Source: an uncultured Planctomycetia bacterium | GTDB taxonomy: Bacteria; Omnitrophota; Gorgyraeia; 1-14-0-20-64-10 | Reading direction: 5' to 3' | Length of the DNA stretch: 64,000 bases | NCBI GenBank assembly: GCA_964373715.1 | Contig: CAYJVR010000003.1 | Span: 47,050 to 111,049 of the forward strand | In this document: one piece after another, positions 1 to 64,000 of the stretch | Layout of the letters: the number at the start of each line of letters is the position of its first letter | How positions within the stretch are numbered: position 1 is the stretch's first letter | Made by a program: the position numbers and the translations under genes | The notes under the pieces: generated by a model | Seen by the model: the letters and a program-made list of their open reading frames with translations, nothing else | Database searches by the model: none | Told to the model about the DNA's origin: nothing

Positions 1-443
1 AATGGAAGAGATCTGGATAATCTTTCCCGACCGCTGCTTCATCATGATCCGGCCAACCGCTTTGGCCATGAGAAAAGCGCCGGTGAGGTTCACCGAAACG
101 GCCTTGTCCCAATCCTCTTTGTTCATCCGGAAGAAGAACCCACCCTCCCACACGCCGGCGTTGTTGACCAGCACGTCGATCCTGCCGAACTCTTTGACCG
201 CCGAATCAACGATGCCCTTGACCTGCCCCTCATCCGAAACGTCGCCTGCCATAACCGCGGTTTTACGCCCTATCCCGCGAATCTGGCCGGAGATTTCCTG
301 GAGCGATTCTGCCTTCCGGGCGTTTAACGCCAGATGGCAGCCCGCTTCGGCCAGCGCGAGGGACATAGCCCGGCCAAGCCCGCGGGAAGCGCCGGTCACC
401 AACGCCACCTTGCCGGTCAGGTCAAAAAGATTTTGAATCCCCA
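1..443 (-). CDS. Short-chain dehydrogenase/reductase (FabG-like), N-terminal part. The gene runs off the 5' edge of the window.
   Basis: Reverse-strand translation from the ATG at 443 gives MGIQNLFDLTGKVALVTGASRGLGRAMS...VLVNNAGV, which contains the TGxxxGxG Rossmann motif and the NNAG motif. This partial gene is not in the ORF track because it has no stop inside the window. Confidence 0.8.
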
Positions 444-1379
444 TTAATGGACTCCCTGTTCCTGGAGGTACCTTTCACAGTCTATCGCCGCCATACATCC
501 CCAGCCGGCCGCAGTGACCGCCTGTTTGTACCGGACGTCATGGATGTCCCCGCAGCCGAAAACACCGGACACCGAAGTCTGCGTGTTCTCCTTCAGCACG
601 AGATAGCCTTTCTCGTCCAGATCCACCTGCCCTTTCAAGAAAGAGGTGTTCGGCTCATGGCCGATCGCGATGAAAACCCCTCCGCAGGCCAGGTCCGATT
701 CTTTGCCGGTTTTCAGATTTTTCAGTTTAACGCCGGTCACTTTCCCCTTCGCGGCGTCGTAGATCTCCGCGACAGCCGAGTCCCAGACCCAACTGATTTT
801 CGGATTCGATTTCGCCCGATCCTGCATGATCTTCGACGCCCGCAGGGTGTCCCGGCGGTGGACGACCGTCACCTTACTGGCAAACTTTGTCAAAAATGTA
901 GACTCCTCCATCGCGGTGTCTCCGCCCCCAACAACAACCACCTCCTGCCCTTTGAAAAAAAATGCATCGCAGGTGGCGCAGGCCGACACCCCGTGGCCGA
1001 TCAATTTCTTCTCCGACTCCAACCCGATGAATTTTGCCGACGCCCCGGTGGCGACGATCAGAGTCCTCGTCCGGACCGGTTTCCCATCAACAAAGACCGA
1101 AAAGGGGGGTTTCGAGAGGTCCACAGTTTCCGCATTCCCGGCGATAAAGCGGGTGTCGAAACGGGCCGCCTGCTTTTTCATCTGCTCCATCAGCTCCGGC
1201 CCTTGTATCCCCAGGGGAAACCCGGGGTAATTTTCGACTTCGGTCGTTATTGCCAGCTGGCCGCCCGGCATCGTCCCCTCGATCAGCAGAGGCTTTAAGT
1301 TGGCCCGCGCGGCGTAAACCGCGGCGGTCAACCCCGCGCAGCCGGACCCTAAAATAACCACGTTTTCAATCTCAGACAT
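444..1379 (-). CDS. trxB: Thioredoxin-disulfide reductase
   Basis: 311 aa with GSGxAG FAD and NAD(P) sites and the redox-active CATCD motif (ACATCDAFFF). Confidence 0.9.
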   Translation of the reverse strand: MSEIENVVILGSGCAGLTAAVYAARANLKPLLIEGTMPGGQLAITTEVENYPGFPLGIQGPELMEQMKKQAARFDTRFIAGNAETVDLSKPPFSVFVDGKPVRTRTLIVATGASAKFIGLESEKKLIGHGVSACATCDAFFFKGQEVVVVGGGDTAMEESTFLTKFASKVTVVHRRDTLRASKIMQDRAKSNPKISWVWDSAVAEIYDAAKGKVTGVKLKNLKTGKESDLACGGVFIAIGHEPNTSFLKGQVDLDEKGYLVLKENTQTSVSGVFGCGDIHDVRYKQAVTAAGWGCMAAIDCERYLQEQGVH

Positions 1380-1413
1380 CGCAATATCCTATTTTTTCCA
1401 TTATACAGCAGGA

Positions 1414-1905
1414 CTAATTCATCACCGCCTGGACCCGGGCCAAAGCCATCCACGCCGACTTGTAGCGGGGATTCTCCTTCAGCGCAGCCCGGTAACATTC
1501 ACGGGCTTTCAAGTACCTGCCCTTGATCTCCCAAATCCTGCCGAGGTTGTAGTGAGGGAACATTCTCTCCTGGTAGCGGCCCGCCTTGATCGCCCGCTCG
1601 AGCCATGGGACCGCCTCATCCAAACTCCCTCGCTCGATCAGGTAAGCCCCAATGTCGTTGTACGGGTTCCCGAAATTCGGGTCGGCAGCTATCGCTTTCT
1701 TGCACTCGGTAATCGCGTCATCCAGTTTCCCGAGCAGAGCGTAAGCCCATCCGAGGTACGTGTGCGCCTCGGCCGTCGAAGCAAATTCCAATGACTTTTT
1801 ATAGCAGCCAACAGCCCCTTTTAGGCGGCCGTTGCGCTGATTCTCGAACCCCATCTCGAAAAAGAGGTCGGCTTGTTTTCTCAGTTCGGAAAATTCATGC
1901 ATCAT
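1414..1905 (-). CDS. Tetratricopeptide (TPR) repeat protein
   Basis: 163 aa with degenerate 34-aa TPR repeats (AxxYxxLGxAY...A). It overlaps the downstream gene by 11 nt. Confidence 0.6.
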   Translation of the reverse strand: MMHEFSELRKQADLFFEMGFENQRNGRLKGAVGCYKKSLEFASTAEAHTYLGWAYALLGKLDDAITECKKAIAADPNFGNPYNDIGAYLIERGSLDEAVPWLERAIKAGRYQERMFPHYNLGRIWEIKGRYLKARECYRAALKENPRYKSAWMALARVQAVMN

Positions 1906-2719
1906 TTTTGAGATTGGCTGCTTCGTTTTTAAAGAGCGGTTTAAGGATCTTCACCAAACCCGCATGAACCAAAGGGGATCCCGCCGCGATATGACCGTCC
2001 GTCATATAAGAAGACTTCCCGAGAAAATTACTGACCCTGCCGCCGGCCTCTTCCACGATTAAAGCCCCTGCCGCCATATCCCACGGGGAAAGCCCCATCT
2101 CCCAGAAACCGCCGGCCCTTCCGCAGGCGGAATAAGCTAGATCCAGCGCCGCGGAACCGGCCCGCCGGATCGCCCCAGTCTTCATGAAAACCTCTCGGAA
2201 CGATTTCAAATAAAGGTCCAGCTGTTTCTGCGCCTTAAAAGGGAATCCGGTGGTAATGAGAGTCCCTTTGAGAGAAGTTTTAGATATGACCCGAATGCGG
2301 CGGCCGTTCAAGTAGGCCCCTTTACCCCTGACGGCCGTGAAAAGCTCCTTCCTCAGAGGATCATAGATAACTCCGACCTGCATAACGCCTTTTTTCGCCA
2401 TCGCGATCGAAACGCAGAACATCGGGAACGCGTGAATGAAATTCACCGTCCCGTCCAAAGGGTCAATGAACCATTGGCAGTCGCCGATCCTCATGTCGAG
2501 AGGCGATTCTTCGGCAACAATGATATGCCCCGGGAAAACCCCGCGGATAATCCGAAGAATGGTCTTCTCGGAAAGATGATCAATGCGGGTGACCCAGTCG
2601 GACGGCCCCTTCTGCCTGACATCGGAAACTCTCAAGCGGCCGACATGCGACGAAAGAACACGCCCTCCCGCCAAAGCCGCGCGGACCGCCACGGAAAGAG
2701 CGGCTTGGTTCGGATTCAT
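1895..2719 (-). CDS. Inositol monophosphatase family protein (SuhB/CysQ-like)
   Basis: Contains the WFIDPLDGTVNF IMPase signature. Its ATGA start overlaps the upstream Nudix gene. Confidence 0.85.
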   Translation of the reverse strand: MNPNQAALSVAVRAALAGGRVLSSHVGRLRVSDVRQKGPSDWVTRIDHLSEKTILRIIRGVFPGHIIVAEESPLDMRIGDCQWFIDPLDGTVNFIHAFPMFCVSIAMAKKGVMQVGVIYDPLRKELFTAVRGKGAYLNGRRIRVISKTSLKGTLITTGFPFKAQKQLDLYLKSFREVFMKTGAIRRAGSAALDLAYSACGRAGGFWEMGLSPWDMAAGALIVEEAGGRVSNFLGKSSYMTDGHIAAGSPLVHAGLVKILKPLFKNEAANLKNDA

Positions 2720-3147
2720 CTGCCGATCCCTTTATTAAGCAATTCCTTGATGATCGGACCACTTGCCGGCGGGAATTCGAAATCGGCCAGCTCTTTGGCC
2801 TCCACCCATCGGAATTCGGAACATTCAATCGGCTGAGGCTCCCGCCCCTCCAGGATACCGCATGAAAAACAGTGGAACCTCAGCAGGCGGTTTGGATACT
2901 GGTATTCGACAACCTGTATCTCTTCCATCACCTTCACCGGAATCCCCAGTTCCTCCCTGATTTCACGGACGAGGCAGCCCCTCATGTCCTCATCGGGATT
3001 CAGTTTCCCTCCCGGGAATTCCCACAACCCGCCGAAACTGTCCTCCGGCAGCCTCTTTGCGATAAGGAAGCGCCCATCCCGCTGGATCACGGCAATCGCG
3101 ACGATCAGCGGGGCCTCCATGGGCTGTTTTTCCTCCGGGTTAAGCAA
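2716..3147 (-). CDS. Nudix hydrolase, MutT-like (8-oxo-dGTP diphosphatase family)
   Basis: Nudix box GGLWEFPGGKLNPDEDMRGCLVREIREELGI. Collinear with E. coli MutT. Confidence 0.8.
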   Translation of the reverse strand: MLNPEEKQPMEAPLIVAIAVIQRDGRFLIAKRLPEDSFGGLWEFPGGKLNPDEDMRGCLVREIREELGIPVKVMEEIQVVEYQYPNRLLRFHCFSCGILEGREPQPIECSEFRWVEAKELADFEFPPASGPIIKELLNKGIGR

Positions 3148-3877
3148 GAAGGCGTCCTCCGTCCACCGGAATCATGGCGCCGGTGACGAAGTCCGTCCCG
3201 CAGACAAGGAAGAGTACCGCTTGCGCGATATCCTCGGGAGACCCGCATCTCTTTAAAAGGGTGCGCCGCACCGCCTTTTCCTTTTCCTTGGCCGACGTGC
3301 CCGGAGGAAAAAGAATGGGCCCAGGGGCTATGGCGTTTACCTGGACTTCAGGCGCAAGAACTTTAGCCAAACCCCGGGTCAAGACTGCCAGGCCTCCCTT
3401 GGCCGCAGAATACGGCAGGTAGTCGATCCAGGGGGAGAAAACTGAAACGTCCACGATATTGATGATCTTCCCGGCCCCCCGCCGTTTCATCGCCTTACCG
3501 GCGGCCTGCGCGAACCACCAGGGTCCCGACAGATTGGTCCGGATGCTCTCTTCCCACTGAGCCTCAGTCACGTTTTCAAACGGGGTCGGATAAAAGGAGG
3601 AGGCGTTATTGACCAGCACATCCAACCGGCGGAAGCGGAAGATGATCTGCTTCACCGCCTCTTTTACCTGGTCCGCGTCCCGCTGGTCCACCCGGTAGGC
3701 GGCCGACCTCACTCCCTGTTTCCGGATAAGGGCAACCGTCCGACCGGCCTCGGTCTCGGAGGTATTGTAGGTGATCGCCACATGGCAGCCCCGGGAAGCA
3801 AGCCCTAGAGAAACCTGCCTGCCGACCCTCTTGGCACCTCCGGTGACGAGCGCCACCTTCCCCTTGATGTTCATCAA
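3140..3877 (-). CDS. SDR family oxidoreductase, FolM/pteridine-reductase-like
   Basis: TGGAKRVG Rossmann motif, NNAS, YSAAK catalytic motif, APGPILFP. Pattern-level resemblance to E. coli FolM / PTR1. Confidence 0.6.
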   Translation of the reverse strand: MMNIKGKVALVTGGAKRVGRQVSLGLASRGCHVAITYNTSETEAGRTVALIRKQGVRSAAYRVDQRDADQVKEAVKQIIFRFRRLDVLVNNASSFYPTPFENVTEAQWEESIRTNLSGPWWFAQAAGKAMKRRGAGKIINIVDVSVFSPWIDYLPYSAAKGGLAVLTRGLAKVLAPEVQVNAIAPGPILFPPGTSAKEKEKAVRRTLLKRCGSPEDIAQAVLFLVCGTDFVTGAMIPVDGGRLLA

Positions 3878-4299
3878 AACTGCTCCAGAGATTTTCTTCC
3901 GGAAAACCCGGTTTCGATGTCATGCCAAAAGCGAACCCTATCCTCCCCCTCTTTCCAGCAGAGGTAGACCAAGGTCTCCCCGCGGGAGGCGAAAAAGTCG
4001 ACAAGCCCTTCATTGAGATCTTTCAACTCAACGCCGAGCCCATTGAACGCTTCGAGCTTCGCCTCAAAGACTTTCAGCCCCTCCTCAATGAGCTTGTCCA
4101 ACCGGGCCACCTCGGTTTCCGCCTTCGGGCTAACCGTCCCATCCTCCCGGAGCCACGAAAGCTCTTCAACCGTTTTCTTGCGCTCCACCCCGAAAATCTT
4201 CTCCCGTTGAACGCGCAGCTCCTTCAATCTCCCGGTAAGTTCCGGGATCATGCTGTTGGCCTCATCCGCGGTAAAAACTTTCAGTCCCTCATCCTTCAT
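3874..4299 (-). CDS. DUF2203 family coiled-coil protein
   Basis: 141 aa. The N-terminus MKxFTADEANSMIPELT matches DUF2203 starts. Translationally coupled to both neighbours. Confidence 0.5.
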   Translation of the reverse strand: MKDEGLKVFTADEANSMIPELTGRLKELRVQREKIFGVERKKTVEELSWLREDGTVSPKAETEVARLDKLIEEGLKVFEAKLEAFNGLGVELKDLNEGLVDFFASRGETLVYLCWKEGEDRVRFWHDIETGFSGRKSLEQF

Positions 4300-4302
4300 G
4301 GA

Positions 4303-5133
4303 TCAGACCTCCACAAACTCCAGAGGAACCGTCTTGGGCGTAAGCCCCTTCTCGGCGGACCAATCCAGCAGTTTCTGCATCGCCTTGGCGCCGTCCGGCC
4401 TGCAGTCCACGCTCCACCGGTTGACGTACATGCCGACAAACCGGTCCGTAAGCGCCGGACTCAAGCCCCTGCCGTACTGCTGGGCGTAACGGAGCGCCTC
4501 ATCCCGGTGGGCGAACGCGTAATCGAGGCTGTCCTTAAATGTGGACGCCAGCTTCTTCAGGACGGCAGCGCCTAAATCCCTGCGGACCACATTGACCCCG
4601 AGCGGGACCGGAAGGCCGGTCGTCTGTTTCCACCATTCCCCCAAATCAAGCACCTTCGAAAGCCCGCTGGAGGAATAGGTGATCTGCCCTTCGTGGATTA
4701 AAACCCCCGCGGGTATCTTCCCCTCGTGGACTGCCGGCAGTATCTGATCAAACGGCATCATCACGAGGTCTGCTTCCCCTATCGCCAGCTGCAACAGCAG
4801 CGATGCGGTGGTCAAACGGCCTGGGACCGCGATCCGGACTTTCTTAAGTTCTTCAACCGTCATCGGACTTTTGCTGACGACCAGCGGACCGTAGCCTTCG
4901 CCGACGCTGGCGCCCGTTGTCAGCAGGAGGTAGCGGTCGGCGATGTAGGGATAGGCATGAAGGGAAACCGCCGTCATTTCGAGCTCGCCGCTCATCGCCC
5001 GCTGGTTAAGCTCTTCGATCCCCTCCATGCAGTGGGTCACCGTCATCCCGCCCAGTGGGACCTTCCCGTTGGTCATCGCATAGAACAAAAAAGCATCGTC
5101 CGGGTCCGGGCTGTGCCCAATGCGGATGTTCAT
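4303..5133 (-). CDS. mqnD: 1,4-dihydroxy-6-naphthoate synthase (futalosine-pathway menaquinone biosynthesis), MqnA/MqnD family
   Basis: The N-terminus MNIRIGHSPDPDDAFLFYAM matches the MqnD SPCPNDTFIFYA motif. Size is 276 aa. Confidence 0.65.
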   Translation of the reverse strand: MNIRIGHSPDPDDAFLFYAMTNGKVPLGGMTVTHCMEGIEELNQRAMSGELEMTAVSLHAYPYIADRYLLLTTGASVGEGYGPLVVSKSPMTVEELKKVRIAVPGRLTTASLLLQLAIGEADLVMMPFDQILPAVHEGKIPAGVLIHEGQITYSSSGLSKVLDLGEWWKQTTGLPVPLGVNVVRRDLGAAVLKKLASTFKDSLDYAFAHRDEALRYAQQYGRGLSPALTDRFVGMYVNRWSVDCRPDGAKAMQKLLDWSAEKGLTPKTVPLEFVEV

Positions 5134-5151
5134 GAAAACAGCTCCTTTAAC

Positions 5152-6210
5152 TTAAGAAGGTTCTGCTTCTTCTCCGGGCTCATCAAATTCATCACCCTCT
5201 TCTTCATCGTCATCTTCCGTGAGCCCCTCAAAATCTTCATTCGGCGCCAACTCGCTGAGGAACCGTGTAAAAACCCTTTCAAGAAGCTCATCCTGCCGAT
5301 CCACGTAGATCAGGATCAAGTTCCGCAGCATGCGCGCCAGAATCTCCCGGTTGGTGACCCCATCCATGAACTCCGACTGGTAGGGGTACCCCGCTTCAAC
5401 GATAAACTGGATGCACTCCGCCCGGGTGAGGAACCGCCCCTCGTTAAAAGTATCCAGGTACATTTCTCCCCCGTCCATCTCATATTTCAGCATAAAATGG
5501 CCCGGGATGCCGACCCCTTTAATGGGGAGCTTCAAGCGGTGCGCCAAAAGCATATAAAGGACAGACAAGCTGATCGGAATTCCCAGCTTCCTGTCCATCA
5601 CCCTATTCAGAAAGCTGTTCTGGGGATCAAAATAATCATTCCAATTCCCCCGGAATCCCTCCCTCTTAAACAGGTAGTCGTTCAGGACCCCTAAATGAGC
5701 GCGCAGCTTCTCAGCCGGCTTCAGTTTGGAACGGACCTTCTCCGCCATCTCATCGAGCCGGCGCTGGTAAATCTGAGCGTCAATGTTCGGGTAACTGACG
5801 CGGGCAAGGAGAAAGACCCCCGTCTCCAAGTCGATCTGCTCATCCGGCAACGCGGAAAGGCCCCCCCACTCCGTCAACAACGAGGAGAGTTGGACCTCCC
5901 TCAGGATTTTGCCCGCCTCGACGCGGACGGCGGCGTCTTCGTGAGACTTTGACGCCTTCTTAAGGTATGGGACCGCCTGGGCCCCCATCTCAATGAGCTT
6001 CGCCCGGGCCGTCTCAACAATCTGGGGATCGTCATCAGCCAGAAGTTTCAACAGCGCCAATAGGTTAGATTCAGGTGTAAGATCGGCCATATCTGGAGGT
6101 AATTGGTCACTTAGCTTACCGGAGCCCACAAGCGATGTCAACGCCTCCCTATCGACGGAAAGAGATTGTGGTATATTTATCCTGAAGGAACAACTTGATA
6201 GATGCCTCAA
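5152..6210 (-). CDS. Transglutaminase-like/TPR protein (SirB1/UPF0162 family) with an acidic C-terminal tail
   Basis: 352 aa with helical repeats and a DE-rich C-terminus. The start is probably an internal Met. Confidence 0.45.
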   Translation of the reverse strand: MRHLSSCSFRINIPQSLSVDREALTSLVGSGKLSDQLPPDMADLTPESNLLALLKLLADDDPQIVETARAKLIEMGAQAVPYLKKASKSHEDAAVRVEAGKILREVQLSSLLTEWGGLSALPDEQIDLETGVFLLARVSYPNIDAQIYQRRLDEMAEKVRSKLKPAEKLRAHLGVLNDYLFKREGFRGNWNDYFDPQNSFLNRVMDRKLGIPISLSVLYMLLAHRLKLPIKGVGIPGHFMLKYEMDGGEMYLDTFNEGRFLTRAECIQFIVEAGYPYQSEFMDGVTNREILARMLRNLILIYVDRQDELLERVFTRFLSELAPNEDFEGLTEDDDEEEGDEFDEPGEEAEPS

Positions 6211-6981
6211 CTGCTTGATCTACGGTTGATTGTTGAAGAGGAGGCGCCTCCGCTTGAATTGGAGATGCCGAGGGTTTACCGCCGTCCTCCGATGCCCCCT
6301 CCTCCCCGCCGCAAAAAAGCGGTCCGCAAACTCGCACGGGAAGCCCGTGAGGCTTCCGGCCGATCCGACTGGCCTGCGTTCGGGTTAGCCTATGGAGAGC
6401 TGACCGTCCTTTTCCAGCCGATGATCCAGTGGGGGCTTTCCTGCTGGGAGTATCTGCTTTCCAGTGAAGGATGCCGATTCGTCTGCCGCTTGCCGGAAGA
6501 AAAAAGGTACTGCCGGGGGGATTACCGGGCCTTCTCGGAGAAAGAGTACAATTCACTTGTTTATAAGGCCTTCAAGAACTGCCTTCTCGCCTATTCTTCA
6601 CAGCGGGAACCCGGAGATTTCAGCTTGTTCGTCAGGAGAAACTTCTGGCCCGAACTCCGGGAACAGTATAAAGCGATGGAACAACCTCCGGATCCCCGGC
6701 AGAGGATGCTCACCGGCTACTCGTACCTGCGCTGCGTCCCCTATCAGTTCCTGAACGACCTGCACCATGCCCGGGTCACCAAGATAATCTCCCGCTTGCC
6801 TGAGAAGATGCGCCGGGTCATTGAGCTCTATTACCTGCGTTTCTTCACGAAAGAGGCGGCGCAGGAGGCTTTGGGGATCAACCGGCTGGCTTTCCGGCGG
6901 AGGCAGCTGGCCGCGCTGCGCTGCATCTCAGAGGAAGACCGCTTAAGCTACGTTCTTCTGCGCCAAATCGAGCGATATTAA
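6202..6981 (+). CDS. Hypothetical protein with a degenerate ECF-sigma-like region 2 and a sigma-70 region-4-like HTH C-terminus. Start uncertain.
   Basis: The C-terminal LPEKMRRVIELYYLRFFTKEAAQEALGINRLAFRRRQLAALR resembles sigma70_r4_2. There is an upstream FSLFVRRNFWPELREQYK region-2.2-like segment and a Pro-rich N-terminus. Alternative starts are at 6265, 6292 and 6421. Confidence 0.4.
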   Translation: MPQLLDLRLIVEEEAPPLELEMPRVYRRPPMPPPPRRKKAVRKLAREAREASGRSDWPAFGLAYGELTVLFQPMIQWGLSCWEYLLSSEGCRFVCRLPEEKRYCRGDYRAFSEKEYNSLVYKAFKNCLLAYSSQREPGDFSLFVRRNFWPELREQYKAMEQPPDPRQRMLTGYSYLRCVPYQFLNDLHHARVTKIISRLPEKMRRVIELYYLRFFTKEAAQEALGINRLAFRRRQLAALRCISEEDRLSYVLLRQIERY

Positions 6982-7005
6982 TAAAGGTTCCCGGCAGAAC
7001 CCGCG

Positions 7006-7950
7006 TTACATTTTTACGCCGAGGGCGTTCAGTTGATCCAACAGGGGCCCCATATCGCCGGTGAACTGATGCGTGCGGATGCCGAGCACGTCGGCCGCCT
7101 CGATCAGGTCCCGCCGGTCGTCGATGTAGAACGCGTGCGAGGCCGGGACATTCGCCAGTTCCAGCGCCCGCTTGTAGATCACCGGGTGCGGCTTCAGCGC
7201 TCCCACCTCGTAAGAAAGGGCCCATCCGGTCATCTCCCGCAGAAACGGGTACTCCTCGACGCAGAACTCGAAATGGGCCCGGTTCGTATTCGATACCAGC
7301 ACACAAGGATAGTGGGCCATCAGCTTCCGGAGCAGGAACACCATCTCGACGTTCTCCGAAAAGATCCCGTTCCAGACACAAACAAACTCTTCGTAGTTGA
7401 CCTTCAGGTCCACCAGCCGCTTTAGCCCCTCGTAGAAAGCCCTCGAAGAAATTTTGCCTTCGTCGTGCTGACGCACGAGCGGCGAATCGTAAAAAAGCTG
7501 GTACAACAACTCCGGGTTGCTGGTCGTCCGGTCGGTCACCTTCCTGGCGAGGATCATATGGTCGAAGCGAATGAGCACATTGCCAAGATCGAACAGGAAG
7601 GCCTCGACCGGGGCGGCGGATACGCCAGGATCGATGGCCTGCCCTTTCCCGGCCATCGAAGCAAGCTGCTCTTTGATGATCTGGTCCACGTCCGCCGGCG
7701 CCACATTGTGGTACCACTGATAATCCGGATAGACCATCACGTTAGCCCCTTTGGCACACTGATCCATGCAGCCGGACCCGCTTATCCGGACCTTGCCGCT
7801 GAGCCCGTTCGCTTTCACGTACGCTTTGAGCTTGGTCTTGATCTCTTCCCCATCCACGTTCGCACAGCAGGAGGTGCCGTCTTCCCGCTTGTTGATGCAG
7901 ACGTAGATGTGCTTGAGATATGGGGCATGGGCCGATTCCATGGAAAACAT
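7006..7950 (-). CDS. Fusion protein: thioredoxin-like [2Fe-2S] ferredoxin domain plus HAD-IA phosphatase (YihX-like)
   Basis: The N-terminus HIYVCINKREDGTSCCA...SGCMDQCAKGANVMV has the 4 Cys of the NuoE/Fd-like fold. The C-terminus FLFDLGNVLI...LVSNTN...YIDDRRDLIEAADVLGI matches YihX-type HAD motifs I-III. Confidence 0.65.
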   Translation of the reverse strand: MFSMESAHAPYLKHIYVCINKREDGTSCCANVDGEEIKTKLKAYVKANGLSGKVRISGSGCMDQCAKGANVMVYPDYQWYHNVAPADVDQIIKEQLASMAGKGQAIDPGVSAAPVEAFLFDLGNVLIRFDHMILARKVTDRTTSNPELLYQLFYDSPLVRQHDEGKISSRAFYEGLKRLVDLKVNYEEFVCVWNGIFSENVEMVFLLRKLMAHYPCVLVSNTNRAHFEFCVEEYPFLREMTGWALSYEVGALKPHPVIYKRALELANVPASHAFYIDDRRDLIEAADVLGIRTHQFTGDMGPLLDQLNALGVKM

Positions 7951-8214
7951 TATAACAGAGAGGGTTCGGCGATTAACGCGGGGGAGCGCCGACTCCGGCG
8001 TTCGTCACATATCAGCGCAGGATTCATGGTGTCCGCAAACAGCACACCACCGTTTACAGGAACGGTTGAAAAGCTTCGCGCCGCAGGTCGGACAGTACAG
8101 GTGGCGGGTCATTTCATCTTGAGGGCCGCCGGCAGACGGCCCGGAAAAACCGGCGGGCATCGGGCACTCGGAAGTTTCAGAGGCCGGGGCCTGTTTTTCT
8201 TGCCCCACGCCCCC

Positions 8215-8913
8215 TTAGACCCCGCCCTTCCGGATCGCGAGCTTCACCTCGCCGATCGCGCGGGTCACATTGATCCCCCGGGGACAAGCCTCGACACAGT
8301 TGAAGACGGTCCGGCAGCGCCATACCCCGTCGTTGCCGTTGAGCACGGCAAGGCGCTCCTCTTTCCCCTGGTCACGGCTGTCGAAGATAAACCGGTGCGC
8401 CTGGACAATCGCCGCCGGCCCGACGTAATCCGGGTTCGACCAAAAAGAGGGGCAGCTGGTCGTGCAGGCGCCGCAGAGAATGCACTTGGTCGTGTCTTCG
8501 AATTTGTCCAGTTCGGCGGGAGACTGGATTCGTTCCTTCTCCGGCCTCTCCGATTTCTCAACCAGGTACGGCATGACGGAGCGGTATTTCTGAAAGAAAC
8601 CGTCCATATCCACGATGAAATCCTTTAATACCGTGAAACCTTTCATCGGCTCAATCATAATCGGCTGCTTCACGTGCTTGACCAGCATCTTGCAGGCGAG
8701 ACGGTTCCGGCCGTTGATCAGCATCGCGTCGGAACCGCAGACACCGTGCGCGCAGGAACGCCGGTAGCCTAAACTGCCGTCCAGCTTTCCCTTGATCTCC
8801 TCCAATCCGTCCAAAACCCGATCGGTCGGCTCCATCTCCACCTGATACATTTCCCAATGGGGCTTCTGGTCCTTCTGAGGGTCGAACCGGAGGAGCTTGA
8901 ATGTCACCTGCAT
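8215..8913 (-). CDS. sdhB: Succinate dehydrogenase/fumarate reductase iron-sulfur subunit
   Basis: 2Fe-2S, 4Fe-4S and 3Fe-4S Cys clusters (CxxxxCxxC...CxxCxxCxxxCP). Confidence 0.9.
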   Translation of the reverse strand: MQVTFKLLRFDPQKDQKPHWEMYQVEMEPTDRVLDGLEEIKGKLDGSLGYRRSCAHGVCGSDAMLINGRNRLACKMLVKHVKQPIMIEPMKGFTVLKDFIVDMDGFFQKYRSVMPYLVEKSERPEKERIQSPAELDKFEDTTKCILCGACTTSCPSFWSNPDYVGPAAIVQAHRFIFDSRDQGKEERLAVLNGNDGVWRCRTVFNCVEACPRGINVTRAIGEVKLAIRKGGV

Positions 8914-10640
8914 CAGTATTTTCTCTCTTGTGGTTTGAATTTTGTAACGACCACCGGTTTATAGCTCAACACCACGCGGTCGCCGTCCCTGTTCGCCAGG
9001 CTGTGCCTCAGGAATTTCTCATCGTCCCGTTTCGGGAAATCTTCGCGGCAGTGCGCCCCGCGAGACTCCTCGCGGGCCAGCGCGGCGGTAACAGTCACCT
9101 GCGCGAGGTCCAGCAGGTGCCCAAGCTCAAACGCCTCCAGCAGCTCCATGTTGTAGCGGGTCCCGGTGTCCTGCAAGCGGACGCCGGCATACCTCTGCTT
9201 CAGCCCCTTCACAATATCGAGCACCTTCTCCAAATCCGGCTTCACCCGAAAGACGGAGGCCTTATCCATCATTTCCTTCTGAAGCTCCTTTCGGATGCCG
9301 GACACGCTCTCTTTGCCGCTGCCGCCGCGCAGCGCCACGATCCGAGAGCTGACCGCCTCTTCCGGGTTCGATGGAAGCGGGACAAGGGAGCCTTTCTTCA
9401 CGAACTCGGCAATCTGCTTCCCACCTTTGCGCCCGAAGACGATAATGTCCACAAGCGAGTTGGTGCCTAGCCGGTTCGCGCCGTGCACCGACACACAGGC
9501 GCACTCGCCGGCCGCGTAGAGACCCGGCATCACGGTGTTCTTCTCGTCGATCACCACCTCGGCGTTCGCGTTTGTCGGGATGCCTCCCATCGCGTAATGG
9601 GCGGTCGGCTGAATCGGAATAGGCTGCTTTGTCGGATCCAGGCCCATGTAAGTCTCCACGAAATCGGTAATGTCCGGCAGTTTCTCATGAATCACCTTGG
9701 CGTCCAGGTGGGTCAGGTCGAGATGGACGTAATCCTTGCCGTCAATCCCTCTTCCCTCGCGCACCTCGATCGCGATCGCGCGGCTGACCATGTCCCGCGG
9801 CGCCAGGTCCTTGAGCGTGGGGGTGTAGCGCTCCATGAACCGCTCGCCGCTCTTGTTGCGCAGTATCCCCCCCTCGCCGCGGGCCGCCTCGGTGATCAGG
9901 ATCCCCATCTTGTAAATGCCGGTCGGGTGGAACTGGAAAAACTCCATATCCTCAAGAGGGATCCCCCGGCGGTAAACCACCCCCATCCCGTCGCCGGTCA
10001 GCGTCAGCGCGTTGGAGGTGATCTTGAACATCCTGCCGCAGCCGCCGGTGGCGAACAGCACCGCCTTTGCGTGGAACGTGTGGATCTCGCCGGTCGCTAT
10101 CTGGATCGCCACGACGCCGCAGGCGGCCCCCTGGTTCATCAACAAGTCCACCACATGGTACTCGTCGAAGAAGGTGACCCCCTGCTTGATGCACTGCTGG
10201 TAAAGGGTCTGCAGGATCATGTGGCCGGTCCGGTCGGCCGCGTAGCAGGAGCGGCGCACCGGGGCCTTTCCAAACTCCTTCGTGTGCCCGCCGAACGGGC
10301 GCTGGGCGATCTTCCCATCCGGCGTCCGGCTGAACGGAAGCCCCATGTGCTCCAACTCATAAACCGTTTCAACCGCCTCGCGGCACATCGTTTCGATGGC
10401 GTCCTGGTCGCCGAGATAATCGCCCCCCTTGACCGTATCGAACATGTGCCATTCCCAGCGGTCCTCTTCCAGATTGCCGAGCGCAGCGCCGATGCCCCCC
10501 TGCGCCGTTCCTGTGTGGGAGCGGGTCGGATAAAGTTTCGACAGAACCGCGGTCTTCGCCCCCTCGGAGGCCTGAAGCGCGGCCATCAAGCCGGCCCCGC
10601 CGGCTCCCACGATAATCGCATCGAACTGATGGACGGCCAC
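8913..10640 (-). CDS. sdhA: Succinate dehydrogenase/fumarate reductase flavoprotein subunit
   Basis: 575 aa with an N-terminal FAD GAGGAG motif and conserved HPT/RxxxH regions. Overlaps the sdhB start. Confidence 0.9.
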
Positions 10641-10710
10641 TACCCCACCACCTGTTTAAGCATTTTCATTATAAGTTTGATGCTGTCCCCACCCAAAACA
10701 GGTGGTGGGG

Positions 10711-11100
10711 TTACATGATCTTTCCAGTTGCCGGGTTGAAAAACAGGATGACCCACGTCCCGAGGATGAGAAAAACACCTCCCACGAAGTAGATCCCCCT
10801 GATCGAGATTCCCCTCAGAGGCTGTTTCAGGTAATCGTCCGCCAGAATTCTCAAACCGTTCAAACCGTGGAGCATCGCCAGCCAAAGCATCGCCAGGTCA
10901 TACGCGCGCCAGAAAAGGTGCATGTAACGCTGCGCGACAAAATCATAGCTAATCACGTGGATGCTGTTGAAGATATGCATGATAAACATGTGCCCGACCG
11001 CCAAGAGGACCAGCACGAGGCCGGAGTAGCGCATGAAGAGCCAGGTAAACAGCTCCGAACCTCCGGAGGGCCTGGGGCGCGAACCGTAGGAGGAGCTCAC
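10711..11100 (-). CDS. sdhD: Succinate dehydrogenase hydrophobic membrane anchor subunit
   Basis: Three-TM C-terminal part of the 241-aa ORF. A GTG at 11100 overlaps the sdhC stop (GTGA). An alternative ATG start is at 11034. The upstream part of the annotated ORF is GC-rich and unlikely to be coding. Confidence 0.6.
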   Translation of the reverse strand: MSSSYGSRPRPSGGSELFTWLFMRYSGLVLVLLAVGHMFIMHIFNSIHVISYDFVAQRYMHLFWRAYDLAMLWLAMLHGLNGLRILADDYLKQPLRGISIRGIYFVGGVFLILGTWVILFFNPATGKIM

Positions 11101-11465
11101 GAATGCAAACCCTCCAGGATATGGCCGATCATGATCCAGGCCACCGGCAGAAAAACGAGGAAGAACAGGGCCATCTCGACCATAAACATCTTCTTGTAGT
11201 GGACGGTCGAGGCCGGCCAGAAATCGATGATCACAATTCGGATCCCGTTGAGCGCATGGTACAAAACGGCTGCGAAAAGCCCGATCTCCATCACACCGAA
11301 AAGAGGCATCCGGAAAATCTGCATCAGATGATTGTATCGCTCGGGGCCGAGCATGATCAGGGAGGTGTCGAGGATATGCGTGAAAAGGAACAAGAGCACA
11401 CCGACCCCCGACAACCGATGAAGGGCCCACGACCACTGCCCGATTCCCCCCTTATAAACCGTCAT
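11097..11465 (-). CDS. sdhC: Succinate dehydrogenase cytochrome b subunit
   Basis: 122 aa with 3 TM helices and a heme His in HILDTS. Confidence 0.75.
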   Translation of the reverse strand: MTVYKGGIGQWSWALHRLSGVGVLLFLFTHILDTSLIMLGPERYNHLMQIFRMPLFGVMEIGLFAAVLYHALNGIRIVIIDFWPASTVHYKKMFMVEMALFFLVFLPVAWIMIGHILEGLHS

Positions 11466-12142
11466 AACAATCTCCTCCCGTACCGGGTTGGATCTGAAAT
11501 GCCGGCAGCCTTGAAACCAGCTTTCCGTTCAGCGCATTTTTGGCAGCGGCCGCAGTGCCTCCGGTTAACCGGCCGCAGACAGGAAAAGGTTTTATCCCAC
11601 GGGACGTCGGACCATCGGTTCAGCACCTCCGCCTTTGTCCACTCCCCCAATGGGGCGGCGATCCGCAGAGGAAAGGCCAGCGCTTCCGTCAAAAGGTTCT
11701 CCATCTGCTTGATGAAACCGGCCTGAGCGTCCCTGAAGGGGTTCCCCTTCAGGATGCCGATCCAGAGGTTCGGGATCTTCCGGACACTGCAAAAGAGGCC
11801 TCCGAGGCTTAAGAGAAGCACATTCCTGCCCGGCAGGTAAACTGCGTCATCCGGAGCCCGAAAGTTCGGCGTGCCACTCTTTCCCAAGCTCCAGTGGCGC
11901 CCGTAAATCGGGGACAACGGTATGTTCAGCACCGTCAGACGGGCCAGCCCGTCCAACTCCATCACCCTGAGCAGCTTCCTTAAAGAGACCAGCTCCGCCA
12001 CCTCCCACTGGAGCTCCTTGCGGATATAGATAGGATAGACCCGCTCGTACCTCTTGAGCGCCTCTTTCAGCATCGCGGCGCTTTCCACACCGCCGCTGAC
12101 CAGCACCGCTACCGCTGTTCCTTGATCTTTCCCGCTGCTCAT
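11462..12142 (-). CDS. queC: 7-cyano-7-deazaguanine synthase
   Basis: PP-loop SGGVES and a C-terminal Zn site CxxC...CGRCQKCAERK. The stop overlaps the sdhC start. Confidence 0.8.
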   Translation of the reverse strand: MSSGKDQGTAVAVLVSGGVESAAMLKEALKRYERVYPIYIRKELQWEVAELVSLRKLLRVMELDGLARLTVLNIPLSPIYGRHWSLGKSGTPNFRAPDDAVYLPGRNVLLLSLGGLFCSVRKIPNLWIGILKGNPFRDAQAGFIKQMENLLTEALAFPLRIAAPLGEWTKAEVLNRWSDVPWDKTFSCLRPVNRRHCGRCQKCAERKAGFKAAGISDPTRYGRRLL

Positions 12143-12167
12143 CGTATGATCATTCCGTTATTCCGCC

Positions 12168-12575
12168 ATGTACAAAGTCACGAAAGAAATCCACTTCTGC
12201 TACGGCCACCGGCTCCTCAATTACGATGGCAAATGCCGGTTTCTACATGGCCATAACGCTAAAGCCGAGATCGAACTCAGTTCCGAAACACTCGACCACC
12301 GGGGCATGGTGATGGACTTCAACGAGGTTAAACGCCGTCTTCAGAGCTGGGTAGACTCCACGTTGGACCACAAGATGCTGCTCAACAAGGCCGACCCGCT
12401 TCTTCCCGCGCTGAAACCGGAAACCGAGCCGGTCGTGCTGATGGACCGGAACCCGACCGCTGAAGTCATTTCTCAAATGATCTACGATTACGCCAAGAAT
12501 CAGGGATTCCCGATCGCCGAGGTCCGGCTTTGGGAAACTCCGACATCGTTCGCGACCTACCGGCCGTCCGTTTAA
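12168..12575 (+). CDS. queD: 6-carboxy-5,6,7,8-tetrahydropterin synthase (PTPS family)
   Basis: CxxxHGH (CYGHRLLNYDGKCRFLHGHN) and ExE motifs. Sits divergent to queC with only 25 bp between the start codons. Confidence 0.8.
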   Translation: MYKVTKEIHFCYGHRLLNYDGKCRFLHGHNAKAEIELSSETLDHRGMVMDFNEVKRRLQSWVDSTLDHKMLLNKADPLLPALKPETEPVVLMDRNPTAEVISQMIYDYAKNQGFPIAEVRLWETPTSFATYRPSV

Positions 12576-12906
12576 TCTCAGCCCCTACGCTCGCAGTGCC
12601 CGGAACCGAAAACTTCCTCACCCGGACCACCGCCTCTTCCGGCCGGAACCGCCCCATCAGCTCTCCCGCAACCGCTTCAGCCAGCGCCTCCACAAGGCAA
12701 AATTGCTTTTTTTCCGTCATCTCCCGGACAATCTGGGCAACCGCCGCATAATCCACCGTCTTTTCAAACTGGTCACTCGTCCCGGCCGGTTTTAAATCCA
12801 ATACCAGCTCAATATCCACTGAAACCCGCTGTTCCCGCCCCCGTTCCTCTTCCGGGACGCCAACATGGGCCATGCACTCCAGTCCCTCAATCAAAATTTT
12901 ATCCAA
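12466..12906 (-). CDS. folB: Dihydroneopterin aldolase family protein (FolB/FolX-like)
   Basis: The N-terminal 115 aa have the ILIEGLE...GVxxEER...VDIEL...TVDYAAV FolB pattern. The C-terminal 28 aa overlap the queD 3' end convergently. Confidence 0.65.
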   Translation of the reverse strand: MDKILIEGLECMAHVGVPEEERGREQRVSVDIELVLDLKPAGTSDQFEKTVDYAAVAQIVREMTEKKQFCLVEALAEAVAGELMGRFRPEEAVVRVRKFSVPGTASVGAEIKRTAGRSRTMSEFPKAGPRRSGIPDSWRNRRSFEK

Positions 12907-13549
12907 GCTGCCTCCTGGCCCCCCCGATTAATCCCAAAAACGCATCCATGTCCTTCGCCTGAAGGAAAGGATTGACCGTTTTCTCCTCCTGAAGACGGGA
13001 AGTAGGCGCGGCGGCGTAATTGTGGCCCGGGTGAATTACCAGCCTCTCATCGAGGCCGCGTAAACGGGTCAAACTTTTGTACATCATCTCCGGGTCCCCG
13101 CCCGGCAAGTCACAGCGGCCGCAGCCGCCGATAAAGAGGGTGTCTCCGGTAATCAGGAGATCCCCCGCAGTGATGCAGATGGACCCGGGGGTATGCCCCG
13201 GGGTATGCAGGAACGAAAGCTTCAGCGGGCCAAGCGCAATCTCGTGGCCCCCTTCGATAATCTTTTTGCTCCCCTTCTCCAGCGGCAAGGCCGCGTCTTC
13301 CTTTTTATGGACCACCACCTGGGCGTCGGTCTTCTCGACCACTTCCGGCACCCCGTTGATGTGGTCGAGATGTGTGTGGGTCACAATCACGGTCGTGATC
13401 CGCATCTCGTCCTGTTTGGCGGTCTCAAGAATCCGCGGGACGTCCCAGCCCGGGTCAACGACGGCCGCTTCCCTCGTTTCGAGTGAGCCAATCAGATAAA
13501 CGAAATTCTGCAAAGGGCCCAATTCAATCTGTTTCAGGTAAATTTTCAT
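12899..13549 (-). CDS. MBL-fold metallo-hydrolase (glyoxalase II-like)
   Basis: THTHLDH metal motif and downstream His/Asp ligands. Confidence 0.8.
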   Translation of the reverse strand: MKIYLKQIELGPLQNFVYLIGSLETREAAVVDPGWDVPRILETAKQDEMRITTVIVTHTHLDHINGVPEVVEKTDAQVVVHKKEDAALPLEKGSKKIIEGGHEIALGPLKLSFLHTPGHTPGSICITAGDLLITGDTLFIGGCGRCDLPGGDPEMMYKSLTRLRGLDERLVIHPGHNYAAAPTSRLQEEKTVNPFLQAKDMDAFLGLIGGARRQLG

Positions 13550-13580
13550 GACAACTCCGTTCGCCGAACGGATAGGCTGG

Positions 13581-14567
13581 TTACTTCTTTTTTCTTTTCA
13601 CGGCGCGGCGGGCGGCCTGCGCGATATCCGCCGCCGTCAATCCGTACTTCTTGAAAAGCTCTTCCGGCTGGCCCGACTCGGCGTAGGTGTCCTGAATACC
13701 GACAAACTCCACCGGGACAGGGTGTAGCCTGGAAAGAGCCTGCGATACGGCGGACCCGAGGCCGCCCCAGACCGAGTGCTCCTCCGCCACGACAAAAGCA
13801 CCTGTCGCTTCCGCCTGGGAGACCAGCAGGCTTTCATCCAGAGGTTTGATCGTGTGCATATCCACGACAGCGGCGGAGACCCCCTCTTTCTGCAGCTGCT
13901 CAGCGGCAAGAAGCGCCTCCCAAACAAGCAATCCGTTGGCCGCAAGGGTCACATCACTGCCGCTCCTGACCAGGATCCCTTTGCCCATCTTGACCGGCGT
14001 GGAGGGGCCGTGGATCACCGGGGCCTTCGGGCGGCCGGTCCGGATGTAGACCGGGCCCTCCGTCCCACCGGCTTCGGTAACCAAAGCGCGCGTGGAATGT
14101 TCGTCCGACGGCACAATCACCGTAAAATTCGGAAGGGAGGACATCAGCGCAACATCTTCGATGGACTGCTGAGAAGATCCATCCTCGCCGACGCTGATGC
14201 CGCCGTGCGAGGTGACCACCTTCACGTTCAGCTTCGGCAGCGCAACCGCCATCCGGAGCTGGTCGTATCCCTTACAGACCAGGAAACAGGCAAAGCTGGA
14301 AATAAACGGAATCTTACCGGAAGAGGCCAACCCCCCCGCCAATCCCACCATGTTCGCTTCGGCAATCCCAACGTTGAAAAACCGTTCAGGGAAAAGCTTC
14401 GCGAAAGCAGAGGTGCGTGTGGAGGAGGAGAGATCAGCGTCTAAAACGACGATTTTCGAATTCTTCTTCCCCAACTCGGCGAGGGCTTGTCCGTAGGCAT
14501 CCCGGGTGGCGAGTCCAAGTTTCTTTTCCACGGGTCTACGCGTGACTACAGCGCCGGTCATTGCCAT
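13581..14567 (-). CDS. Transketolase, C-terminal section (split transketolase subunit B)
   Basis: Pyrimidine-binding and C-terminal transketolase domains. 328 aa. Confidence 0.85.
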   Translation of the reverse strand: MAMTGAVVTRRPVEKKLGLATRDAYGQALAELGKKNSKIVVLDADLSSSTRTSAFAKLFPERFFNVGIAEANMVGLAGGLASSGKIPFISSFACFLVCKGYDQLRMAVALPKLNVKVVTSHGGISVGEDGSSQQSIEDVALMSSLPNFTVIVPSDEHSTRALVTEAGGTEGPVYIRTGRPKAPVIHGPSTPVKMGKGILVRSGSDVTLAANGLLVWEALLAAEQLQKEGVSAAVVDMHTIKPLDESLLVSQAEATGAFVVAEEHSVWGGLGSAVSQALSRLHPVPVEFVGIQDTYAESGQPEELFKKYGLTAADIAQAARRAVKRKKK

Positions 14568-14576
14568 AAGCCGCTT

Positions 14577-15464
14577 TCATTTACTCCCCTTCTTTACCTT
14601 GCCGGCCGCAATCAGCGCCTGGGAAAGAGAGGGATCCCCGTCCAGCTCCTTCAAAGCGGCCTGGGCCTCCTCGGAGGTTGGCGCCACTCCGTGGAAATAG
14701 TTGTTATTCTCCATAAAGGAAACCCCCTTCCCCTTCACCGTGTGGGCGATGATCAGGTGCGGCTGGCCTTTATGGGCCTTGGCCTGCTCGATGGCCTGGA
14801 GCACCTGCGGGATTGAATGGCCGTCCACCTCCTGGACATGCCAGCGAAACGATTCCCACTTGGCCTTGAACGGCTCCATATCGAGGATATCCTTGAGCGC
14901 TCCATCCAACTGAAACTTGTTGTAATCCACGATGGCGATGAGGCGGTCCAGCTTATGGAAGCCTGCGAAAGCCACCGCCTCCCAGGTTTGCCCCTCCTCC
15001 GTCTCGCCGTCGCTCATCAAGCAGTAGGTCCGGTAATCCTTCTTGTCCATCACCCCGGCCAGCGCGATACCGCAGGAAACCGAAAGCCCCTGGCCGAGAG
15101 AACCGGTCGAAGCCTCCAAAGCGGGTATAAACCTCTGGTCTGGGTGCCCCTGTAAAGGAGAACCGGTCTTGCGCAGGGTGGACAGCCACTCCTGGGGGAA
15201 ATAACCGGCCTTCGCCATCGCCGCGTAAAGGATCGGGCAGCCGTGCCCTTTGCTGAGAACGAACCGATCCCGGTCTTCCCAGTGCGGATTTTTCGGGTCA
15301 TACCGCATCACGTTGAAATAAAGGGAAGTGACGATGTCGGCTGCGGACAGCGAACCGCCCGGGTGGCCGGACGCAGACTTTTCCAGCATCCGGATCACCT
15401 CTTTCCTCATCTCACGAGCTACCTCTGGAAGCTGCGAAGCAGGCACTGAAAGTGACGTGGGCAT
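14577..15464 (-). CDS. Transketolase, N-terminal section (split transketolase subunit A, TPP-binding)
   Basis: GHPGGSLS and GDG..EG motifs. Start placed at ATG 15464 (MPTSL...), because the ORF-track start at 15536 is a TTG. Confidence 0.8.
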   Translation of the reverse strand: MPTSLSVPASQLPEVAREMRKEVIRMLEKSASGHPGGSLSAADIVTSLYFNVMRYDPKNPHWEDRDRFVLSKGHGCPILYAAMAKAGYFPQEWLSTLRKTGSPLQGHPDQRFIPALEASTGSLGQGLSVSCGIALAGVMDKKDYRTYCLMSDGETEEGQTWEAVAFAGFHKLDRLIAIVDYNKFQLDGALKDILDMEPFKAKWESFRWHVQEVDGHSIPQVLQAIEQAKAHKGQPHLIIAHTVKGKGVSFMENNNYFHGVAPTSEEAQAALKELDGDPSLSQALIAAGKVKKGSK

Positions 15465-15586
15465 TGCAAAAGGATAATACCGATTTTCTTGAACTCCGTC
15501 AACCCCAGCCTCCGGATTCCTCGCAATGACAAACAATTATCCTTTTGTTATAATAACCGCTCCGTTTCATTTTCTTTACCAAATCC

Positions 15587-16078
15587 ATGACGCAAAACAT
15601 CTTTTATCTTCTCGCCGCGCTGAGTATCGCCGGCGCGCTCGGGGTCATCCTGGCGCGCAACCCGGTGTATGCCGTTTTGAGCCTGGTGGCGACGATGTTC
15701 GCCATCTCCGGCATCTTTCTCCTACTGCACGCCTACTTCGTGGCGGCGATCCAGATCCTGGTCTACGCCGGCGCCGTGCTCGTGCTCTTCCTGTTCGTGG
15801 TGATGCTGCTGGACATGGCGCCGGAGACCATGTTCCGCATGAAGATCAACACGCTGAAAATCGGCGGCGCCCTTTTCAGCCTCTTCCTTCTCTGGGAAAT
15901 CCTGACGGCAGCAGGCTTCTTCACCATCCCTTCGGCTAACGACAACTCGTCCCAGGGAACGACAGCGGCGGTAGGCAAACTCCTTTTTACCCGCTACGCA
16001 CTGCCCTTTGAGCTGGCCTCAATCCTTCTTTTAGTCGGCATCATCGGCGCCATCGTGTTGGCCAAAAAGAAACTATGA
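15587..16078 (+). CDS. nuoJ: NADH-quinone oxidoreductase subunit J
   Basis: Typical NuoJ five-TM profile. First gene of nuoJKLMN. Confidence 0.85.
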   Translation: MTQNIFYLLAALSIAGALGVILARNPVYAVLSLVATMFAISGIFLLLHAYFVAAIQILVYAGAVLVLFLFVVMLLDMAPETMFRMKINTLKIGGALFSLFLLWEILTAAGFFTIPSANDNSSQGTTAAVGKLLFTRYALPFELASILLLVGIIGAIVLAKKKL

Positions 16079-16377
16079 TCTCACTCACACATCTGCTGGC
16101 ACTCAGCGGTATCCTTTTCGTCATCGGGCTAATCGGCACGATCACTCGGCGCAACATCATCATGATCCTGCTGAGCCTCGAGATCATCCTCAACGGGGTC
16201 AATATCGCTTTCGTCGCCTTCTCCTACGCTTTAGGCAACCTGACCGGGCAAATCATCGTCTTCTTCGTCATGATCGTCGCAGCGGTGGAGGTCACGGTGG
16301 GCCTAGCAATCGCTGTGGTCCTCGTCCAACAAATGGGCCAAACAAACGCCGATGAGCTGAAGCTGCTCAAATGGTAG
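16075..16377 (+). CDS. nuoK: NADH-quinone oxidoreductase subunit K
   Basis: 100 aa with 3 TM helices and conserved Glu residues. Confidence 0.85.
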   Translation: MISLTHLLALSGILFVIGLIGTITRRNIIMILLSLEIILNGVNIAFVAFSYALGNLTGQIIVFFVMIVAAVEVTVGLAIAVVLVQQMGQTNADELKLLKW

Positions 16378-18290
16378 AGCACCAAGAAATCGCCCGCGCT
16401 GCCGCGGCGCACACGGTCGCTCCGGCCGGCTGGCTCGCATGGACGATTCTCTTCCTGCCTCTGGCCGCATTTTTGGCAATCACTTTCCTTACCCGGAAAT
16501 CCAAACTCCTCAGCACCTCTTTAGCGATCGGCTCTATGGCCATCGGCCTGGCGGCAACCGGCACTCTTCTGCTTCATCTTCTGCGCGCCGGTGAGCACGC
16601 CGCTTATCAATACACCGTGAACTGGATCACCCTGCCAGGCCTGGCGGTCGAGTTCGGCCTGCTGATCAATCCCCTCTCGGTGCTGATGAGCCTTGTGGTC
16701 ACAGGGGTAGGTCTGATGATCTTCCTCTATTCGATTGGCTACATGGCGGACGACGCGGCCTACAGCCGCTACTTCGCCTACCTCTCCCTCTTCGCTTTCT
16801 CAATGCTCGGAATCGTGCTGGCCAATAACTTCGTCACCCTCTTCATGTCCTGGGAACTCGTGGGAGCCAGCTCCTACCTGCTGATCGGCTTCTGGTACGA
16901 CAAACCGGCGGCGGCCGATGCCGGTAAAAAAGCGTTTCTTGTCAACCGAATCGCCGACTTCGGCTTTTTGGCCGGAATCCTGATGCTCTGGAGCATCGCA
17001 GGCAACCAGCTCGACCCGAAAACGCTCAACCTCATTGAGCTGGAACAGAGGATGCCGGGCCTTATCGCGCAGTGGGGCGTGAACCTGTTTTCCCCGCTCT
17101 CGATCGCGGCACTGCTGATCTTCTGCGGAGCGGTCGGCAAGTCGGCCCAGTTTCCTCTGCATGTCTGGCTGCCCGACGCGATGCAGGGCCCGACGCCGGT
17201 TTCCGCCCTCATGCATGCCGCCACGATGGTGGCGGCGGGCGTTTACATGATCTGCCGGGTCTTTTTTCTCTTCGGAGAAGTTCCCGGCGCGCTCGAAATC
17301 ATCGCGGTGATCGGCGGCTTCACCTCGATCTTCGCGGCCAGCATGGCCCTCGTGGAAAACGACATCAAACGGATCCTCGCCTACTCCACCTTGAGCCAGC
17401 TCGGCACCATGGTGATGGCGCTGGGCCTGGGCGGCTACACCGCCGGCATGTACCACCTCTCCACGCACGCCTTCTTTAAAGCGCTTCTCTTTCTCGGCGC
17501 CGGCTGCGTGATTCACGCGATGCACTCGAACAACATCTGGCACATGGGAGGCTTAAAGAAAGCCATGCCGGTCACCACAGCCCTCTTTTTCATCGGCTCG
17601 CTCGCGCTGGCCGGCATCTGGCCCCTGTCCGGGTTCTGGAGCAAAGACGAGATCCTGGCGCTGGCCTTCGGCAAATGCAAGATCCTCTGGACGGTCGGCA
17701 CAGTGACCGCCGGAATGACCGCCTACTACATGGGCCGGGTGCTCTGCGTGGTTTTCCTGGGGGAACAACGGGACCACCACGCCCACCCGCACGAAGTACC
17801 TCCTGTCATGTATATGCCGCTCATCGTGCTGGCAATTTTCTCGGTGGTTGGCGGTTTTATTGGGATCCCCTCCCTGCTCCATCACGCAAAGGGGGTCCAC
17901 GTCGAGTTTAACAAGCTGGTGGCACTGATCTCCAGCGCCGCGGCAGCCGGCGGATTGTTGCTGGCTTTCAAGGTTTACGGCAAACAACCGCAAGAGGACC
18001 CATTCGCGGTGAGGTTCAAGGGGCTCACCCGCCTGCTGACCAGCAAATATTACATAGACGACATCTACGGCTGGCTCAACACCAACATCCAGCAGAGGAC
18101 GGCATTGGTCTCCGCTTGGGTGGAGCGAAACGTCATCATGAGTTTCCTCGTCAACGGCACCGCTAAAATTACCGGCTTGTCCGGCTCCCTCTTAACCAAA
18201 TTTCAGACCGGCAAAGTGCAGGCCTATGCGTTGAGCCTGGTCGCAGGCATCGGGATACTGATCTACGTGGGATGGCGATGCATCCCGTAA
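16371..18290 (+). CDS. nuoL: NADH-quinone oxidoreductase subunit L
   Basis: 639-aa antiporter-like subunit. Confidence 0.9.
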   Translation: MVEHQEIARAAAAHTVAPAGWLAWTILFLPLAAFLAITFLTRKSKLLSTSLAIGSMAIGLAATGTLLLHLLRAGEHAAYQYTVNWITLPGLAVEFGLLINPLSVLMSLVVTGVGLMIFLYSIGYMADDAAYSRYFAYLSLFAFSMLGIVLANNFVTLFMSWELVGASSYLLIGFWYDKPAAADAGKKAFLVNRIADFGFLAGILMLWSIAGNQLDPKTLNLIELEQRMPGLIAQWGVNLFSPLSIAALLIFCGAVGKSAQFPLHVWLPDAMQGPTPVSALMHAATMVAAGVYMICRVFFLFGEVPGALEIIAVIGGFTSIFAASMALVENDIKRILAYSTLSQLGTMVMALGLGGYTAGMYHLSTHAFFKALLFLGAGCVIHAMHSNNIWHMGGLKKAMPVTTALFFIGSLALAGIWPLSGFWSKDEILALAFGKCKILWTVGTVTAGMTAYYMGRVLCVVFLGEQRDHHAHPHEVPPVMYMPLIVLAIFSVVGGFIGIPSLLHHAKGVHVEFNKLVALISSAAAAGGLLLAFKVYGKQPQEDPFAVRFKGLTRLLTSKYYIDDIYGWLNTNIQQRTALVSAWVERNVIMSFLVNGTAKITGLSGSLLTKFQTGKVQAYALSLVAGIGILIYVGWRCIP

Positions 18291-19771
18291 CCTGGGCCCT
18301 CCTCTCCCCGTTTGTTGGGGTTACCCTGCTCTTCGTGATTCCACAGTCCCGCGTGGACTGGGTCCGCCGGATTTCGGCCATCTTCGCCTTCATCCCGTTC
18401 GTAATCGCCCTTTACCTTATCTCCCACTACGACAGAACCATCGCCGGCTACCAGTGGGTCCATAAAATCCCCTGGATCAGCTCACTCGGTGTCTCCTATC
18501 AGGTCGGCGTGGACGGAATCAGCGTCGTCCTCCTGCTCCTGCACTCCATCTGCGGATTGGCGGGGGTCTTGATCTCCTACCGGATCACGGAGCGTGTCAA
18601 AGAGTATTACATCTTCTACCTCATGCTGATCGGCGGCGTCACCGGCGTTTTCGTCTCGCTCGACCTCTTCTTTTTCTACATGTTCTACGAGATGGCGGTC
18701 ATCCCGATGTTCCCGCTGATCGGCATATGGGGGTCCGGCGAAAAGTATTACGCCACGATGAAGCTGACCCTCTACCTCACCGCCGGAGCGGTGCTCGCAT
18801 TGGTCGGGCTGATGATGGTCTACATGATCAGCGGCATTTGGACCTTCGACCTGATCTTTCTGGAAAGGTACCTGGCGCAGAACCCGATCCCGGGCCACAT
18901 CCAGATCTTCCTGTTCCCGTTCCTGCTGATCGGCTTCGGTGTGATCGCGCCGATGTGGCCATTCCACTCCTGGTCGCCGATCGGCCACGCCTCGGCACCG
19001 GCCGCCGTCTCCATGCTCCATGCCGGTGTGCTGATGAAGCTCGGCTCCTACGCGATCCTCAGGGTCGCGTTCCAGATCCTCCCGCAGGGGGCCTACACCT
19101 GGATGCCCTGGGTGGCGGTGCTCTGCACGATGAACATCCTGTACGGCGGTTTCGTAGCGATGGCGCAAAAGGACATCAAGTACACGATCGGCTACTCCTC
19201 TTCGAGCCACATGGGCTACGTCCTCTTGGGCCTGGCCTGCCTGAACCCGGTCGCCTTAAACGGGGCCGTTTTCCTCATGTTCGCGCACGGCATCATGACC
19301 GCGCTGGCCTTCGCCAGCGTCGGCCATATCTACGACCAGACCCACACCCGCATCACCTCCGACTGGGGCGGCCTCTCAAAAAGGATCCCCTTCATCGCAA
19401 CGATGTTCGTGCTGGCTGCGCTGGCCTCCAGCGGTCTGCCGGGCTTCGGCAATTTCGTCGGTGAATTGCTCATCTTCTTCGGCTCGTGGGACGTTTACCG
19501 CTGGCCTGCCCTCGCGGCAATCTTCGGCATCATCACCACAGCCTTCTACATGCTACGCGCCGTAAGGACCGGTTTCTTCGGCCCACTTAACCCAAAGTGG
19601 GAGCATCTCGAAGACGCCAATACACTTTTCGAGAAAGCGCCGTACCTCCTACTCGTGGGGGCGTTGGTCGCGGTCGGCTGCTGGCCGAGGCTCCTGACCG
19701 AGATCGTCTCCGTCTCAACCGGCAATATCTTGAGCCACCTCTCTCCCTTGAAAACACTGGCGGGACTCTAA
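18272..19771 (+). CDS. nuoM: NADH-quinone oxidoreductase subunit M
   Basis: 499-aa antiporter-like subunit. Confidence 0.9.
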   Translation: MAMHPVTWALLSPFVGVTLLFVIPQSRVDWVRRISAIFAFIPFVIALYLISHYDRTIAGYQWVHKIPWISSLGVSYQVGVDGISVVLLLLHSICGLAGVLISYRITERVKEYYIFYLMLIGGVTGVFVSLDLFFFYMFYEMAVIPMFPLIGIWGSGEKYYATMKLTLYLTAGAVLALVGLMMVYMISGIWTFDLIFLERYLAQNPIPGHIQIFLFPFLLIGFGVIAPMWPFHSWSPIGHASAPAAVSMLHAGVLMKLGSYAILRVAFQILPQGAYTWMPWVAVLCTMNILYGGFVAMAQKDIKYTIGYSSSSHMGYVLLGLACLNPVALNGAVFLMFAHGIMTALAFASVGHIYDQTHTRITSDWGGLSKRIPFIATMFVLAALASSGLPGFGNFVGELLIFFGSWDVYRWPALAAIFGIITTAFYMLRAVRTGFFGPLNPKWEHLEDANTLFEKAPYLLLVGALVAVGCWPRLLTEIVSVSTGNILSHLSPLKTLAGL

Positions 19772-19774
19772 CCG

Positions 19775-21202
19775 GTGGACACACTCCTTTACCTTCTCCC
19801 TGAAGTCTGGGTGAGCCTCCTGGCTCTCTTCGTACTTTTTCTCGACCTCTCCTGGGAAAAGGAACGGCATCCCCAAATCGGCCTCATGGCGGCGATGGGC
19901 ATGATCCCGGTACTGCCGATCCTGTTCATGCAGAGACAGCTCGGCACGGTGGATCTCCTGTACGGGATGTACCGGATTGACCAGGTCGCGCTCATCTTCA
20001 AGGGGATCTTCATCTTTGCCGCGATCTTCGTGATCCTGATGACCCGGGAGCAATCCCGGACGATGGAACGGGGCCACGGGGAATTTTACTTGCTGATCCT
20101 CGCGGCGACGCTCGGCATGATGTTCGCCGCTTCAGCCGCCGACTTCCTGATGCTGTTCGTCTCGCTGGAGCTGATCACGGTCAGCTTCTACGTGATGACC
20201 TCCTACTTGAAGACGAACCTCCGTTCGCTGGAGGCCGGCGTGAAATATCTGATCCTGGGCTCGATCTCCTCCGCCTGCCTGCTTTACGGGATCGCCTTCG
20301 TCTACGGCACCACCGGCTCGGTCAATTTCTCCGAAATCCGGCATTTCCTCAAGGGAACCCCTTATTCCGCCAGCTGTCTCTTCGGCCTTTTCCTTATCCT
20401 GGGCGGCATCCTCTTTAAAGCGACGGCGGTCCCGTTCCAGCTCTGGGCACCGGATGTTTACGAGGGGGCCCCGACGCCGGTGACAGCGTTCCTTTCGGTA
20501 GGGTCCAAATCGGCCGGGTTCCTCGTGGCTCTGCGGGTTTTCCACGAGCTGTTCATGCCGGCCAGCAGCGACTGGGTGCCGCTCATGGTCTGGCTGTCGG
20601 GCCTCACGATCCTTTACGGAAACCTGGGGGCGATCTCCCAAAAGAACATCAAGCGGCTGTTCGGCTACTCCTCGATCGGGCACGCCGGCTACTTATTGAT
20701 GGGGCTGGCAACCCCCTCGAGTCTCGGCACGACCGCGGTGATCTTTTATCTCACCGGCTACCTATTCACGAACATGGCTGCCTTCCTCGTCATCATCACC
20801 TTCTCCAGCCACACCAACTCGGATGAAATTAAGGATTACGCGGGCTTGGCCAGACGCTCGCCGTTCCTGGCGATGGTGATGTTCGTCTCCCTGCTCTCGC
20901 TGGCGGGCGTGCCGCCGATGGCCGGCTTTATCGGCAAATTCATGCTGCTGTTAAGCGCCCTCTCGGAAGGATTTTTAGTGCTGGCGGTGATCGGAGCGGC
21001 AGCGGTGGTGATCTCGCTCTACTACTATCTCATGATCGTCCGGACGATCTACGCCGACACCCCGTCCGACGCCTCCCCCATTCCGGTTTCCTGGCCGGCA
21101 AAGATCGCGATGATCACCTGCCTGGCCGGCATCTTCGTGATCGGCGTCTGGCAGGAGCCGTTTTTGAACGCCTCCTTCGCCGCCGTCAAGAAACTCTTCT
21201 GA
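19775..21202 (+). CDS. nuoN: NADH-quinone oxidoreductase subunit N
   Basis: 475-aa antiporter-like subunit. Confidence 0.9.
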   Translation: MDTLLYLLPEVWVSLLALFVLFLDLSWEKERHPQIGLMAAMGMIPVLPILFMQRQLGTVDLLYGMYRIDQVALIFKGIFIFAAIFVILMTREQSRTMERGHGEFYLLILAATLGMMFAASAADFLMLFVSLELITVSFYVMTSYLKTNLRSLEAGVKYLILGSISSACLLYGIAFVYGTTGSVNFSEIRHFLKGTPYSASCLFGLFLILGGILFKATAVPFQLWAPDVYEGAPTPVTAFLSVGSKSAGFLVALRVFHELFMPASSDWVPLMVWLSGLTILYGNLGAISQKNIKRLFGYSSIGHAGYLLMGLATPSSLGTTAVIFYLTGYLFTNMAAFLVIITFSSHTNSDEIKDYAGLARRSPFLAMVMFVSLLSLAGVPPMAGFIGKFMLLLSALSEGFLVLAVIGAAAVVISLYYYLMIVRTIYADTPSDASPIPVSWPAKIAMITCLAGIFVIGVWQEPFLNASFAAVKKLF

Positions 21203-21939
21203 TGGATCTGAACCAGGAACTTTTCATCGGCCTTCCGCGGCAGGGCCCGGGCAGCAACGCCTGCACGCGGAAAGCGCTTCGCCTTTTCACCAAACTCCCT
21301 CCGACACCGGAAATCCTCGACCTTGGCTGCGGCACCGGCTTGACCTCGGTTCAGCTTGCTCACCAGACCGGGGGGCATGTCACCGCGGTGGACATCTGCA
21401 AGCCGTACCTCGACCAGCTGACGATCTACTCCCAGCTCACCAGCCTGAATAACCGGGTCAAGCCGCATCTGGGCAAAATGGAAGAGCTGCCGTTCAAGAA
21501 GGAAAGCTTTGATCTGATCTGGGCCGAAGGCTCGATCTATCTGATCGGGTTCAAGAAAGGGCTCGAGTACTGGAGGGGGTTCCTCAAGAAGGGGGGATTC
21601 GCCTGCGTGAGCGAGCTGACCTGGCTCTCAAACGAGCCGCCGGATGAGCCGAAACGATTCTGGAAGAAGAAATACCCCGCGATGAAGGACATCCGGGGCA
21701 ACCTGAAGCTGGCCGAAGAGGCCGGTTACAAGCCAGTGGACCAGTACCTGATCCCCGAACTGGACTGGTGGCAGAATTACTACGGGCCGATGGAGCGGAG
21801 GATTGTGGACCTGCGTGGGCAGTACGCCGCCGACCCGGACGCCCTGCAGAAGCTCAAGGAACAGCAGGCGGAGCTCACTTTGTTCAAGGAATACGCGAAC
21901 ATCTACGGCTACGTCTTCTACGCCCTCCAAAAATCGTAG
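21202..21939 (+). CDS. Class I SAM-dependent methyltransferase, start-overlapping the nuoN stop
   Basis: LDLGCGTG motif I and a downstream acidic motif II. Confidence 0.7.
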   Translation: MDLNQELFIGLPRQGPGSNACTRKALRLFTKLPPTPEILDLGCGTGLTSVQLAHQTGGHVTAVDICKPYLDQLTIYSQLTSLNNRVKPHLGKMEELPFKKESFDLIWAEGSIYLIGFKKGLEYWRGFLKKGGFACVSELTWLSNEPPDEPKRFWKKKYPAMKDIRGNLKLAEEAGYKPVDQYLIPELDWWQNYYGPMERRIVDLRGQYAADPDALQKLKEQQAELTLFKEYANIYGYVFYALQKS

Positions 21940-21979
21940 GAATAGGTGTGGGGCTCCTTTTCGGAATCACCCTTATGGG

Positions 21980-22006
21980 GTCCTTCGACAAGCTCAGGGC
22001 GAACGG
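21980..22006. repeat. 27-bp dispersed repeat, family R3, copy A (MTase/nuoI convergent intergenic region)
   Basis: GTCCTTCGACAAGCTCAGGGCGAACGG, identical at 26 of 27 positions to 23985-24011. Confidence 0.65.
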
Positions 22007-22039
22007 GGTACCTCCGCCACAAGGCTTTGGCGGACGCCC

Positions 22040-22097
22040 CGTGAGCGGGGCGAAAAACAAAAACCGGGCGGCTCCTGAACAGGAACCACCCGGATTT
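22040..22097 (-). terminator. Candidate rho-independent terminator for the minus-strand nuoA-I operon. An adjacent GC hairpin may also terminate the plus-strand nuoJ-N/MTase transcript.
   Basis: Minus-strand RNA: CCGGGUGGUUCCUG-UUCA-GGAGCCGCCCGG followed by UUUUUGUUUUU. It lies just 3' of the nuoI stop. A neighbouring CGCCCCG-ugag-CGGGGCG hairpin is also present. Confidence 0.5.
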
Positions 22098-22124
22098 GCC
22101 TTTACCGGGGAGGGAGAGTTGGGG

Positions 22125-22787
22125 TCAGTGCCCTTTGGACGTTAGCTCCCGCAGGCGCTTCCAACCCTCTTCGGTAATCTGCTTCCGATCCTTATTATAC
22201 ACCTGCTTCCAGTCTCCCGTCATCTCTTCTTTATGGAACGAGCATTTGTGGGGGAACTTGAGGTCGCATTTCTTGGTGGCCTTGCGCAGTTTCGGATCCA
22301 TCAGCTCATGGATGTCCAGCTTCATCTCGTCGCGGGTGTAGGCCGCCACGTCAAGGATATTCGTGTCCATCCGGATCGCGTCCTCCGGGCAGACCTCCAC
22401 GCAGTAGCCGCAATAGACGCAGACCCCCAGGTCAATATCGAACTTGACAGGGTACTTCTCCACGTTTGGGTCCGGGTGCTCGCCGGCCACGATCGTGATG
22501 CATTTGGCCGGGCAGACCGTCTCGCAGAGCATACAGCCCACGCACCGGGGGGTCCCCTCTTCGCGGACAGTCAGCCGGTGCCGGCTCCGGAAGCGGGGGG
22601 CCAACGGCCTCGGGTTCTCCGGGTATTGGAACGTCACGCCGGCCTGCACATCCTTCATCAGGCCGAACCGGTGGGCCGTGTGGATCCCCAGGTTCCGGAA
22701 GAAGTGAACGGAGGTGATATAGACCCCCCGGAAGATCTCCGGCAGGTACAGGTTTTCCCAGAATGTCAGTTCCCTCTTACGGATCAT
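22125..22787 (-). CDS. nuoI: NADH-quinone oxidoreductase subunit I with a ~60-aa Lys-rich C-terminal extension
   Basis: Two CxxCxxCxxxCP ferredoxin motifs. 220 aa versus the typical ~160-180 aa. Confidence 0.85.
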   Translation of the reverse strand: MIRKRELTFWENLYLPEIFRGVYITSVHFFRNLGIHTAHRFGLMKDVQAGVTFQYPENPRPLAPRFRSRHRLTVREEGTPRCVGCMLCETVCPAKCITIVAGEHPDPNVEKYPVKFDIDLGVCVYCGYCVEVCPEDAIRMDTNILDVAAYTRDEMKLDIHELMDPKLRKATKKCDLKFPHKCSFHKEEMTGDWKQVYNKDRKQITEEGWKRLRELTSKGH

Positions 22788-22790
22788 GCG

Positions 22791-23930
22791 CTACCAGCCT
22801 TTCGGGAAGAAGACCGCCATCACCAAAGCCGTCACCGCCACGTTCGCCAGCGCGATCGGGAAAAGGACCTTCCAGCCGAGCTTCATCAGCTGGTCGTAGC
22901 GAAACCTCGGCAAGGTCCAGCGGATCGTCATGAAGAGCCAGCAGAAAAAGATCACCTTCAGCGAGAAGGACCCGACGCCCATCAGGGCGTAGACCAGGTT
23001 ATTCACCGGCACCGACCCCCCCCAGGGAAAGTAAAACCCGCTCGGAGAAAGGAACGGCACCTGCCACCCGCCAAGGAATAGGGTGGTAAGCAGGCAGGAG
23101 ATCAGCACCGTCTCGAGGAAATCCACCATGAAGAAGATGCCGAACTTCATGCCGCTGTACTCCACAAAATAGCCGACGATCTCCGACTCCCCTTCCGGGA
23201 GGTCGAAGGGAATCCTTTTGGTCTCGGCGAGCGCCGCCGCCATGAAGACGAAGAAGGCGACCGGCTGGAGGAATATCCCCCACATCGGCAGAAAGCCGAA
23301 CAGATACCTGCCCTGCGCCCTCACCATCTCCTGCAGGTCGAGCGTGCCGTAGAGCATCACGAGGCCGATGATCGAGATCCCCAGCGCGATCTCATAGGAG
23401 ATCATCTGGGCCGAGGCCCGCAGGGAGCCGAGGATCGCGTAGTTATTTTTTGAGGAGAAGCCGGCCAGGATCACGCCGTAGACCCCGAGCGACATCATCG
23501 CGAAAACGTACAAAAGGGCGATGTCAATCTTGGCGATCTGCAGGTCGATCACCTGCCCGCTTAAGACCAGCCGGTCGCCGAACGGAATGCCGGCGAACGC
23601 CACCAGCGCGAAAAACATCGAGAGGAACGGGGCCAGCGTGTGGAGGAACCGGTCGGCGTTGGCCGGAATGAAATCCTCCTTGGTAAACATCTTCACAGCA
23701 TCGGCGACCGGGTGGAACAGCCCGAGTACATTGAGCGGCCTCAGCAACCAGTTGATCGGCGCCGCCCATTTCCAGGGTAGACGGATATAGGCCCGGTTTG
23801 CGCCAATCCGGTCCTGCATCAGGGCCGACTGCTTGCGCTCGACCCAGGCATGCAGACCCCCCAGTTGGAGCACGAAACCGAGAATAAAGGCCCCCGCCAG
23901 ACCGGCCTTGACCGCAATCACGGAGATCAT
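22791..23930 (-). CDS. nuoH: NADH-quinone oxidoreductase subunit H
   Basis: 379-aa polytopic ND1-like protein. Confidence 0.9.
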   Translation of the reverse strand: MISVIAVKAGLAGAFILGFVLQLGGLHAWVERKQSALMQDRIGANRAYIRLPWKWAAPINWLLRPLNVLGLFHPVADAVKMFTKEDFIPANADRFLHTLAPFLSMFFALVAFAGIPFGDRLVLSGQVIDLQIAKIDIALLYVFAMMSLGVYGVILAGFSSKNNYAILGSLRASAQMISYEIALGISIIGLVMLYGTLDLQEMVRAQGRYLFGFLPMWGIFLQPVAFFVFMAAALAETKRIPFDLPEGESEIVGYFVEYSGMKFGIFFMVDFLETVLISCLLTTLFLGGWQVPFLSPSGFYFPWGGSVPVNNLVYALMGVGSFSLKVIFFCWLFMTIRWTLPRFRYDQLMKLGWKVLFPIALANVAVTALVMAVFFPKGW

Positions 23931-23952
23931 CGGGCGGCCACCTCGATCTCAC

Positions 23953-25623
23953 TCATGGTGAGCCTGTCGAACCATGAGCAGCGCGTCCTTCGACAAGCTC
24001 AGGACGAACGGTGGTTAATTGCGCACCCTGCAGGCCGATCTTGTCGTGCGAAAGCCCTTCGAAAGCCGGATTCTCGGCCGCCAGCTTCGCAAAGATCTCT
24101 TCAGGCGACGCAAAGGGGGCCGGGATCTCCAACAGATGGAACAGCTCCAGAAGTGTTTTCCAGTCGGGGCGGGCCTCCCCCAGAGGAGCGAAGGCCGGCA
24201 GTATCCGCTGTACCCTGCCGTGGCAGTTGACGAACGTACCGTTGTTTTCCGCGAAGACGGCGCTCGGCAAAACCCAGTGGGCATGCTTCGCGGTGCCGTT
24301 CTCGTTCGGCCCCTGGAACACGAACACCTCCAGCTTGTCGGCCAGCGTTTTCACCTTCTCTTCGCCGATCAGATTGACCAGGTCATGGCCGAAGACCCAG
24401 AGGGTCTTGATCTCGCCGGCCAAAGCCTTCTCGATGATCGCGCCGGAAGCGCTGGCCCCGTTGCCCGGCTTGGCCGGCGCGGAAGCCCCCGGGAAACCGA
24501 CCAGCGTGGCCCCGAGCGTGTTCGGATTCTTGTCCCCCTTGATGAGGAAGTCGTCGGAAGAGCCGGGCTGGCGCGGCACCTGGATGTCGCAGTGGCCGAT
24601 CCCCAGAGATTCCTTGAACAGCTTGCGGACCAGATAAAGCTCCTCGTTGGTCTGCTGGGCCGACGGAAGCACACCGACCTGCCCCTGCTTCCCTTCCGAT
24701 TTCGCGCGGCTGAGCGCATCGGCGAGCCCGCTCAGCGCCTGGTCCCAGGTAGTTTCACGCCCCTTCTGCCGGACCTTCAGTATCCGGTCCTTATCAATGA
24801 ACTTGTAACCGTAGCGGCCCTCGTCGCACATCCACCACTGGTTCACCTCTGAGTTGTACCGGGGCTTGACCCGCATCACGCGGGCGCCGTCGGCCAGGTG
24901 CGGCCGGTCGGTGACGTAATGAAGATCAATGTTGCAACCCTGCGAACAACCGGTGCAGACCGACGGGGCCGTTGAAAGATACCAGACCCTCGCTTTGAAC
25001 CGGAAATCTCGGTCGGTCAGGGCTCCAACCGGGCAGATGTCTACCACGTTGCCGGAGTAATTGTTTTCGAGCACCTTGCCCGGATAGAGACCAACTTCCG
25101 CCTTGTCTCCCCGGTTAAAAATCCCCAGTTCGCCGGTCTTGCTCACTTCATCGGTGAACCGGGTGCATCGGGAGCAGAGAACACACCTCTCGGCGTCCAG
25201 CATCACGGTGGGGCCAAGAGGCAGAGCCTTCGCCTTCTTGACCTTCTGCTCCTGGAACCGTGAATCGTACAGCCCGTACTGCATGTAGAAATTCTGCAGG
25301 TCGCACTCCCCCGACTGGTCGCAGACCGGGCAGTCGAGAGGATGGTTGATCAGCAGGAACTCAAGCACCGACTGCTGGCCCTCGGTCACTTTCTGGGAGT
25401 TGGTGCGGACTACCATCCCCTCGGCGACCGGTGTGTTGCAGGCAATCTGGAGTTTCGGGGCTTTCTCGATCTCCACGAGGCAGATCCGGCAGTTGCCGGC
25501 AATCGAGAGGCCCGGGTGATAGCAGTAGCGGGGCACGAAGATGCCGAGTTTCTCCGCCGCCTGGATCACCGTCGTCCCGGGCGGGACCTCGACCTCTTTT
25601 CCGTCAATCGTCAGTTTAGGCAT
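23953..25623 (-). CDS. nuoG: NADH-quinone oxidoreductase subunit G (short form)
   Basis: The N-terminal 2Fe-2S and 4Fe-4S Cys motifs are present. The last ~17 codons are encoded by a dispersed 27-mer repeat. Confidence 0.85.
   Translation of the reverse strand: MPKLTIDGKEVEVPPGTTVIQAAEKLGIFVPRYCYHPGLSIAGNCRICLVEIEKAPKLQIACNTPVAEGMVVRTNSQKVTEGQQSVLEFLLINHPLDCPVCDQSGECDLQNFYMQYGLYDSRFQEQKVKKAKALPLGPTVMLDAERCVLCSRCTRFTDEVSKTGELGIFNRGDKAEVGLYPGKVLENNYSGNVVDICPVGALTDRDFRFKARVWYLSTAPSVCTGCSQGCNIDLHYVTDRPHLADGARVMRVKPRYNSEVNQWWMCDEGRYGYKFIDKDRILKVRQKGRETTWDQALSGLADALSRAKSEGKQGQVGVLPSAQQTNEELYLVRKLFKESLGIGHCDIQVPRQPGSSDDFLIKGDKNPNTLGATLVGFPGASAPAKPGNGASASGAIIEKALAGEIKTLWVFGHDLVNLIGEEKVKTLADKLEVFVFQGPNENGTAKHAHWVLPSAVFAENNGTFVNCHGRVQRILPAFAPLGEARPDWKTLLELFHLLEIPAPFASPEEIFAKLAAENPAFEGLSHDKIGLQGAQLTTVRPELVEGRAAHGSTGSP
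23985..24011. repeat. R3 repeat copy B (encodes the C-terminal tail of nuoG)
   Basis: GTCCTTCGACAAGCTCAGGACGAACGG. Read in the nuoG frame it encodes ...VRPELVEGRA... Confidence 0.65.
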
Positions 25624-27489
25624 TTAGGCGTGGACCTCTGTCCTTGCCAGATCGCACTTCCCGGTGGCGACGTGGTGCTCGAACTCGCTCCGGAACTTGT
25701 TGATGTAGCTCTGCACCGGCCAGGCCGCCGCGTCGGCGAAAACGCAGATCGTTTTCCCCTCCATGTTGGAGGCGATCGAGAGCATGTTGTTGATGTCGGC
25801 GGGCCGTCCTTGCGCGTTCTTCACCCGGTCCATGATCTTGAGAATCCAGCCGGTCCCCTCCCGGCACGGGGAGCATTGGCCGCACGACTCGTCGGCGAAG
25901 AAGTGGGCGGCGCTCTGCAAAGCGTCCACCATGCAGGTGGTCTCATCCATCACGATTACGCCGGCCGAACCGGCCATCGTGCCGGCCGCCATCAGCGAAT
26001 CGAAGTCCATGCCGACCTCTATCTCATCAGCCTTCAGGATCTTCGCGGAGATGCCTCCCGGCACCACCGCCTTGAGCTTCTTGCCCTCCCGGATGCCGCC
26101 CGCGTATGTCGCGGAGTAGATCAGTTCTTTTAATGAGACGCCGGCGGAGGCCTCGTAAAGGCCGGGCCGGACCACGTGGCCGGAAACAGAAAAAAGCCGC
26201 GTGCCCCCCTGCTTCGGGGTGCCCAGCTTGGCGAACCACTCGGGGCCGTTGCGGATGATCGGCGGCACAGCGGCGAGGGTCTCCACGTTGTTCACGATCG
26301 TCGGACACTTGAAGAGGCCGGAGATCGCCGGGAACGGCGGCTTCAGTTTCGGGAAACCCTTGCTCCCTTCGAGCGAGGAAAGCAAAGCCGTCTCCTCCCC
26401 GCAGATGTAGGCGCCGGCCCCCTTGTGCACCACGAGCTCCAGGTCAAAACCGGATCCCTGGATGTTCTTGCCCAGCCACCCTTTGGCGTACGCCTCAGCG
26501 ACCGCCTTGCCAAAGCGCTCGATCGAGCGGTCGTATTCGCCCCGGATGTAAACATAAGATTTATGGGAACCGATCGCGTAGGCGGCGATGATGATCCCTT
26601 CGATTAAAGAGTGAGGGTCCCTCTCGAGGATATACCGGTCCTTGAAGGTGCCCGGCTCCCCCTCGTCGGCGTTGACCACGAGGAACTTCGGCTTCGGGGA
26701 ATTCTTCGGGATGAACGACCACTTCTTGCCGGTCGGAAAGCCGGCGCCGCCGAGGCCGCGCAGATTCGCCTTGCTGACCGTGTCGATCACCTGCTCCGGC
26801 TTCATCGTGCTCAACACCTGCTTCGCCGCCTGATAGCCCTTGTCGGCCGTGTAGGCGTCGAACCAGGCGCCGGCCACGCTCTTGAAACGGCTCGAGATCA
26901 CCGGCCCCTCTGTGGCAATGTGAAGCGCCGGTTCCGGAACGTTCAGACTCCCGCCCGGGCCGCTCCGGGTCTGCTGGATCACCGTCTCGAAGATGGTTTT
27001 ATCGGTCAGGCAGCCGACGTATTGCTTGTTCACCTGAGCGCAGGGGGCCGCCTCGCACGCGCAGAGACACTCGACCGTGGAAAGGGTCACCTGCCCGTCC
27101 GGCGTGGTCTCTCCGGGAGATATCCCGTACCGCTCCTTCATCTGGGCGATCACGTTCTTCGACCCTTTAAGGAGACACGGCAGGGAGACGCAAACCTGGA
27201 CGTTGTATTTGCCGACTGGCTTCGTGTGATAAAGGGTGTAGAAGGAAACCACCTCCCGGACATGGACAATGCTGGTCTCCACCTTGTCAGCCACCCATTG
27301 TTCCGCTTCGGGGGTAAGATAACCGATCGAATCCTGCGCGAGCCACAACAGAGGCAGGGTCGTGGCTCGCTTCTCCTCGTACTTCTCGAGGATCTCGTTC
27401 GCCTGGGCTTCCAGTTTTTGGAAGTCGAATTTTCCGTGCCCCATGCCCCCCGCCCCTTGTCCCTTATCTCCTGCTCCCTGTCCCATCAT
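25624..27489 (-). CDS. nuoEF: Fused NADH-quinone oxidoreductase subunits E and F (24-kDa 2Fe-2S domain plus 51-kDa FMN/NADH/4Fe-4S domain)
   Basis: The N-terminal ~170 aa have the NuoE Cys motifs (CVSLPC...CLCACEAAPC). The remainder is NuoF, with GLGGAGFPTGKKWSF, a GEPGTFKDR segment and the 4Fe-4S CGQCSPCREG motif. The N-terminal leader is Gly-rich. Confidence 0.85.
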   Translation of the reverse strand: MMGQGAGDKGQGAGGMGHGKFDFQKLEAQANEILEKYEEKRATTLPLLWLAQDSIGYLTPEAEQWVADKVETSIVHVREVVSFYTLYHTKPVGKYNVQVCVSLPCLLKGSKNVIAQMKERYGISPGETTPDGQVTLSTVECLCACEAAPCAQVNKQYVGCLTDKTIFETVIQQTRSGPGGSLNVPEPALHIATEGPVISSRFKSVAGAWFDAYTADKGYQAAKQVLSTMKPEQVIDTVSKANLRGLGGAGFPTGKKWSFIPKNSPKPKFLVVNADEGEPGTFKDRYILERDPHSLIEGIIIAAYAIGSHKSYVYIRGEYDRSIERFGKAVAEAYAKGWLGKNIQGSGFDLELVVHKGAGAYICGEETALLSSLEGSKGFPKLKPPFPAISGLFKCPTIVNNVETLAAVPPIIRNGPEWFAKLGTPKQGGTRLFSVSGHVVRPGLYEASAGVSLKELIYSATYAGGIREGKKLKAVVPGGISAKILKADEIEVGMDFDSLMAAGTMAGSAGVIVMDETTCMVDALQSAAHFFADESCGQCSPCREGTGWILKIMDRVKNAQGRPADINNMLSIASNMEGKTICVFADAAAWPVQSYINKFRSEFEHHVATGKCDLARTEVHA

Positions 27490-28817
27490 CGATCCAGCTC
27501 CCCGCCGATCATGTTGACCGACCCAAAGGTCGGGACCACGTCGGCCATCTGGTCGCCGTTCAACAAGAGAGGCAGCGCCCCCATGATAGTAAAGCAGGGG
27601 GGCCTCACCCGGACCCGGTAGGGGTTCTCGGTGCCATCGCTCACGATGTAGAAACCGAGTTCCCCGTTGGCCCCTTCGACCGGCACGTACGCCTCACCCT
27701 TAGGCGGGCGTATCCCGTGGCCGACCATCACCAGCTTGAAGTGGTTCATCAGCCCTTCGATGTTGCCGTAGGTGTCCTCTTTTGCCGGCAGGAAAACCCT
27801 CTTCTCCGGCGCGGCGATATCTTTCCAGACCGTTTTGTCGGTCCCCTGCAAAGTGGGGTCCACCTCCGCCATCTTGCCAGCGATCTCCCGGATCTTGCCC
27901 ATCTTGGCCTCGTCGATCATTTCGGCAGCCGGGATCGGCTCGAGCGCCTCCGGCTTGACCGGCAGGCCGGTCTCCGGGTCCACCGCAACGTGCCCGCCGG
28001 GGATATCCTTCAGGCATTGTTCAATAATCCGGATGGACTGCTCCATCTCCTCCATCCGGCAGTAGTAGCGGTCCAGGTTGTCGCCGTGCGAACCGAGCGG
28101 AACATCAAACTGAAGCCGGTCATAAATCGAGTAGGCGCAAGCCTTGCGCACGTCGTAATTGACGCCGGTACTCCGCAGGAACGGCCCGGTGATTCCGTAG
28201 GAGATGGCATCCTTCTGGGAGATTTTGCCGGTCCCCTTCATTCGGTCCACGAAGATCCGGTTGCGGGTCAAAAGCTTGTCGCACTCCGCAATAACGTCGC
28301 GCACATCCTTCAACGCTTTTCTCGTCTTCTCCTCGAAACCGGGCGGCAGGTCGGCCTTCACGCCGCCGACGCGGCAGTAGGAGACGGTCAGCCTCGCGCC
28401 GGTCACCATCTCCACCAACTCCCAGAGGTACTCGCGCGCCTTGATCATATAGAGGAAGACGGTGAAGGCTCCGAGCTCCATCGCGGAGGCGCCGACACAA
28501 GTGAGGTGATCGGTGATGCGCGATATCTCCGAAACGATCACCCGGATGTATTCGCAGCGCTCCGGCACCTTCAGGCCGAGCAGTTTCTCGACCGCCATCG
28601 CGTAGCCGACGTTGTTGATGAGCGGCGAGACGTAGTTCAAGCGGTCGGTGTACGGGAAGACGCCGTTGTAGGTGACCGTCTCCGACATCTTCTCGAATCC
28701 CCGGTGCAGGTAACCGATCTCGACGTCCGTGGAGCGGATCGTCTCCCCTTCCAGGCCAACGATGATCCGGATGATCCCGTGCATCGCCGGATGGGCAGGG
28801 CCGACATTCAGCAGCAT
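27486..28817 (-). CDS. nuoD: NADH-quinone oxidoreductase subunit D (49 kDa) with a ~40-aa internal insertion
   Basis: Start placed at ATG 28817 (MLLNVGPAHPAMHG...). The 31 upstream codons of the ORF (to the GTG at 28910) lie inside a copy of the 48-bp dispersed repeat and are probably non-coding. Confidence 0.8.
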   Translation of the reverse strand: MLLNVGPAHPAMHGIIRIIVGLEGETIRSTDVEIGYLHRGFEKMSETVTYNGVFPYTDRLNYVSPLINNVGYAMAVEKLLGLKVPERCEYIRVIVSEISRITDHLTCVGASAMELGAFTVFLYMIKAREYLWELVEMVTGARLTVSYCRVGGVKADLPPGFEEKTRKALKDVRDVIAECDKLLTRNRIFVDRMKGTGKISQKDAISYGITGPFLRSTGVNYDVRKACAYSIYDRLQFDVPLGSHGDNLDRYYCRMEEMEQSIRIIEQCLKDIPGGHVAVDPETGLPVKPEALEPIPAAEMIDEAKMGKIREIAGKMAEVDPTLQGTDKTVWKDIAAPEKRVFLPAKEDTYGNIEGLMNHFKLVMVGHGIRPPKGEAYVPVEGANGELGFYIVSDGTENPYRVRVRPPCFTIMGALPLLLNGDQMADVVPTFGSVNMIGGELDR

Positions 28818-28880
28818 CTCCTTCGTCTGCAAAGAAGACGCGTCATCGCGAGACCCCGAAGGGGTCGTGGCAATCTCGTT

Positions 28881-28928
28881 GGTGCTTTCCGTATGAGATT
28901 GCTTCGTCACTTCGTTCCTCGCAATGAC
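28881..28928 (-). repeat. R1 repeat copy 3 (inverted orientation) at the nuoD 5' end
   Basis: Reverse complement reads GTCATTGCGAGGAACGAAGTGACGAAGCAATCTCATACGGAAAGCACC. Partial 11-mer copies also occur at 15499-15516 and 38729-38742. Confidence 0.65.
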
Positions 28929-28938
28929 GCGTACCGCA

Positions 28939-29541
28939 TCAATTCACCGGGCCAATTAAGGGCTGGCGCTTACTGACAGGATAATCCTTGCGCAATGGGT
29001 GCCCCTTGAATTCCGAATACAGCAAAAGCCGCTTCAGGTTCGGGTGCCCCTTGAATTTGATCCCGTACATATCCCACACCTCCCGCTCGAACCAGTTGGC
29101 GGATCCCCACAAATGGGCCACCGAATCCACCTGGGGATTCGACTCCTCGACCGGGACTTTTAAGCGGAGCCTATGGCCAAGAGGCAGAGAAAAAAAGTGA
29201 TAGACCAGCCCGAACCGGGCTTTCGCCGCCGTACCCGGCCAGGGAGATCCGTCCTCGATGTGGCCCGGCGGTTTGGCCGCAACACCTGCGTTGAAATGGG
29301 CCGCCTTGGCCGGCGGGGTCGCGGCAAACGTGAGGTAATCCACCGCCGTCAGATCGATCAGAAAATTCATCTGGAACGAGGAATTCTCTTTAAGGAAATT
29401 CGCCACGTCGAGAACATACTCCGGGCGGATCGTGGTGGTGGCGTCACCCCTGTAGGTATGGGTCGAGATGACCGCCGCGGCAAAACGCCGGGAGATCAGA
29501 TCGAAGAGGGCGGGGTCAGACTGAGAAAGATTTTCCGGCAT
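28939..29541 (-). CDS. nuoC: NADH-quinone oxidoreductase subunit C (30 kDa) with a ~35-aa Ala/Pro-rich insertion
   Basis: The NuoC core (LIDLTAVDY...FGLVYHFFS...) is interrupted by TFAATPPAKAAHFNAGVAAKPPGH... Confidence 0.8.
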   Translation of the reverse strand: MPENLSQSDPALFDLISRRFAAAVISTHTYRGDATTTIRPEYVLDVANFLKENSSFQMNFLIDLTAVDYLTFAATPPAKAAHFNAGVAAKPPGHIEDGSPWPGTAAKARFGLVYHFFSLPLGHRLRLKVPVEESNPQVDSVAHLWGSANWFEREVWDMYGIKFKGHPNLKRLLLYSEFKGHPLRKDYPVSKRQPLIGPVN

Positions 29542-30025
29542 GATACATCTGCGCTTTCGGGAACTCTTTTCCGGAATGCTGAAGCTGGATCTTTTCCTGA
29601 AGCTTCATCAGGCCGTCCAACACATACTCAGGCCTGGGGGGACAGCCGGGAATGTAAATGTCCACAGGGATAATCGTGTCGATCCCCATCACGGTGGCGT
29701 AATTGTCGTAGAAACCGCCGGTGCAGGTGCAGACGCCGAACGCGACGACCCACTTCGGTTCGGTCATCTGGTCGTAGATCTTCTTCAAAATCGGCGCCAT
29801 CTTGTGGCTGATCGTGCCGACCACGAAGAGGACGTCGGCCTGCCGGGGGGAAAAACGCGGGAGACCCGCCCCGAACCGGTCCACGTCGTAGTGGGAGCAG
29901 GCGGTGGCCATGTACTCCATGCCGCAGCAAGCGGTGACAAAAGGGTACTGGAAAATCGAGTACTTGCGGGCCCACCCGATCGCCGATTCCAGCTTGCTGG
30001 TAACGAAGTTTTCTCCGCCGAACAT
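29516..30025 (-). CDS. nuoB: NADH-quinone oxidoreductase subunit B (PSST)
   Basis: CCxxE...C...CP 4Fe-4S (N2) motif. SD GAGGT upstream. Confidence 0.9.
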   Translation of the reverse strand: MFGGENFVTSKLESAIGWARKYSIFQYPFVTACCGMEYMATACSHYDVDRFGAGLPRFSPRQADVLFVVGTISHKMAPILKKIYDQMTEPKWVVAFGVCTCTGGFYDNYATVMGIDTIIPVDIYIPGCPPRPEYVLDGLMKLQEKIQLQHSGKEFPKAQMYHAGKSFSV

Positions 30026-30042
30026 ATTTACCTTACCTCGCC

Positions 30043-30090
30043 GTCATTGCGAGGAGCATAGCGACGCGGCAATCTCATCGCAGAATCACC
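30043..30090 (+). repeat. 48-bp dispersed repeat, family R1, copy 1, between the nuoB start and nuoA
   Basis: GTCATTGCGAGGAGCATAGCGACGCGGCAATCTCATCGCAGAATCACC. The partner motif GCCACGCTCCACTCGCAATGACAC at 30115-30138 carries the inverted 11-mer. Confidence 0.7.
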
Positions 30091-30147
30091 CAAGATAACT
30101 TTGCATGAGATGGCGCCACGCTCCACTCGCAATGACACATAATGCGT

Positions 30148-30516
30148 TCACTGCCATTCGAGAGCACCTTTGCGCCAAGCATACACAAAGCCGATCAACA
30201 GGACCCCCAGGAAGAGGGCCATCGTCGTGAACCCGGGCAGGCCCAGATGCCTGTAAACGACCGCCCAGGGGAACAGGAAGACCAGCTCAACGTCAAAGAG
30301 AATAAAGAGCATCGCGATCAGGTAAAAGCGGATCGTCATCTTGCCGGTCGGCAGGCTGAACGGCCTCTCGCCGCATTCGAACGGTTCGCTCTTGGCGGCT
30401 GAAGGCTTCTTCGGGCCGAGGATCGAGGAGAGCAGGATGAAAACCCCTGCGATCCCGCCGGCCAGAATAAATGTGACTAGGATACCGAGATATTCGCTCA
30501 TGGATAAGACGCTCAT
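30148..30516 (-). CDS. nuoA: NADH-quinone oxidoreductase subunit A
   Basis: 3-TM ND3-like protein. ATG at 30516 with a GGGAG SD. The ORF-track start at 30528 is a TTG. Confidence 0.8.
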   Translation of the reverse strand: MSVLSMSEYLGILVTFILAGGIAGVFILLSSILGPKKPSAAKSEPFECGERPFSLPTGKMTIRFYLIAMLFILFDVELVFLFPWAVVYRHLGLPGFTTMALFLGVLLIGFVYAWRKGALEWQ

Positions 30517-30556
30517 TATAACAATCAAGCTCCCGAATTTCTACTTATCCATCTCT

Positions 30557-30603
30557 GTCATTGCGAGAAGCGTAGCGACGAAGCAATCTCATGCAAAATC
30601 AAC
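30557..30603 (+). repeat. R1 repeat copy 2, in the nuoA/thyA divergent region
   Basis: GTCATTGCGAGAAGCGTAGCGACGAAGCAATCTCATGCAAAATCAAC, with the partner GCCACGCTCTGCTCGCAATGACAC at 30691-30714. Confidence 0.7.
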
Positions 30604-30740
30604 TTACGGTTAGCCGGTTTGCGAGTTTGCGAGTTAACCGGTGAACCGACTAACAGGCCAACTGGCCAACGCTTTGTTCCAGGACGAAATGCCACGCTCT
30701 GCTCGCAATGACACGGCAAGACCCGTATAATGATGAACCT

Positions 30741-31535
30741 ATGAAAGCCTACCTGGATCTTATACGCCACATCATTGACAACGGCGCCAAAAAAACCGAC
30801 CGGACCGGCACCGGAACCTTATCCGTTTTCGGCTACCAGATGCGGTTTGACCTCACTCAGGGCTTCCCTCTGGTCACCACGAAGAAGATGCACACCAAAT
30901 CGGTGATCCATGAACTGCTCTGGTTCCTCCGCGGCGACACGAACGTGAAGTACCTTCACGACAACGGCGTCACGATCTGGGACGAGTGGGCCGACGCTCA
31001 AGGAGAGCTTGGGCCGGTCTACGGACATCAGTGGCGCAGTTGGCCGATACCCGAGGGCGGAACGATCGACCAGACCAGCCAAGTAGTCGAGATGATCAAA
31101 ACAAAGCCGGATTCCCGGCGGCTGATCGTCTGCGCCTGGAACGCGGCCGACATTGACAAGATGAAGCTGCCCCCCTGCCATTGCCTGTTTCAATTCTACG
31201 TGGCGGACGGAAAGCTCTCCTGCCAGCTTTACCAGCGCAGCGCCGACGTTTTCCTCGGCGTGCCGTTCAATATCGCCTCCTACGCTCTGCTCACGATGAT
31301 GGTCGCGCAGGTAACCGGCCTGAAGGCCGGCGAATTCATTCACACATTCGGCGACGCCCATCTTTACCTCAATCACCTGGAACAAGCGAAGCTTCAGCTC
31401 TCAAGGGAGCCGTTCCCGCTCCCAACAATGAAGCTGAATCCCGCAGTCAAATCAATCTTCAACTTTAAATACGAGGACTTCACTTTGGAGAATTACCAGT
31501 CCCACCCAAGCATTAAGGCCCCGATCGCCGTCTAA
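30741..31535 (+). CDS. thyA: Thymidylate synthase
   Basis: Start at [11 protein letters not shown]. Active-site PCH motif and the DRTGTGT region. Confidence 0.9.
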
Positions 31536-32077
31536 TGACCGTTTCCCTCATCGTCGCAGTTTCCCAGAACGGGGTGATCGGCGCCGACAACAAACTCCCC
31601 TGGCAGTTGACCGAGGACCTCAAACGGTTCAAGGAGATCACGATGGGCCACCCAATCGTCATGGGCAGAAAAACCTTCGAAGCGATCGGCAAACCCCTAC
31701 CCGGCCGAACCAACATCGTGATCACCCATCAAAAGGATTTCGCCTGCTGCGGCGTTCTGGTTGCAAACTCACTTGAACAAGCATTGGAAATCTGTGACCG
31801 TCGAGCGACCGCGCAGCGGTCGGAGGAAATAGTCGCGCATCCAATGAGCGCGGACCGCGCCGATCAGGAGGAGGTCTTCGTGATCGGCGGCGCCAGCATC
31901 TTCGAGCAGGCGATGCCTCTGGCCGACAACCTGTACCTTACGCTAATCCACCAGGATTTCGACGGGGACACCTTCTTCAAGTGGGATAAAACGCAGTGGA
32001 AGCAGGTCTCCCGAGAAAACCGGCCAGATCCGATCCCCTTCAGCTTCATCCTGCTCAAAAAAAGGAAAACACCTTGA
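31535..32077 (+). CDS. folA: Dihydrofolate reductase, with a ~20-aa insertion
   Basis: LIVAVSQNGVIG...LPW..DL..FK..T.G..IVMGRKT pattern. TAATG overlap with thyA. Confidence 0.85.
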   Translation: MTVSLIVAVSQNGVIGADNKLPWQLTEDLKRFKEITMGHPIVMGRKTFEAIGKPLPGRTNIVITHQKDFACCGVLVANSLEQALEICDRRATAQRSEEIVAHPMSADRADQEEVFVIGGASIFEQAMPLADNLYLTLIHQDFDGDTFFKWDKTQWKQVSRENRPDPIPFSFILLKKRKTP

Positions 32078-32133
32078 AAACGGCCGCGGCCCTTGTTTTC
32101 ATGCTGGCCTTCGCCCGCGTCAAAATCTAGAAA

Positions 32134-32433
32134 TCAAGCAGGCTGGAGAATCTCGGCGAGCTTTTCGGGATGGAGACGGCGCAATTCTGGAATCCTATAC
32201 TCCTCCGCCAGTTGTGCAAGCTTTCGATGTACCTGGACTGTGACTTTTCGGGGACGAACCCATAGAAGCTCTATTCCAACAAGATCCCCTTTGCTGTCCA
32301 AATCAAGATTCACAAAATCAGCATATTCTACAGTCTTCGAAACAGACTTCTCGCTCAAAGCGATATAGCTGGCTTTTGCTTGCGGATCATACGTTATCTC
32401 TAATATTTTAATCATCTTATGGAATCCACCCAC
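32134..32433 (-). CDS. DUF2283 domain protein (antitoxin-like partner of DUF4258)
   Basis: 99 aa, MKILEITYDPQAKASYIAL...GDLVGIELL pattern. Local GC clearly below the flanks. Confidence 0.6.
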   Translation of the reverse strand: MGGFHKMIKILEITYDPQAKASYIALSEKSVSKTVEYADFVNLDLDSKGDLVGIELLWVRPRKVTVQVHRKLAQLAEEYRIPELRRLHPEKLAEILQPA

Positions 32434-32651
32434 CCTGCAGTGATAACAATGATATTATCTCTATCCAATTCTACTACAGCAAAACAGGTTCTGCTTCCTA
32501 TTTCCTTCCAAAATTTCATTGTTCTGAGGAGCTTCCCAGGACTCTTTTTATCTGAATAACGCACTGTAGCGCGGATATGGTCGGGCGTTACCCCTCTCTG
32601 TTTCATTCTTTTATGAACGTGGTGGGTATAAATGAATCGCTGCATGACCAC
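32412..32651 (-). CDS. DUF4258 domain protein (toxin-like)
   Basis: 79 aa with a conserved HVxxRMxQRGV-like N-terminus. Overlaps the DUF2283 gene by 22 nt in an AT-rich island. Confidence 0.55.
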   Translation of the reverse strand: MVMQRFIYTHHVHKRMKQRGVTPDHIRATVRYSDKKSPGKLLRTMKFWKEIGSRTCFAVVELDRDNIIVITAGWVDSIR

Positions 32652-32757
32652 ATTATATCATGCAAATATATTGCAATAAAACATAATACCCGTATTGACA
32701 ACAACCCCCTTTCTACAACTTTCCTGTATTCAAACCTTCAGTTATACTATTAAGTCT

Positions 32758-34230
32758 ATGGCTAAGACACTGTTTGAAAAGGTGTGGGACCCGCACGTCG
32801 CGGTGCAGAACCCCGACGGCACGGTCCTGCTTTACATTGACCGCCACCTGGTGCATGAGGTCACCTCGCCGCAGGCCTTCGAAGGGCTGCGCCTGACCCA
32901 CCGGAAAGTGCGCCGGCCTGAGCTCACGTTCGCCACGATGGACCACAACGTGCCGACCTCCGCCACAGAGCGAGGCGGATCCGCCTCAGGCGGAAACGAC
33001 CGGATGAATATCGCCGACCCAATCTCGAAGGCGCAGATCGACGCCCTTTCAGAAAACTGCCGAGAGTTCGGTATTACCCTCTATGACTTGAAATCGGATA
33101 AACAGGGGATCGTCCACATCATCGGGCCGGAACTGGGGATCACCTTGCCCGGCTCAACGATCGTCTGCGGAGACTCCCACACCTCGACGCACGGGGCGTT
33201 CGGCACGCTGGCGTTCGGGATCGGCACCTCCGAGGTGGAACACGTGCTGGCCACCCAAACCCTGCCCCAGAAACGGCCGAAGACCTTTAAAGTGGAATAT
33301 ACAGGCACCCTGAAAGCCGGCTCAACTCCCAAGGACATGGTCCTGAAGATGATCGGGTTGATCGGCACCGCCGGCGGAACCGGCTACGTGATCGAGTACG
33401 CGGGCGAGGCTGTGCGGAAACTCTCGATGGAACAGCGGATGACGATCTGCAACATGACGATTGAGGCGGGAGCGCGGGCCGGCATGATCGGGCCGGATGA
33501 GACCACGTTCCAGTACGTCGCCTCCGGCAACCGGCCGTTCGCGCCGAAAGGGGCGAATCTCGAAAAGTCCCTGGCCTATTGGAAGACTCTGCCCTCCGAC
33601 CCGGAGGCGAAATTCGACCGGACGCTCTCTATCAACGCCTCGGAGATCGCACCGCAGGTCACCTGGGGGACAAACCCCGGCATGGTGATGGATGTGACCG
33701 GGCGGATCCCGGAACCGGACAAGGTGCCAGGCTACTCCCGGAAGGATGTCGAGCAGGCGCTCGCCTACATGGGGCTTACCCCCGGCACCCTGATCACCGA
33801 GATCAAGCTGGACCTGGTCTTCATCGGCAGCTGCACCAACGGCCGGATCGAGGATCTGCGGAGCGCGGCGAAGATTTTCAAAGGGAGAAAGGTGGCCAAA
33901 GGGATCAAAGTGCTGGTGGTCCCCGGCTCCGAGCAGGTGCGCAAGCAAGCGGAGAGCGAAGGGCTCGACAAGATCTACAGGGAGGCCGGCTGTGAGTGGC
34001 GGTTCGCCGGCTGTTCGATGTGCCTCGGGATGAACCCGGACCAGCTGAAGTCCGGCGAACGGTCGGCTTCGACGTCAAACCGGAACTTCGAGGGGCGGCA
34101 AGGCAAAGGGGGGCGCACCCACCTGGTCTCGCCGGAGATGGCGGCCGCCGCCGCGATCGAGGGGCATTTCGTGGACATCCGCACGTGGAATGAAAAACGA
34201 AAGGAAACCCTTACCCTTCCCTCTCCCTGA
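32758..34230 (+). CDS. leuC: 3-isopropylmalate dehydratase large subunit
   Basis: Aconitase-family Cys ligands and the [11 protein letters not shown] start. The stop codon sits in the loop of a GC-rich palindromic repeat. Confidence 0.9.
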
Positions 34231-34252
34231 GGGAGAGGGTTAGGGTGAGGGG
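34208..34252. repeat. GC-rich palindromic repeat, family R2, copy a (the leuC stop is in its loop)
   Basis: CCCTTACCCTTCCCTCTCCC-tga-GGGAGAGGGTTAGGGTGAGGGG, a near-perfect ~20-bp-arm hairpin. Confidence 0.7.
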
Positions 34253-34260
34253 AAACCAAG

Positions 34261-34872
34261 ATGCTGCAGCCGTTGAAATCGCACAAGGGACTCATCGCCA
34301 CGCTGGACAAGGCCAACGTGGACACCGACCAAATCATCGCGAAGCAATTCCTGAAATCGATCAAACGAACCGGCTTCGGGGAATCCCTCTTTTTCGACTG
34401 GCGCTATCTGCCCGACGGCAAGCCGAACCCCTCTTTCGAACTTAATGACCCGCGGTTTAAAGGGGCCTCCATACTCGTCACCCGGAACAATTTCGGCTGC
34501 GGCTCCTCGAGGGAACACGCGGTCTGGGCGGTGGTCCAGTACGGCTTCAAAGCGGTGATTGCCCCGAGTTTCGCCGACATCTTCCGGAACAACTCGATGA
34601 AGAACGGCCTTTTAACGATCGAGTTGGAGGAACCGGAAGTGGAGGAGATCTTCCAGATGACCGGCCGCTATAAAGGACTCGAGGCAACGGTGAATCTGGA
34701 AGAACAGCGGATCACTTTGCACACGACGGAAGAGATTTCATTTCACTTCGAGATCGAACCTTCTGTGAAGGACCATCTGGTCCGGGGGTTGGACTCCATC
34801 GGACTAACGCTCAAGCAGGAAAACCAAATCGCGGCTTTTGAAAAGAACCACGACACCCAACTCTACCGCTGA
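34261..34872 (+). CDS. leuD: 3-isopropylmalate dehydratase small subunit
   Basis: 203-aa aconitase swivel domain. Confidence 0.9.
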   Translation: MLQPLKSHKGLIATLDKANVDTDQIIAKQFLKSIKRTGFGESLFFDWRYLPDGKPNPSFELNDPRFKGASILVTRNNFGCGSSREHAVWAVVQYGFKAVIAPSFADIFRNNSMKNGLLTIELEEPEVEEIFQMTGRYKGLEATVNLEEQRITLHTTEEISFHFEIEPSVKDHLVRGLDSIGLTLKQENQIAAFEKNHDTQLYR

Positions 34873-34875
34873 CCC

Positions 34876-37800
34876 TTACGCGTACATCAAGATGAAGTGG
34901 GCCCTTCCCTCCAGATCGGTAAAAAGTATCCCCTGCACATTCTGCGATGGGGGGATATTCAGCGTGTTTCGGAAAATCAGAACAAGCATCTGGACAGGGT
35001 CCAGGGCGGACACCGCCTCGGCTGTCGGATAAACGCGCACAGAGGCCATTTTCTCTGGCTTTACCTTCAGAGAATCCAGCATTTCGTTTTCGAGGATCAA
35101 GCCTATCTCTCCCCAGTTAAACCTGCGGAGCTCCTCTTCGGTCTCCGGAAGGACGGCCAACCGGAACGCAACACCGGCCAGAGGACCGGGCAGATGCTCC
35201 TTCGCTACCTTGTACAGTTCGGAACTTTGGACGTAAACGGGAACAACCGTCAAATCGAGCGTTGCCGTCACCGCCCGAGCTCCCTGCCTCCCCATGAACT
35301 CCTCTATCCTGTTCTGCTGTTTCTCAGTTAAGCGGCTGGAATATTCCGGCAGATAACTTTCCAAAATAGTTTTGGCGGTATGAATCTCTATGCCTTGAAT
35401 CGTCAGCGGCACAGCGGATATCTCTTTCCGGAAGGCGCTGCCGCCGACTCCGGTTTGCTTAAAATCAAACCTGCCTGCAATCCGGGCCATTTCACCGTTG
35501 TCCGACGAGTCGTTCACCCGTACCTCCTGCACCCCCGGTACCACCATTAAAGACCACAGAAGCTCCTGAAATATCCTCGCGCCTATTCCGACGGTCTGCA
35601 GGTCCTGTTGGACAGTAAATTCCGATATCCGCCCAACTGAAGGGGCCTCAGCATCGATCTCCGCGACCCCGAACCCAATAAGATCACTTCCCCGTCGCGC
35701 CCCCACGGCAAAACGTCCGTCTGCCTGAGACAACAGCTCCACGACGGCCTGGATGGGGGAGGGGTTTTCTTCCAAACTGGGAGCCAATCCGGCCGGCCCG
35801 CCCCGCAAGACCGGCTTCGGGAGATCCACCCTTCTCAACGGAAGCTTCATGACTTCTTGATTCTTCGCGTAGGAATACCACCGCATAGGAACCGCCAGAT
35901 ACTGCGCCTCCGATACGGAGCTGGCATGGACCATCACCACCTCGTTCATCCAAAGGGAGGGCTCAAAAGGCCCCCCTTCGTCCCACCGGCCGAAATTCAC
36001 CCTCAAGTTGTATTCGGAAAGATCCGGATAAACGAACTGCACAATCTCCGGCGTTGCGGCGTACACGAGAAAATTATTGCCCCGCGCCCAATCGGCAATG
36101 AGATCAATAGCTCCGCGTCTCCAAACATCCAGAGTACGGCACTGCAGCTGGTTGAACTTTTTATAGCCGTCGCCCGGCCGGGCTTCCTGAATCAAGACGG
36201 CAATCCGACCCTGTTTTGTCAAATAGGTGCTGACGAGAATCTGGCCGAACGCGCCTGGAGCCGCGGCGTAGTCCCCTCCTCCGTTAAACTGAAGAACCTG
36301 CAGCTCGGGATGGCTCTGAAAATCGCCGTAGGGAAAAACCTGGACTCTGTCATACTGACCTACCTGCATCTGGGCTTCCATGTTCCCGTACCGCTCTGTC
36401 TTCCAGCTAAATCTCCCGTTGGTCTTCAGCCAGCCCGCCAGATTACGGGAGAACACTCCCGGCACTTCAACCCCGCGCAACTCCGTCACAAACCCTCCGG
36501 GGCCGGCGGCAAACTCCGGCCTGAGAGCCCGCCAATAACGGCTCGGGAATAGCACTCCCGGCACCGGTTCATAACCCAGACTGCGGGCGGCGGCAACAAT
36601 CGGCTCATCCGGGTCATCGGCGCTCACTAAAGAGATCCCAATCCCCTGCTTTTCGAAATGGGCCTGGGCGGAGGCAAGCAGATTTCGGCTGGTTTTCGCG
36701 TCACGGTACGCCGGCAAAAGGACAAGCTCTGAAATTTGTCCGATCGATGCCGGGAAATCTTTCAGCGCACGAACGCGGACCTCGGCGAGCGCGTAACCCA
36801 CCACCCGGCCGGAACCTTCGTTCGCCACAACCAAAACCCCGAGGTCCGGGTTGCGGATCATCTCCCGGAAAAATCCCTTGCCCCCATCCTTGCCGGACTG
36901 TTTTGTCTCTAGCCCGGCTTGCTGTCTGAGTTGGATAACTTGGCCGAGGATCGGCTCTAAAACACTGTCGTCCCGGTTCTGAACGGGCCTGACCCCAATC
37001 TCTTCCAGGCCTGCCTCCGGCCCATTTGGGACCACCGGCTGCTGGGGCTCTGCCGGCAACTGCGCGGCGGCTGGAGGCTGCGCCGGCCGGCCGATATAGC
37101 GGTACCAGTTGAACTCTTTTGATTCATCGGTAAAATGGGATCTGCGCAAAATAAGAGGAACCGTTTCCCACCGCCGCGGCTCACGATCGGCCACCGGTAA
37201 ATAATAGTTGTACTGGATTGTCTTTTGCCGGATATCCGGCCGCTGTCCGCGCGCCTGTTCCGGCCGAATCAGATAGACCTCCATCCCCTGGCGCTTTCCC
37301 CATTCGCCGATGGCTTCAATGATTTCAGAGCGGATCTCGATTTCGTCCGGATGCTCCAAATTCAGCGGCCCGGCCAAGATCTGAACCCTTTCGATCACGA
37401 TGGCATCCTTGCCCTGCTCATCCTCATACCGGTCTAAGTAAACATGAACAAGCGCCCTGCCCAAATGAAAGTAATTTTGCCAAAGAAGGTTCCGCACCAA
37501 AAAATCATTTAACTCCGGACTGGTTTCAACCCACTCATTCAGGGCAATAGCGCCGATGATATTAAACGGCTTATCCCTGTCCACAAACCGGAGCGCAACC
37601 CGGGCCCGCCCATAATGTTCCGTATCCCTCTGAATCTCGCCGTACTGGATAAGGTACTGGTCCAGTTTGTCGGCCAAATCTCCCATCTTCACACGCATGA
37701 GGACCGGCGCCTTGGAAACCTCTGGTTCCTCCATGCCAGCCTTTCCTTTATAGAGAAACCAGAAGGCTTCCCCCTCCAACGTTGTGAGCAATGAGCCTGA

Positions 37801-38577
37801 AATCTTCAGAGGGGCCGATTCCCACGCCGCCCCATCGACAGACTCTTCATAGTTGCGCAGTCTGGTTGCCTCCCTCATATTGGGAAGGACCTTTTGAATA
37901 AGATCCGGCTGTATGAGATGTACAGGAATGCCGCGCGCTCTGCCCCACTCCCCGATCGCCTCCAGCAGAAGCGAGAGCCTGCCGGAAATCTCTTCCGAAT
38001 GATCCAAGCGGTCCACCCCGGCTAAGACCTCCACCCTTTCAATAAGCAGATGGTCTTTCCCTTCGGCCGTCTGGTAGCGGGCCAGCGACACCTGGACAAG
38101 CCCAGGGCCCAGATCCTCATAATTCCAGTTTGGAAGAACAACCAGATTCCCCTGGAGAACAGGCTGTGCCGACACCCATTCCCATGCCCCCAAAAGGGCC
38201 GCGGTGCCGGTAGCCTCGTCGTTCTGCACTATCCGCATGAAAACTCTCGCCTGGCCGTAGGCGGCCGTATCAAACCGGCTCTCTCCCCTCCGGGTCAACG
38301 CCTGGTCGAGATCTTCGGCAAGATCCCCTAAGGGGACCCGTTTCAAAACAAGCGGTTTTCCTTGCCGGACGGAAGGAGATTTTGGCCTGGAGATTTCCAG
38401 GGTAGCCGGCTGGGAGACGCCCGGAAGGCTGGACTTTGACTGGGGCACATCCACCAGGGAGTTGACGAGCTGCTGATCGAGACTCGCCCCTTCCGACGCG
38501 TTAGTTTGGCGCATCGCGAAGGCAGGCGAAGGTGTGGCAAGCAATAAGCTTAAACCAACGCTTATTGCCCGGCGCAT
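34876..38577 (-). CDS. Large secreted hypothetical protein: signal peptide, tandem duplicated ~200-aa domain of unknown function, then two GNAT-like acyltransferase-fold domains
   Basis: Signal peptide MRRAISVGLSLLLATPSPAFA. Residues ~85-290 and ~300-510 are clear paralogous repeats (VLKRVPLGDLAEDLDQ... versus VLMRVKMGDLADKLDQ..., both carrying an IERVxxLAG...EAIGEWGxxxG motif). There is a GNAT motif-A-like VQQDLQTVGIGARIF near residue ~1000 and a degenerate GNAT around residue ~650. The ORF track starts it 11 codons further upstream (38610). Confidence 0.6.
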   Translation of the reverse strand: MRRAISVGLSLLLATPSPAFAMRQTNASEGASLDQQLVNSLVDVPQSKSSLPGVSQPATLEISRPKSPSVRQGKPLVLKRVPLGDLAEDLDQALTRRGESRFDTAAYGQARVFMRIVQNDEATGTAALLGAWEWVSAQPVLQGNLVVLPNWNYEDLGPGLVQVSLARYQTAEGKDHLLIERVEVLAGVDRLDHSEEISGRLSLLLEAIGEWGRARGIPVHLIQPDLIQKVLPNMREATRLRNYEESVDGAAWESAPLKISGSLLTTLEGEAFWFLYKGKAGMEEPEVSKAPVLMRVKMGDLADKLDQYLIQYGEIQRDTEHYGRARVALRFVDRDKPFNIIGAIALNEWVETSPELNDFLVRNLLWQNYFHLGRALVHVYLDRYEDEQGKDAIVIERVQILAGPLNLEHPDEIEIRSEIIEAIGEWGKRQGMEVYLIRPEQARGQRPDIRQKTIQYNYYLPVADREPRRWETVPLILRRSHFTDESKEFNWYRYIGRPAQPPAAAQLPAEPQQPVVPNGPEAGLEEIGVRPVQNRDDSVLEPILGQVIQLRQQAGLETKQSGKDGGKGFFREMIRNPDLGVLVVANEGSGRVVGYALAEVRVRALKDFPASIGQISELVLLPAYRDAKTSRNLLASAQAHFEKQGIGISLVSADDPDEPIVAAARSLGYEPVPGVLFPSRYWRALRPEFAAGPGGFVTELRGVEVPGVFSRNLAGWLKTNGRFSWKTERYGNMEAQMQVGQYDRVQVFPYGDFQSHPELQVLQFNGGGDYAAAPGAFGQILVSTYLTKQGRIAVLIQEARPGDGYKKFNQLQCRTLDVWRRGAIDLIADWARGNNFLVYAATPEIVQFVYPDLSEYNLRVNFGRWDEGGPFEPSLWMNEVVMVHASSVSEAQYLAVPMRWYSYAKNQEVMKLPLRRVDLPKPVLRGGPAGLAPSLEENPSPIQAVVELLSQADGRFAVGARRGSDLIGFGVAEIDAEAPSVGRISEFTVQQDLQTVGIGARIFQELLWSLMVVPGVQEVRVNDSSDNGEMARIAGRFDFKQTGVGGSAFRKEISAVPLTIQGIEIHTAKTILESYLPEYSSRLTEKQQNRIEEFMGRQGARAVTATLDLTVVPVYVQSSELYKVAKEHLPGPLAGVAFRLAVLPETEEELRRFNWGEIGLILENEMLDSLKVKPEKMASVRVYPTAEAVSALDPVQMLVLIFRNTLNIPPSQNVQGILFTDLEGRAHFILMYA

Positions 38578-38747
38578 TGAGAGTGGCGTGTAGGCAGAAT
38601 CTATGATCATCTTATCTTTACAATCCAGTCAACCTATTAAGAAGTATGTCTGAAACAGGGCTAGAAATACAAGGGATAAAACAAGATTTATATTCCTTTA
38701 CTAGCTGAACGTGGGATTATTGTCATTGCGGGGGTTTACGCTGGCTT

Positions 38748-39878
38748 CTAGGAGAGTTCGAGGAACTTCGGGAAGGAGGTTAAGATTTCACAACCGGTTT
38801 CGGTAACCAAAACATCATCTTCGATCCGGATGCCGCCTACCCCGGGATAATAAAGCCCCGGCTCCACCGTGACAATCTGCCCTGCTTGGAGAATATCACT
38901 GACCCCGCCGATCCGGGGAGCTTCATGGATCTCCAGCCCCAAACCGTGACCGGTGCCGTGAAAGAAGCCGGTCATCCGGCCGTTTTTCTCGCCGGTTTTG
39001 AACCCTTCCTTATCGAAATAATCCAGAATCGCCTGGTGGATCTTCTGCCCGTCCTCGCCGGCCTTGACCCTATCGAAGCCGATCTGCTGGCCGTGCTGAA
39101 CAGCGGCGTACATCCGCTTAACCTCTGGGCTCGCGGTGCCGCGCAAAACGGTGCGGGTAATGTCTGCGTAGTAGCGGCTCTTCTGAGAAACAGGAAACAC
39201 GTCCAGCACGATCGGCATATGGGCCTTGAGCGGCCCGAACCCAATGCAGTGGGGATCGCAGGCCTGGTTGCCGCCGGCGATGATCGTTTCCCTGGCGAGG
39301 CAGTCGGAACCCATGAGACTCAGGTGCATGTATTTCCGGAGCAGTTCGGAGGTCAACGGCTGGCCTTTCAGCCACAGTTCGCCGTTCTTGATCTCCGACT
39401 GCTGGATCAGCCCGATCGTGGATTTCAGCGCATCTTCCGTCATGCGGATTGTTTCGCGGACGGCATCCACTTCCTCTTTGGTCTTGATCATCCGCTGAGG
39501 CAGAAACGGCTCTGGGCCGACAACCAGCTCGTATCCTTTGGCGCGGAGCTTATCGGCCAGCACCACCGGAAAAGTGGCCGGCACCTTGAGAGAAACGACG
39601 GAATTCTCCTTAAGAACCAGGTCCAGCGCGTCGAGCATGCCGGGATTGGCGACGCCATCAGCCTTCGCTTTCGCCAGAAGCCGGGAAACGGAAAGGACTT
39701 CATCCACCGATGATTCCGCCCTGGCCCGGTCCACCTCCAGGTCGCTCATCAAAAGAAATTTGCGGCCGGCGATCTGAACGAAGACAAACGGATCCGGCGC
39801 CCAGAAATGGGTGGCGTAGTAGAGGTTGGCGTCCTGCTCGCTCGCCGCGATGATCAACAGAGTCTCTTTACCCGCCAT
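38748..39878 (-). CDS. M24 family metallopeptidase (Xaa-Pro aminopeptidase/dipeptidase)
   Basis: Creatinase N-terminal domain plus a pita-bread domain with HGxGHxxGLxxHE and an EPG motif. Confidence 0.85.
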   Translation of the reverse strand: MAGKETLLIIAASEQDANLYYATHFWAPDPFVFVQIAGRKFLLMSDLEVDRARAESSVDEVLSVSRLLAKAKADGVANPGMLDALDLVLKENSVVSLKVPATFPVVLADKLRAKGYELVVGPEPFLPQRMIKTKEEVDAVRETIRMTEDALKSTIGLIQQSEIKNGELWLKGQPLTSELLRKYMHLSLMGSDCLARETIIAGGNQACDPHCIGFGPLKAHMPIVLDVFPVSQKSRYYADITRTVLRGTASPEVKRMYAAVQHGQQIGFDRVKAGEDGQKIHQAILDYFDKEGFKTGEKNGRMTGFFHGTGHGLGLEIHEAPRIGGVSDILQAGQIVTVEPGLYYPGVGGIRIEDDVLVTETGCEILTSFPKFLELS

Positions 39879-40368
39879 AGTGCCATCCTGTCTCTTGAAG
39901 CGTTAAGGGGTCCACGTCCCTGTGCAGTCCGACATTCACCACTTCCCCGACCACGATCCCATGATCCCCTCCGGGATGGATGCCGCGGACCTCGCACTCA
40001 ATATAAGCGGCCGCCTCCTCTAAAACAGGGGCGCCGGTCCTCTCGCCTAGCCTATACCGAATCCCTTGAAGCTTGTCGGCCCCCAAATGGGCGGGTTTAA
40101 GAAAATGCTGAGCAAGCTGCTTCTGCCCTCTTTCTAGGATGTTGATAACGAAAACCCTGCTCTCCTCGATCATACGAAAGGAGACCGATTCCTTGTTCAC
40201 GCCGAAAACGATGAGCGGAGGCTTGAAAGAAATCTGGGAAATCCAGGTGGCCGTAAAAGCGTTAAGTTTATTCTTGTCTTTAACGCCGGCCACATAGACC
40301 CCGTGAACGATCTTCCGCAAAACCTTCTTTTTAAGTTCTTGATCCATGTCCTGGACATTATCGTACAA
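39868..40368 (-). CDS. Flavin reductase family protein (FMN-binding split barrel)
   Basis: 166 aa with the conserved NAFTATWISQISFKPPLIVFGVNK region. Confidence 0.7.
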   Translation of the reverse strand: MYDNVQDMDQELKKKVLRKIVHGVYVAGVKDKNKLNAFTATWISQISFKPPLIVFGVNKESVSFRMIEESRVFVINILERGQKQLAQHFLKPAHLGADKLQGIRYRLGERTGAPVLEEAAAYIECEVRGIHPGGDHGIVVGEVVNVGLHRDVDPLTLQETGWHYGG

Positions 40369-40386
40369 AGAAGATTATTTGTCTCC

Positions 40387-41616
40387 TCATTGCAAGCGCC
40401 CGCCTAAGGCGGGTCCGCCTCCGGAGGACAACGCCGTCTCGTTTTTTAGCCGAGACGCGAACACCAGAGAAACAAGCGCGATCAGGCATCCCGTCCAGTA
40501 AGGGGCGGCCCCCATAAAAGAGCCGGAATGGGAAAAATCAAGGTCCAAGAGCCAGCCGCCCAAAACAGGGCCGATTATTCTCGCGAAAGAGGCGGAGGAC
40601 TGCATCGCCCCTAAAACCCTTCCCTGGAACAACGTGCCGACCGATTTGGAAGCAAGAGAGTTCAATGGAGCCGCTACAAAACTGTGCCCAACGGCAATCG
40701 CGCCGGTCGCCCATAAGAGAAGAACATGCGTCGAACTGAACGGCAGCGCAAGAAAACCAGCCGAGAGGACAACCGCGCCGAGAACCGTCAATCCCTTATC
40801 ACCGAGGATCTTAACGAGCGCGCCAAGCATACCCCCCTGTATCAGAGCACTCACGAGTCCCAACCCTGCGAAGATGTAGCCTATCTGCAGCGCGCTGTAG
40901 CCAAAGCGGTGTGCAGCGAAAAGCGGGTATGTCGCCGTCAGCATCGAGAAAGCAACCGTCACAAAGAAGTAAGTCGCCAGCACAATCTGGACGTTGCCTC
41001 CTTTAGACTCCCGGAGAATCTGCGTAAGCGCGGGCCCTTTTTGGGCGGCCCCCCGGTGTTCGGCGGAAAGGCTCTCAGGCAGGAAGAAATAGACCAAAAG
41101 GGCATTGAGGAGGGCCAGGCCGGCGGCAAAAAAGAATGGGGCAGATAGGGAAATCCGGCTCATTACGCCGCCGATCGCCGGGCCGAAGATGAACCCAAGG
41201 CCGAAAGCGGCGCCGATAAGCCCCATTCTTTTGGAACGCTGCTCAGGGGGCGTGATGTCGGCGATGTAAGCCTGGGCGGTGGAAACATTGCCTCCGGTAA
41301 TGCCGTCAATAATCCTGCCGGCGAACAGCAGCGGAAGCGCTTTTGCCGCACCCATCAGTACAAAACCGGCTGCGGTACCAGCGATGCTTAGGAGCAGGAC
41401 CGGCCTCCGGCCCACCCGGTCGGAAAGCTTTCCGAGAACGGGCGCGAAAACCACCTGAGCGATCGAGTAGACCGCCACGAGGAAACCGATCACAAGAGGG
41501 CTGGCCCCGAAACGCTGAGCGTACAAAGGCAGAACCGGTATGACGATGCCGAAACCAATCAGGTTAATAAAAACCGTGGCGAAAATAAGCCCCAATTGAG
41601 AGCGCTGGCTATTCAC
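40387..41616 (-). CDS. MFS transporter
   Basis: 12 TM helices and the GKLSDRVGRRPVLL MFS signature. Confidence 0.85.
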   Translation of the reverse strand: MNSQRSQLGLIFATVFINLIGFGIVIPVLPLYAQRFGASPLVIGFLVAVYSIAQVVFAPVLGKLSDRVGRRPVLLLSIAGTAAGFVLMGAAKALPLLFAGRIIDGITGGNVSTAQAYIADITPPEQRSKRMGLIGAAFGLGFIFGPAIGGVMSRISLSAPFFFAAGLALLNALLVYFFLPESLSAEHRGAAQKGPALTQILRESKGGNVQIVLATYFFVTVAFSMLTATYPLFAAHRFGYSALQIGYIFAGLGLVSALIQGGMLGALVKILGDKGLTVLGAVVLSAGFLALPFSSTHVLLLWATGAIAVGHSFVAAPLNSLASKSVGTLFQGRVLGAMQSSASFARIIGPVLGGWLLDLDFSHSGSFMGAAPYWTGCLIALVSLVFASRLKNETALSSGGGPALGGRLQ

Positions 41617-41623
41617 GAAGAAT

Positions 41624-42520
41624 TCACCATCCCAAAAAACCGGCCTTCACCCGCTCCTTGAGCCAGAGCGCTATCTCAGGGCTCGGCAGCAAGGTCTCCC
41701 CGCTGAAAACATAGTCCAGACCGGCAAGCCTCTCGGCAATCTTCTTTTCGATCCCCCCTTTCGAAATCAACAGGGGAATAATAATCACCCTGTAAGAGGC
41801 GCTCAGTATCCGCACCTGTTCACGCAGTTTTTGGGTCGCGGCGTTTCGGATCTCCCCCGGGGCATCATCCTGAAGGGTCGCCAACTCCAAAACGGGGTAC
41901 CGCCCCTTCTCTTTAACAAACAACCCGAGCGATTCCATCTCAGAAAGCCAAGCCCTATTGTCCTCCTCCGTTTCAGGGCCGTGCGCCACAAGGACTACGG
42001 CCTCCTCGGCCGGTTTTCGGCTCAAGCGCCTGACCCGCTTTAAAAGAACTCCGGCCACGTAAGGGGAATCATCCAGCGCGGGACTCATCTGAACTCGGAT
42101 CCCCGGCCGGACATTCACCGGCGCGACAGGATGATGCTCCGGCCAGGAGGGGTCCTTCCTCAAACCCAAAAGATATTCGTACTGCCTATAGACGCTTGAG
42201 TGAGACGAAACAAGCAGAGGGATCGCGAGGATCTTGGTTACCCCGGCCTCCTGCAACCTGTCAACGGCCGATTGAAGAGCGTTGACCTCTTCGGACATCA
42301 TCCCCATGCCAAAGGAGATTTCCACCGGCAGAGTAATGCCCGCCTCTTTGACCGTTTCCTTGATCTGGGCATTCCAACCGGCAGTTCCGCCGTGCGCGAG
42401 GATCAGTACCCCGCTGTGCTCCGTTTCCGTAAACGTAGGAGAAACCCAGAGAACGACAAAAACGGCGGCAAGAAAGCGGACGCTTGCAATGACGGGATAT
42501 TTATTTATGAACCGTTCCAT
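41624..42520 (-). CDS. CbiX/SirB-type sirohydrochlorin chelatase family protein (duplicated-domain long form) with an N-terminal hydrophobic anchor or signal
   Basis: Two repeats with LILAHGG... and LVAHGPE... Confidence 0.65.
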   Translation of the reverse strand: MERFINKYPVIASVRFLAAVFVVLWVSPTFTETEHSGVLILAHGGTAGWNAQIKETVKEAGITLPVEISFGMGMMSEEVNALQSAVDRLQEAGVTKILAIPLLVSSHSSVYRQYEYLLGLRKDPSWPEHHPVAPVNVRPGIRVQMSPALDDSPYVAGVLLKRVRRLSRKPAEEAVVLVAHGPETEEDNRAWLSEMESLGLFVKEKGRYPVLELATLQDDAPGEIRNAATQKLREQVRILSASYRVIIIPLLISKGGIEKKIAERLAGLDYVFSGETLLPSPEIALWLKERVKAGFLGW

Positions 42521-42524
42521 GAAA

Positions 42525-43307
42525 TCAGCGGGCCTCTTTCAGCAAGCGCGCGTACGCTTTAAGCATTTTATTCCTGACCTGCACCGCTAACAAATGGATG
42601 GAGCGCGGATCACTGTCCTTCGGATAAACCGGCGGAAGCACTTCGATATAAAGGGTGGTGCCGGCGCGGAAGATCCAGCTCCTGCGAGGCAGCATCTGTC
42701 TTGCCCCAACGACAACAACCGGAACAATCGGGATCCCGGTCGCCACCGCCAGTCGGAATCCCCCGGTCTGAAACCGGGAAAAAAGTCCCGTACGGCTACG
42801 GGTCCCCTCCGGAAAAATAAAGACCGAAACACCCCGGGAAAGCCACTCTTTCGCCTGCTCCAGAGAGCGGATGCCGTCTTTTGGGTTCCCCCGGTTGACT
42901 GGAATATATCCCGACATCCGCATCGCCCACCCAAAAAATGGAATATGGAAAAGACCGGCATCCGCCATCCATTTAAAATGACGCCGAACGTGGAAAAGAA
43001 GAGGGACATCCACATAACTTTGATGGTTCGCCATGAAGATAACGGGGCCCTGCGTAAGAACAGATTCCGCACCGGTTACCTTCACGGAGGAACCCGGAGC
43101 CAGCGCCACGAGGTTACGGCCCCACATCGAGGCGAAACCATGGGCCAACTCCAGCCGAGGATCAACAACCCGCCGGAGCAGGAAAACGACCGAGATCGGA
43201 ACGCACCAGAAGACCGTCACGAACGAGATCCCCATCCAGGCACCGGCTGAAAGAACCGTTTCAACCAGGTTTGGTTTCCTCCCTGCACAGGAAAGCCCTG
43301 AATTCAT
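42525..43307 (-). CDS. plsC: 1-acyl-sn-glycerol-3-phosphate acyltransferase
   Basis: HxxxxD motif (NHQSYVD) and FPEGTRS motif. N-terminal TM. Confidence 0.85.
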   Translation of the reverse strand: MNSGLSCAGRKPNLVETVLSAGAWMGISFVTVFWCVPISVVFLLRRVVDPRLELAHGFASMWGRNLVALAPGSSVKVTGAESVLTQGPVIFMANHQSYVDVPLLFHVRRHFKWMADAGLFHIPFFGWAMRMSGYIPVNRGNPKDGIRSLEQAKEWLSRGVSVFIFPEGTRSRTGLFSRFQTGGFRLAVATGIPIVPVVVVGARQMLPRRSWIFRAGTTLYIEVLPPVYPKDSDPRSIHLLAVQVRNKMLKAYARLLKEAR

Positions 43308-44686
43308 GAGCGGTCATCCGAACGCTGGAGCGGAAACTCACGCTTCACCCACGCACCCGCTTCTTCAAAAGAGGAGAGCTCCCCCTCCAATTGACGTTCC
43401 TCCACGGATTTTAAAATCGCGCCGATCAACGGCCCTTCCTGATAGCCCATCCCAAGCAGGTCTTTCCCATTCATCAGGGGGTTCGGCTTGATCTCCTCGA
43501 CCGATAATTCTTTCTGCTTCGCCTTAAGAAAAGTCCAGTTGGTCAAATCTTTATGCGACGCCAAGCAATCGGCTCTGTGCAACTTCATCTGATCAGCAAA
43601 CGTCGGCGCAGCCATAAACCGCTTCAGCGTCGAGAGGCGCATGTTCCGGACATCCTTGAACCGCATGTGGTCCGCTACGAGCTCCGTGATTTCCTCCGTT
43701 TCAACGTTGGAAAATTTCAGGCGCCGGCAGATCTTCGTCGCCATCGAGGCGCCGACCCTGTCATGGCCGTCAAAACGGATCCTTTCAGCCACCTTGAAAG
43801 TGGGCGGCTTGCCCACATCATGCAGAAGACCACCGATGGCCAAAACCGTTGAGGGGCCTTTCAAGTGGTCGAGCAAAAGCTTCGTGTGGATGAACACGTC
43901 CCCCTCCGGGTGGAATTCCGGCGGCTGAGCCACCCCCTTCATCACCGATACCTCCGGAAGGATCACCGGCAGGAGCCCGCTCTCATCCAGCAGAGTCAAT
44001 CCCCGTCCCGGATGAGCCCCCGTAAACATCTTGACGAGCTCGTCCCGCACCCTTTCACTGCTGACATCGGTAATCTCTTTCGCCGCCTCCCGGACCGCCT
44101 GGAAAGTGGCCGGATCAATCGAGAAATCGAGGACGGTGGCCAGACGGACCGCACGAAGCATCCTTAAACGGTCCTCTTTAAAACGATGAGCCGGATCCCC
44201 TATAGCCCGGATAACTCTCTTCTTTAAATCGGCCTGCCCGCCAACGTAATCAATCACCCTCTCCTTCAACGGGTCAAAAAAGAGACCGTTGACCGTGAAA
44301 TCTCTGCGCAGCGCGTCTTGCTTCGGCGTTGAAAAGACAACCCCTTCGGGACGGCGGCCATCCTTGTAGGCAAGGTCGGTGCGGAAGGTCGCCACCTCAA
44401 ACGGGTGCCCACCTTTTAAAACGATCTGAACCCCGAACTGGGCACCGACCGGTATCGTCTTTTGGAAAATGGACGCCACCTGCTCAGGCAAAGCGCTGGT
44501 GGCGATATCAAAATCTTTCGGCGCGCGCCCCATTAAAAGGTCCCGGACGCAGCCGCCCACCAGCAGGGCTTCATGCCCAGCGGCATGGAGCTTTTTAACC
44601 AGCTCAACCGCGGCCTTGTAGGGAGCTGTTTTTTTAAAAACCGGTTTCTTCTTCACGGGAACTCGCATAGCTCGCCATTTTAACAC
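43304..44686 (-). CDS. cca: CCA tRNA nucleotidyltransferase (Pol-beta NT domain plus HD domain)
   Basis: GGxVRD motif, RRD motif, and a C-terminal HD region (LHDVGK). Confidence 0.85.
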   Translation of the reverse strand: MLKWRAMRVPVKKKPVFKKTAPYKAAVELVKKLHAAGHEALLVGGCVRDLLMGRAPKDFDIATSALPEQVASIFQKTIPVGAQFGVQIVLKGGHPFEVATFRTDLAYKDGRRPEGVVFSTPKQDALRRDFTVNGLFFDPLKERVIDYVGGQADLKKRVIRAIGDPAHRFKEDRLRMLRAVRLATVLDFSIDPATFQAVREAAKEITDVSSERVRDELVKMFTGAHPGRGLTLLDESGLLPVILPEVSVMKGVAQPPEFHPEGDVFIHTKLLLDHLKGPSTVLAIGGLLHDVGKPPTFKVAERIRFDGHDRVGASMATKICRRLKFSNVETEEITELVADHMRFKDVRNMRLSTLKRFMAAPTFADQMKLHRADCLASHKDLTNWTFLKAKQKELSVEEIKPNPLMNGKDLLGMGYQEGPLIGAILKSVEERQLEGELSSFEEAGAWVKREFPLQRSDDRS

Positions 44687-45065
44687 GGAGGTCCTGCTAT
44701 ACAGCAGCTACTACATCATTCGCTTCGGCCTCCGCCGGGGGATATCTCCTCGGGTCGCTTGTCCGGCCCTGCGAGCCGGACTGTGCTCGACGGACTCGCT
44801 CGCTCTTCCCCTTGGGAATCCATGCCCGCTCACATCGTCCAACGTCCCTCGGAGACACCCCCCGTCGTAGCCCTTCACAAATGTCGAAGGGGCTGAGGGG
44901 ATGGTTTCGAAGGCAATAGGAGTCCCGGACGGGCACGGATCCCGCCAAAGGCGGGAGAGGCAGGGCCGACTTTTAGTGAGCCGGACTCGCAGGGGACGGC
45001 GAACGGCCTGAGAGACTTTCCCCTCGGCCCCGGATGCGTGCAGCGATAAGACTCGAAGGGAATAA

Positions 45066-46721
45066 TCAGGCGGGGCGGCGGAGGGCTTTAACCCCTTCGA
45101 AGAGCAGGCCGAGGCCGAGGGCAAACAGCAGAAGCGAGGCGACCGCGGTCGGATCGGCAACCGGCCCGCCGGCGGCGAGCTTCACACGCCAGCTACCCAG
45201 AAGAATCGCGAGCGCCCACAGGGTCATCCCCATCATGAATAAGCACGGGACGCCGGCGAACCACCAATGCTTGCCCGATTTCTTGAGCCAAACACTCAAC
45301 CCCAAAAGGGTCAGCGCGGCAAGCAACTGATTGGAGGTTCCGAAGACCGTCCAAAAAGCCTTCCATGCCGGTATCTGCCTGCCGGAGGGATCGGTAACGC
45401 TGACCGTTACGAAAAAAGCCGGCAGAACCAGTGTCAACAAGGTGGCCCGTTTCCTCCCCTTCTCCCCCTCAAACCCAAAAATCTCCTGCAGGATGTAGCG
45501 TCCTAGCCGGGTGGCCACATCCAGCGTGTCGAAAATGAAGGTCGCGAAAGCCAGCAGCACGAACGACATGGCCAATTCCATCGGCACACCCAGCTTTCCG
45601 ACAAAAGAGGCCAGCCCCTGCGCGTAGATCCTGTCCGGCGAAAGCTTCGCCGCCGGATCGGAAGGAAGGAGAATCATCACGGTGGCCAGCGCGATCAGCG
45701 CCACAACCCCCTCGAGCAGCATGCCGCCGTACCCGATCAGCCGGCAGTCGGTCTCCTTGGCCACCTGTTTGGAGGTGGTGCCGGAACAAACGAGCCCGTG
45801 GAAACCGGAACAGGCACCGCAGGCAACCGTCACGAAGAGAATCGGGAACAGAGGCATACCGGAAGTGCTTGTGAACCCGATAAACGCCGGGTACCGGATC
45901 GTCGCCCCGCCCATCGCCAGCCCGAGTATCCCGGCAATCAGCGAGACATAAAGGAAAACACCCCCCAGGTAACCGCGCGGCTGGAGCAAAATCCACACCG
46001 GCAGCACCGAGGCGATAAAACAATACCCCAGAATGACGGCGTTCCACAGCAGAGCCGGACTCACCCCCTGGACCGCCGGAAGGATGACCGGGATCCCCGG
46101 GCCGATCCAGACCACCATCGCCAACAGCGGCATAAAAAGAGCGGTGGCCGGCCCCAGCGGCATTTTAAAACGGTTCATGCAGACCCCCATGGCAGCCGCC
46201 AGCGCAAGATAAAGAATAGAGGAGGAGGCCACCCCTCCCCCGGAGAGGGGATCGGCGAAAGAGCTCGACGTCAAATCGGTGAAAGCGGTAATCACGTAAA
46301 CAAGAGACAGCCAGATGAAGAGAAGGAACAGCAGGTAGGCACGCCGGCCGACGTATTCCTGGATGATCTGAGCAACCGACTGTGCCTTGTGGCGGACCGA
46401 CCCGAACAAGCTCGAGAAATCATGCACGGCTCCAATGAAAATCGCGCCAAGCACGATCCAGAGAAGTGCCGGCAGCCAGCCGAACACCAATCCGGCCAGA
46501 ATCGGGCCAACAATGGGGCCCGCCGCGGCAATCGCTGAAAAATGCTGGCCAAGAAGAAACGGCGCCTTCGCCGGGATAAAGTCAATGCCATCGGTCATCG
46601 TGACGGCCGGGGTGGGATTAGCGTCGGTCAGGCCGAGCCGTCGGGCGATAAAACGGCTGTAAGCGGTGTAGCCCAGGAAGAAAACAACGAGAACAACCGC
46701 GGCGATGAGGGTTAAGCTCAC
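45066..46721 (-). CDS. cstA: Carbon starvation protein A family transporter
   Basis: 551-aa polytopic protein typical of CstA. GTG start. Confidence 0.85.
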   Translation of the reverse strand: MSLTLIAAVVLVVFFLGYTAYSRFIARRLGLTDANPTPAVTMTDGIDFIPAKAPFLLGQHFSAIAAAGPIVGPILAGLVFGWLPALLWIVLGAIFIGAVHDFSSLFGSVRHKAQSVAQIIQEYVGRRAYLLFLLFIWLSLVYVITAFTDLTSSSFADPLSGGGVASSSILYLALAAAMGVCMNRFKMPLGPATALFMPLLAMVVWIGPGIPVILPAVQGVSPALLWNAVILGYCFIASVLPVWILLQPRGYLGGVFLYVSLIAGILGLAMGGATIRYPAFIGFTSTSGMPLFPILFVTVACGACSGFHGLVCSGTTSKQVAKETDCRLIGYGGMLLEGVVALIALATVMILLPSDPAAKLSPDRIYAQGLASFVGKLGVPMELAMSFVLLAFATFIFDTLDVATRLGRYILQEIFGFEGEKGRKRATLLTLVLPAFFVTVSVTDPSGRQIPAWKAFWTVFGTSNQLLAALTLLGLSVWLKKSGKHWWFAGVPCLFMMGMTLWALAILLGSWRVKLAAGGPVADPTAVASLLLFALGLGLLFEGVKALRRPA

Positions 46722-46798
46722 CCCACCACCTGCACTTGTTTCACGGGAAGAGCTTGCACCTGCAGCGAATCAACAGGTGGTGGGGTCATGGGGTCCGC

Positions 46799-47206
46799 TT
46801 AGAAGCTGGTGCTGTCGCTTAAAAGTTCGAGCGTGCGGTCCAGTTCATCGGTCCGGAGGATCAGGCTGCCCGCCTCCTGATGGGGTAAGGCGGTGCAGTA
46901 GGCGTATTCGATGTTGACGTCGGCACGGGCCAGCTTACGGGCCACCTCACCCAAAGAACCGGGTTTGTTGCCGAGCTCATAGACCACAACGTCCGATTCG
47001 AGGATATAGAGACCAAGCTGTTCCAGCAAGAGAAGCGCCTTCACCGGGCGGTCGCACAAAAGACGGATGATCGCATGATCCACAGTATCGTGGATAGTCA
47101 GCGCCAGGATATTAATATCGGCTTCGGCCAAGGTTCCGCATATCTTGGCCAGGCCGCCCGGCCTGTTCTCCAGAAAGATCGACAGCTGTTTCTCCACCTT
47201 GACCAT
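46799..47206 (-). CDS. Tandem ACT-domain protein
   Basis: 135 aa with two beta-alpha-beta-beta-alpha-beta ACT-like halves (IFLENRPGGLAKI... and YELGNKPGSLGEV...). Confidence 0.6.
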   Translation of the reverse strand: MVKVEKQLSIFLENRPGGLAKICGTLAEADINILALTIHDTVDHAIIRLLCDRPVKALLLLEQLGLYILESDVVVYELGNKPGSLGEVARKLARADVNIEYAYCTALPHQEAGSLILRTDELDRTLELLSDSTSF

Positions 47207-47210
47207 CAGT

Positions 47211-47741
47211 TCACTCCTCGTCCCAGTAGCGAGAATACTCAGCCAAATAGGTCAACGTCTTCAAATCCGGCATCCGGTCCAGGTAAACATTCCCCTGGAG
47301 GTGGTCCCACTCATGCTGGATGACCCGTGCATAAAACCCATCCGCCTTGAAATGGATCTTCTCTCCCTTTGCATTATACGCCTCCACCCCAACGGAACGC
47401 CAGCGGGGAACCCTTCCCCGCAAACCCTCCACCGAGAGACAACCCTCCCAATCTATCTCCTTCTGAGAGGAAGCCTGCTTGATCTTCGGGTTGATCAGCA
47501 CAATAAGGGGGATCTTAGGAGCCTTGGGGTAACGCTCACTCTCCTCAATACCAATAACAGCAAGCTGCAGCGAAACATGCACCTGCGGGGCGGCAACCCC
47601 CACTCCCGCATACTCATGCATCGTGTCAATCATATCCTGAATCAGGCTGTTCAGTTCGGGGGTACCGATCTTATCCACCGGGACAGGATCCGCCTTCTTT
47701 CGAAGCACAGGATGCCCTAAGCAGGAGACTTTCAGGATCAT
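47211..47741 (-). CDS. def: Peptide deformylase
   Basis: GVGVAAPQ, EGCLS and HEWDHL motifs. Confidence 0.9.
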   Translation of the reverse strand: MILKVSCLGHPVLRKKADPVPVDKIGTPELNSLIQDMIDTMHEYAGVGVAAPQVHVSLQLAVIGIEESERYPKAPKIPLIVLINPKIKQASSQKEIDWEGCLSVEGLRGRVPRWRSVGVEAYNAKGEKIHFKADGFYARVIQHEWDHLQGNVYLDRMPDLKTLTYLAEYSRYWDEE

Positions 47742-47809
47742 TGTTTCATTACCCCTTTCTTTGAAAAATTACTGTACCAAATTGCTTGTCCCTAAGCAAG
47801 TTCCGACAA

Positions 47810-47931
47810 TACATGACAAAATAGTCATGTTTTAAGCTATTTTAGGGTAAAATTAGAGTAGGGGACAGTGTCAAGTCTATATGGTGCTAAGACAGGAAGC
47901 TATAGTTGACAAATTAGTCATGTATCTATAA
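47810..47931 (+). promoter_or_regulatory. suf operon control region: two Rrf2-operator-like palindromes and a promoter
   Basis: Perfect inverted repeat ACATGAC-AAAATA-GTCATGT at 47810-47829. A related site TTGACAAATTAGTCATGTA at 47905-47923 overlaps a TTGACA -35 and TATAAA -10 (47926-47931). AT-rich, immediately upstream of the Rrf2 gene. Confidence 0.55.
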
Positions 47932-47975
47932 AATAAAGATTCTTCATGGGAATTTACCCAAAAACAGGTGTCAAG

Positions 47976-48476
47976 ATGAAGATAAGCGCTCAAGAAGAAT
48001 ACGGGTTACGGTGCCTCCTTCAGCTGGCCAAAGCCGGTGAAAACGCCGGCCTGACGGTCAGAGAGATCGCACATCGGGAGGGGCTTTCCCCCGCCTATGT
48101 GGAAAAACTGCTGAGGGTCTTAAACAAGGCCGGTCTGACTCAATCGGTCAGGGGAATCAAGGGGGGGTACCACCTCACTAAGAAACCTCAGGAGATCAAC
48201 CTATCCATGGTGGTGCGGGCCATGGGAAAAGTTCCCTCGGCGCAGGAGATCTGCGAGCGCTACACGGGCAACCAGAAGAGCTGCGTCCATATTGACAGTT
48301 GCTGCGTCCGGTCGGCATGGTCCAGCCTGACGCAGGTTATGGAAGAGTTCCTCGAAGGGATTTCCCTTTTGGATCTTTTAGGGTCGGAAACGAAAATGAA
48401 CCAGCTTCTCAGCCAACGGATCGCGTTCGGCGGGAAGCCATCCACAAATGAACATGGAGCCGGATTCAAAATATGA
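47976..48476 (+). CDS. Rrf2 family transcriptional regulator (IscR/SufR-like, 3-Cys cluster ligands)
   Basis: N-terminal w[21 protein letters not shown]. Cys cluster [11 protein letters not shown]. Start chosen at the internal ATG 47976. Confidence 0.8.
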
Positions 48477-49243
48477 GCGCGCCGCTGCTTGAAATTAAAG
48501 ATCTTCACGCCACGATCGATGGGAAGGAGATCCTCAAGGGAATTTCCCTGACCCTCGAAAAAGGACAGGTCCATGCTTTAATGGGCCCGAACGGTTCGGG
48601 GAAATCGACCTTATCCAACACGCTGATGGGGCACCCAAAATACCAGGTGACAAGCGGGCAGATCCTCTACAACGGCCAGGACATCACCGGCTGGAAAACG
48701 TATGAGAGAGCGCGGGCCGGCATCTTCCTGGCCTTTCAGTACCCTACCTCCATTCCGGGCGTGAGCGTCGCCAATTTCCTGAGGACAGCCATGAAAGCCC
48801 GTTTCGGCGACGCTTTCCAGGCAAAGGAGTTCCGGAAACAGTTGAAGGCGACGATGGCCGAGCTTGGAATAGACGATTCCTTCGCCACCCGGTACGTGAA
48901 CGACGGATTCTCCGGAGGAGAGAAGAAACGGCACGAGGTGCTGCAGCTGTCCGTGATGAAGCCGGAGCTGGCCATTCTGGATGAAACCGATTCTGGCCTC
49001 GACATCGACGCTCTGCGGACGGTGGCCGAAGGGATCAACCGCCTGAAGGGCCCGCAGTTGGGGATCCTTCTGATCACCCATTACCAAAGAATTTTGAATT
49101 ACATTCAGCCGGATGTCGTCCATGTCTTTATGGACGGGAAAATTACACGCTCCGGGGGGAAAGAACTCGCCCTGGAGCTGGAACAAAAAGGCTATGCCCC
49201 TTACGAGGCGCAGCGGAAAGCACAAGAACCGGTGAGAACATGA
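48473..49243 (+). CDS. sufC: Fe-S cluster assembly ATPase
   Basis: Walker [13 protein letters not shown] signature FSGGEKKR, Walker [11 protein letters not shown]. Confidence 0.9.
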
Positions 49244-50649
49244 GCTCAAAAATCGATATCGGCAAAAACTACGAGCAGGAATACGGCTTCCACGATCCGG
49301 AGAAGTTCGTCTTCAAAGCCAAGAGAGGCCTGACCGTGAAAGGGGTAGAAGAGATCTCCTGGATGAAGAACGAGCCGGAATGGATGCGCTCGTTCCGCAT
49401 CCGGGCCTTCGAGCATTTCAACCGCAAGCCGATGCCCGCGTGGGCCGACATGAGCATCCTCTCCCAGATCGATTTCGACAACATCTTCTATTACCTGAAA
49501 CCGACCGATAAAGAAGGCCGGAAATGGGAGGATGTCCCAGAGGATATTAAAAAGACCTTCGACAAACTGGGGATCCCGGAGGCGGAACGGAAATTCCTCT
49601 CCGGCGTGACCGCCCAGTACGAAAGCGAAGTGGTTTACCATTCGATCCGGGAAGACCTCACGAAACAGGGGGTGATCTTTCTCGGGATGGATGAGGGTCT
49701 CAAGCAACACCCCGAACTGGTCCGCAAATACTTCGGCACCGTGATCCCCTCGGCGGACAACAAGTTTTCCGCCTTGAACTCGGCGGTCTGGTCCGGCGGC
49801 AGCTTCATCTACGTGCCCAAGAACGTCAAAGTGGAGATACCGCTGCAGGCCTATTTCCGCATCAACGCGGAGAACATGGGCCAATTCGAGCGGACGCTGA
49901 TCATCGCGGACGAGGGCTCGAGCGTGCATTACATAGAAGGGTGCACCGCTCCTGTCTACGCGTCGGACAGCCTTCATTCGGCGGTGGTGGAGCTGATCGC
50001 TCTTCCCCATTCCCACATCCGCTACACGACGATCCAGAACTGGTCGAAGAACGTCTACAACCTGGTGACCAAGCGAGCGATCGCTCACGAAAACGCGATC
50101 GTGGAATGGCTGGACGGGAACCTGGGAAGTAAGCTGACGATGAAATATCCCGGCGTCTACCTCGTTGGACGCAAGGCCCGAGGAGAAGTGGTTTCCGTCG
50201 CTTTCTCCGGCAAGGGCCAGCACCAGGATGCAGGAGCCAAAATGGTCCACGTCGCGCCCGAGACGAGCTCCACGATTGTTTCCAAGTCCATCTCAAAAGA
50301 CGGCGGGAGAACAACCTACCGGGGGCTGGTGAAGGTCTACCCGCAGGCCGAGAACGTGAAATCCTCCGTGCGCTGCGACGCGCTGCTGATGGACGAGATC
50401 TCCCGGTCGGACACCTATCCGACGATGGAGATCGACGCCAAGCGCGTGCAAATCGGTCATGAGGCGACGGTCAGCAAAGTGGGCGAAGAACAGCTCTTTT
50501 ATCTCATGAGCCGCGGCCTGAAGGAACAGGAAGCCACCACGATGGTGGTCAACGGTTTCTTCGAGGCGTTTGCCAAGGAGCTTCCCCTGGAATATGCCGT
50601 GGAGTTAAACCGCCTGGTGGCCTTAGAGATGGAGGGGTCGGTCGGCTGA
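49240..50649 (+). CDS. sufB: Fe-S cluster assembly protein SufB
   Basis: 469-aa SufB/SufD fold with conserved C-terminal Cys. Confidence 0.9.
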
Positions 50650-50685
50650 CCCGTTACAGGGAAAGCGGTTCCGGCACACACGGCC

Positions 50686-51924
50686 ATGGCACTGTCCACA
50701 TTTGATTTTCTCACTCCCGAAACAGTCGAAACGCTCGGCCCTAAATCTTCTGCACGCTTAAAAGAACTCCGGCGCGAAGGGTGGGAACATTTTCAGTCCC
50801 TTCCCTGGCCCGTCAAGACCGATGAGGAATGGCGGCGGACCGATCCGGCTCAATTCACCCTTTCCGAAGCGCAGTTGCAGCCGGCGGATGACTCTCTGCG
50901 CATCGGGTTCGACCCGGTCGCGCCCGAGCTCATCCATGCAGGCGTTATCTTAAGCGACATGCAAACCGCTTTACGCCAATTTCCAGCGCTGGTGGAAAAA
51001 CATTTGTTTAAAACCGGGCCGCCGAAGGGCCTTTTAAAATACGCTTTCCTGCACCAGGCTTTCTGGAAGCAAGGTCTCTTCCTGTACGTCCCTGAAGGGA
51101 TTCGAATCGAAACCCCTCTGAACGCCTGGATCGAATCCTCCTCTTCCGGGCCGGCGGTCTTCCCGCACACGCTGGTGGTCCTCGAACGCGGAGCCGCGGC
51201 GACTCTGGTGGCCGAACACCGGTCCGCCGGAGCTCACGCCGGTCCCGTCGTTTCGAACCAAATGACCGAAATCGTGCTCGAAGAAGCTTCCGACTTCCGC
51301 TACCTGCACATCCAAAGATGGGGCTCCTCTACGGCCGAGTTGCTCATCCAGCAGGCCTCCCTGGAAAAAGAGGCGCATTTCTTGAATGTCGCGGTCGCTT
51401 TGGGCGGACGCCTTACAAAAGCGCATGTAGAAACGGCTCTTAGGGGACAGGGCGGCCGCGCGGACCTTCTCGGGGCCATCTTCGGCTGCGATAATCAGCA
51501 TTTCGACTTCCATACGGTCCAAGACCATCAGGCGGAGAGAACCTTCAGCGACCTGCTTTACAAAAGCGCTCTGAGGGACAGCGCCAAAGCGGTTTACACC
51601 GGCTTGATACGGATCGAAAAGGCGGCCCAAAAATCGGACGCGTACCAAGCCAATCGGAATCTTCTCCTGGACGATGGGGCTTCCGCAGATTCGATCCCCA
51701 TGCTGGAAATACTTGCCGATGACGTGCGTTGCACGCACGGCGTCGCGGTCGGTCCCGTCGATGAGGACCAAACTTATTACCTGATGACGCGGGGACTTTC
51801 TCCTGAAGAAGCCCAGCGGATCATCGTAGGCGGCTTCTTCGAGCAGGTGCTCAAGAGGATACCGGTAGAGACAGTCAACGAACGGCTGATGGACGAACTG
51901 ACCCAGCGGCTGGAAAAAAGATGA
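50686..51924 (+). CDS. sufD: Fe-S cluster assembly protein SufD
   Basis: 412-aa SufBD family protein downstream of sufB. Confidence 0.85.
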   Translation: MALSTFDFLTPETVETLGPKSSARLKELRREGWEHFQSLPWPVKTDEEWRRTDPAQFTLSEAQLQPADDSLRIGFDPVAPELIHAGVILSDMQTALRQFPALVEKHLFKTGPPKGLLKYAFLHQAFWKQGLFLYVPEGIRIETPLNAWIESSSSGPAVFPHTLVVLERGAAATLVAEHRSAGAHAGPVVSNQMTEIVLEEASDFRYLHIQRWGSSTAELLIQQASLEKEAHFLNVAVALGGRLTKAHVETALRGQGGRADLLGAIFGCDNQHFDFHTVQDHQAERTFSDLLYKSALRDSAKAVYTGLIRIEKAAQKSDAYQANRNLLLDDGASADSIPMLEILADDVRCTHGVAVGPVDEDQTYYLMTRGLSPEEAQRIIVGGFFEQVLKRIPVETVNERLMDELTQRLEKR

Positions 51925-52229
51925 GCGAATGGGTCAAAGTGGCCCGGACAGAAGAGATACCTGCCGGCAAGGTGAAGGTGGTCGACGCCAAAGGGCGCCG
52001 GCTGGCGCTGGCCAATGTCGGCGATTCCTACCATGCCGTGGAGGACTTGTGCACGCATGACGGCGGCCCGCTGGGCGAGGGGGAGCTGGCGGGCGATCTG
52101 GTGGAGTGCCCCCGGCACGGGGCCCGGTTCAACGTAAAAACCGGCGAGGCGGTCACCCTGCCGGCGGTGGTGCCGGTCAAAAGTTTTCAGGTGAAGATTA
52201 ACGGAAACGACATTCTTGTCGAGCTATAA
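51921..52229 (+). CDS. Rieske [2Fe-2S] ferredoxin
   Basis: CTH...CPRHG Rieske motifs. 102 aa. Confidence 0.85.
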   Translation: MSEWVKVARTEEIPAGKVKVVDAKGRRLALANVGDSYHAVEDLCTHDGGPLGEGELAGDLVECPRHGARFNVKTGEAVTLPAVVPVKSFQVKINGNDILVEL

Positions 52230-52244
52230 AAGGAGGAGAAACAG

Positions 52245-52568
52245 GTGATCACGTTAACGGAGAAAGCAGCGAAGAAAGTTCAAACACTGCAGGAATCGGA
52301 AGGCAAACCCGGATACGCGCTGCGGATCAAAGTGGTCGGCGGAGGATGTTCGGGCTATTCCTACGCGATGGATTTCGAAAAGGAACCGGCTCCGGAAGAT
52401 GCCATCTTCGATACCCAAGGGGTCAAACTGCTGGTGGACCCGAAATCTCTGCCGATGATTGACAATACGGAGGTGGATTGGGTTGACGCCATGACAGGGG
52501 CCGGCTTCACGCTCCAGAACCCGAACGCGAAGGGGTCGTGCGGCTGCGGCCATTCGTTCTCAGTCTAA
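52245..52568 (+). CDS. Iron-sulfur cluster insertion protein, A-type carrier (SufA/IscA/ErpA family)
   Basis: GGGCSG ... C-terminal SCGCGHSF motifs. Confidence 0.9.
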   Translation: MITLTEKAAKKVQTLQESEGKPGYALRIKVVGGGCSGYSYAMDFEKEPAPEDAIFDTQGVKLLVDPKSLPMIDNTEVDWVDAMTGAGFTLQNPNAKGSCGCGHSFSV

Positions 52569-52582
52569 TGATTTGATGAGGG

Positions 52583-52628
52583 CCCTCACCCTACCCTCTC
52601 CCTCAGGGAGAGGAGAAAGGTGATGGGG
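52583..52628. repeat. R2 palindromic repeat copy b (between sufA and sufS)
   Basis: CCCTCACCCTACCCTCTCCCTCAGGGAGAGGAGAAAGGTGATGGGG, a degenerate copy. Confidence 0.6.
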
Positions 52629-52656
52629 AATTTGAGTGAACTAAAGCGAGAATATT

Positions 52657-53895
52657 ATGCTTGATGTGAAGAAGATAAGAGAAGATTTCCCGATCCTGGG
52701 GCGGATGATAAAGGGCAAACCCCTCGTCTACCTGGACAACGCGGCCACTTCCCAAAAACCAAAAGTGGTGGTGGACGCCCTGGTAGACTATTACACCCAG
52801 CACAACGCCAACGTCCACAGGGGAATCCATTCCTTGAGTGAGGAGGCGACTGCGCTGTACGAAGGGGCCAGGGAAAAAACGGCCCAGTTCATCGGCGCCC
52901 CGAAACCGGACATGGTCATCTTCACCCGAAACACAACCGAAGCAATCAACCTGGTCAGCCACGGGTGGGGCCTAAAGCATATCAAGAAAGATGACGAGAT
53001 CCTGCTGACTGAGATGGAACACCATTCAAACCTGGTCCCCTGGCAGGTGCTCGCCCAGCGACAAGGGGCCCGTTTAAAATTCATCCCGGTGACAAAAGAA
53101 GGTACGCTGGCTCTCGAAAAACTGCCGGGGCTCCTGACCGACAGGACAAAGCTTGTTTCGGTGACCCTTATGTCAAACGTGCTGGGGACGATAAACCCTG
53201 TCAAAGAGATCATCCGGGCAGCGCACGCCAAAGGGATACCGGTGCTGGTGGACGGCGCCCAGGGGGTCCCTCACCTGCCGGTGAACGTGATGGACTTGAA
53301 CTGCGATTTCCTGGCATTCTCTTCGCATAAGATGCTCGGGCCGACCGGCGTGGGCATACTTTACGCGAAAGAGGCGATCCTTGATGAGATGGACCCGTTC
53401 CTCTTCGGAGGGGACATGATCAAGGATGTCTGGCTCGATCACTCTACATGGAACGACCTGCCCTGGAAATTCGAGGCGGGGACCCCGAACATCGCGGATG
53501 TGATCGCCTTCGGCGCGGCGGTGGATTACCTCCGTAAAATCGGCATGGATGAGATCCGCCGGCACGAGGAACATCTGACCGGGTACACTCTCGACGCCCT
53601 GCGCAAGATAGAGGGCATTACGATTTACGGACCGCTCGACCCGAAGATCCGCGGAGGGGCCGTTTCCTTTAACATCCAGAACGTGCACCCACACGACCTG
53701 GGGCAGATATTAGACGACGCCGGGGTAGCCATACGGGCCGGGCATCATTGCTGCAAACCGCTGATGCGCATATTAGGGGTCGTCGCTACGGCCCGCGCCA
53801 GCTTTTACCTGTACAACACGAAAGAAGAGGCAGACGCGCTCGTCGATGCCCTTCACAAAGCAAAGGAGCTATTCTCCGTTGTCTCTCACAGATGA
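52657..53895 (+). CDS. sufS: Cysteine desulfurase, SufS subfamily
   Basis: PLP Lys region (SSHKMLGPTG) and a C-terminal catalytic Cys loop (RAGHHCCKP). Confidence 0.9.
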   Translation: MLDVKKIREDFPILGRMIKGKPLVYLDNAATSQKPKVVVDALVDYYTQHNANVHRGIHSLSEEATALYEGAREKTAQFIGAPKPDMVIFTRNTTEAINLVSHGWGLKHIKKDDEILLTEMEHHSNLVPWQVLAQRQGARLKFIPVTKEGTLALEKLPGLLTDRTKLVSVTLMSNVLGTINPVKEIIRAAHAKGIPVLVDGAQGVPHLPVNVMDLNCDFLAFSSHKMLGPTGVGILYAKEAILDEMDPFLFGGDMIKDVWLDHSTWNDLPWKFEAGTPNIADVIAFGAAVDYLRKIGMDEIRRHEEHLTGYTLDALRKIEGITIYGPLDPKIRGGAVSFNIQNVHPHDLGQILDDAGVAIRAGHHCCKPLMRILGVVATARASFYLYNTKEEADALVDALHKAKELFSVVSHR

Positions 53896-54730
53896 CCTTT
53901 ACAGGGAAATTATCCTGGAGCACTTTAAAAACCCCAGAAACCAGGGGCATCTCGACCACCCCAATCTGACGGCGCAGGGGGCAAACCCCTTTTGCGGCGA
54001 TGAACTGGACCTGACTATTTCGATAGAGGCAGACGAGATCCGGGACATCCGCTTCCAGGGCAAGGGCTGCTCCATCAGCCAGGCCTCCTCCTCCATGATG
54101 ACCGAGGCCGTTAAAGGAAAAACCACGGCGGCCGCCAAAGCGCTGATCAAACAGTTTAAAGGGGTGATGCTCGAGTCGGCCCCGATGGTGTTCCCGGACG
54201 GGCTGGAAGATCTGGAAGCGCTCGAGGGGGTTAAGAAATACCCGGTCCGGATTAAATGCGCGATCTTAAGCTGGAACACTCTGCTGGATGGGCTTGATGC
54301 CCGGGAAAAGGGAGAGACCCAGGCTTCCCATGTAGAAGGAGAAGCAGGAATGGCTTCGGACACGAATAAATTCCCCCATTCGGCGAAGATCGAACCGGCG
54401 GCGGAACCCGCGGCCCCATTGGACAGCCCCGATGAACAGGTCCGGACGGCCCTGAAAACGGTGATTGACCCGGAGCTCAACATGAACATCCTGGATCTCG
54501 GCCTGATCTACGGCGTTGAAGTCCGCCCGGATGCCGGGGCCGTGAAGGTCACTTACACGCTAACCTCGCCAGGCTGCCCGCTCGGCCCCGTGATCAAGGG
54601 CCAAATGGAAGGGGCCTTAAGGAAAATCCCCTGGGTGAAAGAGATCCAGCCGGAACTGGTCTGGTCCCCGCCCTGGGACCCTCAGACCATGGCCTCCGAA
54701 GAGGCAAAATCGGAACTTGGAATCTGGTAA
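53846..54730 (+). CDS. SufU-like Fe-S scaffold fused to a C-terminal SufT/MIP18 (DUF59) domain
   Basis: The N-terminus DLYREIILEHFKNPRNQG...CGD...GKGCSIS...IKCAILSW matches B. subtilis SufU. The C-terminus VIDPELNMNILDLGLIYGV...LTSPGCPL...LVWSPPWD is MIP18/DUF59. The start may be the TTG at 53877. Confidence 0.75.
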   Translation: MPFTKQRSYSPLSLTDDLYREIILEHFKNPRNQGHLDHPNLTAQGANPFCGDELDLTISIEADEIRDIRFQGKGCSISQASSSMMTEAVKGKTTAAAKALIKQFKGVMLESAPMVFPDGLEDLEALEGVKKYPVRIKCAILSWNTLLDGLDAREKGETQASHVEGEAGMASDTNKFPHSAKIEPAAEPAAPLDSPDEQVRTALKTVIDPELNMNILDLGLIYGVEVRPDAGAVKVTYTLTSPGCPLGPVIKGQMEGALRKIPWVKEIQPELVWSPPWDPQTMASEEAKSELGIW

Positions 54731-54786
54731 ATGCTGAAAGAGCGCGGGACACAAGAGAGAGGCTTAAGGAGGAGCTCGTTATCTCG

Positions 54787-55974
54787 ATGAAGAATTCTGG
54801 AAGCAATAACCCGAAGGAAACCGAAACACCCGTCACTCTGAGCCACGACGAGGTGAAGCGCTACAGCAGGCACTTGATCATGCCCGAAGTGGGCGTCGAG
54901 GGGCAAAAAAAGCTGAAGGCCGCCTCCGTGCTCCTGATCGGGACCGGGGGCTTGGGCTCCCCTCTCGGGCTTTACCTGGCCTCGGCCGGGATAGGCCGGA
55001 TCGGCATCGTGGACTTTGACGTGGTGGACTTCACGAACCTCCAGCGCCAGGTGATGTACACGACCCAGGACGTGGGGAAACCGAAGGTCCAGACGGCGAA
55101 GGAACGGATGCTGGCGATCAACCCGTACATCTCGGTGGAAGCGCACGAAACCCGGCTCTCGTCCGAAAACGCTCTGGAAATCCTCAGGAATTACAACATC
55201 GTGGTGGATGGGACCGATAATTTCCCCACCCGGTACCTGGTCAACGACGCCTGCGTGCTGCTTGGAAAACCGAACGTGTACGGCTCTATCTTCCGGTTCG
55301 AGGGGCAAGCCTCCGTCTTCGACTCCTCGCAAGGGCCCTGCTACCGGTGCCTTTATCCGGAGCCCCCTCCCCCCGGCCTCGTCCCCTCATGCGCCGAAGG
55401 AGGCGTGTTGGGAATACTGCCCGGGATCGTGGGAACCATCCAGGCCACCGAAACAATCAAACTGATCCTCGGCAACGGCGAGCCTCTTATAGGCCGGCTG
55501 TTGCTTTTCAACGCCTTGAAAATGAAGTTCCGGGAGCTGAAGCTGCGCAAGAGCCCGACCTGCCCCCTGTGCGGCCCCAACAAGACAATCACAAAACTGA
55601 TCGACTACGATGAGTTCTGCGGCATAGGCCGAGGGCAGGAGGATGGGGGAGCCGGCGTCCAGGAGATCGAGCCGGAAGAACTGCAGGCGTTGCTGGAGAA
55701 AAACCCCGGCCTGAAGCTGGTTGACGTCCGGGAACAGCATGAATACGATATCTGCCACATCGACGGAGCGCGGCTGATCCCAACTTCTGAATTCGCCCAC
55801 AGGATGGGGGAATTGGATTCCGCGGATGAGCTGGTGCTCTACTGCCACAAGGGAGTCCGCAGCCGGAAGGCGGCTGAACTGCTGAAGACAGCCGGGTTCA
55901 AGAAGATCAAGTCCCTCACTGGCGGCGTGGACGCCTGGGCCGAGAGAGTTGATCCGGAAATGCCGAGGTATTAA
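54787..55974 (+). CDS. moeZ: Adenylyltransferase/sulfurtransferase, MoeB/ThiF E1-like with a C-terminal rhodanese domain
   Basis: GxGxxG (LIGTGGLGS), CxxC pairs, and a C-terminal rhodanese with CHKGVRS. Confidence 0.8.
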   Translation: MKNSGSNNPKETETPVTLSHDEVKRYSRHLIMPEVGVEGQKKLKAASVLLIGTGGLGSPLGLYLASAGIGRIGIVDFDVVDFTNLQRQVMYTTQDVGKPKVQTAKERMLAINPYISVEAHETRLSSENALEILRNYNIVVDGTDNFPTRYLVNDACVLLGKPNVYGSIFRFEGQASVFDSSQGPCYRCLYPEPPPPGLVPSCAEGGVLGILPGIVGTIQATETIKLILGNGEPLIGRLLLFNALKMKFRELKLRKSPTCPLCGPNKTITKLIDYDEFCGIGRGQEDGGAGVQEIEPEELQALLEKNPGLKLVDVREQHEYDICHIDGARLIPTSEFAHRMGELDSADELVLYCHKGVRSRKAAELLKTAGFKKIKSLTGGVDAWAERVDPEMPRY

Positions 55975-56273
55975 TGTTGTTGACCGGCAAGAGGCTTTCC
56001 GACGCTGAGGTTTCCTCTTCGCTAAAGGAGCTGCCGGGCTGGGAGCTGAAGGACGGGACGATCTGCAAGCTCTTCACATTCGAGAACTTCGGGGATGCGG
56101 TCTCTTTCGTGAACGAAGTGGCCGACCTGGCCGAGGAACTCGACCACCACCCGGACATCCTGATCCAGTACAACAAGGTAACCCTAACTCTTTCCACTCA
56201 CTCCGCCGGCGGCCTGACGGACAAGGATTTCTTCCTCGCAAAAGAGATAAACACCCCCGAAAACCCGACCTGA
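55974..56273 (+). CDS. phhB: Pterin-4-alpha-carbinolamine dehydratase
   Basis: EE..HHPD motif (AEELDHHPDI). 99 aa. Confidence 0.8.
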   Translation: MLLTGKRLSDAEVSSSLKELPGWELKDGTICKLFTFENFGDAVSFVNEVADLAEELDHHPDILIQYNKVTLTLSTHSAGGLTDKDFFLAKEINTPENPT

Positions 56274-56554
56274 TGGAAGTCCTTCACGACGAGGAGGCTC
56301 ATCGCTTCACCATCGCTCTAGAAAACAACCTTCAGGCATTCGTCGAATACAGGCGGATGGACGGAGCGATTGATCTATGCCACACCTATGTGTCTCCTGA
56401 AACGAGAGAGCGAGGGCTTGCCGAAAAGGTGGTCGAGGCGGCATTCCGGTACGCGCAGAAAAACAACCTGCAGGTCATCCCCTCTTGCAGCTATGTTTCG
56501 GGGCGGTTCCTCCAGAAGAGGACGGAATTCCTTTCGCTCGTCAGGAACCCCTAA
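56273..56554 (+). CDS. Small GNAT-fold N-acetyltransferase (Acetyltransf_CG-like)
   Basis: 93 aa of GNAT-core size, translationally coupled (ATGA) to the preceding gene. Confidence 0.5.
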   Translation: MEVLHDEEAHRFTIALENNLQAFVEYRRMDGAIDLCHTYVSPETRERGLAEKVVEAAFRYAQKNNLQVIPSCSYVSGRFLQKRTEFLSLVRNP

Positions 56555-56566
56555 GAAACCCTCCGC

Positions 56567-57766
56567 CTAGCAGTGGGACCGGAAAACCTTGCCGAAGAGC
56601 CCCCACACCGATTCACGCCGGCCCGGGACGCTGAAAAGCATGATCAGCGTCAAAACAACGTACAGACCGCCGAAGGCATACCTGACCTCGGGAGACGGGA
56701 ACATCAGCTGCGCGCCGAAAAGACTCAGTAAAACCAGCGCCTCGCGTATGGAAAATTTGAAGTTGGCGATAACAGCAACCGCAAAGAGGGACTGAGCCGA
56801 GGTCAAGAAAATCTCTTCCACCTGCCTGGCATCCAGATGCATCGGAGCTATTCTCCCCGAAGAAAGAATGTAAACCAGCGGCAGCATTCCGACCAAAAGG
56901 GTCCACTGGTTGACCTTCGAAGAAACCAGCGTTCCCAAAGAAGCGCCGGCAAGTCCCCTGAGTGCGAACAAAATCGCCACGATGAATTCCGGGGACTCCG
57001 ATGCCAAAGGGGCCAGCCACTGCACCAGGATAAACTCCTCAACACCGAAAGAACGCCCGGCGGAGAGCAAACCCTCCGCGAACGGTTCGGCCGCCTGAAA
57101 AATTGCGACCCCGGCCAGAGCGAAAAGCCCCAGCATCGCCATACGGCGGGCAGACCTCTTCCACTGAGCGATCCATTCCGCCGGCCCGCCCAACTCCGGC
57201 TCAACATGTTCCGACCGGCTCGCGAAAACCATGTAGACCGCAAAGAGAGAGAGCATGAAGACGGTGTCAATCAGAGAGAGTGTGCCTTTTAGCGGAATAA
57301 CGAAGGAGTAAAGGGTTACAACAAAGAGGATACCTATCGCGATTCCCTGAGATGTTTCCAACTCCACCACTTTCTTGCGCGTCCCAAACCAATAGGCAAA
57401 CAAGACGGTGGGCCAGCCGATGCCAATGAGGAGCCGGTTCGCACCGGTCATATTGGCGGTAACGTACTGAATATAGACAGGATCCTTGCCGGCCTTCCAG
57501 GCGAAATACATGTCCACCGCATACTCCGGCAGCACAGCGATCAGCGCGAGGAGAGCCAGCGCAAGGGCCTGGGGAATCTCCAACTGGGCCAATTCCGCCG
57601 CCCAGGAAAGAAGGAAGGCGGCGCCGAATATTCCCAACCCCGGCAAAATAGCGTTGAACGGAACAGGCAGGTGAACACCCGACAGATGGAGAAGTATCCA
57701 CTGCCCCGCCAGCATCACAGCGCCGACCAAAGCAATCTGACTCTTGAGCTTTTCTTCAGATTTCAT
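56567..57766 (-). CDS. Sodium/calcium exchanger (CaCA family) membrane protein
   Basis: Two alpha-repeat regions with Glu-containing motifs (AVLPEYAVD and LASESPEF). ~10 TM helices. Confidence 0.7.
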   Translation of the reverse strand: MKSEEKLKSQIALVGAVMLAGQWILLHLSGVHLPVPFNAILPGLGIFGAAFLLSWAAELAQLEIPQALALALLALIAVLPEYAVDMYFAWKAGKDPVYIQYVTANMTGANRLLIGIGWPTVLFAYWFGTRKKVVELETSQGIAIGILFVVTLYSFVIPLKGTLSLIDTVFMLSLFAVYMVFASRSEHVEPELGGPAEWIAQWKRSARRMAMLGLFALAGVAIFQAAEPFAEGLLSAGRSFGVEEFILVQWLAPLASESPEFIVAILFALRGLAGASLGTLVSSKVNQWTLLVGMLPLVYILSSGRIAPMHLDARQVEEIFLTSAQSLFAVAVIANFKFSIREALVLLSLFGAQLMFPSPEVRYAFGGLYVVLTLIMLFSVPGRRESVWGLFGKVFRSHC

Positions 57767-57769
57767 GCA

Positions 57770-58126
57770 TCATCCCTCATCAAGAAGACTCGGCCTGCAG
57801 GCCTCACAGCCGCAGAGAGATCTCAGGTATTCATAAGAATAAATCCCGGTCGCATGCCCATCGCTCCACCGGATGGTCAACGCGTAACGTCCGACAGGCT
57901 GGATCTCCTGCGGCCGCACATCAGCGAAAGATCGCCCCCTCACCCTGCCCTCTCCCCCTTCAGGGGGAGAGGGATCGGGTGAGGGGATCTCGCCGCAAGC
58001 GGCGCAGGGGCATGCGGCGCGCAAATAATCCCACACATAGAGACTTTCATGGCCATCCGCCCAAACGACCTTCAACGCGGTCTGCCCGACCCGCTCCACG
58101 CTCGCTGGCTCATGGCTTAAAAGCCC
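57770..58126 (-). CDS. Tandem DUF971 (gamma-butyrobetaine hydroxylase-like N-domain) protein. Start uncertain; the ORF extends to 58282.
   Basis: Two copies of the VxWxDGH...YLRxxCPCAxC module, joined by a linker that is encoded by a GC-rich palindromic repeat. Confidence 0.5.
   Translation of the reverse strand, partial: GLLSHEPASVERVGQTALKVVWADGHESLYVWDYLRAACPCAACGEIPSPDPSPPEGGEGRVRGRSFADVRPQEIQPVGRYALTIRWSDGHATGIYSYEYLRSLCGCEACRPSLLDEG
57935..57986. repeat. R2 palindromic repeat copy c (in-frame inside the tandem DUF971 gene)
   Basis: CCCTCACCCTGCCCTCTCCCCC-ttca-GGGGGAGAGGGATCGGGTGAGGG. Confidence 0.7.
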
Positions 58127-58144
58127 CATGCTACAATAACCCTC

Positions 58145-59134
58145 ATGGAAAAATCCGACATTCATTCCGGACGGATACAGGCCGTCCGCGCTAGCGCAGG
58201 CCTCTTGACCGAATTCCCTCGCCGATTTATCGCGGCGCGGGGACCCGACCGGGTCCAGTTCCTTCACAACATGGTGTCCCATGATATCAAAGGCCTATCA
58301 CCCGGACAAGGCAAACCGGCCTGCCTGCTCGATAGGCAGGGAAAGATACAGGCCTCCTTCCTCATCCATGCCCGGCCCGAAGAGCTGGTCCTGGAGATGG
58401 AGGAGCGGGACCTTTCCCCCGCATTGGCCCTGCTTGGAAAATACCGGATCTCCGAGGCGGTGGAATTCACAGAGATCACGGATTCGTTCAGTACCACCGC
58501 TCTGCATGGGCCTAAATCCGGGGAGATGCTCCGCGCCCTCTTGCCGGGGATCAGCCTGCCCGGAAACAACCTTTCTGCCGAGGAAACCCCCGCAGGATTC
58601 CCGGAAATCCTCCGAATCACCCGCTGGGATCTCTTCCGGATCCCCGGCTACCATGTATGGCTAAAAAAGGATGCGAAAACTGGCGCGGAACGCCTGCTTC
58701 TGGAAAAAGGGGCTGAACCCGTAGACCGGAAGATGTTCGACATCCTCAGGATTGAGGCTGGCGTCCCCTGGCCCGGTTCGGAAATCACCCCATCCGTCAT
58801 CCTCAACGAGTTGGGAAGCGACGAGATGGTGAGCTTCACGAAGGGCTGCTATGTCGGGCAGGAGACCGTCGCGAGAATCAAGTACCGGGCGCACCCTCCC
58901 CGGCTTCTGAGAAATTTTCGGAGTGAAGGGCCCGAGCCGCCTGCCGTCCCGGCGCCGATTTTCGCCGGAGAGAAAGAGGCCGGGACCCTCACCTCCTCCT
59001 GCTGGTCCCCGACGCTCAAGTCAGTCATAGGGCTGGGATTTTTAGCTTTCGGAACAGAAGAGAACGGCCTCACCATAGAAGACCGGGGAACACGGAAAGC
59101 TGCTTCCCCTTACACGCCCCCTATCGAGACCTGA
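58145..59134 (+). CDS. ygfZ: YgfZ/CAF17 family folate-binding Fe-S cluster repair protein
   Basis: GcvT-like fold with the KGCYVGQE signature motif. Confidence 0.8.
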   Translation: MEKSDIHSGRIQAVRASAGLLTEFPRRFIAARGPDRVQFLHNMVSHDIKGLSPGQGKPACLLDRQGKIQASFLIHARPEELVLEMEERDLSPALALLGKYRISEAVEFTEITDSFSTTALHGPKSGEMLRALLPGISLPGNNLSAEETPAGFPEILRITRWDLFRIPGYHVWLKKDAKTGAERLLLEKGAEPVDRKMFDILRIEAGVPWPGSEITPSVILNELGSDEMVSFTKGCYVGQETVARIKYRAHPPRLLRNFRSEGPEPPAVPAPIFAGEKEAGTLTSSCWSPTLKSVIGLGFLAFGTEENGLTIEDRGTRKAASPYTPPIET

Positions 59135-59777
59135 CAACCCCGGTTTTAGCGCAATAACGCTCGACAGGGCAGCGGCTGCACCACGGGGAGGTCGGGTGGC
59201 AAATTGTCTGGCCAAAAGCAACCAGCAGATCGTTATACGGAATCCAGTATCTCTTCGGCAGCTTCCCACGAAGAACCATCTCCGTCTTCTCCGGTGTCTT
59301 TGTGGCCACGTAGCCTAACCGGTTGGAAATCCGGTGGACGTGGGTATCCACGCAAATTCCAAGCTTCCCGAAACCGACCGTCAGCACCAGGTTGGCCGTT
59401 TTCCGGCCGACACCCGGCAGAGTGAGCAGCTGATCCAAATCATCCGGTACCCTGCCGCGAAACCGCCCGATCAGATGCTGGCAAATTTGATGGATACGCT
59501 TTGCTTTCGTCTTGTAGAAGCCAACCGGATAGATGATCTTCCGAATAGTCACCAACGGAAGGCTTAACATCTGCTGCGGGGTCCGGGCCCTGTCGAATAA
59601 ACGGGCCGACGCCTGCATTGTCACTTGGTCTTTCGTTCTTAAAGAGAGAAGGCAGGAGATCAAAACGAGGAACGGATCGCGGGTGCGCAGACCTACCTGG
59701 CTCACGGACGGCAGAACCCAGCCGCGGGAGGCCCCCTTCAACACCCTTAAGACACCGGAAATATCGGAATCCTTCAT
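59121..59777 (-). CDS. nth: Endonuclease III
   Basis: HhH-GPD motif (LPGVGRKTANLV) and a C-terminal 4Fe-4S motif (CxxxxxxCxxCxxxxxC). Confidence 0.9.
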   Translation of the reverse strand: MKDSDISGVLRVLKGASRGWVLPSVSQVGLRTRDPFLVLISCLLSLRTKDQVTMQASARLFDRARTPQQMLSLPLVTIRKIIYPVGFYKTKAKRIHQICQHLIGRFRGRVPDDLDQLLTLPGVGRKTANLVLTVGFGKLGICVDTHVHRISNRLGYVATKTPEKTEMVLRGKLPKRYWIPYNDLLVAFGQTICHPTSPWCSRCPVERYCAKTGVVRSR

Positions 59778-59796
59778 GGCCGGCCGCTGGCGGCGG

Positions 59797-60024
59797 TCAC
59801 CTTAAAACAAGTTCAGTATCTGTCGCCCGGATGCCATCCAATTTCCGCATTTGGGACACAACCTTCGCCAACTCATCGTAGGGATTGGTGTCAACGAAAG
59901 CGATCATGTCATGGGCGCCTGTCACCTGATAAACAAACTTAACCCCTTTCATCTTGCCGATCGCCCGCTGTGTTTCAGCTTCACGGCCCGGAAGGACATC
60001 AATCATCACAAATGCCTTTGGCAT
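59797..60024 (-). CDS. Lrp/AsnC ligand-binding (RAM) domain stand-alone protein
   Basis: Start at ATG 60024 with a strong AGGAGG SD. A 75-aa RAM fold. Confidence 0.6.
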   Translation of the reverse strand: MPKAFVMIDVLPGREAETQRAIGKMKGVKFVYQVTGAHDMIAFVDTNPYDELAKVVSQMRKLDGIRATDTELVLR

Positions 60025-60105
60025 AAATCCTCCTGTGGTGGGTGAAACAACGCCCAGTCTACCTGCCGGTAAACTGGGCGTCAAGAGAAGCCTACCCGCG
60101 GGACA

Positions 60106-60753
60106 TCAAATTTGGCGGAAAAGGCCTACCACCTTCCCTAATATCTGGATCGTCTTATCCCGGGGATGGACGAAGATCGGCTCCATCGCCGGGTTCTCCG
60201 GCTGGAGACGGACCTTGCCGCCCCTCTCCTGGTAAAATTTCTTCACGGTCGCCTCGTTATCCACAAGGACCGCTACGATCTCCCCGTTCTGAGCGGTCGG
60301 CTGCTGGCGAACCATCACAAAGTCCTTGTCCATAATCCCAGCGCCAATCATACTGCTGCCGTGAATGCGCAACGCGAAACAGCCGGGTCCGGGAACCCAT
60401 CGGGGGTCCACCGCGAGACGGCCTTCGACATGCTGCTCGGCCAAAACAGGCTCACCGGCAGCTATCCGGCCGAGAATCGGGATATAAACCGGCTCGATTT
60501 CAGCCAGCATCTCCTGGTCATCGGAACGGTCCCGGACAACGTTCGTCAATCGGATGCCGCGCGCCTGCCGACTCCGGTCAATGAATCCTTTACGAACCAA
60601 AGCATCCAGATGCACCGTAACACCACGAAGCGATTTCAACTTTAAACCCTCCCGCAGTTCGCGAATCGTGGGGGGAGCCCCTTGGCGTACCATATGGCGC
60701 CGGATCAGCTCCAGCACCTGCTTCTGCCTTTCAGTGAGAGTTTTTTCAACCAT
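60106..60753 (-). CDS. lexA: LexA repressor
   Basis: N-terminal wHTH. S24 Ser/Lys dyad (GSSM ... K) and an AAG cleavage site. Confidence 0.9.
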   Translation of the reverse strand: MVEKTLTERQKQVLELIRRHMVRQGAPPTIRELREGLKLKSLRGVTVHLDALVRKGFIDRSRQARGIRLTNVVRDRSDDQEMLAEIEPVYIPILGRIAAGEPVLAEQHVEGRLAVDPRWVPGPGCFALRIHGSSMIGAGIMDKDFVMVRQQPTAQNGEIVAVLVDNEATVKKFYQERGGKVRLQPENPAMEPIFVHPRDKTIQILGKVVGLFRQI

Positions 60754-60754
60754 G

Positions 60755-60788
60755 ACCCGACTATACTAGACAGGTGTCTACATGTCAA
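60755..60788 (-). promoter_or_regulatory. lexA promoter with an embedded palindromic operator candidate
   Basis: Minus strand: TTGACA-17 nt-TATAGT. The spacer contains the inverted repeat TAGACA-CC-TGTCTA. The -10 ends 6 nt before the ATG, which implies a leaderless or very short leader. Confidence 0.55.
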
Positions 60789-60803
60789 GGCAAAAAAAAG
60801 AGA

Positions 60804-61499
60804 TTAGAACTTGGCCCGGATGCCGGTTTCAAACTGGTCGGTATCATTCAGATGGACGAGATCCACATGGCGCCATCCTATGAACAACCCGACGGAATGC
60901 TTCTCGACCAAAGGAATCTTCACGCCGGCCGCAATCTCATTCCGGATCGTCCTTCCCTGGTTCAAGTCAACGATGTACTCATCAAGAGCGTACAGTCCCA
61001 GCGGATGGGACTTTATCGCCCAGGGGATAGGGATATCGAAGAGGAAACGGCTCTCCCATTCGGTATGCGTGGCCCCCGGAAAGATGTGCTCGAGAGTTTC
61101 CGCCGACTTTGCCGGGGTTTGCGAAATCTCCGGCTTAAGCCAGCGCTGGTAAACGGCTTGGCCGAAATAGAACCAGGTCAGGGGCTTCGTGTACCAATTG
61201 GCCTCGAGCTCTTCCTGCCACCAAGAGAAAGGCTTTACCCCTGCTTCGGCGCCAAGCTCAACGCGCGAGAAATCGGAATCATCAAAGCTGTACCGCGTTT
61301 CGACGAACGGCGTAAACATCCAATGGGGATGGTTCGGCAACAACAGCACGTCAATCCGGCTCAACAGCTCGCTGGGGACGCCGTCCTTCGAACGAAGCGA
61401 AACCCTGCCGGCCGCGGTCAACTCGATCTCGGGCCGCTCGGCCCATGCCCACCCGGCCAACGTAAGCAGCATCAATGCAGCAGCGAGTATCTTCTTCAT
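60804..61499 (-). CDS. Exported hypothetical protein, putative outer-membrane beta-barrel (DUF2490-like)
   Basis: Signal peptide MKKILAAALMLLTLAGWAWA. Alternating amphipathic strands and a C-terminal Phe. Start overlaps the ispH stop. Confidence 0.4.
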   Translation of the reverse strand: MKKILAAALMLLTLAGWAWAERPEIELTAAGRVSLRSKDGVPSELLSRIDVLLLPNHPHWMFTPFVETRYSFDDSDFSRVELGAEAGVKPFSWWQEELEANWYTKPLTWFYFGQAVYQRWLKPEISQTPAKSAETLEHIFPGATHTEWESRFLFDIPIPWAIKSHPLGLYALDEYIVDLNQGRTIRNEIAAGVKIPLVEKHSVGLFIGWRHVDLVHLNDTDQFETGIRAKF

Positions 61500-62716
61500 T
61501 CGGCAACTCCAACGGTCTCCAGGGAATAGCCTCTGGCCCGAAGGATCCTCTCGATCGCGTCACCGATCACCCGGTTCGGGGTTGAAGCCCCAGCCGTAAC
61601 ACCAATAGTCACGTTTCCTTTCGGGAGCCAGTCCTCCGTCACAACCGGCTCATGCTTGCCCGCCGGTTTATGCCGGATGCTCGAGGCTGACAAGATGCAG
61701 TCGGCCTCATCGATATGGTACGCGGGGCAGTACTGAGAAGCTATTTCGCACAGATGGTTCGTGTTGCTCGAATTGAAACCTCCGATCACAACGACGAGGC
61801 TAACATCCTGCCGGACAAGGGACATGATGGCATCCTGACGGTCCTGCGTCGCACTGCAGATCGTATCAAAATTTCTGAAATGCTCCTGGAGATTCCCCGC
61901 CCCGTACCGGTCGGTCATCGCCTCTTTCAACATCTCCCCAATCTCCAGGGATTCGCTGGAAAGCATCGTCGTCTGGTTGGCGACCCCGACCCTCAGCAGA
62001 TCCTTCTCCGGATCAAAACCGGGGGAGGATTTCGCGGAAAAGTGCTTCAAGAACGCGGCCGGATCGCCGCCGCTGCGAATATAATCGCAGACCAATTTGG
62101 CTTCAGGCTTGTCCCAAACAACGAGATACCTGCCCTTCGGAAACTGGGTGGCGCGGGAACTGGTCGCACGGGTCTCTTCATGCTTGTAGTTGCCGTGGAT
62201 GATCGCGGTGAACCCATCCCGGCCATACTGCTCAACCCTCTTCCACACCTGGATCACCGAACCACAAGTGGCGTCCACCAGGACACATCCCTTGGATTTC
62301 AGAACCTCCATCTCCTCCACGCGGGTGCCGAAAGCGGCAATGATCACAACATCGTTCGAGGTCAGGGCTTCAATAGGCTTATCAATCTGACCCGGGCCGT
62401 TGAGAAAGCCTATCCCCATCTCCCGAAGGCAGTTGTTGACGCGGGGGTTATGGATAAGCTCGGTCGTAAGATAGATCGGCCTGTCGGGGAACTGTTTGCG
62501 GGTTTCGTACGCATAATCCACCGCCCGCTCGACCCCGTAGCAAAAACCGAACTCCTTGGCCAAACGGAGGGTCAAGTCGCCCACTACGAAAACGTTGTCA
62601 TGGGCCCGGATCTCCTCGACAAGAAGGGAGCGGTAATCCTGGTCCAACTCTCCCGCTACCTGCTCTTTGAGCCCAAAACCTCTGCGGAATATCTGGATCT
62701 CTTTTATCTCGCTCAT
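61496..62716 (-). CDS. ispH: 4-hydroxy-3-methylbut-2-enyl diphosphate reductase (long form)
   Basis: FGFCYGVERA, ICSATQDRQ and NSSNTNHL motifs with the three Cys ligands. Confidence 0.85.
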   Translation of the reverse strand: MSEIKEIQIFRRGFGLKEQVAGELDQDYRSLLVEEIRAHDNVFVVGDLTLRLAKEFGFCYGVERAVDYAYETRKQFPDRPIYLTTELIHNPRVNNCLREMGIGFLNGPGQIDKPIEALTSNDVVIIAAFGTRVEEMEVLKSKGCVLVDATCGSVIQVWKRVEQYGRDGFTAIIHGNYKHEETRATSSRATQFPKGRYLVVWDKPEAKLVCDYIRSGGDPAAFLKHFSAKSSPGFDPEKDLLRVGVANQTTMLSSESLEIGEMLKEAMTDRYGAGNLQEHFRNFDTICSATQDRQDAIMSLVRQDVSLVVVIGGFNSSNTNHLCEIASQYCPAYHIDEADCILSASSIRHKPAGKHEPVVTEDWLPKGNVTIGVTAGASTPNRVIGDAIERILRARGYSLETVGVAE

Positions 62717-62866
62717 TTCTGTTGATTATAAGGGCTTGGAGCGAAAGAATCAATGCGGTATAATGCTCATCTAGCAATAGCAATTCGCTCGTTTTCTCCA
62801 GATATTTTCCAACCGTTTCTTTTTGAAAACTGCATGAAGCGCAACTCATTTGGGGGATCATAAGAA

Positions 62867-64000
62867 GTGAAAGCACAGCTCTTCCGTTCGTTGATGCAGG
62901 GGGGAAACCCCATCGTTTTAGCCGGCGCGCACGACGCGATCAGCGCCAAACTCGTGGAAAAAACAGGCTTCGACGCCGTCTGGGTGTCGAGCTTCGGACT
63001 TTCGGCCGCGCAGAAATCGATGCCGGACATGAACGTCCTGACAATGACCGAGGTCCTTGATGTCGCCAAGAACATCAACACGGCGATTAAAATCCCGGTC
63101 ATCGCCGACTGCGATAACGGGTACGGAAACGCGATCAACGTCATGAGGACAGCAGAAGAATTTTCCTCCGCTGGAATCGCCGGAATGTCCATCGAAGACG
63201 CAACGTTCCCGAAGCGTTGTTCCCTTTACCCGGGACGGCACGACCTGGTCGACATGGATGAATTCGCCGGCAGGATCCGGGCCGCCAAGAAAGCTGCCGT
63301 CTCCCCCGACTTTGTCGTGATCGCACGAACCGAAGCGCTCATCAACGGCCTTGGTCTGGAGGAGGCCATGAAGAGGGCCTCGGCTTACACCGCCGCCGGC
63401 GCAGACGCCATACTGATCCACTCGAAATCAAAATCTTCCCAGGAGGTCCTGGCTTTCGCGAAGCAGTGGGACGGCAAGGTCCCGCTGGTCGTAGTACCCA
63501 CGATGTTTCCCTCTGCAAGCGTGGAGGAGCTGGCGCAGGCCGGCTTCAAGATCATCATCTTCGCGAACCACGCGCTGAGGGCCGCGGTGGCCGCGATGAG
63601 CGCCCAGCTCAAGATATTGAAGAAGGAAGGCCGGGCGGAGGTGCTGGACGGCAACATCGCCACCCTCCAGGAGGTGTACGACCTGGTAGGCGTTCCGGAG
63701 TTCCAGGCGATTGAGACCGAATTCATCCCGGCGGAGCAGGAACCGGCCACCGCCGTCATCCTGGCGGCCGGGTTCGAGGAAGAGCTGCTTCCCCTCAACG
63801 AGGACCGGCCCAAGGCAATGATCGAGATCAAGGGCCGCTCAATCTTGGAAAGACAGCAAAATCTCCTCCGGTCGGCGGGTATCAACAACATCGTCGTTGC
63901 GGCCGGTTACAAAGCCGAGGCGGTCAATATCCCGAACGTTCAGGTCTTCCAGAACCCCAACTACCAGACAACCGGCATCGCCGCTTCCCTCTTCGCCGCG
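62867..64000 (+). CDS. PEP mutase/isocitrate lyase-superfamily enzyme (PepM-like) fused to a C-terminal sugar-phosphate nucleotidyltransferase domain. Partial: runs off the 3' edge.
   Basis: GTG start with a GGGGGA SD. The PepM-like core is LAGAHDAISAKL...VIADCDNGYGN...ARTEALINGLGLEEAMKRASAYTAAGADAILIHSK...VVVPT. At the PepM signature position it reads EDATFPKRCS instead of EDKxxxxxNS. The C-terminus VILAAGFEEELLPLNEDRPKAMIEIKG...IVVAAGYK is NTP_transferase-like. It has no stop in the window, so it is absent from the ORF track. Confidence 0.75.
   Translation, partial: MKAQLFRSLMQGGNPIVLAGAHDAISAKLVEKTGFDAVWVSSFGLSAAQKSMPDMNVLTMTEVLDVAKNINTAIKIPVIADCDNGYGNAINVMRTAEEFSSAGIAGMSIEDATFPKRCSLYPGRHDLVDMDEFAGRIRAAKKAAVSPDFVVIARTEALINGLGLEEAMKRASAYTAAGADAILIHSKSKSSQEVLAFAKQWDGKVPLVVVPTMFPSASVEELAQAGFKIIIFANHALRAAVAAMSAQLKILKKEGRAEVLDGNIATLQEVYDLVGVPEFQAIETEFIPAEQEPATAVILAAGFEEELLPLNEDRPKAMIEIKGRSILERQQNLLRSAGINNIVVAAGYKAEAVNIPNVQVFQNPNYQTTGIAASLFAA

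Follow-up and report, generated by a model that had tools for sequence, protein, structure and literature searches.

The window, by which we mean the whole 64,000-nucleotide stretch of DNA analysed here, contains a gene predicted to encode a two-module protein, with a thioredoxin-like [2Fe-2S] ferredoxin at the N terminus and a HAD phosphatase at the C terminus (hereafter Fd-HAD). Both modules come from well-known families and their combination is undescribed: our literature search on thioredoxin-like ferredoxins fused to HAD proteins found no description of such an architecture, and a search on Fe-S-regulated HAD phosphatases and on the mechanism of YihX returned nothing directly relevant. 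The pairing is rare and restricted to a single clade within the candidate phylum Omnitrophota. The explanation that we consider the best overall, and to which we give an even chance of being right, is that Fd-HAD is a clade-confined protein of two partner modules, in which the ferredoxin would serve as an accessory to the HAD phosphatase and would couple it to the respiratory state.

Two modules in one reading frame

The gene occupies positions 7006..7950 of the minus strand as a single open reading frame of 314 codons followed by a TAA at 7006-7008, uninterrupted by any stop codon or frameshift, and its G+C content (57.8%) is in line with the 57.7% of the window. The second ATG, at 7939-7941 (Met4), is probably the true start and would yield a protein of 311 amino acids, because the 80 homologues described below begin at the equivalent of this methionine (MES...) and the database protein P0001, which is 100% identical to the window protein, is 311 amino acids long. 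A preliminary description of this DNA had proposed a fusion of two domains at this locus. The fusion is borne out by the intact reading frame and by the same architecture in 80 clusters of homologues at 46-100% identity, which confirms, at the level of sequence, the predicted two-module protein; the locus was placed correctly and the strand needs correcting, the gene lying on the minus strand.

The predicted ferredoxin domain spans positions 7651..7926 (minus strand; residues ~9-100) and was delimited by phmmer matches, an AF2 model and cysteine conservation. These residues match Aquifex aeolicus Fd4 (1f37; phmmer E-value 1.6e-11; about 32-33% identity to 1f37/1m2a) and Azotobacter vinelandii FeSI (5abr; E-value 1.7e-8; 29% identity). 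Among family models, they match the NCBIfam entries fdxn_Azotob (E-value 8.5e-15; 54.9 bits against an equivalog cutoff of 195) and fdxn_Clost (E-value 1e-12; 48.5 bits against an equivalog cutoff of 150), both of them narrow models, whereas Pfam PF01257, a model built on NuoE-type proteins, gives 14.8 bits, its gathering score being 24.8. The pairwise E-values of 1e-11 to 1e-15 are significant. Modelled alone with AlphaFold, the domain reaches a pLDDT of 77.5 and adopts a beta-alpha-beta / beta-beta-alpha order, with secondary structure elements E-H-E-E-E-H in the AF2 model. In Foldseek searches, which like the other fold searches were run against PDB structures, its best matches are Fd4 (1m2a/1f37; TM 0.72-0.74) and FeSI (5abr), followed by HydB and NuoE modules. 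The N-terminal modules of NuoE, NDUFV2 and HydB-HydC share the fold class and the cysteine ligand pattern; however, they are lower structural matches (TM 0.5-0.7) and parts of large flavin/Fe-S oxidoreductases, and no such partner subunits are present here. A NuoE or HoxE-type subunit was accordingly rejected, with TIGR01958 (nuoE_fam) scoring 14.1 bits against a cutoff of 142.4 and no NuoF-like neighbour.

The codons of the candidate cluster ligands lie at 7897-7899 (Cys18), 7864-7869 (the Cys28/Cys29 doublet), 7768-7770 (Cys61) and 7756-7758 (Cys65), all on the minus strand. In the HMMER alignment Cys18, Cys29, Cys61 and Cys65 fall on Cys9, Cys22, Cys55 and Cys59 of Fd4, with Cys28 as the alternative to Cys29, and Cys61 and Cys65 align with the residues substituted in the C55S and C59S variant structures of Fd4 (1m2b and 1m2d). 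The module thus has the fold of Aquifex Fd4, the Clostridium pasteurianum 2Fe ferredoxin and A. vinelandii FeSI, with the Fd4 ligands in register, and belongs to the same family as stand-alone proteins of ~102 amino acids annotated as '(2Fe-2S) ferredoxin domain-containing proteins'. These are single-domain proteins, whereas the ferredoxin of the window protein is fused, or in some relatives translationally coupled, to a hydrolase and carries a CC doublet at the second ligand.

Each of the 80 full-length homologues retains all four ligand positions, the lone homologue without the first cysteine being an N-terminally truncated sequence. At the doublet at least one cysteine is always present, and either of the two can be the retained one. 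Cluster-flanking residues such as SGCMDxC are invariant among the homologues, and the four ligand cysteines are also invariant in stand-alone relatives from many phyla. Since both the ligand set and the fold are intact, we infer that the module binds one [2Fe-2S] cluster through Cys18, Cys29 (or Cys28), Cys61 and Cys65. The preliminary description had named loss of the cysteine pattern in orthologues as an observation that would speak against it, and the pattern persists throughout. Its four cysteines and the C-x3-C spacing stand, but the first interval, given as C-x8-CC, is off by one, the actual spacing being C-x9-CC...C-x3-C; likewise, of its label 'NuoE/Fd-like', the second half holds, for a stand-alone ferredoxin of the Aquifex/Clostridium/Azotobacter type, and the first does not.

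The phosphatase module, a YihX-like HAD-IA domain, extends over positions 7009..7605 (minus strand; residues 116-314) and is assigned by Pfam and NCBIfam models, by its match to YihX and by Foldseek. It passes the curated cutoffs of PF00702 (32.1 against 26.4 bits), PF13419 (27.6 against 23.8) and TIGR01509, the HAD-IA variant 3 model (34.4 against 29.4 bits), and matches Escherichia coli YihX (2b0c/8pno) with an E-value of ~2e-23 and 34% identity over 179 amino acids. The model of the full-length protein has a pLDDT of 87.9, and its HAD part superposes on YihX (8pno) at a TM score of 0.84 by Foldseek, with helices 130-193 forming a helical C1 cap between strand 1 and strand 2 of the Rossmannoid core. 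All four HAD motifs are in place on the minus strand: motif I (FDLGNV, with Asp121) at 7588-7590 for the aspartate codon, motif II (SNTN, Ser220-Asn223) at 7282-7293, motif III (Lys253) at 7192-7194 and motif IV (Asp277-Asp278) at 7117-7122. Asp121, Ser220, Lys253 and Asp277-Asp278 are invariant or nearly so in the 80 homologues. Cys216, four residues before motif II, occurs in most members of the clade, its position being taken by L, I or V in relatives.

YihX itself, an alpha-D-glucose-1-phosphate phosphatase of the HAD-IA type (2b0c, 8pne, 8pno), has the same Rossmannoid core and C1 helical cap and the same unusual motif I, in which a glycine replaces the second aspartate of most HADs, together with the same SNTN, lysine and DD; its His47 corresponds to His162 of the window protein. 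Unlike Fd-HAD, YihX is a stand-alone protein of 199 amino acids without a ferredoxin. The motif-for-motif alignment to YihX that had been put forward earlier therefore holds for all four motifs but does not extend to identity as YihX, which we rejected: the YihX equivalog model NF006991 (alpha-D-glucose-1-phosphatase) scores 91 bits against a cutoff of 295, so the module is YihX-like, not YihX. With a score so far below the equivalog cutoff, neither orthology nor the substrate can be assigned from sequence, and a sugar phosphate would be the most likely substrate class.

Between the two modules lies a linker at positions 7606..7650 (minus strand; residues ~101-115) that varies among homologues in length and composition: the distance from the last cysteine ligand to the nucleophile aspartate ranges from 45 to 83 amino acids across the 80 homologues, a variation of ~38 amino acids. 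In the model the linker has a pLDDT of ~51, and the whole protein has a pTM of 0.68 despite its confidently modelled domains. These values are indirect signs and suggest that there is no fixed domain interface.

Distribution of fused, split and ferredoxin-less forms

A search of 5.8 billion clusters recovered the 80 full-length clusters (90% identity) that share the fusion, with lengths of 304-355 amino acids and 46-100% identity at 89-99% coverage. Named members are annotated as 'HAD-IA family hydrolase [Candidatus Omnitrophota]', public annotation having missed the ferredoxin domain. Mean pairwise identity is 67% in the ferredoxin part versus 62% in the HAD part, and the ferredoxin is therefore under at least as much constraint as the phosphatase. 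Judging from these comparisons, the fusion is not an artefact, because 80 clusters share the architecture, the cysteine ligands are kept and the ferredoxin is as conserved as the phosphatase; furthermore, dozens of independently produced assemblies (NCBI, ENA, JGI and Logan) contain it.

Outside this set the architecture is uncommon, as had been supposed at the outset. When 1.84 billion 50%-identity representatives were searched exhaustively with an HMMER profile, two full-length fused representatives and one fragment were recovered, and the remainder of the best 150 matches were mostly HAD-only proteins of ~200 amino acids, with a few fragments and a few proteins fused to unrelated domains; the stand-alone HAD relatives are ~205 amino acids long. 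Across 185,579 species-representative genomes we found 16 fused and two split loci. Every genome locus comes from a metagenome-assembled genome titled Omnitrophota or, in some third-party assemblies, 'uncultured Planctomycetia'.

The ferredoxin domain, for its part, belongs to a family of more than 6,130 clusters of stand-alone proteins of ~102 amino acids from many phyla. This large family was recovered by profile search, whereas a single-sequence search with the domain gave only two candidates. Among the best 120 clusters of the family, 119 are single-domain proteins of 99-129 amino acids; the exception, P0122, is a protein of 175 amino acids from a 1.3-kb contig. Both families otherwise occur as stand-alone proteins, and the pairing is therefore specific to this clade of Omnitrophota.

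Within the clade the two modules are not always joined. In three loci (L006, ENA ERZ27253378; L007, GCA_016196465.1; L024, PCVW01000006.1) they are encoded by separate genes, for a ferredoxin of 102-112 amino acids and a HAD protein of 206-220 amino acids, with a 4-nt ATGA stop/start overlap between them, and the pair follows sdhB as it does in fused loci. The split HAD protein of L007 starts five residues before the FDLGNV motif, as YihX does, and those of L006 and L024 start 10-18 residues before it. Two HAD orthologues (L090 and L091) have no ferredoxin nearby and retain the downstream synteny, so the ferredoxin is dispensable in some lineages. Conversely, two Omnitrophota genomes (L026 and L027) carry close ferredoxin-only relatives without the HAD protein. 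In a rough neighbour-joining tree of the HAD part, split and HAD-only forms are scattered among fused ones. One apparent split form (protein P0088, locus L089) was rejected as such, its gene being of the fused kind but carrying an in-frame TAG within the linker.

Taken together, the split, fused and lost forms indicate that the ferredoxin and the HAD protein are partners that need not be covalently joined. The split forms, the ferredoxin-less orthologues and the variable, low-confidence linker all show that a covalent tether is dispensable.

Genomic neighbourhood

In the window, Fd-HAD stands at the end of a co-directional series on the minus strand, in the order queC, sdhC, sdhD, sdhA, sdhB, a 67-amino-acid Cys-rich ORF, Fd-HAD and a terminator-like hairpin. 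The sdhC-sdhD-sdhA-sdhB genes, identified by Pfam, occupy positions 8215..11465 directly upstream, and the small Cys-rich ORF between sdhB and Fd-HAD (8005..8208, minus strand) is conserved and travels with sdhB. The hairpin, at 6985..7002 on the minus strand, comes right after the Fd-HAD stop codon; it is a consensus match only, of a kind that shuffled sequence yields at least as often. Past it lies a convergent gene on the plus strand (6202..6981; 259 amino acids, no Pfam match), and beyond that Transglut_core2, VitK2_biosynth (Mqn) and DUF2203 genes, followed by genes of the SDR, NUDIX, IMPase-like and TrxR-like kinds. Almost all related loci retain the block downstream of Fd-HAD.

Upstream, sdhB is found in 13 of 17 informative loci, sometimes within about 20 nt of Fd-HAD, and sdh genes are absent in four; the upstream neighbours differ in L003, L016, L020 and L025. 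Some loci have a PQQ_2 propeller gene or toxin-antitoxin genes inserted between sdhB and Fd-HAD. No terminator-like site was found in the window between sdhB and Fd-HAD, and no sigma-70-like promoter near the Fd-HAD gene; an Rfam scan of the window gave no matches. Fd-HAD is probably the last gene of an sdhCDAB unit, and its co-transcription with the complex II genes is plausible, sdhB lying upstream in most informative loci and no terminator-like site intervening in the window. Respiratory classes of Omnitrophota carry complex II and quinone pathways (PMC10066038). Conserved adjacency inside one phylum-level clade could reflect inherited gene order, not function.

We also looked at the neighbours of stand-alone ferredoxin relatives across phyla and found no general partner gene among 106 neighbours. 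The only recurrent ones, each within related lineages, were Zn-ADH (8 of 106) and Transglut_core2 (six by Pfam); by phmmer, the latter lies within ~1.2 kb of ferredoxin relatives in nine Myxococcota-type loci. The stand-alone Omnitrophota ferredoxin relative L026 adjoins a VitK2_biosynth gene.

Proposed function and competing explanations

In the mechanism that we propose, the HAD module would hydrolyse a small phosphomonoester via an aspartyl-phosphate intermediate formed at Asp121, and Asp121 and Asp277/278 would coordinate Mg2+; this phosphoryl-transfer chemistry is predicted from established HAD enzymology because the HAD motifs are intact. The ferredoxin would take no part in the chemistry. 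Its role would most likely be accessory, either as a sensor of redox state, oxygen or cluster status or as a docking module for a partner, and through it the phosphatase activity would be tied to the cell's respiratory state. The two modules would work as partners, either tethered by a flexible linker whose length varies or produced separately from translationally coupled genes. We favour such a sensing or docking role over a catalytic role for the cluster. Functional coupling is suggested by Rosetta-stone logic, by the equal constraint on both modules and by their specific pairing, and redox or Fe-S control of the phosphatase would be plausible. The narrower proposal, that the ferredoxin module, co-transcribed with complex II, is a [2Fe-2S] switch through which respiratory, redox or oxygen status gates the HAD phosphatase, strikes us as doubtful.

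A less probable but serious contender to the partnership is a fusion of neighbours without any coupling, in which two adjacent, overlapping genes terminating the sdh series would have been merged and separated repeatedly by minor changes at their short junction. Each product would then have its own job, the ferredoxin that of a normal electron carrier or Fe-S protein, the HAD protein that of a housekeeping phosphatase. The ATGA-overlapping split genes and the scatter of fused and split states in the HAD tree imply that the two arrangements interconvert easily, and the existence of both HAD-only orthologues and ferredoxin-only relatives in Omnitrophota, the unconserved linker and the lack of a consistent neighbour for the stand-alone ferredoxin relatives across phyla all fit this reading. 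It accounts less well for the persistence of the pair, adjacent or fused, in homologues as little as 46% identical and with changing upstream neighbours, or for the predominance of the fused state, 16 to 2 in the species-representative genomes; that the pairing occurs nowhere else among the 1.84 billion representatives argues, without proving it, for a lineage-specific selected association.

The neighbourhood invites a different explanation, which we judge improbable, namely that Fd-HAD serves complex II or the quinone system as an accessory or maintenance factor, co-transcribed with sdhCDAB and concerned, for example, with Fe-S cluster supply or repair or with the processing of a phosphorylated cofactor precursor. 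Its co-directional position directly after sdhB or the small Cys-rich ORF in the 13 loci would agree with this, as would the conserved block, which includes menaquinone (VitK2_biosynth), NUDIX and IMPase-like genes, and the VitK2_biosynth gene beside L026. However, this explanation draws on synteny within one clade, four loci keep Fd-HAD without sdh genes and the insertions noted above are tolerated between sdhB and Fd-HAD; moreover, we know of no Sdh assembly step that needs a HAD phosphatase. Far less probable still is that the N-terminal domain is a degenerate, cluster-less thioredoxin fold with a structural or dimerization role, or that the reading frame results from an assembly or frameshift artefact. 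The score of PF01257 below its gathering threshold and the in-frame TAG of L089 could be read in that way, but we rejected both versions as contradicted by the conservation data, that is, by the ligand positions kept in every full-length homologue and in stand-alone relatives of many phyla, the invariant residues around the cluster and the many independent assemblies that contain the fusion.

The partnership of ferredoxin and phosphatase would matter mainly for the ferredoxin. Stand-alone thioredoxin-like [2Fe-2S] ferredoxins are dimeric, have been known structurally since about 2000 and are very widespread, and their physiological roles are mostly unknown; to our knowledge, most have no known physiological partner. 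A ferredoxin fused or coupled to a specific enzyme in one clade would provide a concrete, testable partner for this enigmatic family and would extend the known means of regulating HAD phosphatases to an iron-sulfur module. Were the gating proposal true, the HAD superfamily would gain in Fd-HAD its first iron-sulfur-regulated member, and the large stand-alone ferredoxin family would gain its first defined functional partner. If, on the other hand, the modules are functionally independent, this is a lineage-specific gene fusion of limited significance. The architecture is solid but confined to one uncultivated clade, and the functional coupling is only a proposal.

Thioredoxin-like [2Fe-2S] domains on enzymes without redox chemistry are not unprecedented: the plant soluble DGAT3 is an acyltransferase with such a ferredoxin domain, the role of whose cluster is unresolved (PMC9747089); its partner, however, is an unrelated acyltransferase, the protein is eukaryotic and there is no sign of common descent of the two fusions. 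HADs of the YihX/sEH type also serve as modules in other multidomain enzymes, such as the N-terminal phosphatase of soluble epoxide hydrolase, drimenol synthase, a GNAT-HAD protein (P0170) and P0236, although there the HAD is joined to catalytic domains from its own pathway and in no case to an iron-sulfur domain. P0236 combines a relative of the same HAD type with a GH77 amylomaltase and a starch synthase, which by analogy gives a weak hint of glucan or sugar-phosphate metabolism.

Residue-level features of the fusion and its homologues

Two residues of the HAD domain distinguish Fd-HAD, the ferredoxin–phosphatase fusion, and its close orthologues from most relatives. Cys216 (codon at window 7303..7305) lies four residues N-terminal of the motif II Ser, S220, and a Cys at this position is found in 78 of the 88 clade members but in only 2 of about 133 other representatives, which carry Leu, Ile or Val there. 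His162 (codon at window 7465..7467) is invariant within the clade, and most HAD-only relatives have Tyr or Phe at this site; E. coli YihX shares the histidine, as its His47 is the counterpart.

The ferredoxin domain varies in length in six homologues (P0008, P0019, P0037, P0052, P0063 and P0075), where a low-complexity insertion of 15 or 30 residues (AAGGLSGAASASGSHAHGG...) directly follows the CC ligand pair (Cys28/Cys29) and falls inside the predicted cluster-binding loop (columns 33-62 of alignment A1, which covers Fd-HAD homologues). In the homologous locus L089, the linker contains an in-frame TAG (nucleotides 142-144), beyond which the frame stays open and enters the HAD domain; gene calling yielded just a truncated HAD, whose first residue immediately precedes the nucleophile Asp. 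The TAG could be a sequencing error, a mark of a pseudogene or a site of read-through.

Fusions of this HAD type extend to other partners, as in P0236 (1,766 amino acids), which combines a GH77 4-alpha-glucanotransferase, a YihX-like HAD and a starch synthase, and P0170 (346 amino acids), which joins a GNAT acetyltransferase to a YihX-like HAD.

Between complex II and Fd-HAD

Directly 3' of sdhB lies a Cys-rich ORF of 67 amino acids (window 8005..8208, minus strand), with counterparts in eight related loci (L004, L005, L006, L014, L017, L018, L019 and L024), across which its C-terminal end, RH..CP.CG..L.NRSCKWWC..CGYHE[SN]CADG, is strongly conserved. Its only Pfam match is a weak one to a Zn-ribbon. 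In some genomes, a PQQ_2-like β-propeller gene of about 585 amino acids (for example, L001 6234..7985 and L006 3861..5630) separates sdhB, or the small ORF, from Fd-HAD. Because the ORF still adjoins sdhB where the propeller gene intervenes, it moves with complex II, and it could represent a small, hitherto undescribed protein associated with Sdh. At the propeller site, L014 and L018 have an unannotated gap of about 3 kb, and L003 has, in place of sdh upstream of Fd-HAD, a gene of 2,835 amino acids together with a nucleotidyltransferase/HEPN pair.

Downstream neighbours

Convergent with Fd-HAD is a gene of 259 amino acids (window 6202..6981, plus strand), which is kept at its side in the majority of related loci: of the 18 distinct loci, whether fused or split, that include downstream flank, 13 have it. 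A Pfam search gave no match for its product. By eye, the C-terminus looks like a helix-turn-helix of the sigma-70 region-4 type.

A Transglut_core2 gene also lies nearby (window 5152..6210, minus strand). Transglut_core2 homologues of it (E-values of 1e-36 to 1e-43) occur in nine MAGs that bear the title Myxococcales or Deltaproteobacteria (L056, L060, L063, L069, L070, L073, L081, L082 and L085), on the opposite strand to stand-alone relatives of the ferredoxin and within about 1.2 kb of them, mostly adjacent. The ferredoxin and Transglut_core2 families are therefore neighbours in two distant phyla.

Follow-up and report, generated by a model that had tools for sequence, protein, structure and literature searches.

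A full complex I gene set in two facing units

Canonical bacterial complex I (nuoA-N or nqo1-14) is laid out as one operon, whereas in the DNA analysed here, a window of 64,000 nucleotides from an Omnitrophota-type bacterium, the nuo genes run towards each other in two units. This raises the question of whether the locus still encodes a whole enzyme, and whether its layout is an error of assembly, a peculiarity of one genome or a trait of the lineage. We read the region, with a probability of about 0.9, as the full 14-subunit gene set for a proton-pumping NADH:quinone oxidoreductase (complex I, NDH-1), split into two convergent units by an inversion of nuoJ-N. The 14 core subunits are encoded as 13 polypeptides (Table 1). 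Homologues of NuoA to NuoN are all present, each with Pfam scores above the gathering cut-offs, and the gene identities, strands and coordinates given in the initial annotation were confirmed by Pfam, NCBIfam and the translations. The NCBIfam models for nuoF, nuoE, NuoG, NuoD, NuoC, NuoI and NuoL all score above cut-off, several of them barely (NuoG, 473.3 bits against 470.05 for TIGR01973; NuoE, 143.3 against 142.4; NuoI, 117.5 against 113.05; NuoC, 126.8 against 122.45), and these narrow margins indicate a divergent enzyme. When NuoC, NuoD, NuoF, NuoG, NuoH and NuoI are compared with PDB sequences, each finds its best match in a complex I chain.

None of the Fe-S, FMN, quinone-site or proton-channel motifs is broken in the translations. 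The N-module carries the FMN/NADH motifs as well as the N1a, N3, N1b, N4 and N5 cysteine motifs (GLGGAGFPTGKKW, GAGAYICGEET, ESCGQCSPCREG, VCVSLPC...ECLCAC, HPLDCPVCDQSGEC and CVLCSRC; patterns tested, Cx4C...Cx3C for N1a and CxxCxxC...C for N3), and its cofactor motifs are invariant in alignment A3. N7-type and N6a/b cysteine motifs are likewise readable, as are the N2 ligands in NuoB (ACCGMEY and PGCPP), two 4Fe-4S motifs in NuoI (CVGCMLCETVCP and CVYCGYCVEVCP) and the His/Tyr quinone ligands in NuoD (PAMHG and DRLNY). Reading by eye, we located the proton-channel residues Glu36 and Glu72 of NuoK and the TM5 Glu and TM7 Lys of NuoL (SWELVG, GKSAQFPLHVWLPDAM), NuoM (FYEMAVIP, VLMKLG) and NuoN (SLELIT, FKATAVPFQLWAPDVY). 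In its 14 core subunits and its cofactor and channel motifs, the gene set thus resembles canonical complex I (references: Thermus thermophilus 4HEA, Paracoccus 8QBY and Mycobacterium 8E9G); unlike in the canonical enzyme, NuoC, NuoD, NuoH and NuoI are each some 35-60 residues longer. Judged from its genes, the complex I of this bacterium is apparently functional.

Two known variants were ruled out. An 11-subunit complex I-like enzyme would have no NuoEFG, and here nuoEF and nuoG sit between nuoD and nuoH; a '2M' or extra-pump variant would have a fourth antiporter-like subunit, and the window has NuoL, NuoM and NuoN only.

Table 1 Features of the complex I locus (positions in the window; empty strand cell, none assigned).
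Feature	Position	Strand	Basis or remark
Sigma-70-like promoter candidate for nuoJ-N (ATGACA-17-TATAAT, extended -10 TG)	15526..15554	+	11/12 matches, 33 nt upstream of nuoJ ATG; consensus match only
nuoJ (163 aa)	15587..16078	+	PF00499, E = 2e-41
nuoK (100 aa; Glu36, Glu72)	16075..16377	+	PF00420, sequence read
nuoL (639 aa)	16371..18290	+	PF00662 + PF00361; NF005141, 636 bits vs cut-off 556
nuoM (499 aa)	18272..19771	+	PF00361
nuoN (475 aa, GTG start)	19775..21202	+	PF00361
Class I SAM-dependent methyltransferase ORF (245 aa)	21202..21939	+	Methyltransf_25/11/31 (Pfam)
Convergent spacer, 185 bp, methyltransferase ORF to nuoI	21940..22124		Sequence, folds
27-nt repeat core GTCCTTCGACAAGCTCAGGGCGAACGG (family D19)	21980..22006	+	Repeat search
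Intrinsic-terminator-like hairpin, 13 pairs (9 G-C), then UUUUUGUUUU	22064..22093	-	30 nt past nuoI stop
nuoI (220 aa), two 4Fe-4S motifs	22125..22787	-	Pfam, NCBIfam, solved-chain comparison
nuoH (379 aa), ~60 residues beyond Pfam model	22791..23930	-	Pfam, relatives
nuoG, short form (556 aa)	23953..25623	-	Pfam, TIGR01973
Repeat-derived nuoG 3' end (encodes ...VRPELVEGRAAHGSTGSP, stop)	23953..24011	-	27-nt core at 23985-24011
Fused nuoEF (621 aa; 606 aa from ATG at 27444)	25624..27489	-	Pfam, NCBIfam, PDB matches, AF2
nuoD (474 aa), clade-conserved 52-residue insertion ~320-371	27486..28910	-	Pfam, solved-chain comparison
Repeat copy GTCATTGCGAG...GCAATCTCAT	28893..28928		Overlaps nuoD GTG start and first codons (I1, I2)
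nuoC (200 aa), Ala/Pro-rich 36-residue insertion 71-106	28939..29541	-	Pfam, solved-chain comparison
nuoB (169 aa)	29516..30025	-	Pfam
Two GTCATTGCGAG repeat copies in 122-bp nuoA-nuoB spacer	30038..30137		Families D11, I1
nuoA (126 aa from TTG 30528; 117 aa from ATG 30501)	30148..30528	-	PF00507
Sigma-70-like promoter candidate for nuoA-I (TAGAAA-17-TATAAT, TG-extended)	30515..30543	-	10/12, consensus match only

NuoE and NuoF form a single chain

The proposed joining of nuoE and nuoF in one 621-aa ORF was borne out by both Pfam domain sets lying in one frame: PF01257 (NuoE) at residues 31-168, and PF01512, SLBB and PF10589 (NuoF) at residues 238-606. The chain consists of a NuoE domain (about 20-170), a flexible linker (about 170-198) and a NuoF domain (about 200-612). 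All of the best 120 NuoEF homologue clusters (66-91% identity) contain both domains, and nuoEF is fused in 40 of 80 related species-level loci from many phyla. In the unfused relatives nuoE and nuoF adjoin, with the stop and start in another frame, and the fusion probably arose by loss of this stop/start junction, leaving a linker of about 30 residues that joins two otherwise ordinary domains. Their predicted packing resembles that in HoxF and in formate-dehydrogenase beta subunits, which are fused by nature: the AF2 model (pLDDT 82.5, pTM 0.87, linker at low confidence) has fused FDH-beta and HoxF chains as its best whole-chain fold matches (TM 0.74-0.75).

HoxF of the NAD+-reducing [NiFe] hydrogenase (5XF9) and the FDH1 beta subunit of Methylorubrum (7VW6) are also single chains in which, as in NuoEF, a thioredoxin-like 2Fe-2S domain precedes a NuoF-like FMN/4Fe-4S domain. 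Their sequence scores against NuoEF are far lower, however, at 297-380 bits versus 459 for true NuoF, and TIGR01959 identifies the protein as NuoF with 605 bits. We therefore rejected a HoxF/FdsB-type diaphorase, since the protein has its highest scores with NuoF models and chains, is encoded in a nuo cluster and has only the fold arrangement in common with such diaphorases; the full nuo cluster around the gene argues for fusion in situ rather than recruitment of HoxF or FdsB. Mergers of adjacent nuo genes with their domains kept are known from NuoCD of E. coli (clade E) and from NuoBCD (PMC4453560), but here the fused pair is NuoE-NuoF, in the N-module. Comparison with PDB sequences found no fused E-F chain among solved complex I structures, and our literature search found no description of a bacterial complex I nuoE-nuoF fusion, although such fusions are common in sequence databases, annotated simply as NuoF. 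For expression or structural studies, this naturally single-chain N-module could be an advantage.

The Gly-rich leader of NuoEF is present as described, but it is not a lineage trait: it is missing from all relatives and unique to this genome. It is predicted to be disordered (pLDDT < 50), and an in-frame ATG at codon 16 (27444) offers an alternative start, so that the nuoEF start codon is uncertain.

Extended and shortened subunits

Compared with solved NuoC/NDUFS3 chains, NuoC carries an insertion of about 36 residues (71-106), in agreement with the Ala/Pro-rich segment of some 35 residues noted at the outset. The extra length of NuoD is also real; it is a 52-residue internal insertion relative to NDUFS2/Nqo4 rather than the 40 or so residues first estimated. 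In closer clade members the two insertions are 36-61% (NuoC) and 37-67% (NuoD) identical, against 11% in the locus L012, and neither was found outside the clade among the loci compared. NuoB, for its part, is 82-96% identical in clade relatives. The roughly 60 extra residues of NuoH had escaped the first reading; its Trp-rich segment after TM1 is common to some relatives only.

At 220 aa, NuoI exceeds the solved chains, which have about 160-180 aa. It includes a 17-residue N-terminal insertion (about residues 32-48) and the C-terminal extension previously described as a Lys-rich tail of about 60 residues. The extension is real, but its first 35 or so residues are not of low complexity: residues 165-193 form a conserved motif, with variation in the last 20 or so residues only. 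The additional segments of NuoC, NuoD, NuoH and NuoI are conserved in the clade and probably elaborate the Q-module and its interface.

NuoG is shorter than usual, as initially annotated, and its last 17-20 or so codons overlap a 27-nt repeat, matching the 17 repeat-derived residues proposed. The NuoG of the nearest relative has 545 aa, and in relatives the protein stops shortly past a conserved GLQG without the repeat-derived tail. Short NuoG forms are already known (clade C, mean length 493 aa; Spero et al. 2015, PMC4453560). Like these, the NuoG here is much shorter than its counterparts in Thermus and E. coli (780-910 aa); at 556 aa it is by length a short form, with the N1b, N4 and N5 motifs and an N7-type CxxCxxxC-(X)35-C motif. 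The repeat-derived tail could in principle be mildly deleterious. Small genome-wide repeats appear to have landed at gene ends: nuoG now takes its last 17 or so codons from one, and nuoD would take its first codons from another. The nuoD start codon (GTG, inside the repeat at 28893-28928) is uncertain. For nuoA, the TTG start at 30528 given previously is unlikely; because NuoA in relatives has 117 aa and a promoter-like -10 hexamer lies at 30520-30515 on the minus strand, the gene probably starts at ATG 30501.

The convergent junction

A 185-bp tail-to-tail spacer with hairpin and repeat does exist, but its plus-strand edge is the methyltransferase ORF and not, as first proposed, nuoN. The start of this ORF overlaps the nuoN stop by 1 nt, which makes it probably the sixth gene of the plus-strand unit. 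The RNA of the minus strand across the spacer folds with z = -5.0, and the hairpin at 22093-22064 has the properties of a putative Rho-independent terminator: a G+C-rich stem and an adjoining U tract after the last gene. The 27-nt repeat at 21980-22006 recurs with one mismatch at 23985-24011 (chance expectation zero). In the layout that we favour, nuoA-B-C-D-EF-G-H-I would be transcribed from a promoter region divergently shared with thyA-folA, and nuoJ-K-L-M-N from its own promoter adjoining a divergent transketolase gene; in this genome the second unit would additionally carry a generic methyltransferase. Both units would end in the spacer with its intrinsic terminator. The candidate promoters and the terminator-like hairpin lie where such a layout would place them.

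Origin of the split

The convergent layout occurs in all 8 Omnitrophota or 'Planctomycetia'-labelled loci that reach the nuoI end (L001, L004, L006, L007, L010, L012, L014 and L017; 60-83% identity), and thyA-folA lies beside nuoA in all 5 convergent loci with the upstream flank present. Window and convergent relatives thus have in common the order thyA/folA, nuoA-I and, facing it, nuoN-J; the NuoM orthologues are 58-77% identical. The initial annotation had held that a split that is the norm in the lineage would be less novel, and the synteny comparison that it proposed finds just this. Facing operons, a joined NuoE-NuoF and extra loops are a trait of the lineage, common to relatives, and not a surprise; the reading of two convergent transcription units with fused nuoEF and lineage-specific insertions was upheld. 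In the canonical-type loci that we fetched from other phyla, nuoJ comes next after nuoI or nuoH, in the same orientation. Together with the eight convergent loci, this order is the pattern expected from a single inversion of J-N that brings nuoI and nuoN end to end. A single in-place inversion of nuoJ-N in an ancestor of the Omnitrophota-type clade would turn the nuoA-N string into two convergent units; by this parsimony argument, we infer that the cluster is a clean case of operon splitting by one inversion. Among the loci compared, we found no outgroup that combines the clade-specific insertions with the canonical order.

The nearest non-convergent relatives, Vicinamibacteria L008, L009 and L011, have a different J-N block, located upstream of nuoA. 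Their A-I block is 57-91% identical to that of the window and their J-N block 28-45%, and only their clusters contain an extra antiporter-like gene. These loci hint at separate histories for the two halves, and the A-I block appears to have been exchanged with Vicinamibacteria.

Exceptions to a single operon are familiar. Rhodothermus marinus has two nqo operons, and Aquifex has split complex I clusters. Complex I genes are colocalised, with fewer than 10 intervening ORFs as the criterion, in 86% of genomes (Spero et al. 2015, PMC4453560), and the present cluster still counts as colocalised. Like dispersed or loose nuo clusters such as cluster 2 of Chloroflexus aurantiacus, it is not one co-directional operon; unlike them, its halves lie side by side with their ends facing, as a single inversion would leave them.

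Alternative readings

The fusion, insertions and convergent layout might all be artefacts of assembly, binning or frameshift, as the window comes from an uncultured organism and is probably a MAG, and a frame change within the E-F linker of the relative L015 shows that indel errors or real fission events occur in the NuoEF family. We give this explanation almost no credence. Five independent Logan assemblies agree at 100% identity from nuoK through nuoN, the methyltransferase and the spacer to nuoI, the fusion recurs with an alignable linker in more than 120 homologue clusters, and the insertions are conserved across many MAGs from different studies; the identical assemblies, the two-domain structure of the best 120 NuoEF clusters and the conserved insertions exclude the assembly error or frameshift that the initial annotation had allowed for. 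The assemblies span 15794-22392 only, and searching for the exact sequences of NuoH, NuoG and NuoEF turned up no independent record, so that independent coverage is limited to that interval. The methyltransferase ORF could be a dedicated complex I factor, either modifying a subunit as NDUFAF5 or NDUFAF7 do or providing the quinone substrate as a UbiE/MenG-type methyltransferase, given its 1-nt overlap with nuoN, a Ubie_methyltran match (22.6 bits against a cut-off of 20.1), homologues called UbiE in some JGI records and the presence of the gene in the equivalent place in L001 (63% identity). This is improbable: L001 is the only such relative, the other seven convergent loci lacking the gene there, the best NCBIfam matches fall far under cut-off, and homologues with 42-50% identity are widespread in methanogens, clostridia and cyanobacteria, and some of these organisms have no complex I, which points to a generic enzyme rather than a complex I-specific one.

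More far-reaching, and in our view doubtful, is the idea of a structurally distinct complex I in which the NuoC, NuoD, NuoH and NuoI insertions form an accessory module, NuoI segments bind metal and the split units permit module exchange. Of the two NuoI-specific segments, one holds H36 and H39 and the other C174, H180 and C182; across 121 sequences H39 shows at least 90% conservation and the other four residues never vary. AF2 models the terminal segments of NuoI at pLDDT 75-91 (core poor); the putative site can be likened to the Zn-binding NDUFS6/NUZM subunit. The invariance is weak evidence, however, because all 121 sequences are at least 66% identical to the window; moreover, NuoI of L012 keeps the His pair without the Cys motif, no Pfam zinc-finger matches NuoI, and homologues of its tail are NuoI fragments only. 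The contrast between close A-I and distant J-N blocks in Vicinamibacteria, with their extra antiporter-like gene, fits module exchange, but MAG taxonomic labels may be wrong. It is a similarly tentative suggestion that the clade common to Omnitrophota and Vicinamibacteria constitutes an undescribed structural subclass, in which the fused NuoEF and the insertions may act as built-in supernumerary elements, the two NuoI-specific segments may form a Cys/His metal site, and the separation of nuoA-I from nuoJ-N may have let the electron-input/quinone half cross phyla and join a four-antiporter pump module. If true, this would run counter to the published view, which holds recombination between complex I clades to be rare. 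The NuoI Cys/His motif and the apparent A-I exchange are the more interesting leads. Very improbable is a lithoautotroph whose enzyme works mainly in reverse (quinol:NAD+ electron transport), with split operons permitting separate regulation of modules. Some chemolithotrophs do use complex I to make NADH (Spero et al. 2015, PMC4453560); nothing direct points to this here, SdhA, an aconitase-family enzyme and transketolase in the window fit ordinary heterotrophic respiration, and no lithotrophy genes were seen within the 64 kb.

Consequences for annotation

The value of this complex I in two convergent units lies mainly in annotation and evolution, and the understanding of complex I mechanism is unchanged. 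A recent survey of Omnitrophota reported a fragmentary complex I and, at strict KO thresholds, no nuoG (bioRxiv 10.64898/2026.06.07.730766). The cluster here is complete, with nuoE hidden in a gene named nuoF and curated cut-offs cleared by a few bits, so that pipelines built on thresholds can underestimate respiration in this lineage. Genes for SdhA, an SdhC-like protein and a SUF Fe-S assembly system also lie in the window, consistent with a respiring organism.

Complex I genes and their junction

The complex I features of the window are lineage-typical, each with precedent. The ORF listing and domain scans reproduced the nuo gene map of the initial annotation (see table). Judged from the translations, the products carry the motifs needed for an active complex I: NuoEF has the FMN/NADH motifs and the N1a and N3 cysteines; NuoG has N1b, N4, N5 and a motif of the N7 type; NuoB has the N2 ligands, NuoI the two 4Fe-4S motifs and NuoD the quinone ligands His and Tyr; NuoK has Glu36 and Glu72; and NuoL, NuoM and NuoN each have the TM5 Glu and TM7 Lys. 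NuoG, NuoE, NuoC and NuoI score only 1-5 bits above the curated NCBIfam cut-offs. In a recent Omnitrophota survey based on KO thresholds, nuoG was absent and complex I fragmentary (bioRxiv 10.64898/2026.06.07.730766); divergent complex I of this kind may escape threshold-based annotation. Rfam and tRNA scans over the whole window gave no match.

Coordinates of the nuo region, its flanks and the associated repeat copies. The nuo genes were assigned by ORF listing and Pfam/NCBIfam scans.
Feature	Position	Strand	Remark
split transketolase	13581-15536	-	N- and C-terminal ORFs; one flank
nuoJ	15587-16078	+	
nuoK	16075-16377	+	
nuoL	16371-18290	+	
nuoM	18272-19771	+	
nuoN	19775-21202	+	
class I SAM-methyltransferase	21202-21939	+	245 aa; start overlaps nuoN stop by one base
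spacer	21940-22124		185 bp
nuoI	22787-22125	-	
nuoH	23930-22791	-	
nuoG	25623-23953	-	
nuoEF	27489-25624	-	single 621-codon ORF
nuoD	28910-27486	-	
nuoC	29541-28939	-	
nuoB	30025-29516	-	
nuoA	30528-30148	-	
thyA-folA	30708-32077	+	other flank
palindromic repeat	28893-28928		
palindromic repeat	30038-30078		
palindromic repeat	~30105-30137		
palindromic repeat	30552-30592		
palindromic repeat	~30683-30712		

The junction was first described as a 185-bp region with terminator hairpins separating nuoN from nuoI. Its length and a hairpin stand, but nuoN is not its boundary: the methyltransferase ORF overlaps the nuoN stop, so the spacer extends from that ORF to nuoI. Within it, a strong minus-strand hairpin with an adjoining U tract (22093-22064) resembles a terminator. 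The spacer RNA of that strand is far more structured than shuffled sequences (z = -5.0), which is not so for the plus strand (z = -1.0). Promoter-like sites lie upstream of nuoJ (15526-15554, 11/12 matches) and nuoA (30543-30515, 10/12 matches). Together with the 117-aa length of NuoA in relatives, the latter site favours the ATG at 30501 over the TTG at 30528 as the nuoA start.

Most likely, the region encodes a standard NADH:quinone oxidoreductase built from two transcripts, each of which would have its own promoter and share a common terminator region. One transcript would supply the peripheral arm together with NuoA and NuoH, and the other the NuoJ-N membrane module. We infer the function of the complex, its transcription and the location of its insertions from sequence. 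The methyltransferase might be thought to help assemble complex I or to methylate quinone on account of its position, which among the relatives mapped is shared solely by locus L001; this is unlikely because its family is generic and the linkage occurs in only two genomes.

Convergent layout across relatives

We mapped all window proteins onto 80 related species-level genome loci (designated L001 and so on). The best matches are MAGs, assigned by their labels to Candidatus Omnitrophota or, in a few cases, to 'uncultured Planctomycetia'. The two convergent operons reported initially are confirmed, and their split arrangement is the lineage norm, which lowers its novelty: every clade relative whose locus reaches beyond nuoI has it (L001, L004, L006, L007, L010, L012, L014 and L017; NuoEF identity 60-83%). 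Among relatives the nuoI-nuoN spacer can be as short as 16 bp or as long as 5 kb, and folA-thyA also adjoins nuoA in L001, L002, L006, L007 and L017. In the canonical-type loci fetched from other phyla, nuoJ comes next after nuoI or nuoH, with no change of strand; the order seen in the clade, in which nuoI and nuoN face each other, is therefore what a single in-place inversion of nuoJ-N would be expected to produce.

Three loci from Vicinamibacteria-labelled MAGs (L008, L009 and L011) have the order J-K-X-L-M-N-A-B-C-D-EF-G-H-I on one strand, where X is an extra antiporter-like gene. For the A-I proteins, identity to the window is 57-91%, as high as in pairs within Omnitrophota; for the J-N proteins it is only 28-45%, and the best J-N match within the set compared is a Thermodesulfovibrionales locus. 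These identities suggest that the A-I half moved independently of the pump half, and the cluster looks like either a hybrid or the result of horizontal transfer of the A-I half.

A fused NuoEF subunit

The single nuoEF ORF could have reflected a frameshift or assembly error, or the recruitment of a fused diaphorase subunit of the HoxF (hydrogenase) or FdsB (formate dehydrogenase) type. As to error, the NuoEF frame is unbroken and aligns, linker included, with homologues up to 91% identical, and PF01257 and PF01512 both occur in every one of the best 120 NuoEF homologue clusters (66-91% identity). At the junction, five Logan assemblies, each from a different sequencing run, match the window at 100% identity across 15794-22392 or parts thereof, a stretch that takes in nuoK-nuoN, the methyltransferase and the spacer, together with the 3' part of nuoI; one database entry for the methyltransferase is also 100% identical. 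This independent confirmation, obtained via the methyltransferase, is limited to 15794-22392, since no record matched the exact sequence of NuoH, of NuoG or of any of three NuoEF variants differing in start codon. Four of the five Logan contigs stop at one shared coordinate (22391-22392), in the region of the conserved 4Fe-4S motifs of nuoI, probably because related strains or species in the samples make the assembly graph branch there.

Recruitment is ruled out by sequence scores, by which the window protein is a genuine NuoE plus NuoF. All its sequence matches in the PDB are unfused NuoF chains of complex I. An AF2 model built from 121 sequences (pLDDT 82.5, pTM 0.87, linker of low confidence) finds its best whole-chain structural matches, at TM 0.74-0.75, in two natural fusions, HoxF and the Methylorubrum FDH1 beta subunit, whereas complex I NuoF chains match over the C-terminal two thirds only.

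Scoring a locus as fused when the N1a motif lies upstream of the FMN motif within one ORF, we found fusion in 40 of the 80 loci; in the other 40, nuoE is followed by a separate nuoF ORF of ~430 codons. Fused genes occur in all close relatives, in groups of Bryobacterales, Terriglobia and Acidiferrales, in some Vicinamibacterales and Thermodesulfovibrionales, and in single genomes of Spirochaetota, Bacteroidetes, Blastocatellia, Limnocylindrales, Pseudobacteriovorax and Sericytochromatia. By this motif test the fusion is recurrent and widespread, and it would arise easily because nuoE and nuoF abut. Databases annotate fused NuoEF as NuoF only, and a search of the accessible literature for a bacterial complex I nuoE-nuoF fusion found no description, the sole match being a ciliate hydrogenase fusion. 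The ORF does have the Gly-rich N-terminal leader noted earlier (MMGQGAGDKGQGAGGMGHG), but this is unique to the window, missing in every relative even at 87-91% identity, and predicted to be disordered (AF2 pLDDT <50); codon 16 is an alternative ATG from which the protein starts level with its homologues.

Short NuoG and small repeats

Both earlier statements on NuoG, that it is short and that its tail derives from a repeat, were borne out. Short NuoG of about 530-560 aa is the clade norm (545 residues in the nearest relative), with a published precedent in the clade C proteins of Spero et al. (PMC4453560), which average 493 aa. NuoG of relatives ends soon past a conserved GLQG, and a 27-nt repeat core in the window's nuoG tail (23985-24011) recurs at 21980-22006 with one mismatch; no such match is expected by chance.

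The repeat-encoded peptide signature VRPELVEGR of the NuoG tail (23953-24011) recurs in L002, in a NuoG loop (VRPEPFGKLRAGFVEGR) and in the E-F linker (AELVEARANVRPSTGSGRTE). An imperfect-palindrome repeat, GTCATTGCGAG...GCAATCTCAT, has at least five copies within and around the nuoA-I unit, at the nuoC-nuoD junction and in the nuoA-nuoB and nuoA-thyA spacers. The first of these (28893-28928) supplies the GTG start of nuoD and its 'VTKQSH' codons; NuoD of L017 also starts MVTKQS. From such sequences it seems that, in this lineage, small repeats insert into nuo genes at coding positions that tolerate them. A separate 45-nt G/C-rich palindromic repeat (CCTTACCCTTCCCTCTCCCTGAGGGAGAGGGTTAGGGTGAGGGGA) has three intergenic copies: between aconitase-family subunit genes (34209-34253), before sufS (52584-52628) and near a Na/Ca-exchanger gene (57943-57987).

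Clade-specific segments in NuoC, NuoD, NuoH and NuoI

The Ala/Pro-rich NuoC insertion, put at ~35 aa in the initial annotation, comprises 36 residues (71-106) and is restricted to a closer subgroup of the clade. NuoD is indeed longer than usual, and the excess over NDUFS2/Nqo4 lies in a stretch of 52 residues inserted internally (about 320-371). This insertion occurs in every clade member at 37-67% identity, the more distant L016 and L036 as well as the Vicinamibacteria loci among them, and is absent elsewhere. NuoH has about 60 extra residues, which the first reading did not mention; its Trp-rich segment occurs in some clade members only.

Two segments are extra in NuoI: 17 residues inserted in the N-terminal part, and an extension of about 55 at the C terminus. 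The latter had been called a Lys-rich tail; the tail is real, but it is a conserved module and not a low-complexity Lys tail, because P165, R168, K169, C174, L176, F178, P179, H180, C182 and G191 are invariant in 121 homologues, none of them below 66% identity to the window protein, and variation is confined to the last ~20 residues. Of the two clade-specific segments, the first has H36 and H39 and the second C174-x5-H180-x-C182. Across the 121 sequences each of these residues is either invariant or conserved to at least 90%, and residues 36, 39, 174, 180 and 182 are a possible metal site. The AF2 model of NuoI with 121 relatives is poor (mean pLDDT 58.9; ferredoxin core <50). In a profile-free search of 1.84 billion representatives, the 61-residue tail had no stand-alone or foreign homologue, since all 15 matches were short fragments or repetitive long proteins.

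Respiratory context

The window also encodes SdhA and an SdhC-like membrane subunit (8913-11436), the SUF genes sufB, sufD and sufS (48473-53895) and the split transketolase. These genes fit a free-living respiring organism better than a host-dependent nanobacterium. This gene content contrasts with the picture of most Omnitrophota as fermentative and host-dependent (bioRxiv 10.64898/2026.06.07.730766). Elsewhere in the window, most of a 1244-aa ORF on the minus strand (34876-38610) carries no domain assignment, its only Pfam matches being two GNAT acetyltransferase domains.

Follow-up and report, generated by a model that had tools for sequence, protein, structure and literature searches.

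A methyltransferase gene directly behind nuoN in the complex I locus of an uncultured Omnitrophota bacterium

If a methyltransferase gene begins on the last base of nuoN, then we can ask: does its product serve complex I, or does the gene simply share the neighbourhood? The question is raised by the window (the whole stretch of 64,000 nucleotides analysed here, from an uncultured member of the Omnitrophota), in which a SAM-dependent methyltransferase gene (MTase) ends the series of genes for the complex I membrane arm. The mitochondrial factors NDUFAF7 (MidA/DUF185, PF02636) and NDUFAF5 have the SAM-dependent methyltransferase fold in common with the encoded enzyme. However, their association with complex I is physical and functional, whereas that of the window MTase is one of gene order only. 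By analogy with them, the MTase might methylate a Nuo subunit or aid assembly of the membrane arm.

The gene and its transcription unit

The features of the locus are collected in Table 1. The MTase gene is the sixth and last of the nuoJKLMN series, all on the + strand, as the first-pass annotation had placed it. The distances at the successive junctions from nuoJ to MTase are -4, -7, -19, +3 and -1 nt. Since it lies on the nuo strand, packed against or overlapping the nuo genes with no promoter or terminator between, the gene behaves here as an operon member.

The junction reads ...ttc TGATG gat..., its A at 21202 closing the nuoN stop and opening the MTase start. The overlap is thus of a single nucleotide and not the 4-nt ATGA overlap described at first. 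Such packing would still imply co-transcription and probably coupled translation, so the proposed coupling to nuoN stands. A Shine-Dalgarno-like GGAGG was not found in the 20 nt upstream of the MTase start. This start codon is supported by alignment of the N-terminus with the N-termini of 29 homologues. The gene does not differ from its flanks in GC content (0.57-0.59).

The promoter-like site upstream of nuoJ agrees with the consensus at 11 of 12 positions and is the sole promoter-like site on the + strand within 15000-23000, which makes it a candidate promoter of the nuoJKLMN-MTase unit. The spacer behind MTase folds no more stably than shuffled sequence (z -0.52), and its terminator-like hairpin, when read on the + strand, has no T-run after it. 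Neither the Rfam scan nor the tRNA scan gave a match in the window. The remaining nuo genes (nuoA-I), absent from the first-pass annotation, face MTase convergently on the - strand, beginning 185 nt downstream.

Table 1. Coordinates of the nuo genes, the MTase gene and associated signals in the window
Feature	Position	Strand	Remarks
Promoter-like site upstream of nuoJ	15526..15554	+	ATGACA, 17-nt spacer, TATAAT with TG; consensus match only
nuoJ	15587..16078	+	PF00499, 2e-41
nuoK	16075..16377	+	PF00420, 5.6e-25; overlaps nuoJ by 4 nt
nuoL	16371..18290	+	PF00361 and PF00662
nuoM	18272..19771	+	PF00361, 8.8e-62
nuoN	19775..21202	+	GTG start, stop TGA; TIGR01770 399 bits vs cut-off 332.6
TGATG junction	21200..21204	+	direct reading; nuoN stop TGA 21200-21202 and MTase ATG have base 21202 in common
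MTase, BT_2972/BVU_3255 family, class I SAM-dependent	21202..21939	+	245 aa; ATG start, intact
Spacer between convergent MTase and nuoI	21940..22124		185 nt, two hairpins
Intrinsic-terminator-like hairpin	22064..22093	-	13 pairs, then TTTTTGTTTT; ends nuoA-I unit
nuoI, last gene of convergent nuoA-I unit	22125..22787	-	TIGR01971 117.5 bits vs cut-off 113
nuoH	22791-23930	-	Pfam matches
nuoG, short	23953-25623	-	Pfam matches
nuoE-nuoF, fused	25624-27489	-	Pfam matches
nuoD	27486-28910	-	Pfam matches
nuoC	28939-29541	-	Pfam matches
nuoB	29516-30025	-	Pfam matches
nuoA	30148-30528	-	Pfam matches

Family and fold of the enzyme

The gene encodes a SAM methyltransferase, as first annotated, and one of class I, with a Methyltransf_25 match at 2.7e-15, the motif I sequence ILDLGCGTG and all 27 of the 27 invariant columns of its family. 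Homology to a BT_2972/BVU_3255-like PDB chain extends over the full length, C-terminal cap included (E 1.4e-53; query 9-244, chain 21-256), and the three-dimensional fold with its family-specific cap is that of BT_2972/BVU_3255. Compared with 29 family members, the protein is 41-71% identical along its whole length. The SAM-binding and pocket residues R13, P16, G17, D40, G44, G46, D64, D104, W107, E109, G110, W141, Y158, W189, Y193, Y194, E224, Y235, G236 and F239 are all retained. Judged by its sequence, MTase is a soluble, catalytically intact class I enzyme of the BT_2972/BVU_3255 family.

The known structures come from Bacteroides and were deposited by structural genomics as 'putative methyltransferase': BT_2972 (PDB 3f4k, 3svz, 3sxj, 3t0i), BVU_3255 (3e7p, 3t7r, 3t7s, 3t7t) and B. 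fragilis Q5LES9 (3kkz), each about 35-45% identical to MTase. These are stand-alone genes, whereas the window MTase is joined to the end of the nuoJKLMN transcription unit. The family is also represented in Methanoculleus, Methanococcoides, Peptoclostridium, cyanobacteria and Asgard archaea, and forms 605 clusters at 50% identity with E<=1e-30, the entire nuo-linked clade falling into one of them. Its members are found fused to MerR HTH domains (4 of the 10 long members), GNAT, nucleoside phosphorylase and alpha/beta hydrolase. A literature search for a methyltransferase downstream of nuoN, or for functional work on 3f4k, 3kkz or 3e7p, turned up the structure paper on BT_2972 alone, which likewise reached a small-molecule methyltransferase view and stated the substrate to be undetermined (PMC3225368).

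The closest structural neighbours of MTase methylate small molecules and protein methyltransferases score lower, and on these grounds it is apparently a further member of a widespread small-molecule methyltransferase family. NDUFAF7, in contrast, is a protein arginine methyltransferase. Its family PF02636 (Methyltransf_28) is absent among the 15 Pfam families listed for MTase at E<=10, so that the HMM comparison suggested at first pass spoke against NDUFAF7, and no MidA-type chain occurs among the PDB matches at E<=0.01. Against an approximate human NDUFAF5 sequence, for which the PDB has no entry, only residues 22-132 (the SAM core) align, at 29% identity (BLASTP), and the similarity is no more than a lead.

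The nuoN linkage and the nuoN/nuoI junction

How far does the linkage to nuoN extend? Adjacency of nuoN and MTase was found only in the four closest Omnitrophota lineages, which form one shallow clade; the six linked sequences from these lineages are monophyletic in the neighbour-joining tree (the P0002 and P0122 loci were counted as one lineage). Between lineages the linked MTases are 63-73% identical, and no other sequence exceeds 51% identity to them; nuoN identity within the clade is 73-77%. Recent horizontal transfer of the gene was considered and rejected in view of its flank-like GC content and of this divergence, which is similar to that of nuoN.

Within the clade the arrangement is tight (the five loci read have spacings of -1, -1, +2, +4 and +9 nt), and it outlasts rearrangement on the downstream side. 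For example, three genes have been gained between MTase and nuoI in L091 and L092, and the gene downstream of MTase is a different one in L090, with the nuoN-MTase adjacency kept in each. Survival of the adjacency in all four lineages could reflect selection for co-expression. Both the packing and its persistence are what a complex I factor would lead one to see, and sixteen residues that the nuo-linked clade has in common, but that other family members rarely carry, could mark an altered specificity. On the other hand, the family-conserved pocket residues are kept: of the 54 positions with >=90% conservation among 116 unlinked members, 45 are the same in each of the five nuo-linked sequences.

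Beyond the clade, no nuo gene lay near the homologues in any of 81 loci from other phyla (40-49% identity; flanks to 6 kb where the contig allowed), and no MTase lay near distant nuoN (36-50% identity) in any of 80 metagenome loci, 58 of which have >=800 nt downstream of nuoN. This metagenome scan was dominated by the generic NuoN pattern WAPDVYEG, returned only the 36-50% relatives and was used as a negative control; close relatives were reached by nuoN protein search and contig look-ups. Of at least 583 confirmed matches in the genome scan, the 80 best were used, none of these from Omnitrophota. When 1291 neighbouring ORFs from the 81 unlinked loci were clustered, no neighbour family recurred in more than 7 loci, and no respiratory or quinone-related family was recurrent.

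The junction itself varies in closer relatives. In five Omnitrophota genomes, with nuoN at 71, 66, 65, 64 and 58% identity, the locus as fetched lacks MTase. The convergent layout, nuoJKLMN facing nuoI..A, is kept in four of these five; in L177 (64%) nuoI is beyond the fetched sequence. In the relative with nuoN at 71% identity, a TPR gene occupies the MTase position and begins 2 nt after nuoN. Since this unrelated gene is packed just as closely, tight coupling is a property of the slot and not of MTase, which weighs against a complex I factor. The other cargoes, each in one relative, are ParE/RHH with an aldo-keto reductase; AbiEii and AAA_14/DUF4143 with an aldo-keto reductase; a PhdYeFM antitoxin with a giant ORF; and HTH/Gp49 with small genes. 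The aldo-keto reductases adjoin nuoI where they occur.

The junction of the convergent Omnitrophota nuo halves has repeatedly received toxin-antitoxin and other accessory genes, and it is comparable to the variable toxin-antitoxin or defence cargo of other convergent-operon junctions in that unrelated genes occupy it in related genomes. Unlike such cargo, MTase is vertically inherited within its clade and matches its flanks in GC content; no test run showed it to be a mobile or defence gene.

Conservation of the nuoN-MTase coupling in relatives, which the first-pass annotation had asked about, therefore holds in the four closest lineages and fails in the 81 loci beyond the clade and in the five other Omnitrophota; an association conserved across lineages with complex I was not seen (0/81, 0/80 and 0/5). 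That annotation had also named two observations that would speak against its proposal, homologues never linked to nuo genes elsewhere and a grouping with UbiE/MenG. Linkage does recur, in one shallow clade only, and MTase does not group with UbiE/MenG.

What the methyltransferase may do

From about ten loci of uncultured genomes we conclude that MTase is probably a passenger, lineage-specific cargo in a variable slot that is co-expressed with the complex I membrane arm and is not a dedicated complex I factor. One copy would have been inserted once, in the ancestor of the shallow Omnitrophota clade, where the convergent nuo halves meet. Because it landed right behind nuoN without room for a promoter of its own, it would be transcribed by read-through from the nuoJ promoter, and ribosomes terminating on nuoN would probably restart at the overlapping ATG to translate it. 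MTase has most likely kept the ancestral chemistry of its family, small-molecule methylation in an aromatic, acidic pocket. Read-through expression and ancestral chemistry together would account for a gene that is co-expressed with the membrane arm without being devoted to it.

We consider it unlikely that MTase methylates a menaquinone precursor, in a MenG-type end step of the futalosine pathway or an extra ring methylation, and owes its co-expression with complex I to making that enzyme's electron acceptor. UbiE/MenG/Coq5 and UbiG are, like MTase, class I Rossmann-fold SAM methyltransferases; PF01209 (UbiE/COQ5) lies just above its gathering score (22.6 vs 20.1 bits, E 7.8e-5), a marginal match confined to the core (profile positions 49-171 of 233); several homologues carry the JGI label 'UbiE', a generic COG2226 label; and a hydrophobic, polyprenyl-like substrate has been proposed for BT_2972 from pocket shape alone (PMC3225368). 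Menaquinone-related genes of the window are one that is MqnA/MqnD-like, at 4303-5133 (PF02621, 4.6e-77), and sdh/frd, for succinate dehydrogenase/fumarate reductase, at 8215-11436, with no canonical MenG among the annotated ORFs. However, in the HMM comparison with UbiE and UbiG proposed at first pass the curated models are far under their cut-offs (TIGR01934 MenG/UbiE 34 vs 158 bits; UbiG TIGR01983 29.9 vs 103; PRK00216 29 and NF001244 29.4 vs 216; NF001241 27 vs 327). Quinone-biosynthesis genes do not recur beside family members in the 81 loci, and Omnitrophota relatives with the same complex I have no MTase at the site. Family members are present in Methanoculleus and Peptoclostridium, which to our knowledge are without respiratory quinones.

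A membrane-lipid or amine methyltransferase whose product alters the membrane around complex I, for example one that is cyclopropane-synthase-like or that N-methylates phospholipid or phosphoethanolamine, is a still more doubtful candidate. In superposition the pocket of BT_2972 falls on the CTAB site of CmaA1 (PMC3225368), and the many invariant aromatic and acidic residues (W107, E109, W141, Y158, W189, Y193, Y194, E224, Y235 and F239) would suit a transition state of cationic or carbocation-like character. But this is an argument from fold class only; identity to such enzymes is just 14-21%, the match to the Pfam family CMAS is without significance (E 0.066) and lipid-metabolism neighbours do not recur in the 81 unlinked loci.

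Recruitment of the MTase to respiration in the Omnitrophota clade, where its target would be either a Nuo subunit or the pool of menaquinone reduced by complex I, seems to us very improbable. If true, it would be the first case of a bacterial methyltransferase devoted to complex I function, and the BT_2972 family would gain a first physiological substrate. Least probable of all is the role in subunit or cofactor modification or in assembly, like that of NDUFAF5 and NDUFAF7, that the first-pass annotation had proposed, since the protein is without an NDUFAF7-type domain, has small-molecule enzymes as its nearest structural neighbours and belongs to a family whose nuo linkage is confined, in the loci sampled, to one clade.

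If MTase did serve complex I, bacteria would have an equivalent of the mitochondrial assembly methyltransferases, and an orphan enzyme family with five solved crystal structures would become easier to approach. The passenger reading, to which the evidence points, carries a different message. On that reading the gene order records a single insertion at a variable junction, so the case is mainly a caution against reading function from one operon adjacency. Two modest positive results accompany it: the variable nuo junction as a landing site for accessory genes, and the survey of the BT_2972 family, whose about 600 clusters at 50% identity, lack of conserved gene context and repeated MerR fusions may aid the search for its substrate.

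The MTase gene in a split complex I cluster

The SAM-dependent methyltransferase (MTase) gene lies where it was first described, and the alignment of its N-terminus with those of 29 homologues supports the ATG start codon. Its upstream neighbour is nuoN (TIGR01770, 399 bits; cut-off 332.6). The first-pass annotation reported that the MTase start overlaps the nuoN stop; the overlap is present, but the motif is TGATG and not ATGA, a small error. The boundary reads ...ttc TGATG gat..., with one base common to the stop TGA (21200-21202) and the start ATG (21202-21204). The genes 5′ of the MTase are, in order, nuoJ, K, L, M and N, and the successive junction distances are -4, -7, -19, +3 and -1 nt. 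Just 5′ of nuoJ lies a promoter-like site, the only one on this strand between 15000 and 23000. Because of this packing and this sole promoter-like site, the MTase is on this evidence the sixth cistron of the nuoJKLMN unit, as had been proposed.

The remaining complex I genes, absent from the first-pass annotation, are set convergently on the complementary strand. Since nuoI..A end 185 nt from the MTase stop, the MTase occupies the junction of two convergent half-operons, nuoJKLMN (+) and nuoABCD-(E-F fusion)-G-H-I (-), which together span 15587-30528. The + strand reading of the hairpin at 22064-22093 has no T-run. This split layout was also detected in the relatives' loci L006, L175, L176 and L178, and persists in Omnitrophota relatives whose NuoN is as little as 58% identical. 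Divergent from nuoJ, transketolase is encoded as two genes (13581-15536), as in L006 and L177. Further along the window lie a 1244-aa ORF and a complete SUF-type Fe-S assembly cluster, whose NifU-like gene is fused to a FeS_assembly_P domain.

Features of the window, MTases adjoining nuoN, and junction slots in relatives
Locus	Feature	Position	Strand	Remarks
Window	MqnA/MqnD-like futalosine-pathway gene	4303-5133	-	PF02621, 4.6e-77
Window	succinate dehydrogenase/fumarate reductase	8215-11436	-	three genes
Window	transketolase, pyrimidine-binding + C-terminal half	13581-14567	-	
Window	transketolase, N-terminal half	14577-15536	-	
Window	promoter-like site	15526-15554	+	11/12 matches; consensus match only
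Window	nuoN	19775-21202	+	
Window	MTase	21202-21939	+	245 aa
Window	strong terminator-like hairpin, then T-run	22093-22064	-	serves nuoA-I unit
Window	nuoI	22125-22787	-	
Window	nuoH, short nuoG (556 aa), fused nuoE-nuoF, nuoD, nuoC, nuoB, nuoA	up to 30528	-	behind nuoI
Window	fused nuoE-nuoF	25624-27489	-	one 621-aa ORF
Window	1244-aa ORF	34876-38610	-	sole Pfam match weak GNAT acetyltransferase domain, residues 581-680; remainder unannotated
Window	SUF cluster	47946-54730	+	Rrf2 regulator, sufC, sufB, sufD, Rieske-type ferredoxin, A-type carrier, sufS, NifU-like
Window	Rieske-type ferredoxin	51921-52229	+	SUF cluster
Window	A-type carrier	52245-52568	+	SUF cluster
Window and identical contigs	linked MTase			100%; nuoN-MTase -1 nt
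P0002	linked MTase			71% to window; -1 nt; same 90%-identity cluster as P0122
P0122 group	linked MTase			73%; +2 nt; three extra genes between MTase and nuoI
P0003	linked MTase			69%; +4 nt; upstream ORF is NuoN, 77% identical
P0004 (Omnitrophica GCA_023818695.1)	linked MTase			63%; +9 nt; whole locus syntenic
L174 (nuoN 71%)	slot	4415-4969		TPR gene from 2 nt after nuoN stop; 3′ end overlaps convergent nuoI end
L175 (nuoN 66%)	slot	7433-9088		ParE/RHH toxin-antitoxin pair; aldo-keto reductase (8033-9088) adjoining nuoI
L176 (nuoN 65%)	slot	7553-11307		AbiEii, AAA_14/DUF4143 ATPase, aldo-keto reductase (10306-11307)
L177 (nuoN 64%)	slot	7710-13437		PhdYeFM antitoxin, giant ORF >1866 aa; nuoI beyond fetched sequence
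L178 (nuoN 58%)	slot	7445-9917		HTH/Gp49 pair, several small genes
L178	100-aa GIY-YIG (T5orf172-like) ORF	2362-2664		between nuoK and nuoL

Distribution of the linkage and the variable junction

Conservation of the nuoN-MTase coupling holds for the closest lineages (-1 to +9 nt) but not beyond them. Homologues 40-49% identical were examined at 81 loci with at most 6 kb of flank; 80 of these came from a one-genome-per-species scan (the best 80 of at least 583 confirmed matches) and represent cyanobacteria, Myxococcota, Binatota, Chloroflexota, Brevibacillus, Methanococcoides, Asgard archaea and Bathyarchaeia. A tblastn comparison with all thirteen proteins of the window revealed a nuo gene at none of the 81, and no neighbour family recurred in more than 7 loci. 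Likewise, no MTase stood beside distant nuoN genes (36-50% identity) at 80 metagenome loci, 58 of which offered at least 800 nt 3′ of nuoN. The adjacency is genuine and confined to one clade, and we found no description in the literature of an MTase behind nuoN. The best named relatives, for both NuoN and the MTase, are 'Candidatus Omnitrophica' MAGs. In a neighbour-joining tree the linked MTases form a single clade, and none exceeds 51% identity to a family member outside it.

Five further Omnitrophota relatives keep the nuoJKLMN unit and have no MTase in the fetched locus. The slot holds unrelated cargo in each of them, so accessory genes have repeatedly settled at this junction. Nor is close packing against nuoN peculiar to the MTase: the TPR gene of L174 shows it as well. 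Directly 3′ of nuoI on the same strand, the aldo-keto reductase of L175 and L176 is another accessory enzyme at the end of a nuo half-operon. The GIY-YIG ORF of L178 (Omnitrophota MAG GCA_023248155.1) may be a homing endonuclease remnant.

Family of the protein

The Pfam matches are all to generic domains of class I MTases (Methyltransf_25, 2.7e-15), apart from a marginal UbiE/COQ5 match to the core (22.6 vs. 20.1 bits). No NCBIfam model reached its cut-off: the best was the DVU_1556 family (57 vs. 155 bits), while MenG/UbiE scored 34 against 158 and UbiG 29.9 against 103. Among PDB entries, 3f4k and 3svz (Bacteroides BT_2972) gave a strong full-length match (E 1.4e-53, residues 9-244); next came 3kkz, 3t7r and 3e7p (BVU_3255). 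Coq5 and UbiG ranked 34th and 36th, aligning in the Rossmann core only, and protein MTases such as PrmA and NTM1 scored lower still. The only paper found on the family concludes that BT_2972 methylates small molecules and has a hydrophobic pocket, and states that its substrate "remains to be experimentally determined" (PMC3225368); our MTase is likewise probably a small-molecule enzyme. All 27 family-invariant columns are kept in it, and 45 of the 54 positions conserved at ≥90% do not vary among the linked sequences. The family's catalytic and pocket residues are thus retained, which argues for ancestral chemistry and against a new protein-directed activity.

The family is widespread: a word-indexed search gave 1334 homologues, including those of Methanoculleus, Methanococcoides, Peptoclostridium litorale, cyanobacteria and KSB3. 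When 1.84 billion cluster representatives were searched exhaustively with HMMER, 605 clusters matched at E≤1e-30, and all nuo-linked MTases collapse into one of them. Four of ten unusually long members (P0252, P0290, P0307, P0381) carry an N-terminal MerR HTH, a hint that the MTase domain binds or modifies a small-molecule effector. The other partners are GNAT, PNP_UDP_1 nucleoside phosphorylase, alpha/beta hydrolase or DUF2239 (P0341, P0279, P0311, P0301), and none of the extra domains indicates respiration.

Origin and possible role

A passenger insertion is the best reading of the adjacency. In the simplest account, a BT_2972-family gene would have entered the junction once, at the base of a shallow clade, and been inherited vertically since. 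Within that clade identities are 73-77% for NuoN and 63-73% for the MTase, and in GC content the gene matches its flanks. The spacing leaves no room for a promoter; expression is likely by read-through, with translation restarting after nuoN, and we infer both steps.

Adjacency to nuoN has outlasted downstream rearrangement in two lineages, and 16 residues common to the linked clade are rare elsewhere in the family; both observations would suit an MTase directed at a quinone, a lipid or complex I. So would the MqnA/MqnD-like protein and the succinate dehydrogenase/fumarate reductase, which make menaquinone the probable acceptor for this complex I. Both loci are no more than 17 kb from the nuo genes and imply menaquinone-based respiration. 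A quinone-directed role nevertheless seems unlikely to us; for the family as a whole, it is opposed by the members in Methanoculleus and Peptoclostridium, which are not known to have respiratory quinones. We give a lipid substrate less credence again. The least probable is the proposed complex I factor resembling NDUFAF7 or NDUFAF5: the NDUFAF7/MidA domain PF02636 gave no match even at E≤10, the family is one of putative small-molecule enzymes, the linkage is limited to a clade and the slot is variable. A provisional human NDUFAF5 sequence aligned over the SAM-binding core only (residues 22-132), which serves as a lead.

The MTase adds a member to an enzyme family that has solved structures and no assigned function. 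Of modest side interest are this orphan BT_2972 family and the variable junction where the two halves of the Omnitrophota nuo cluster meet.
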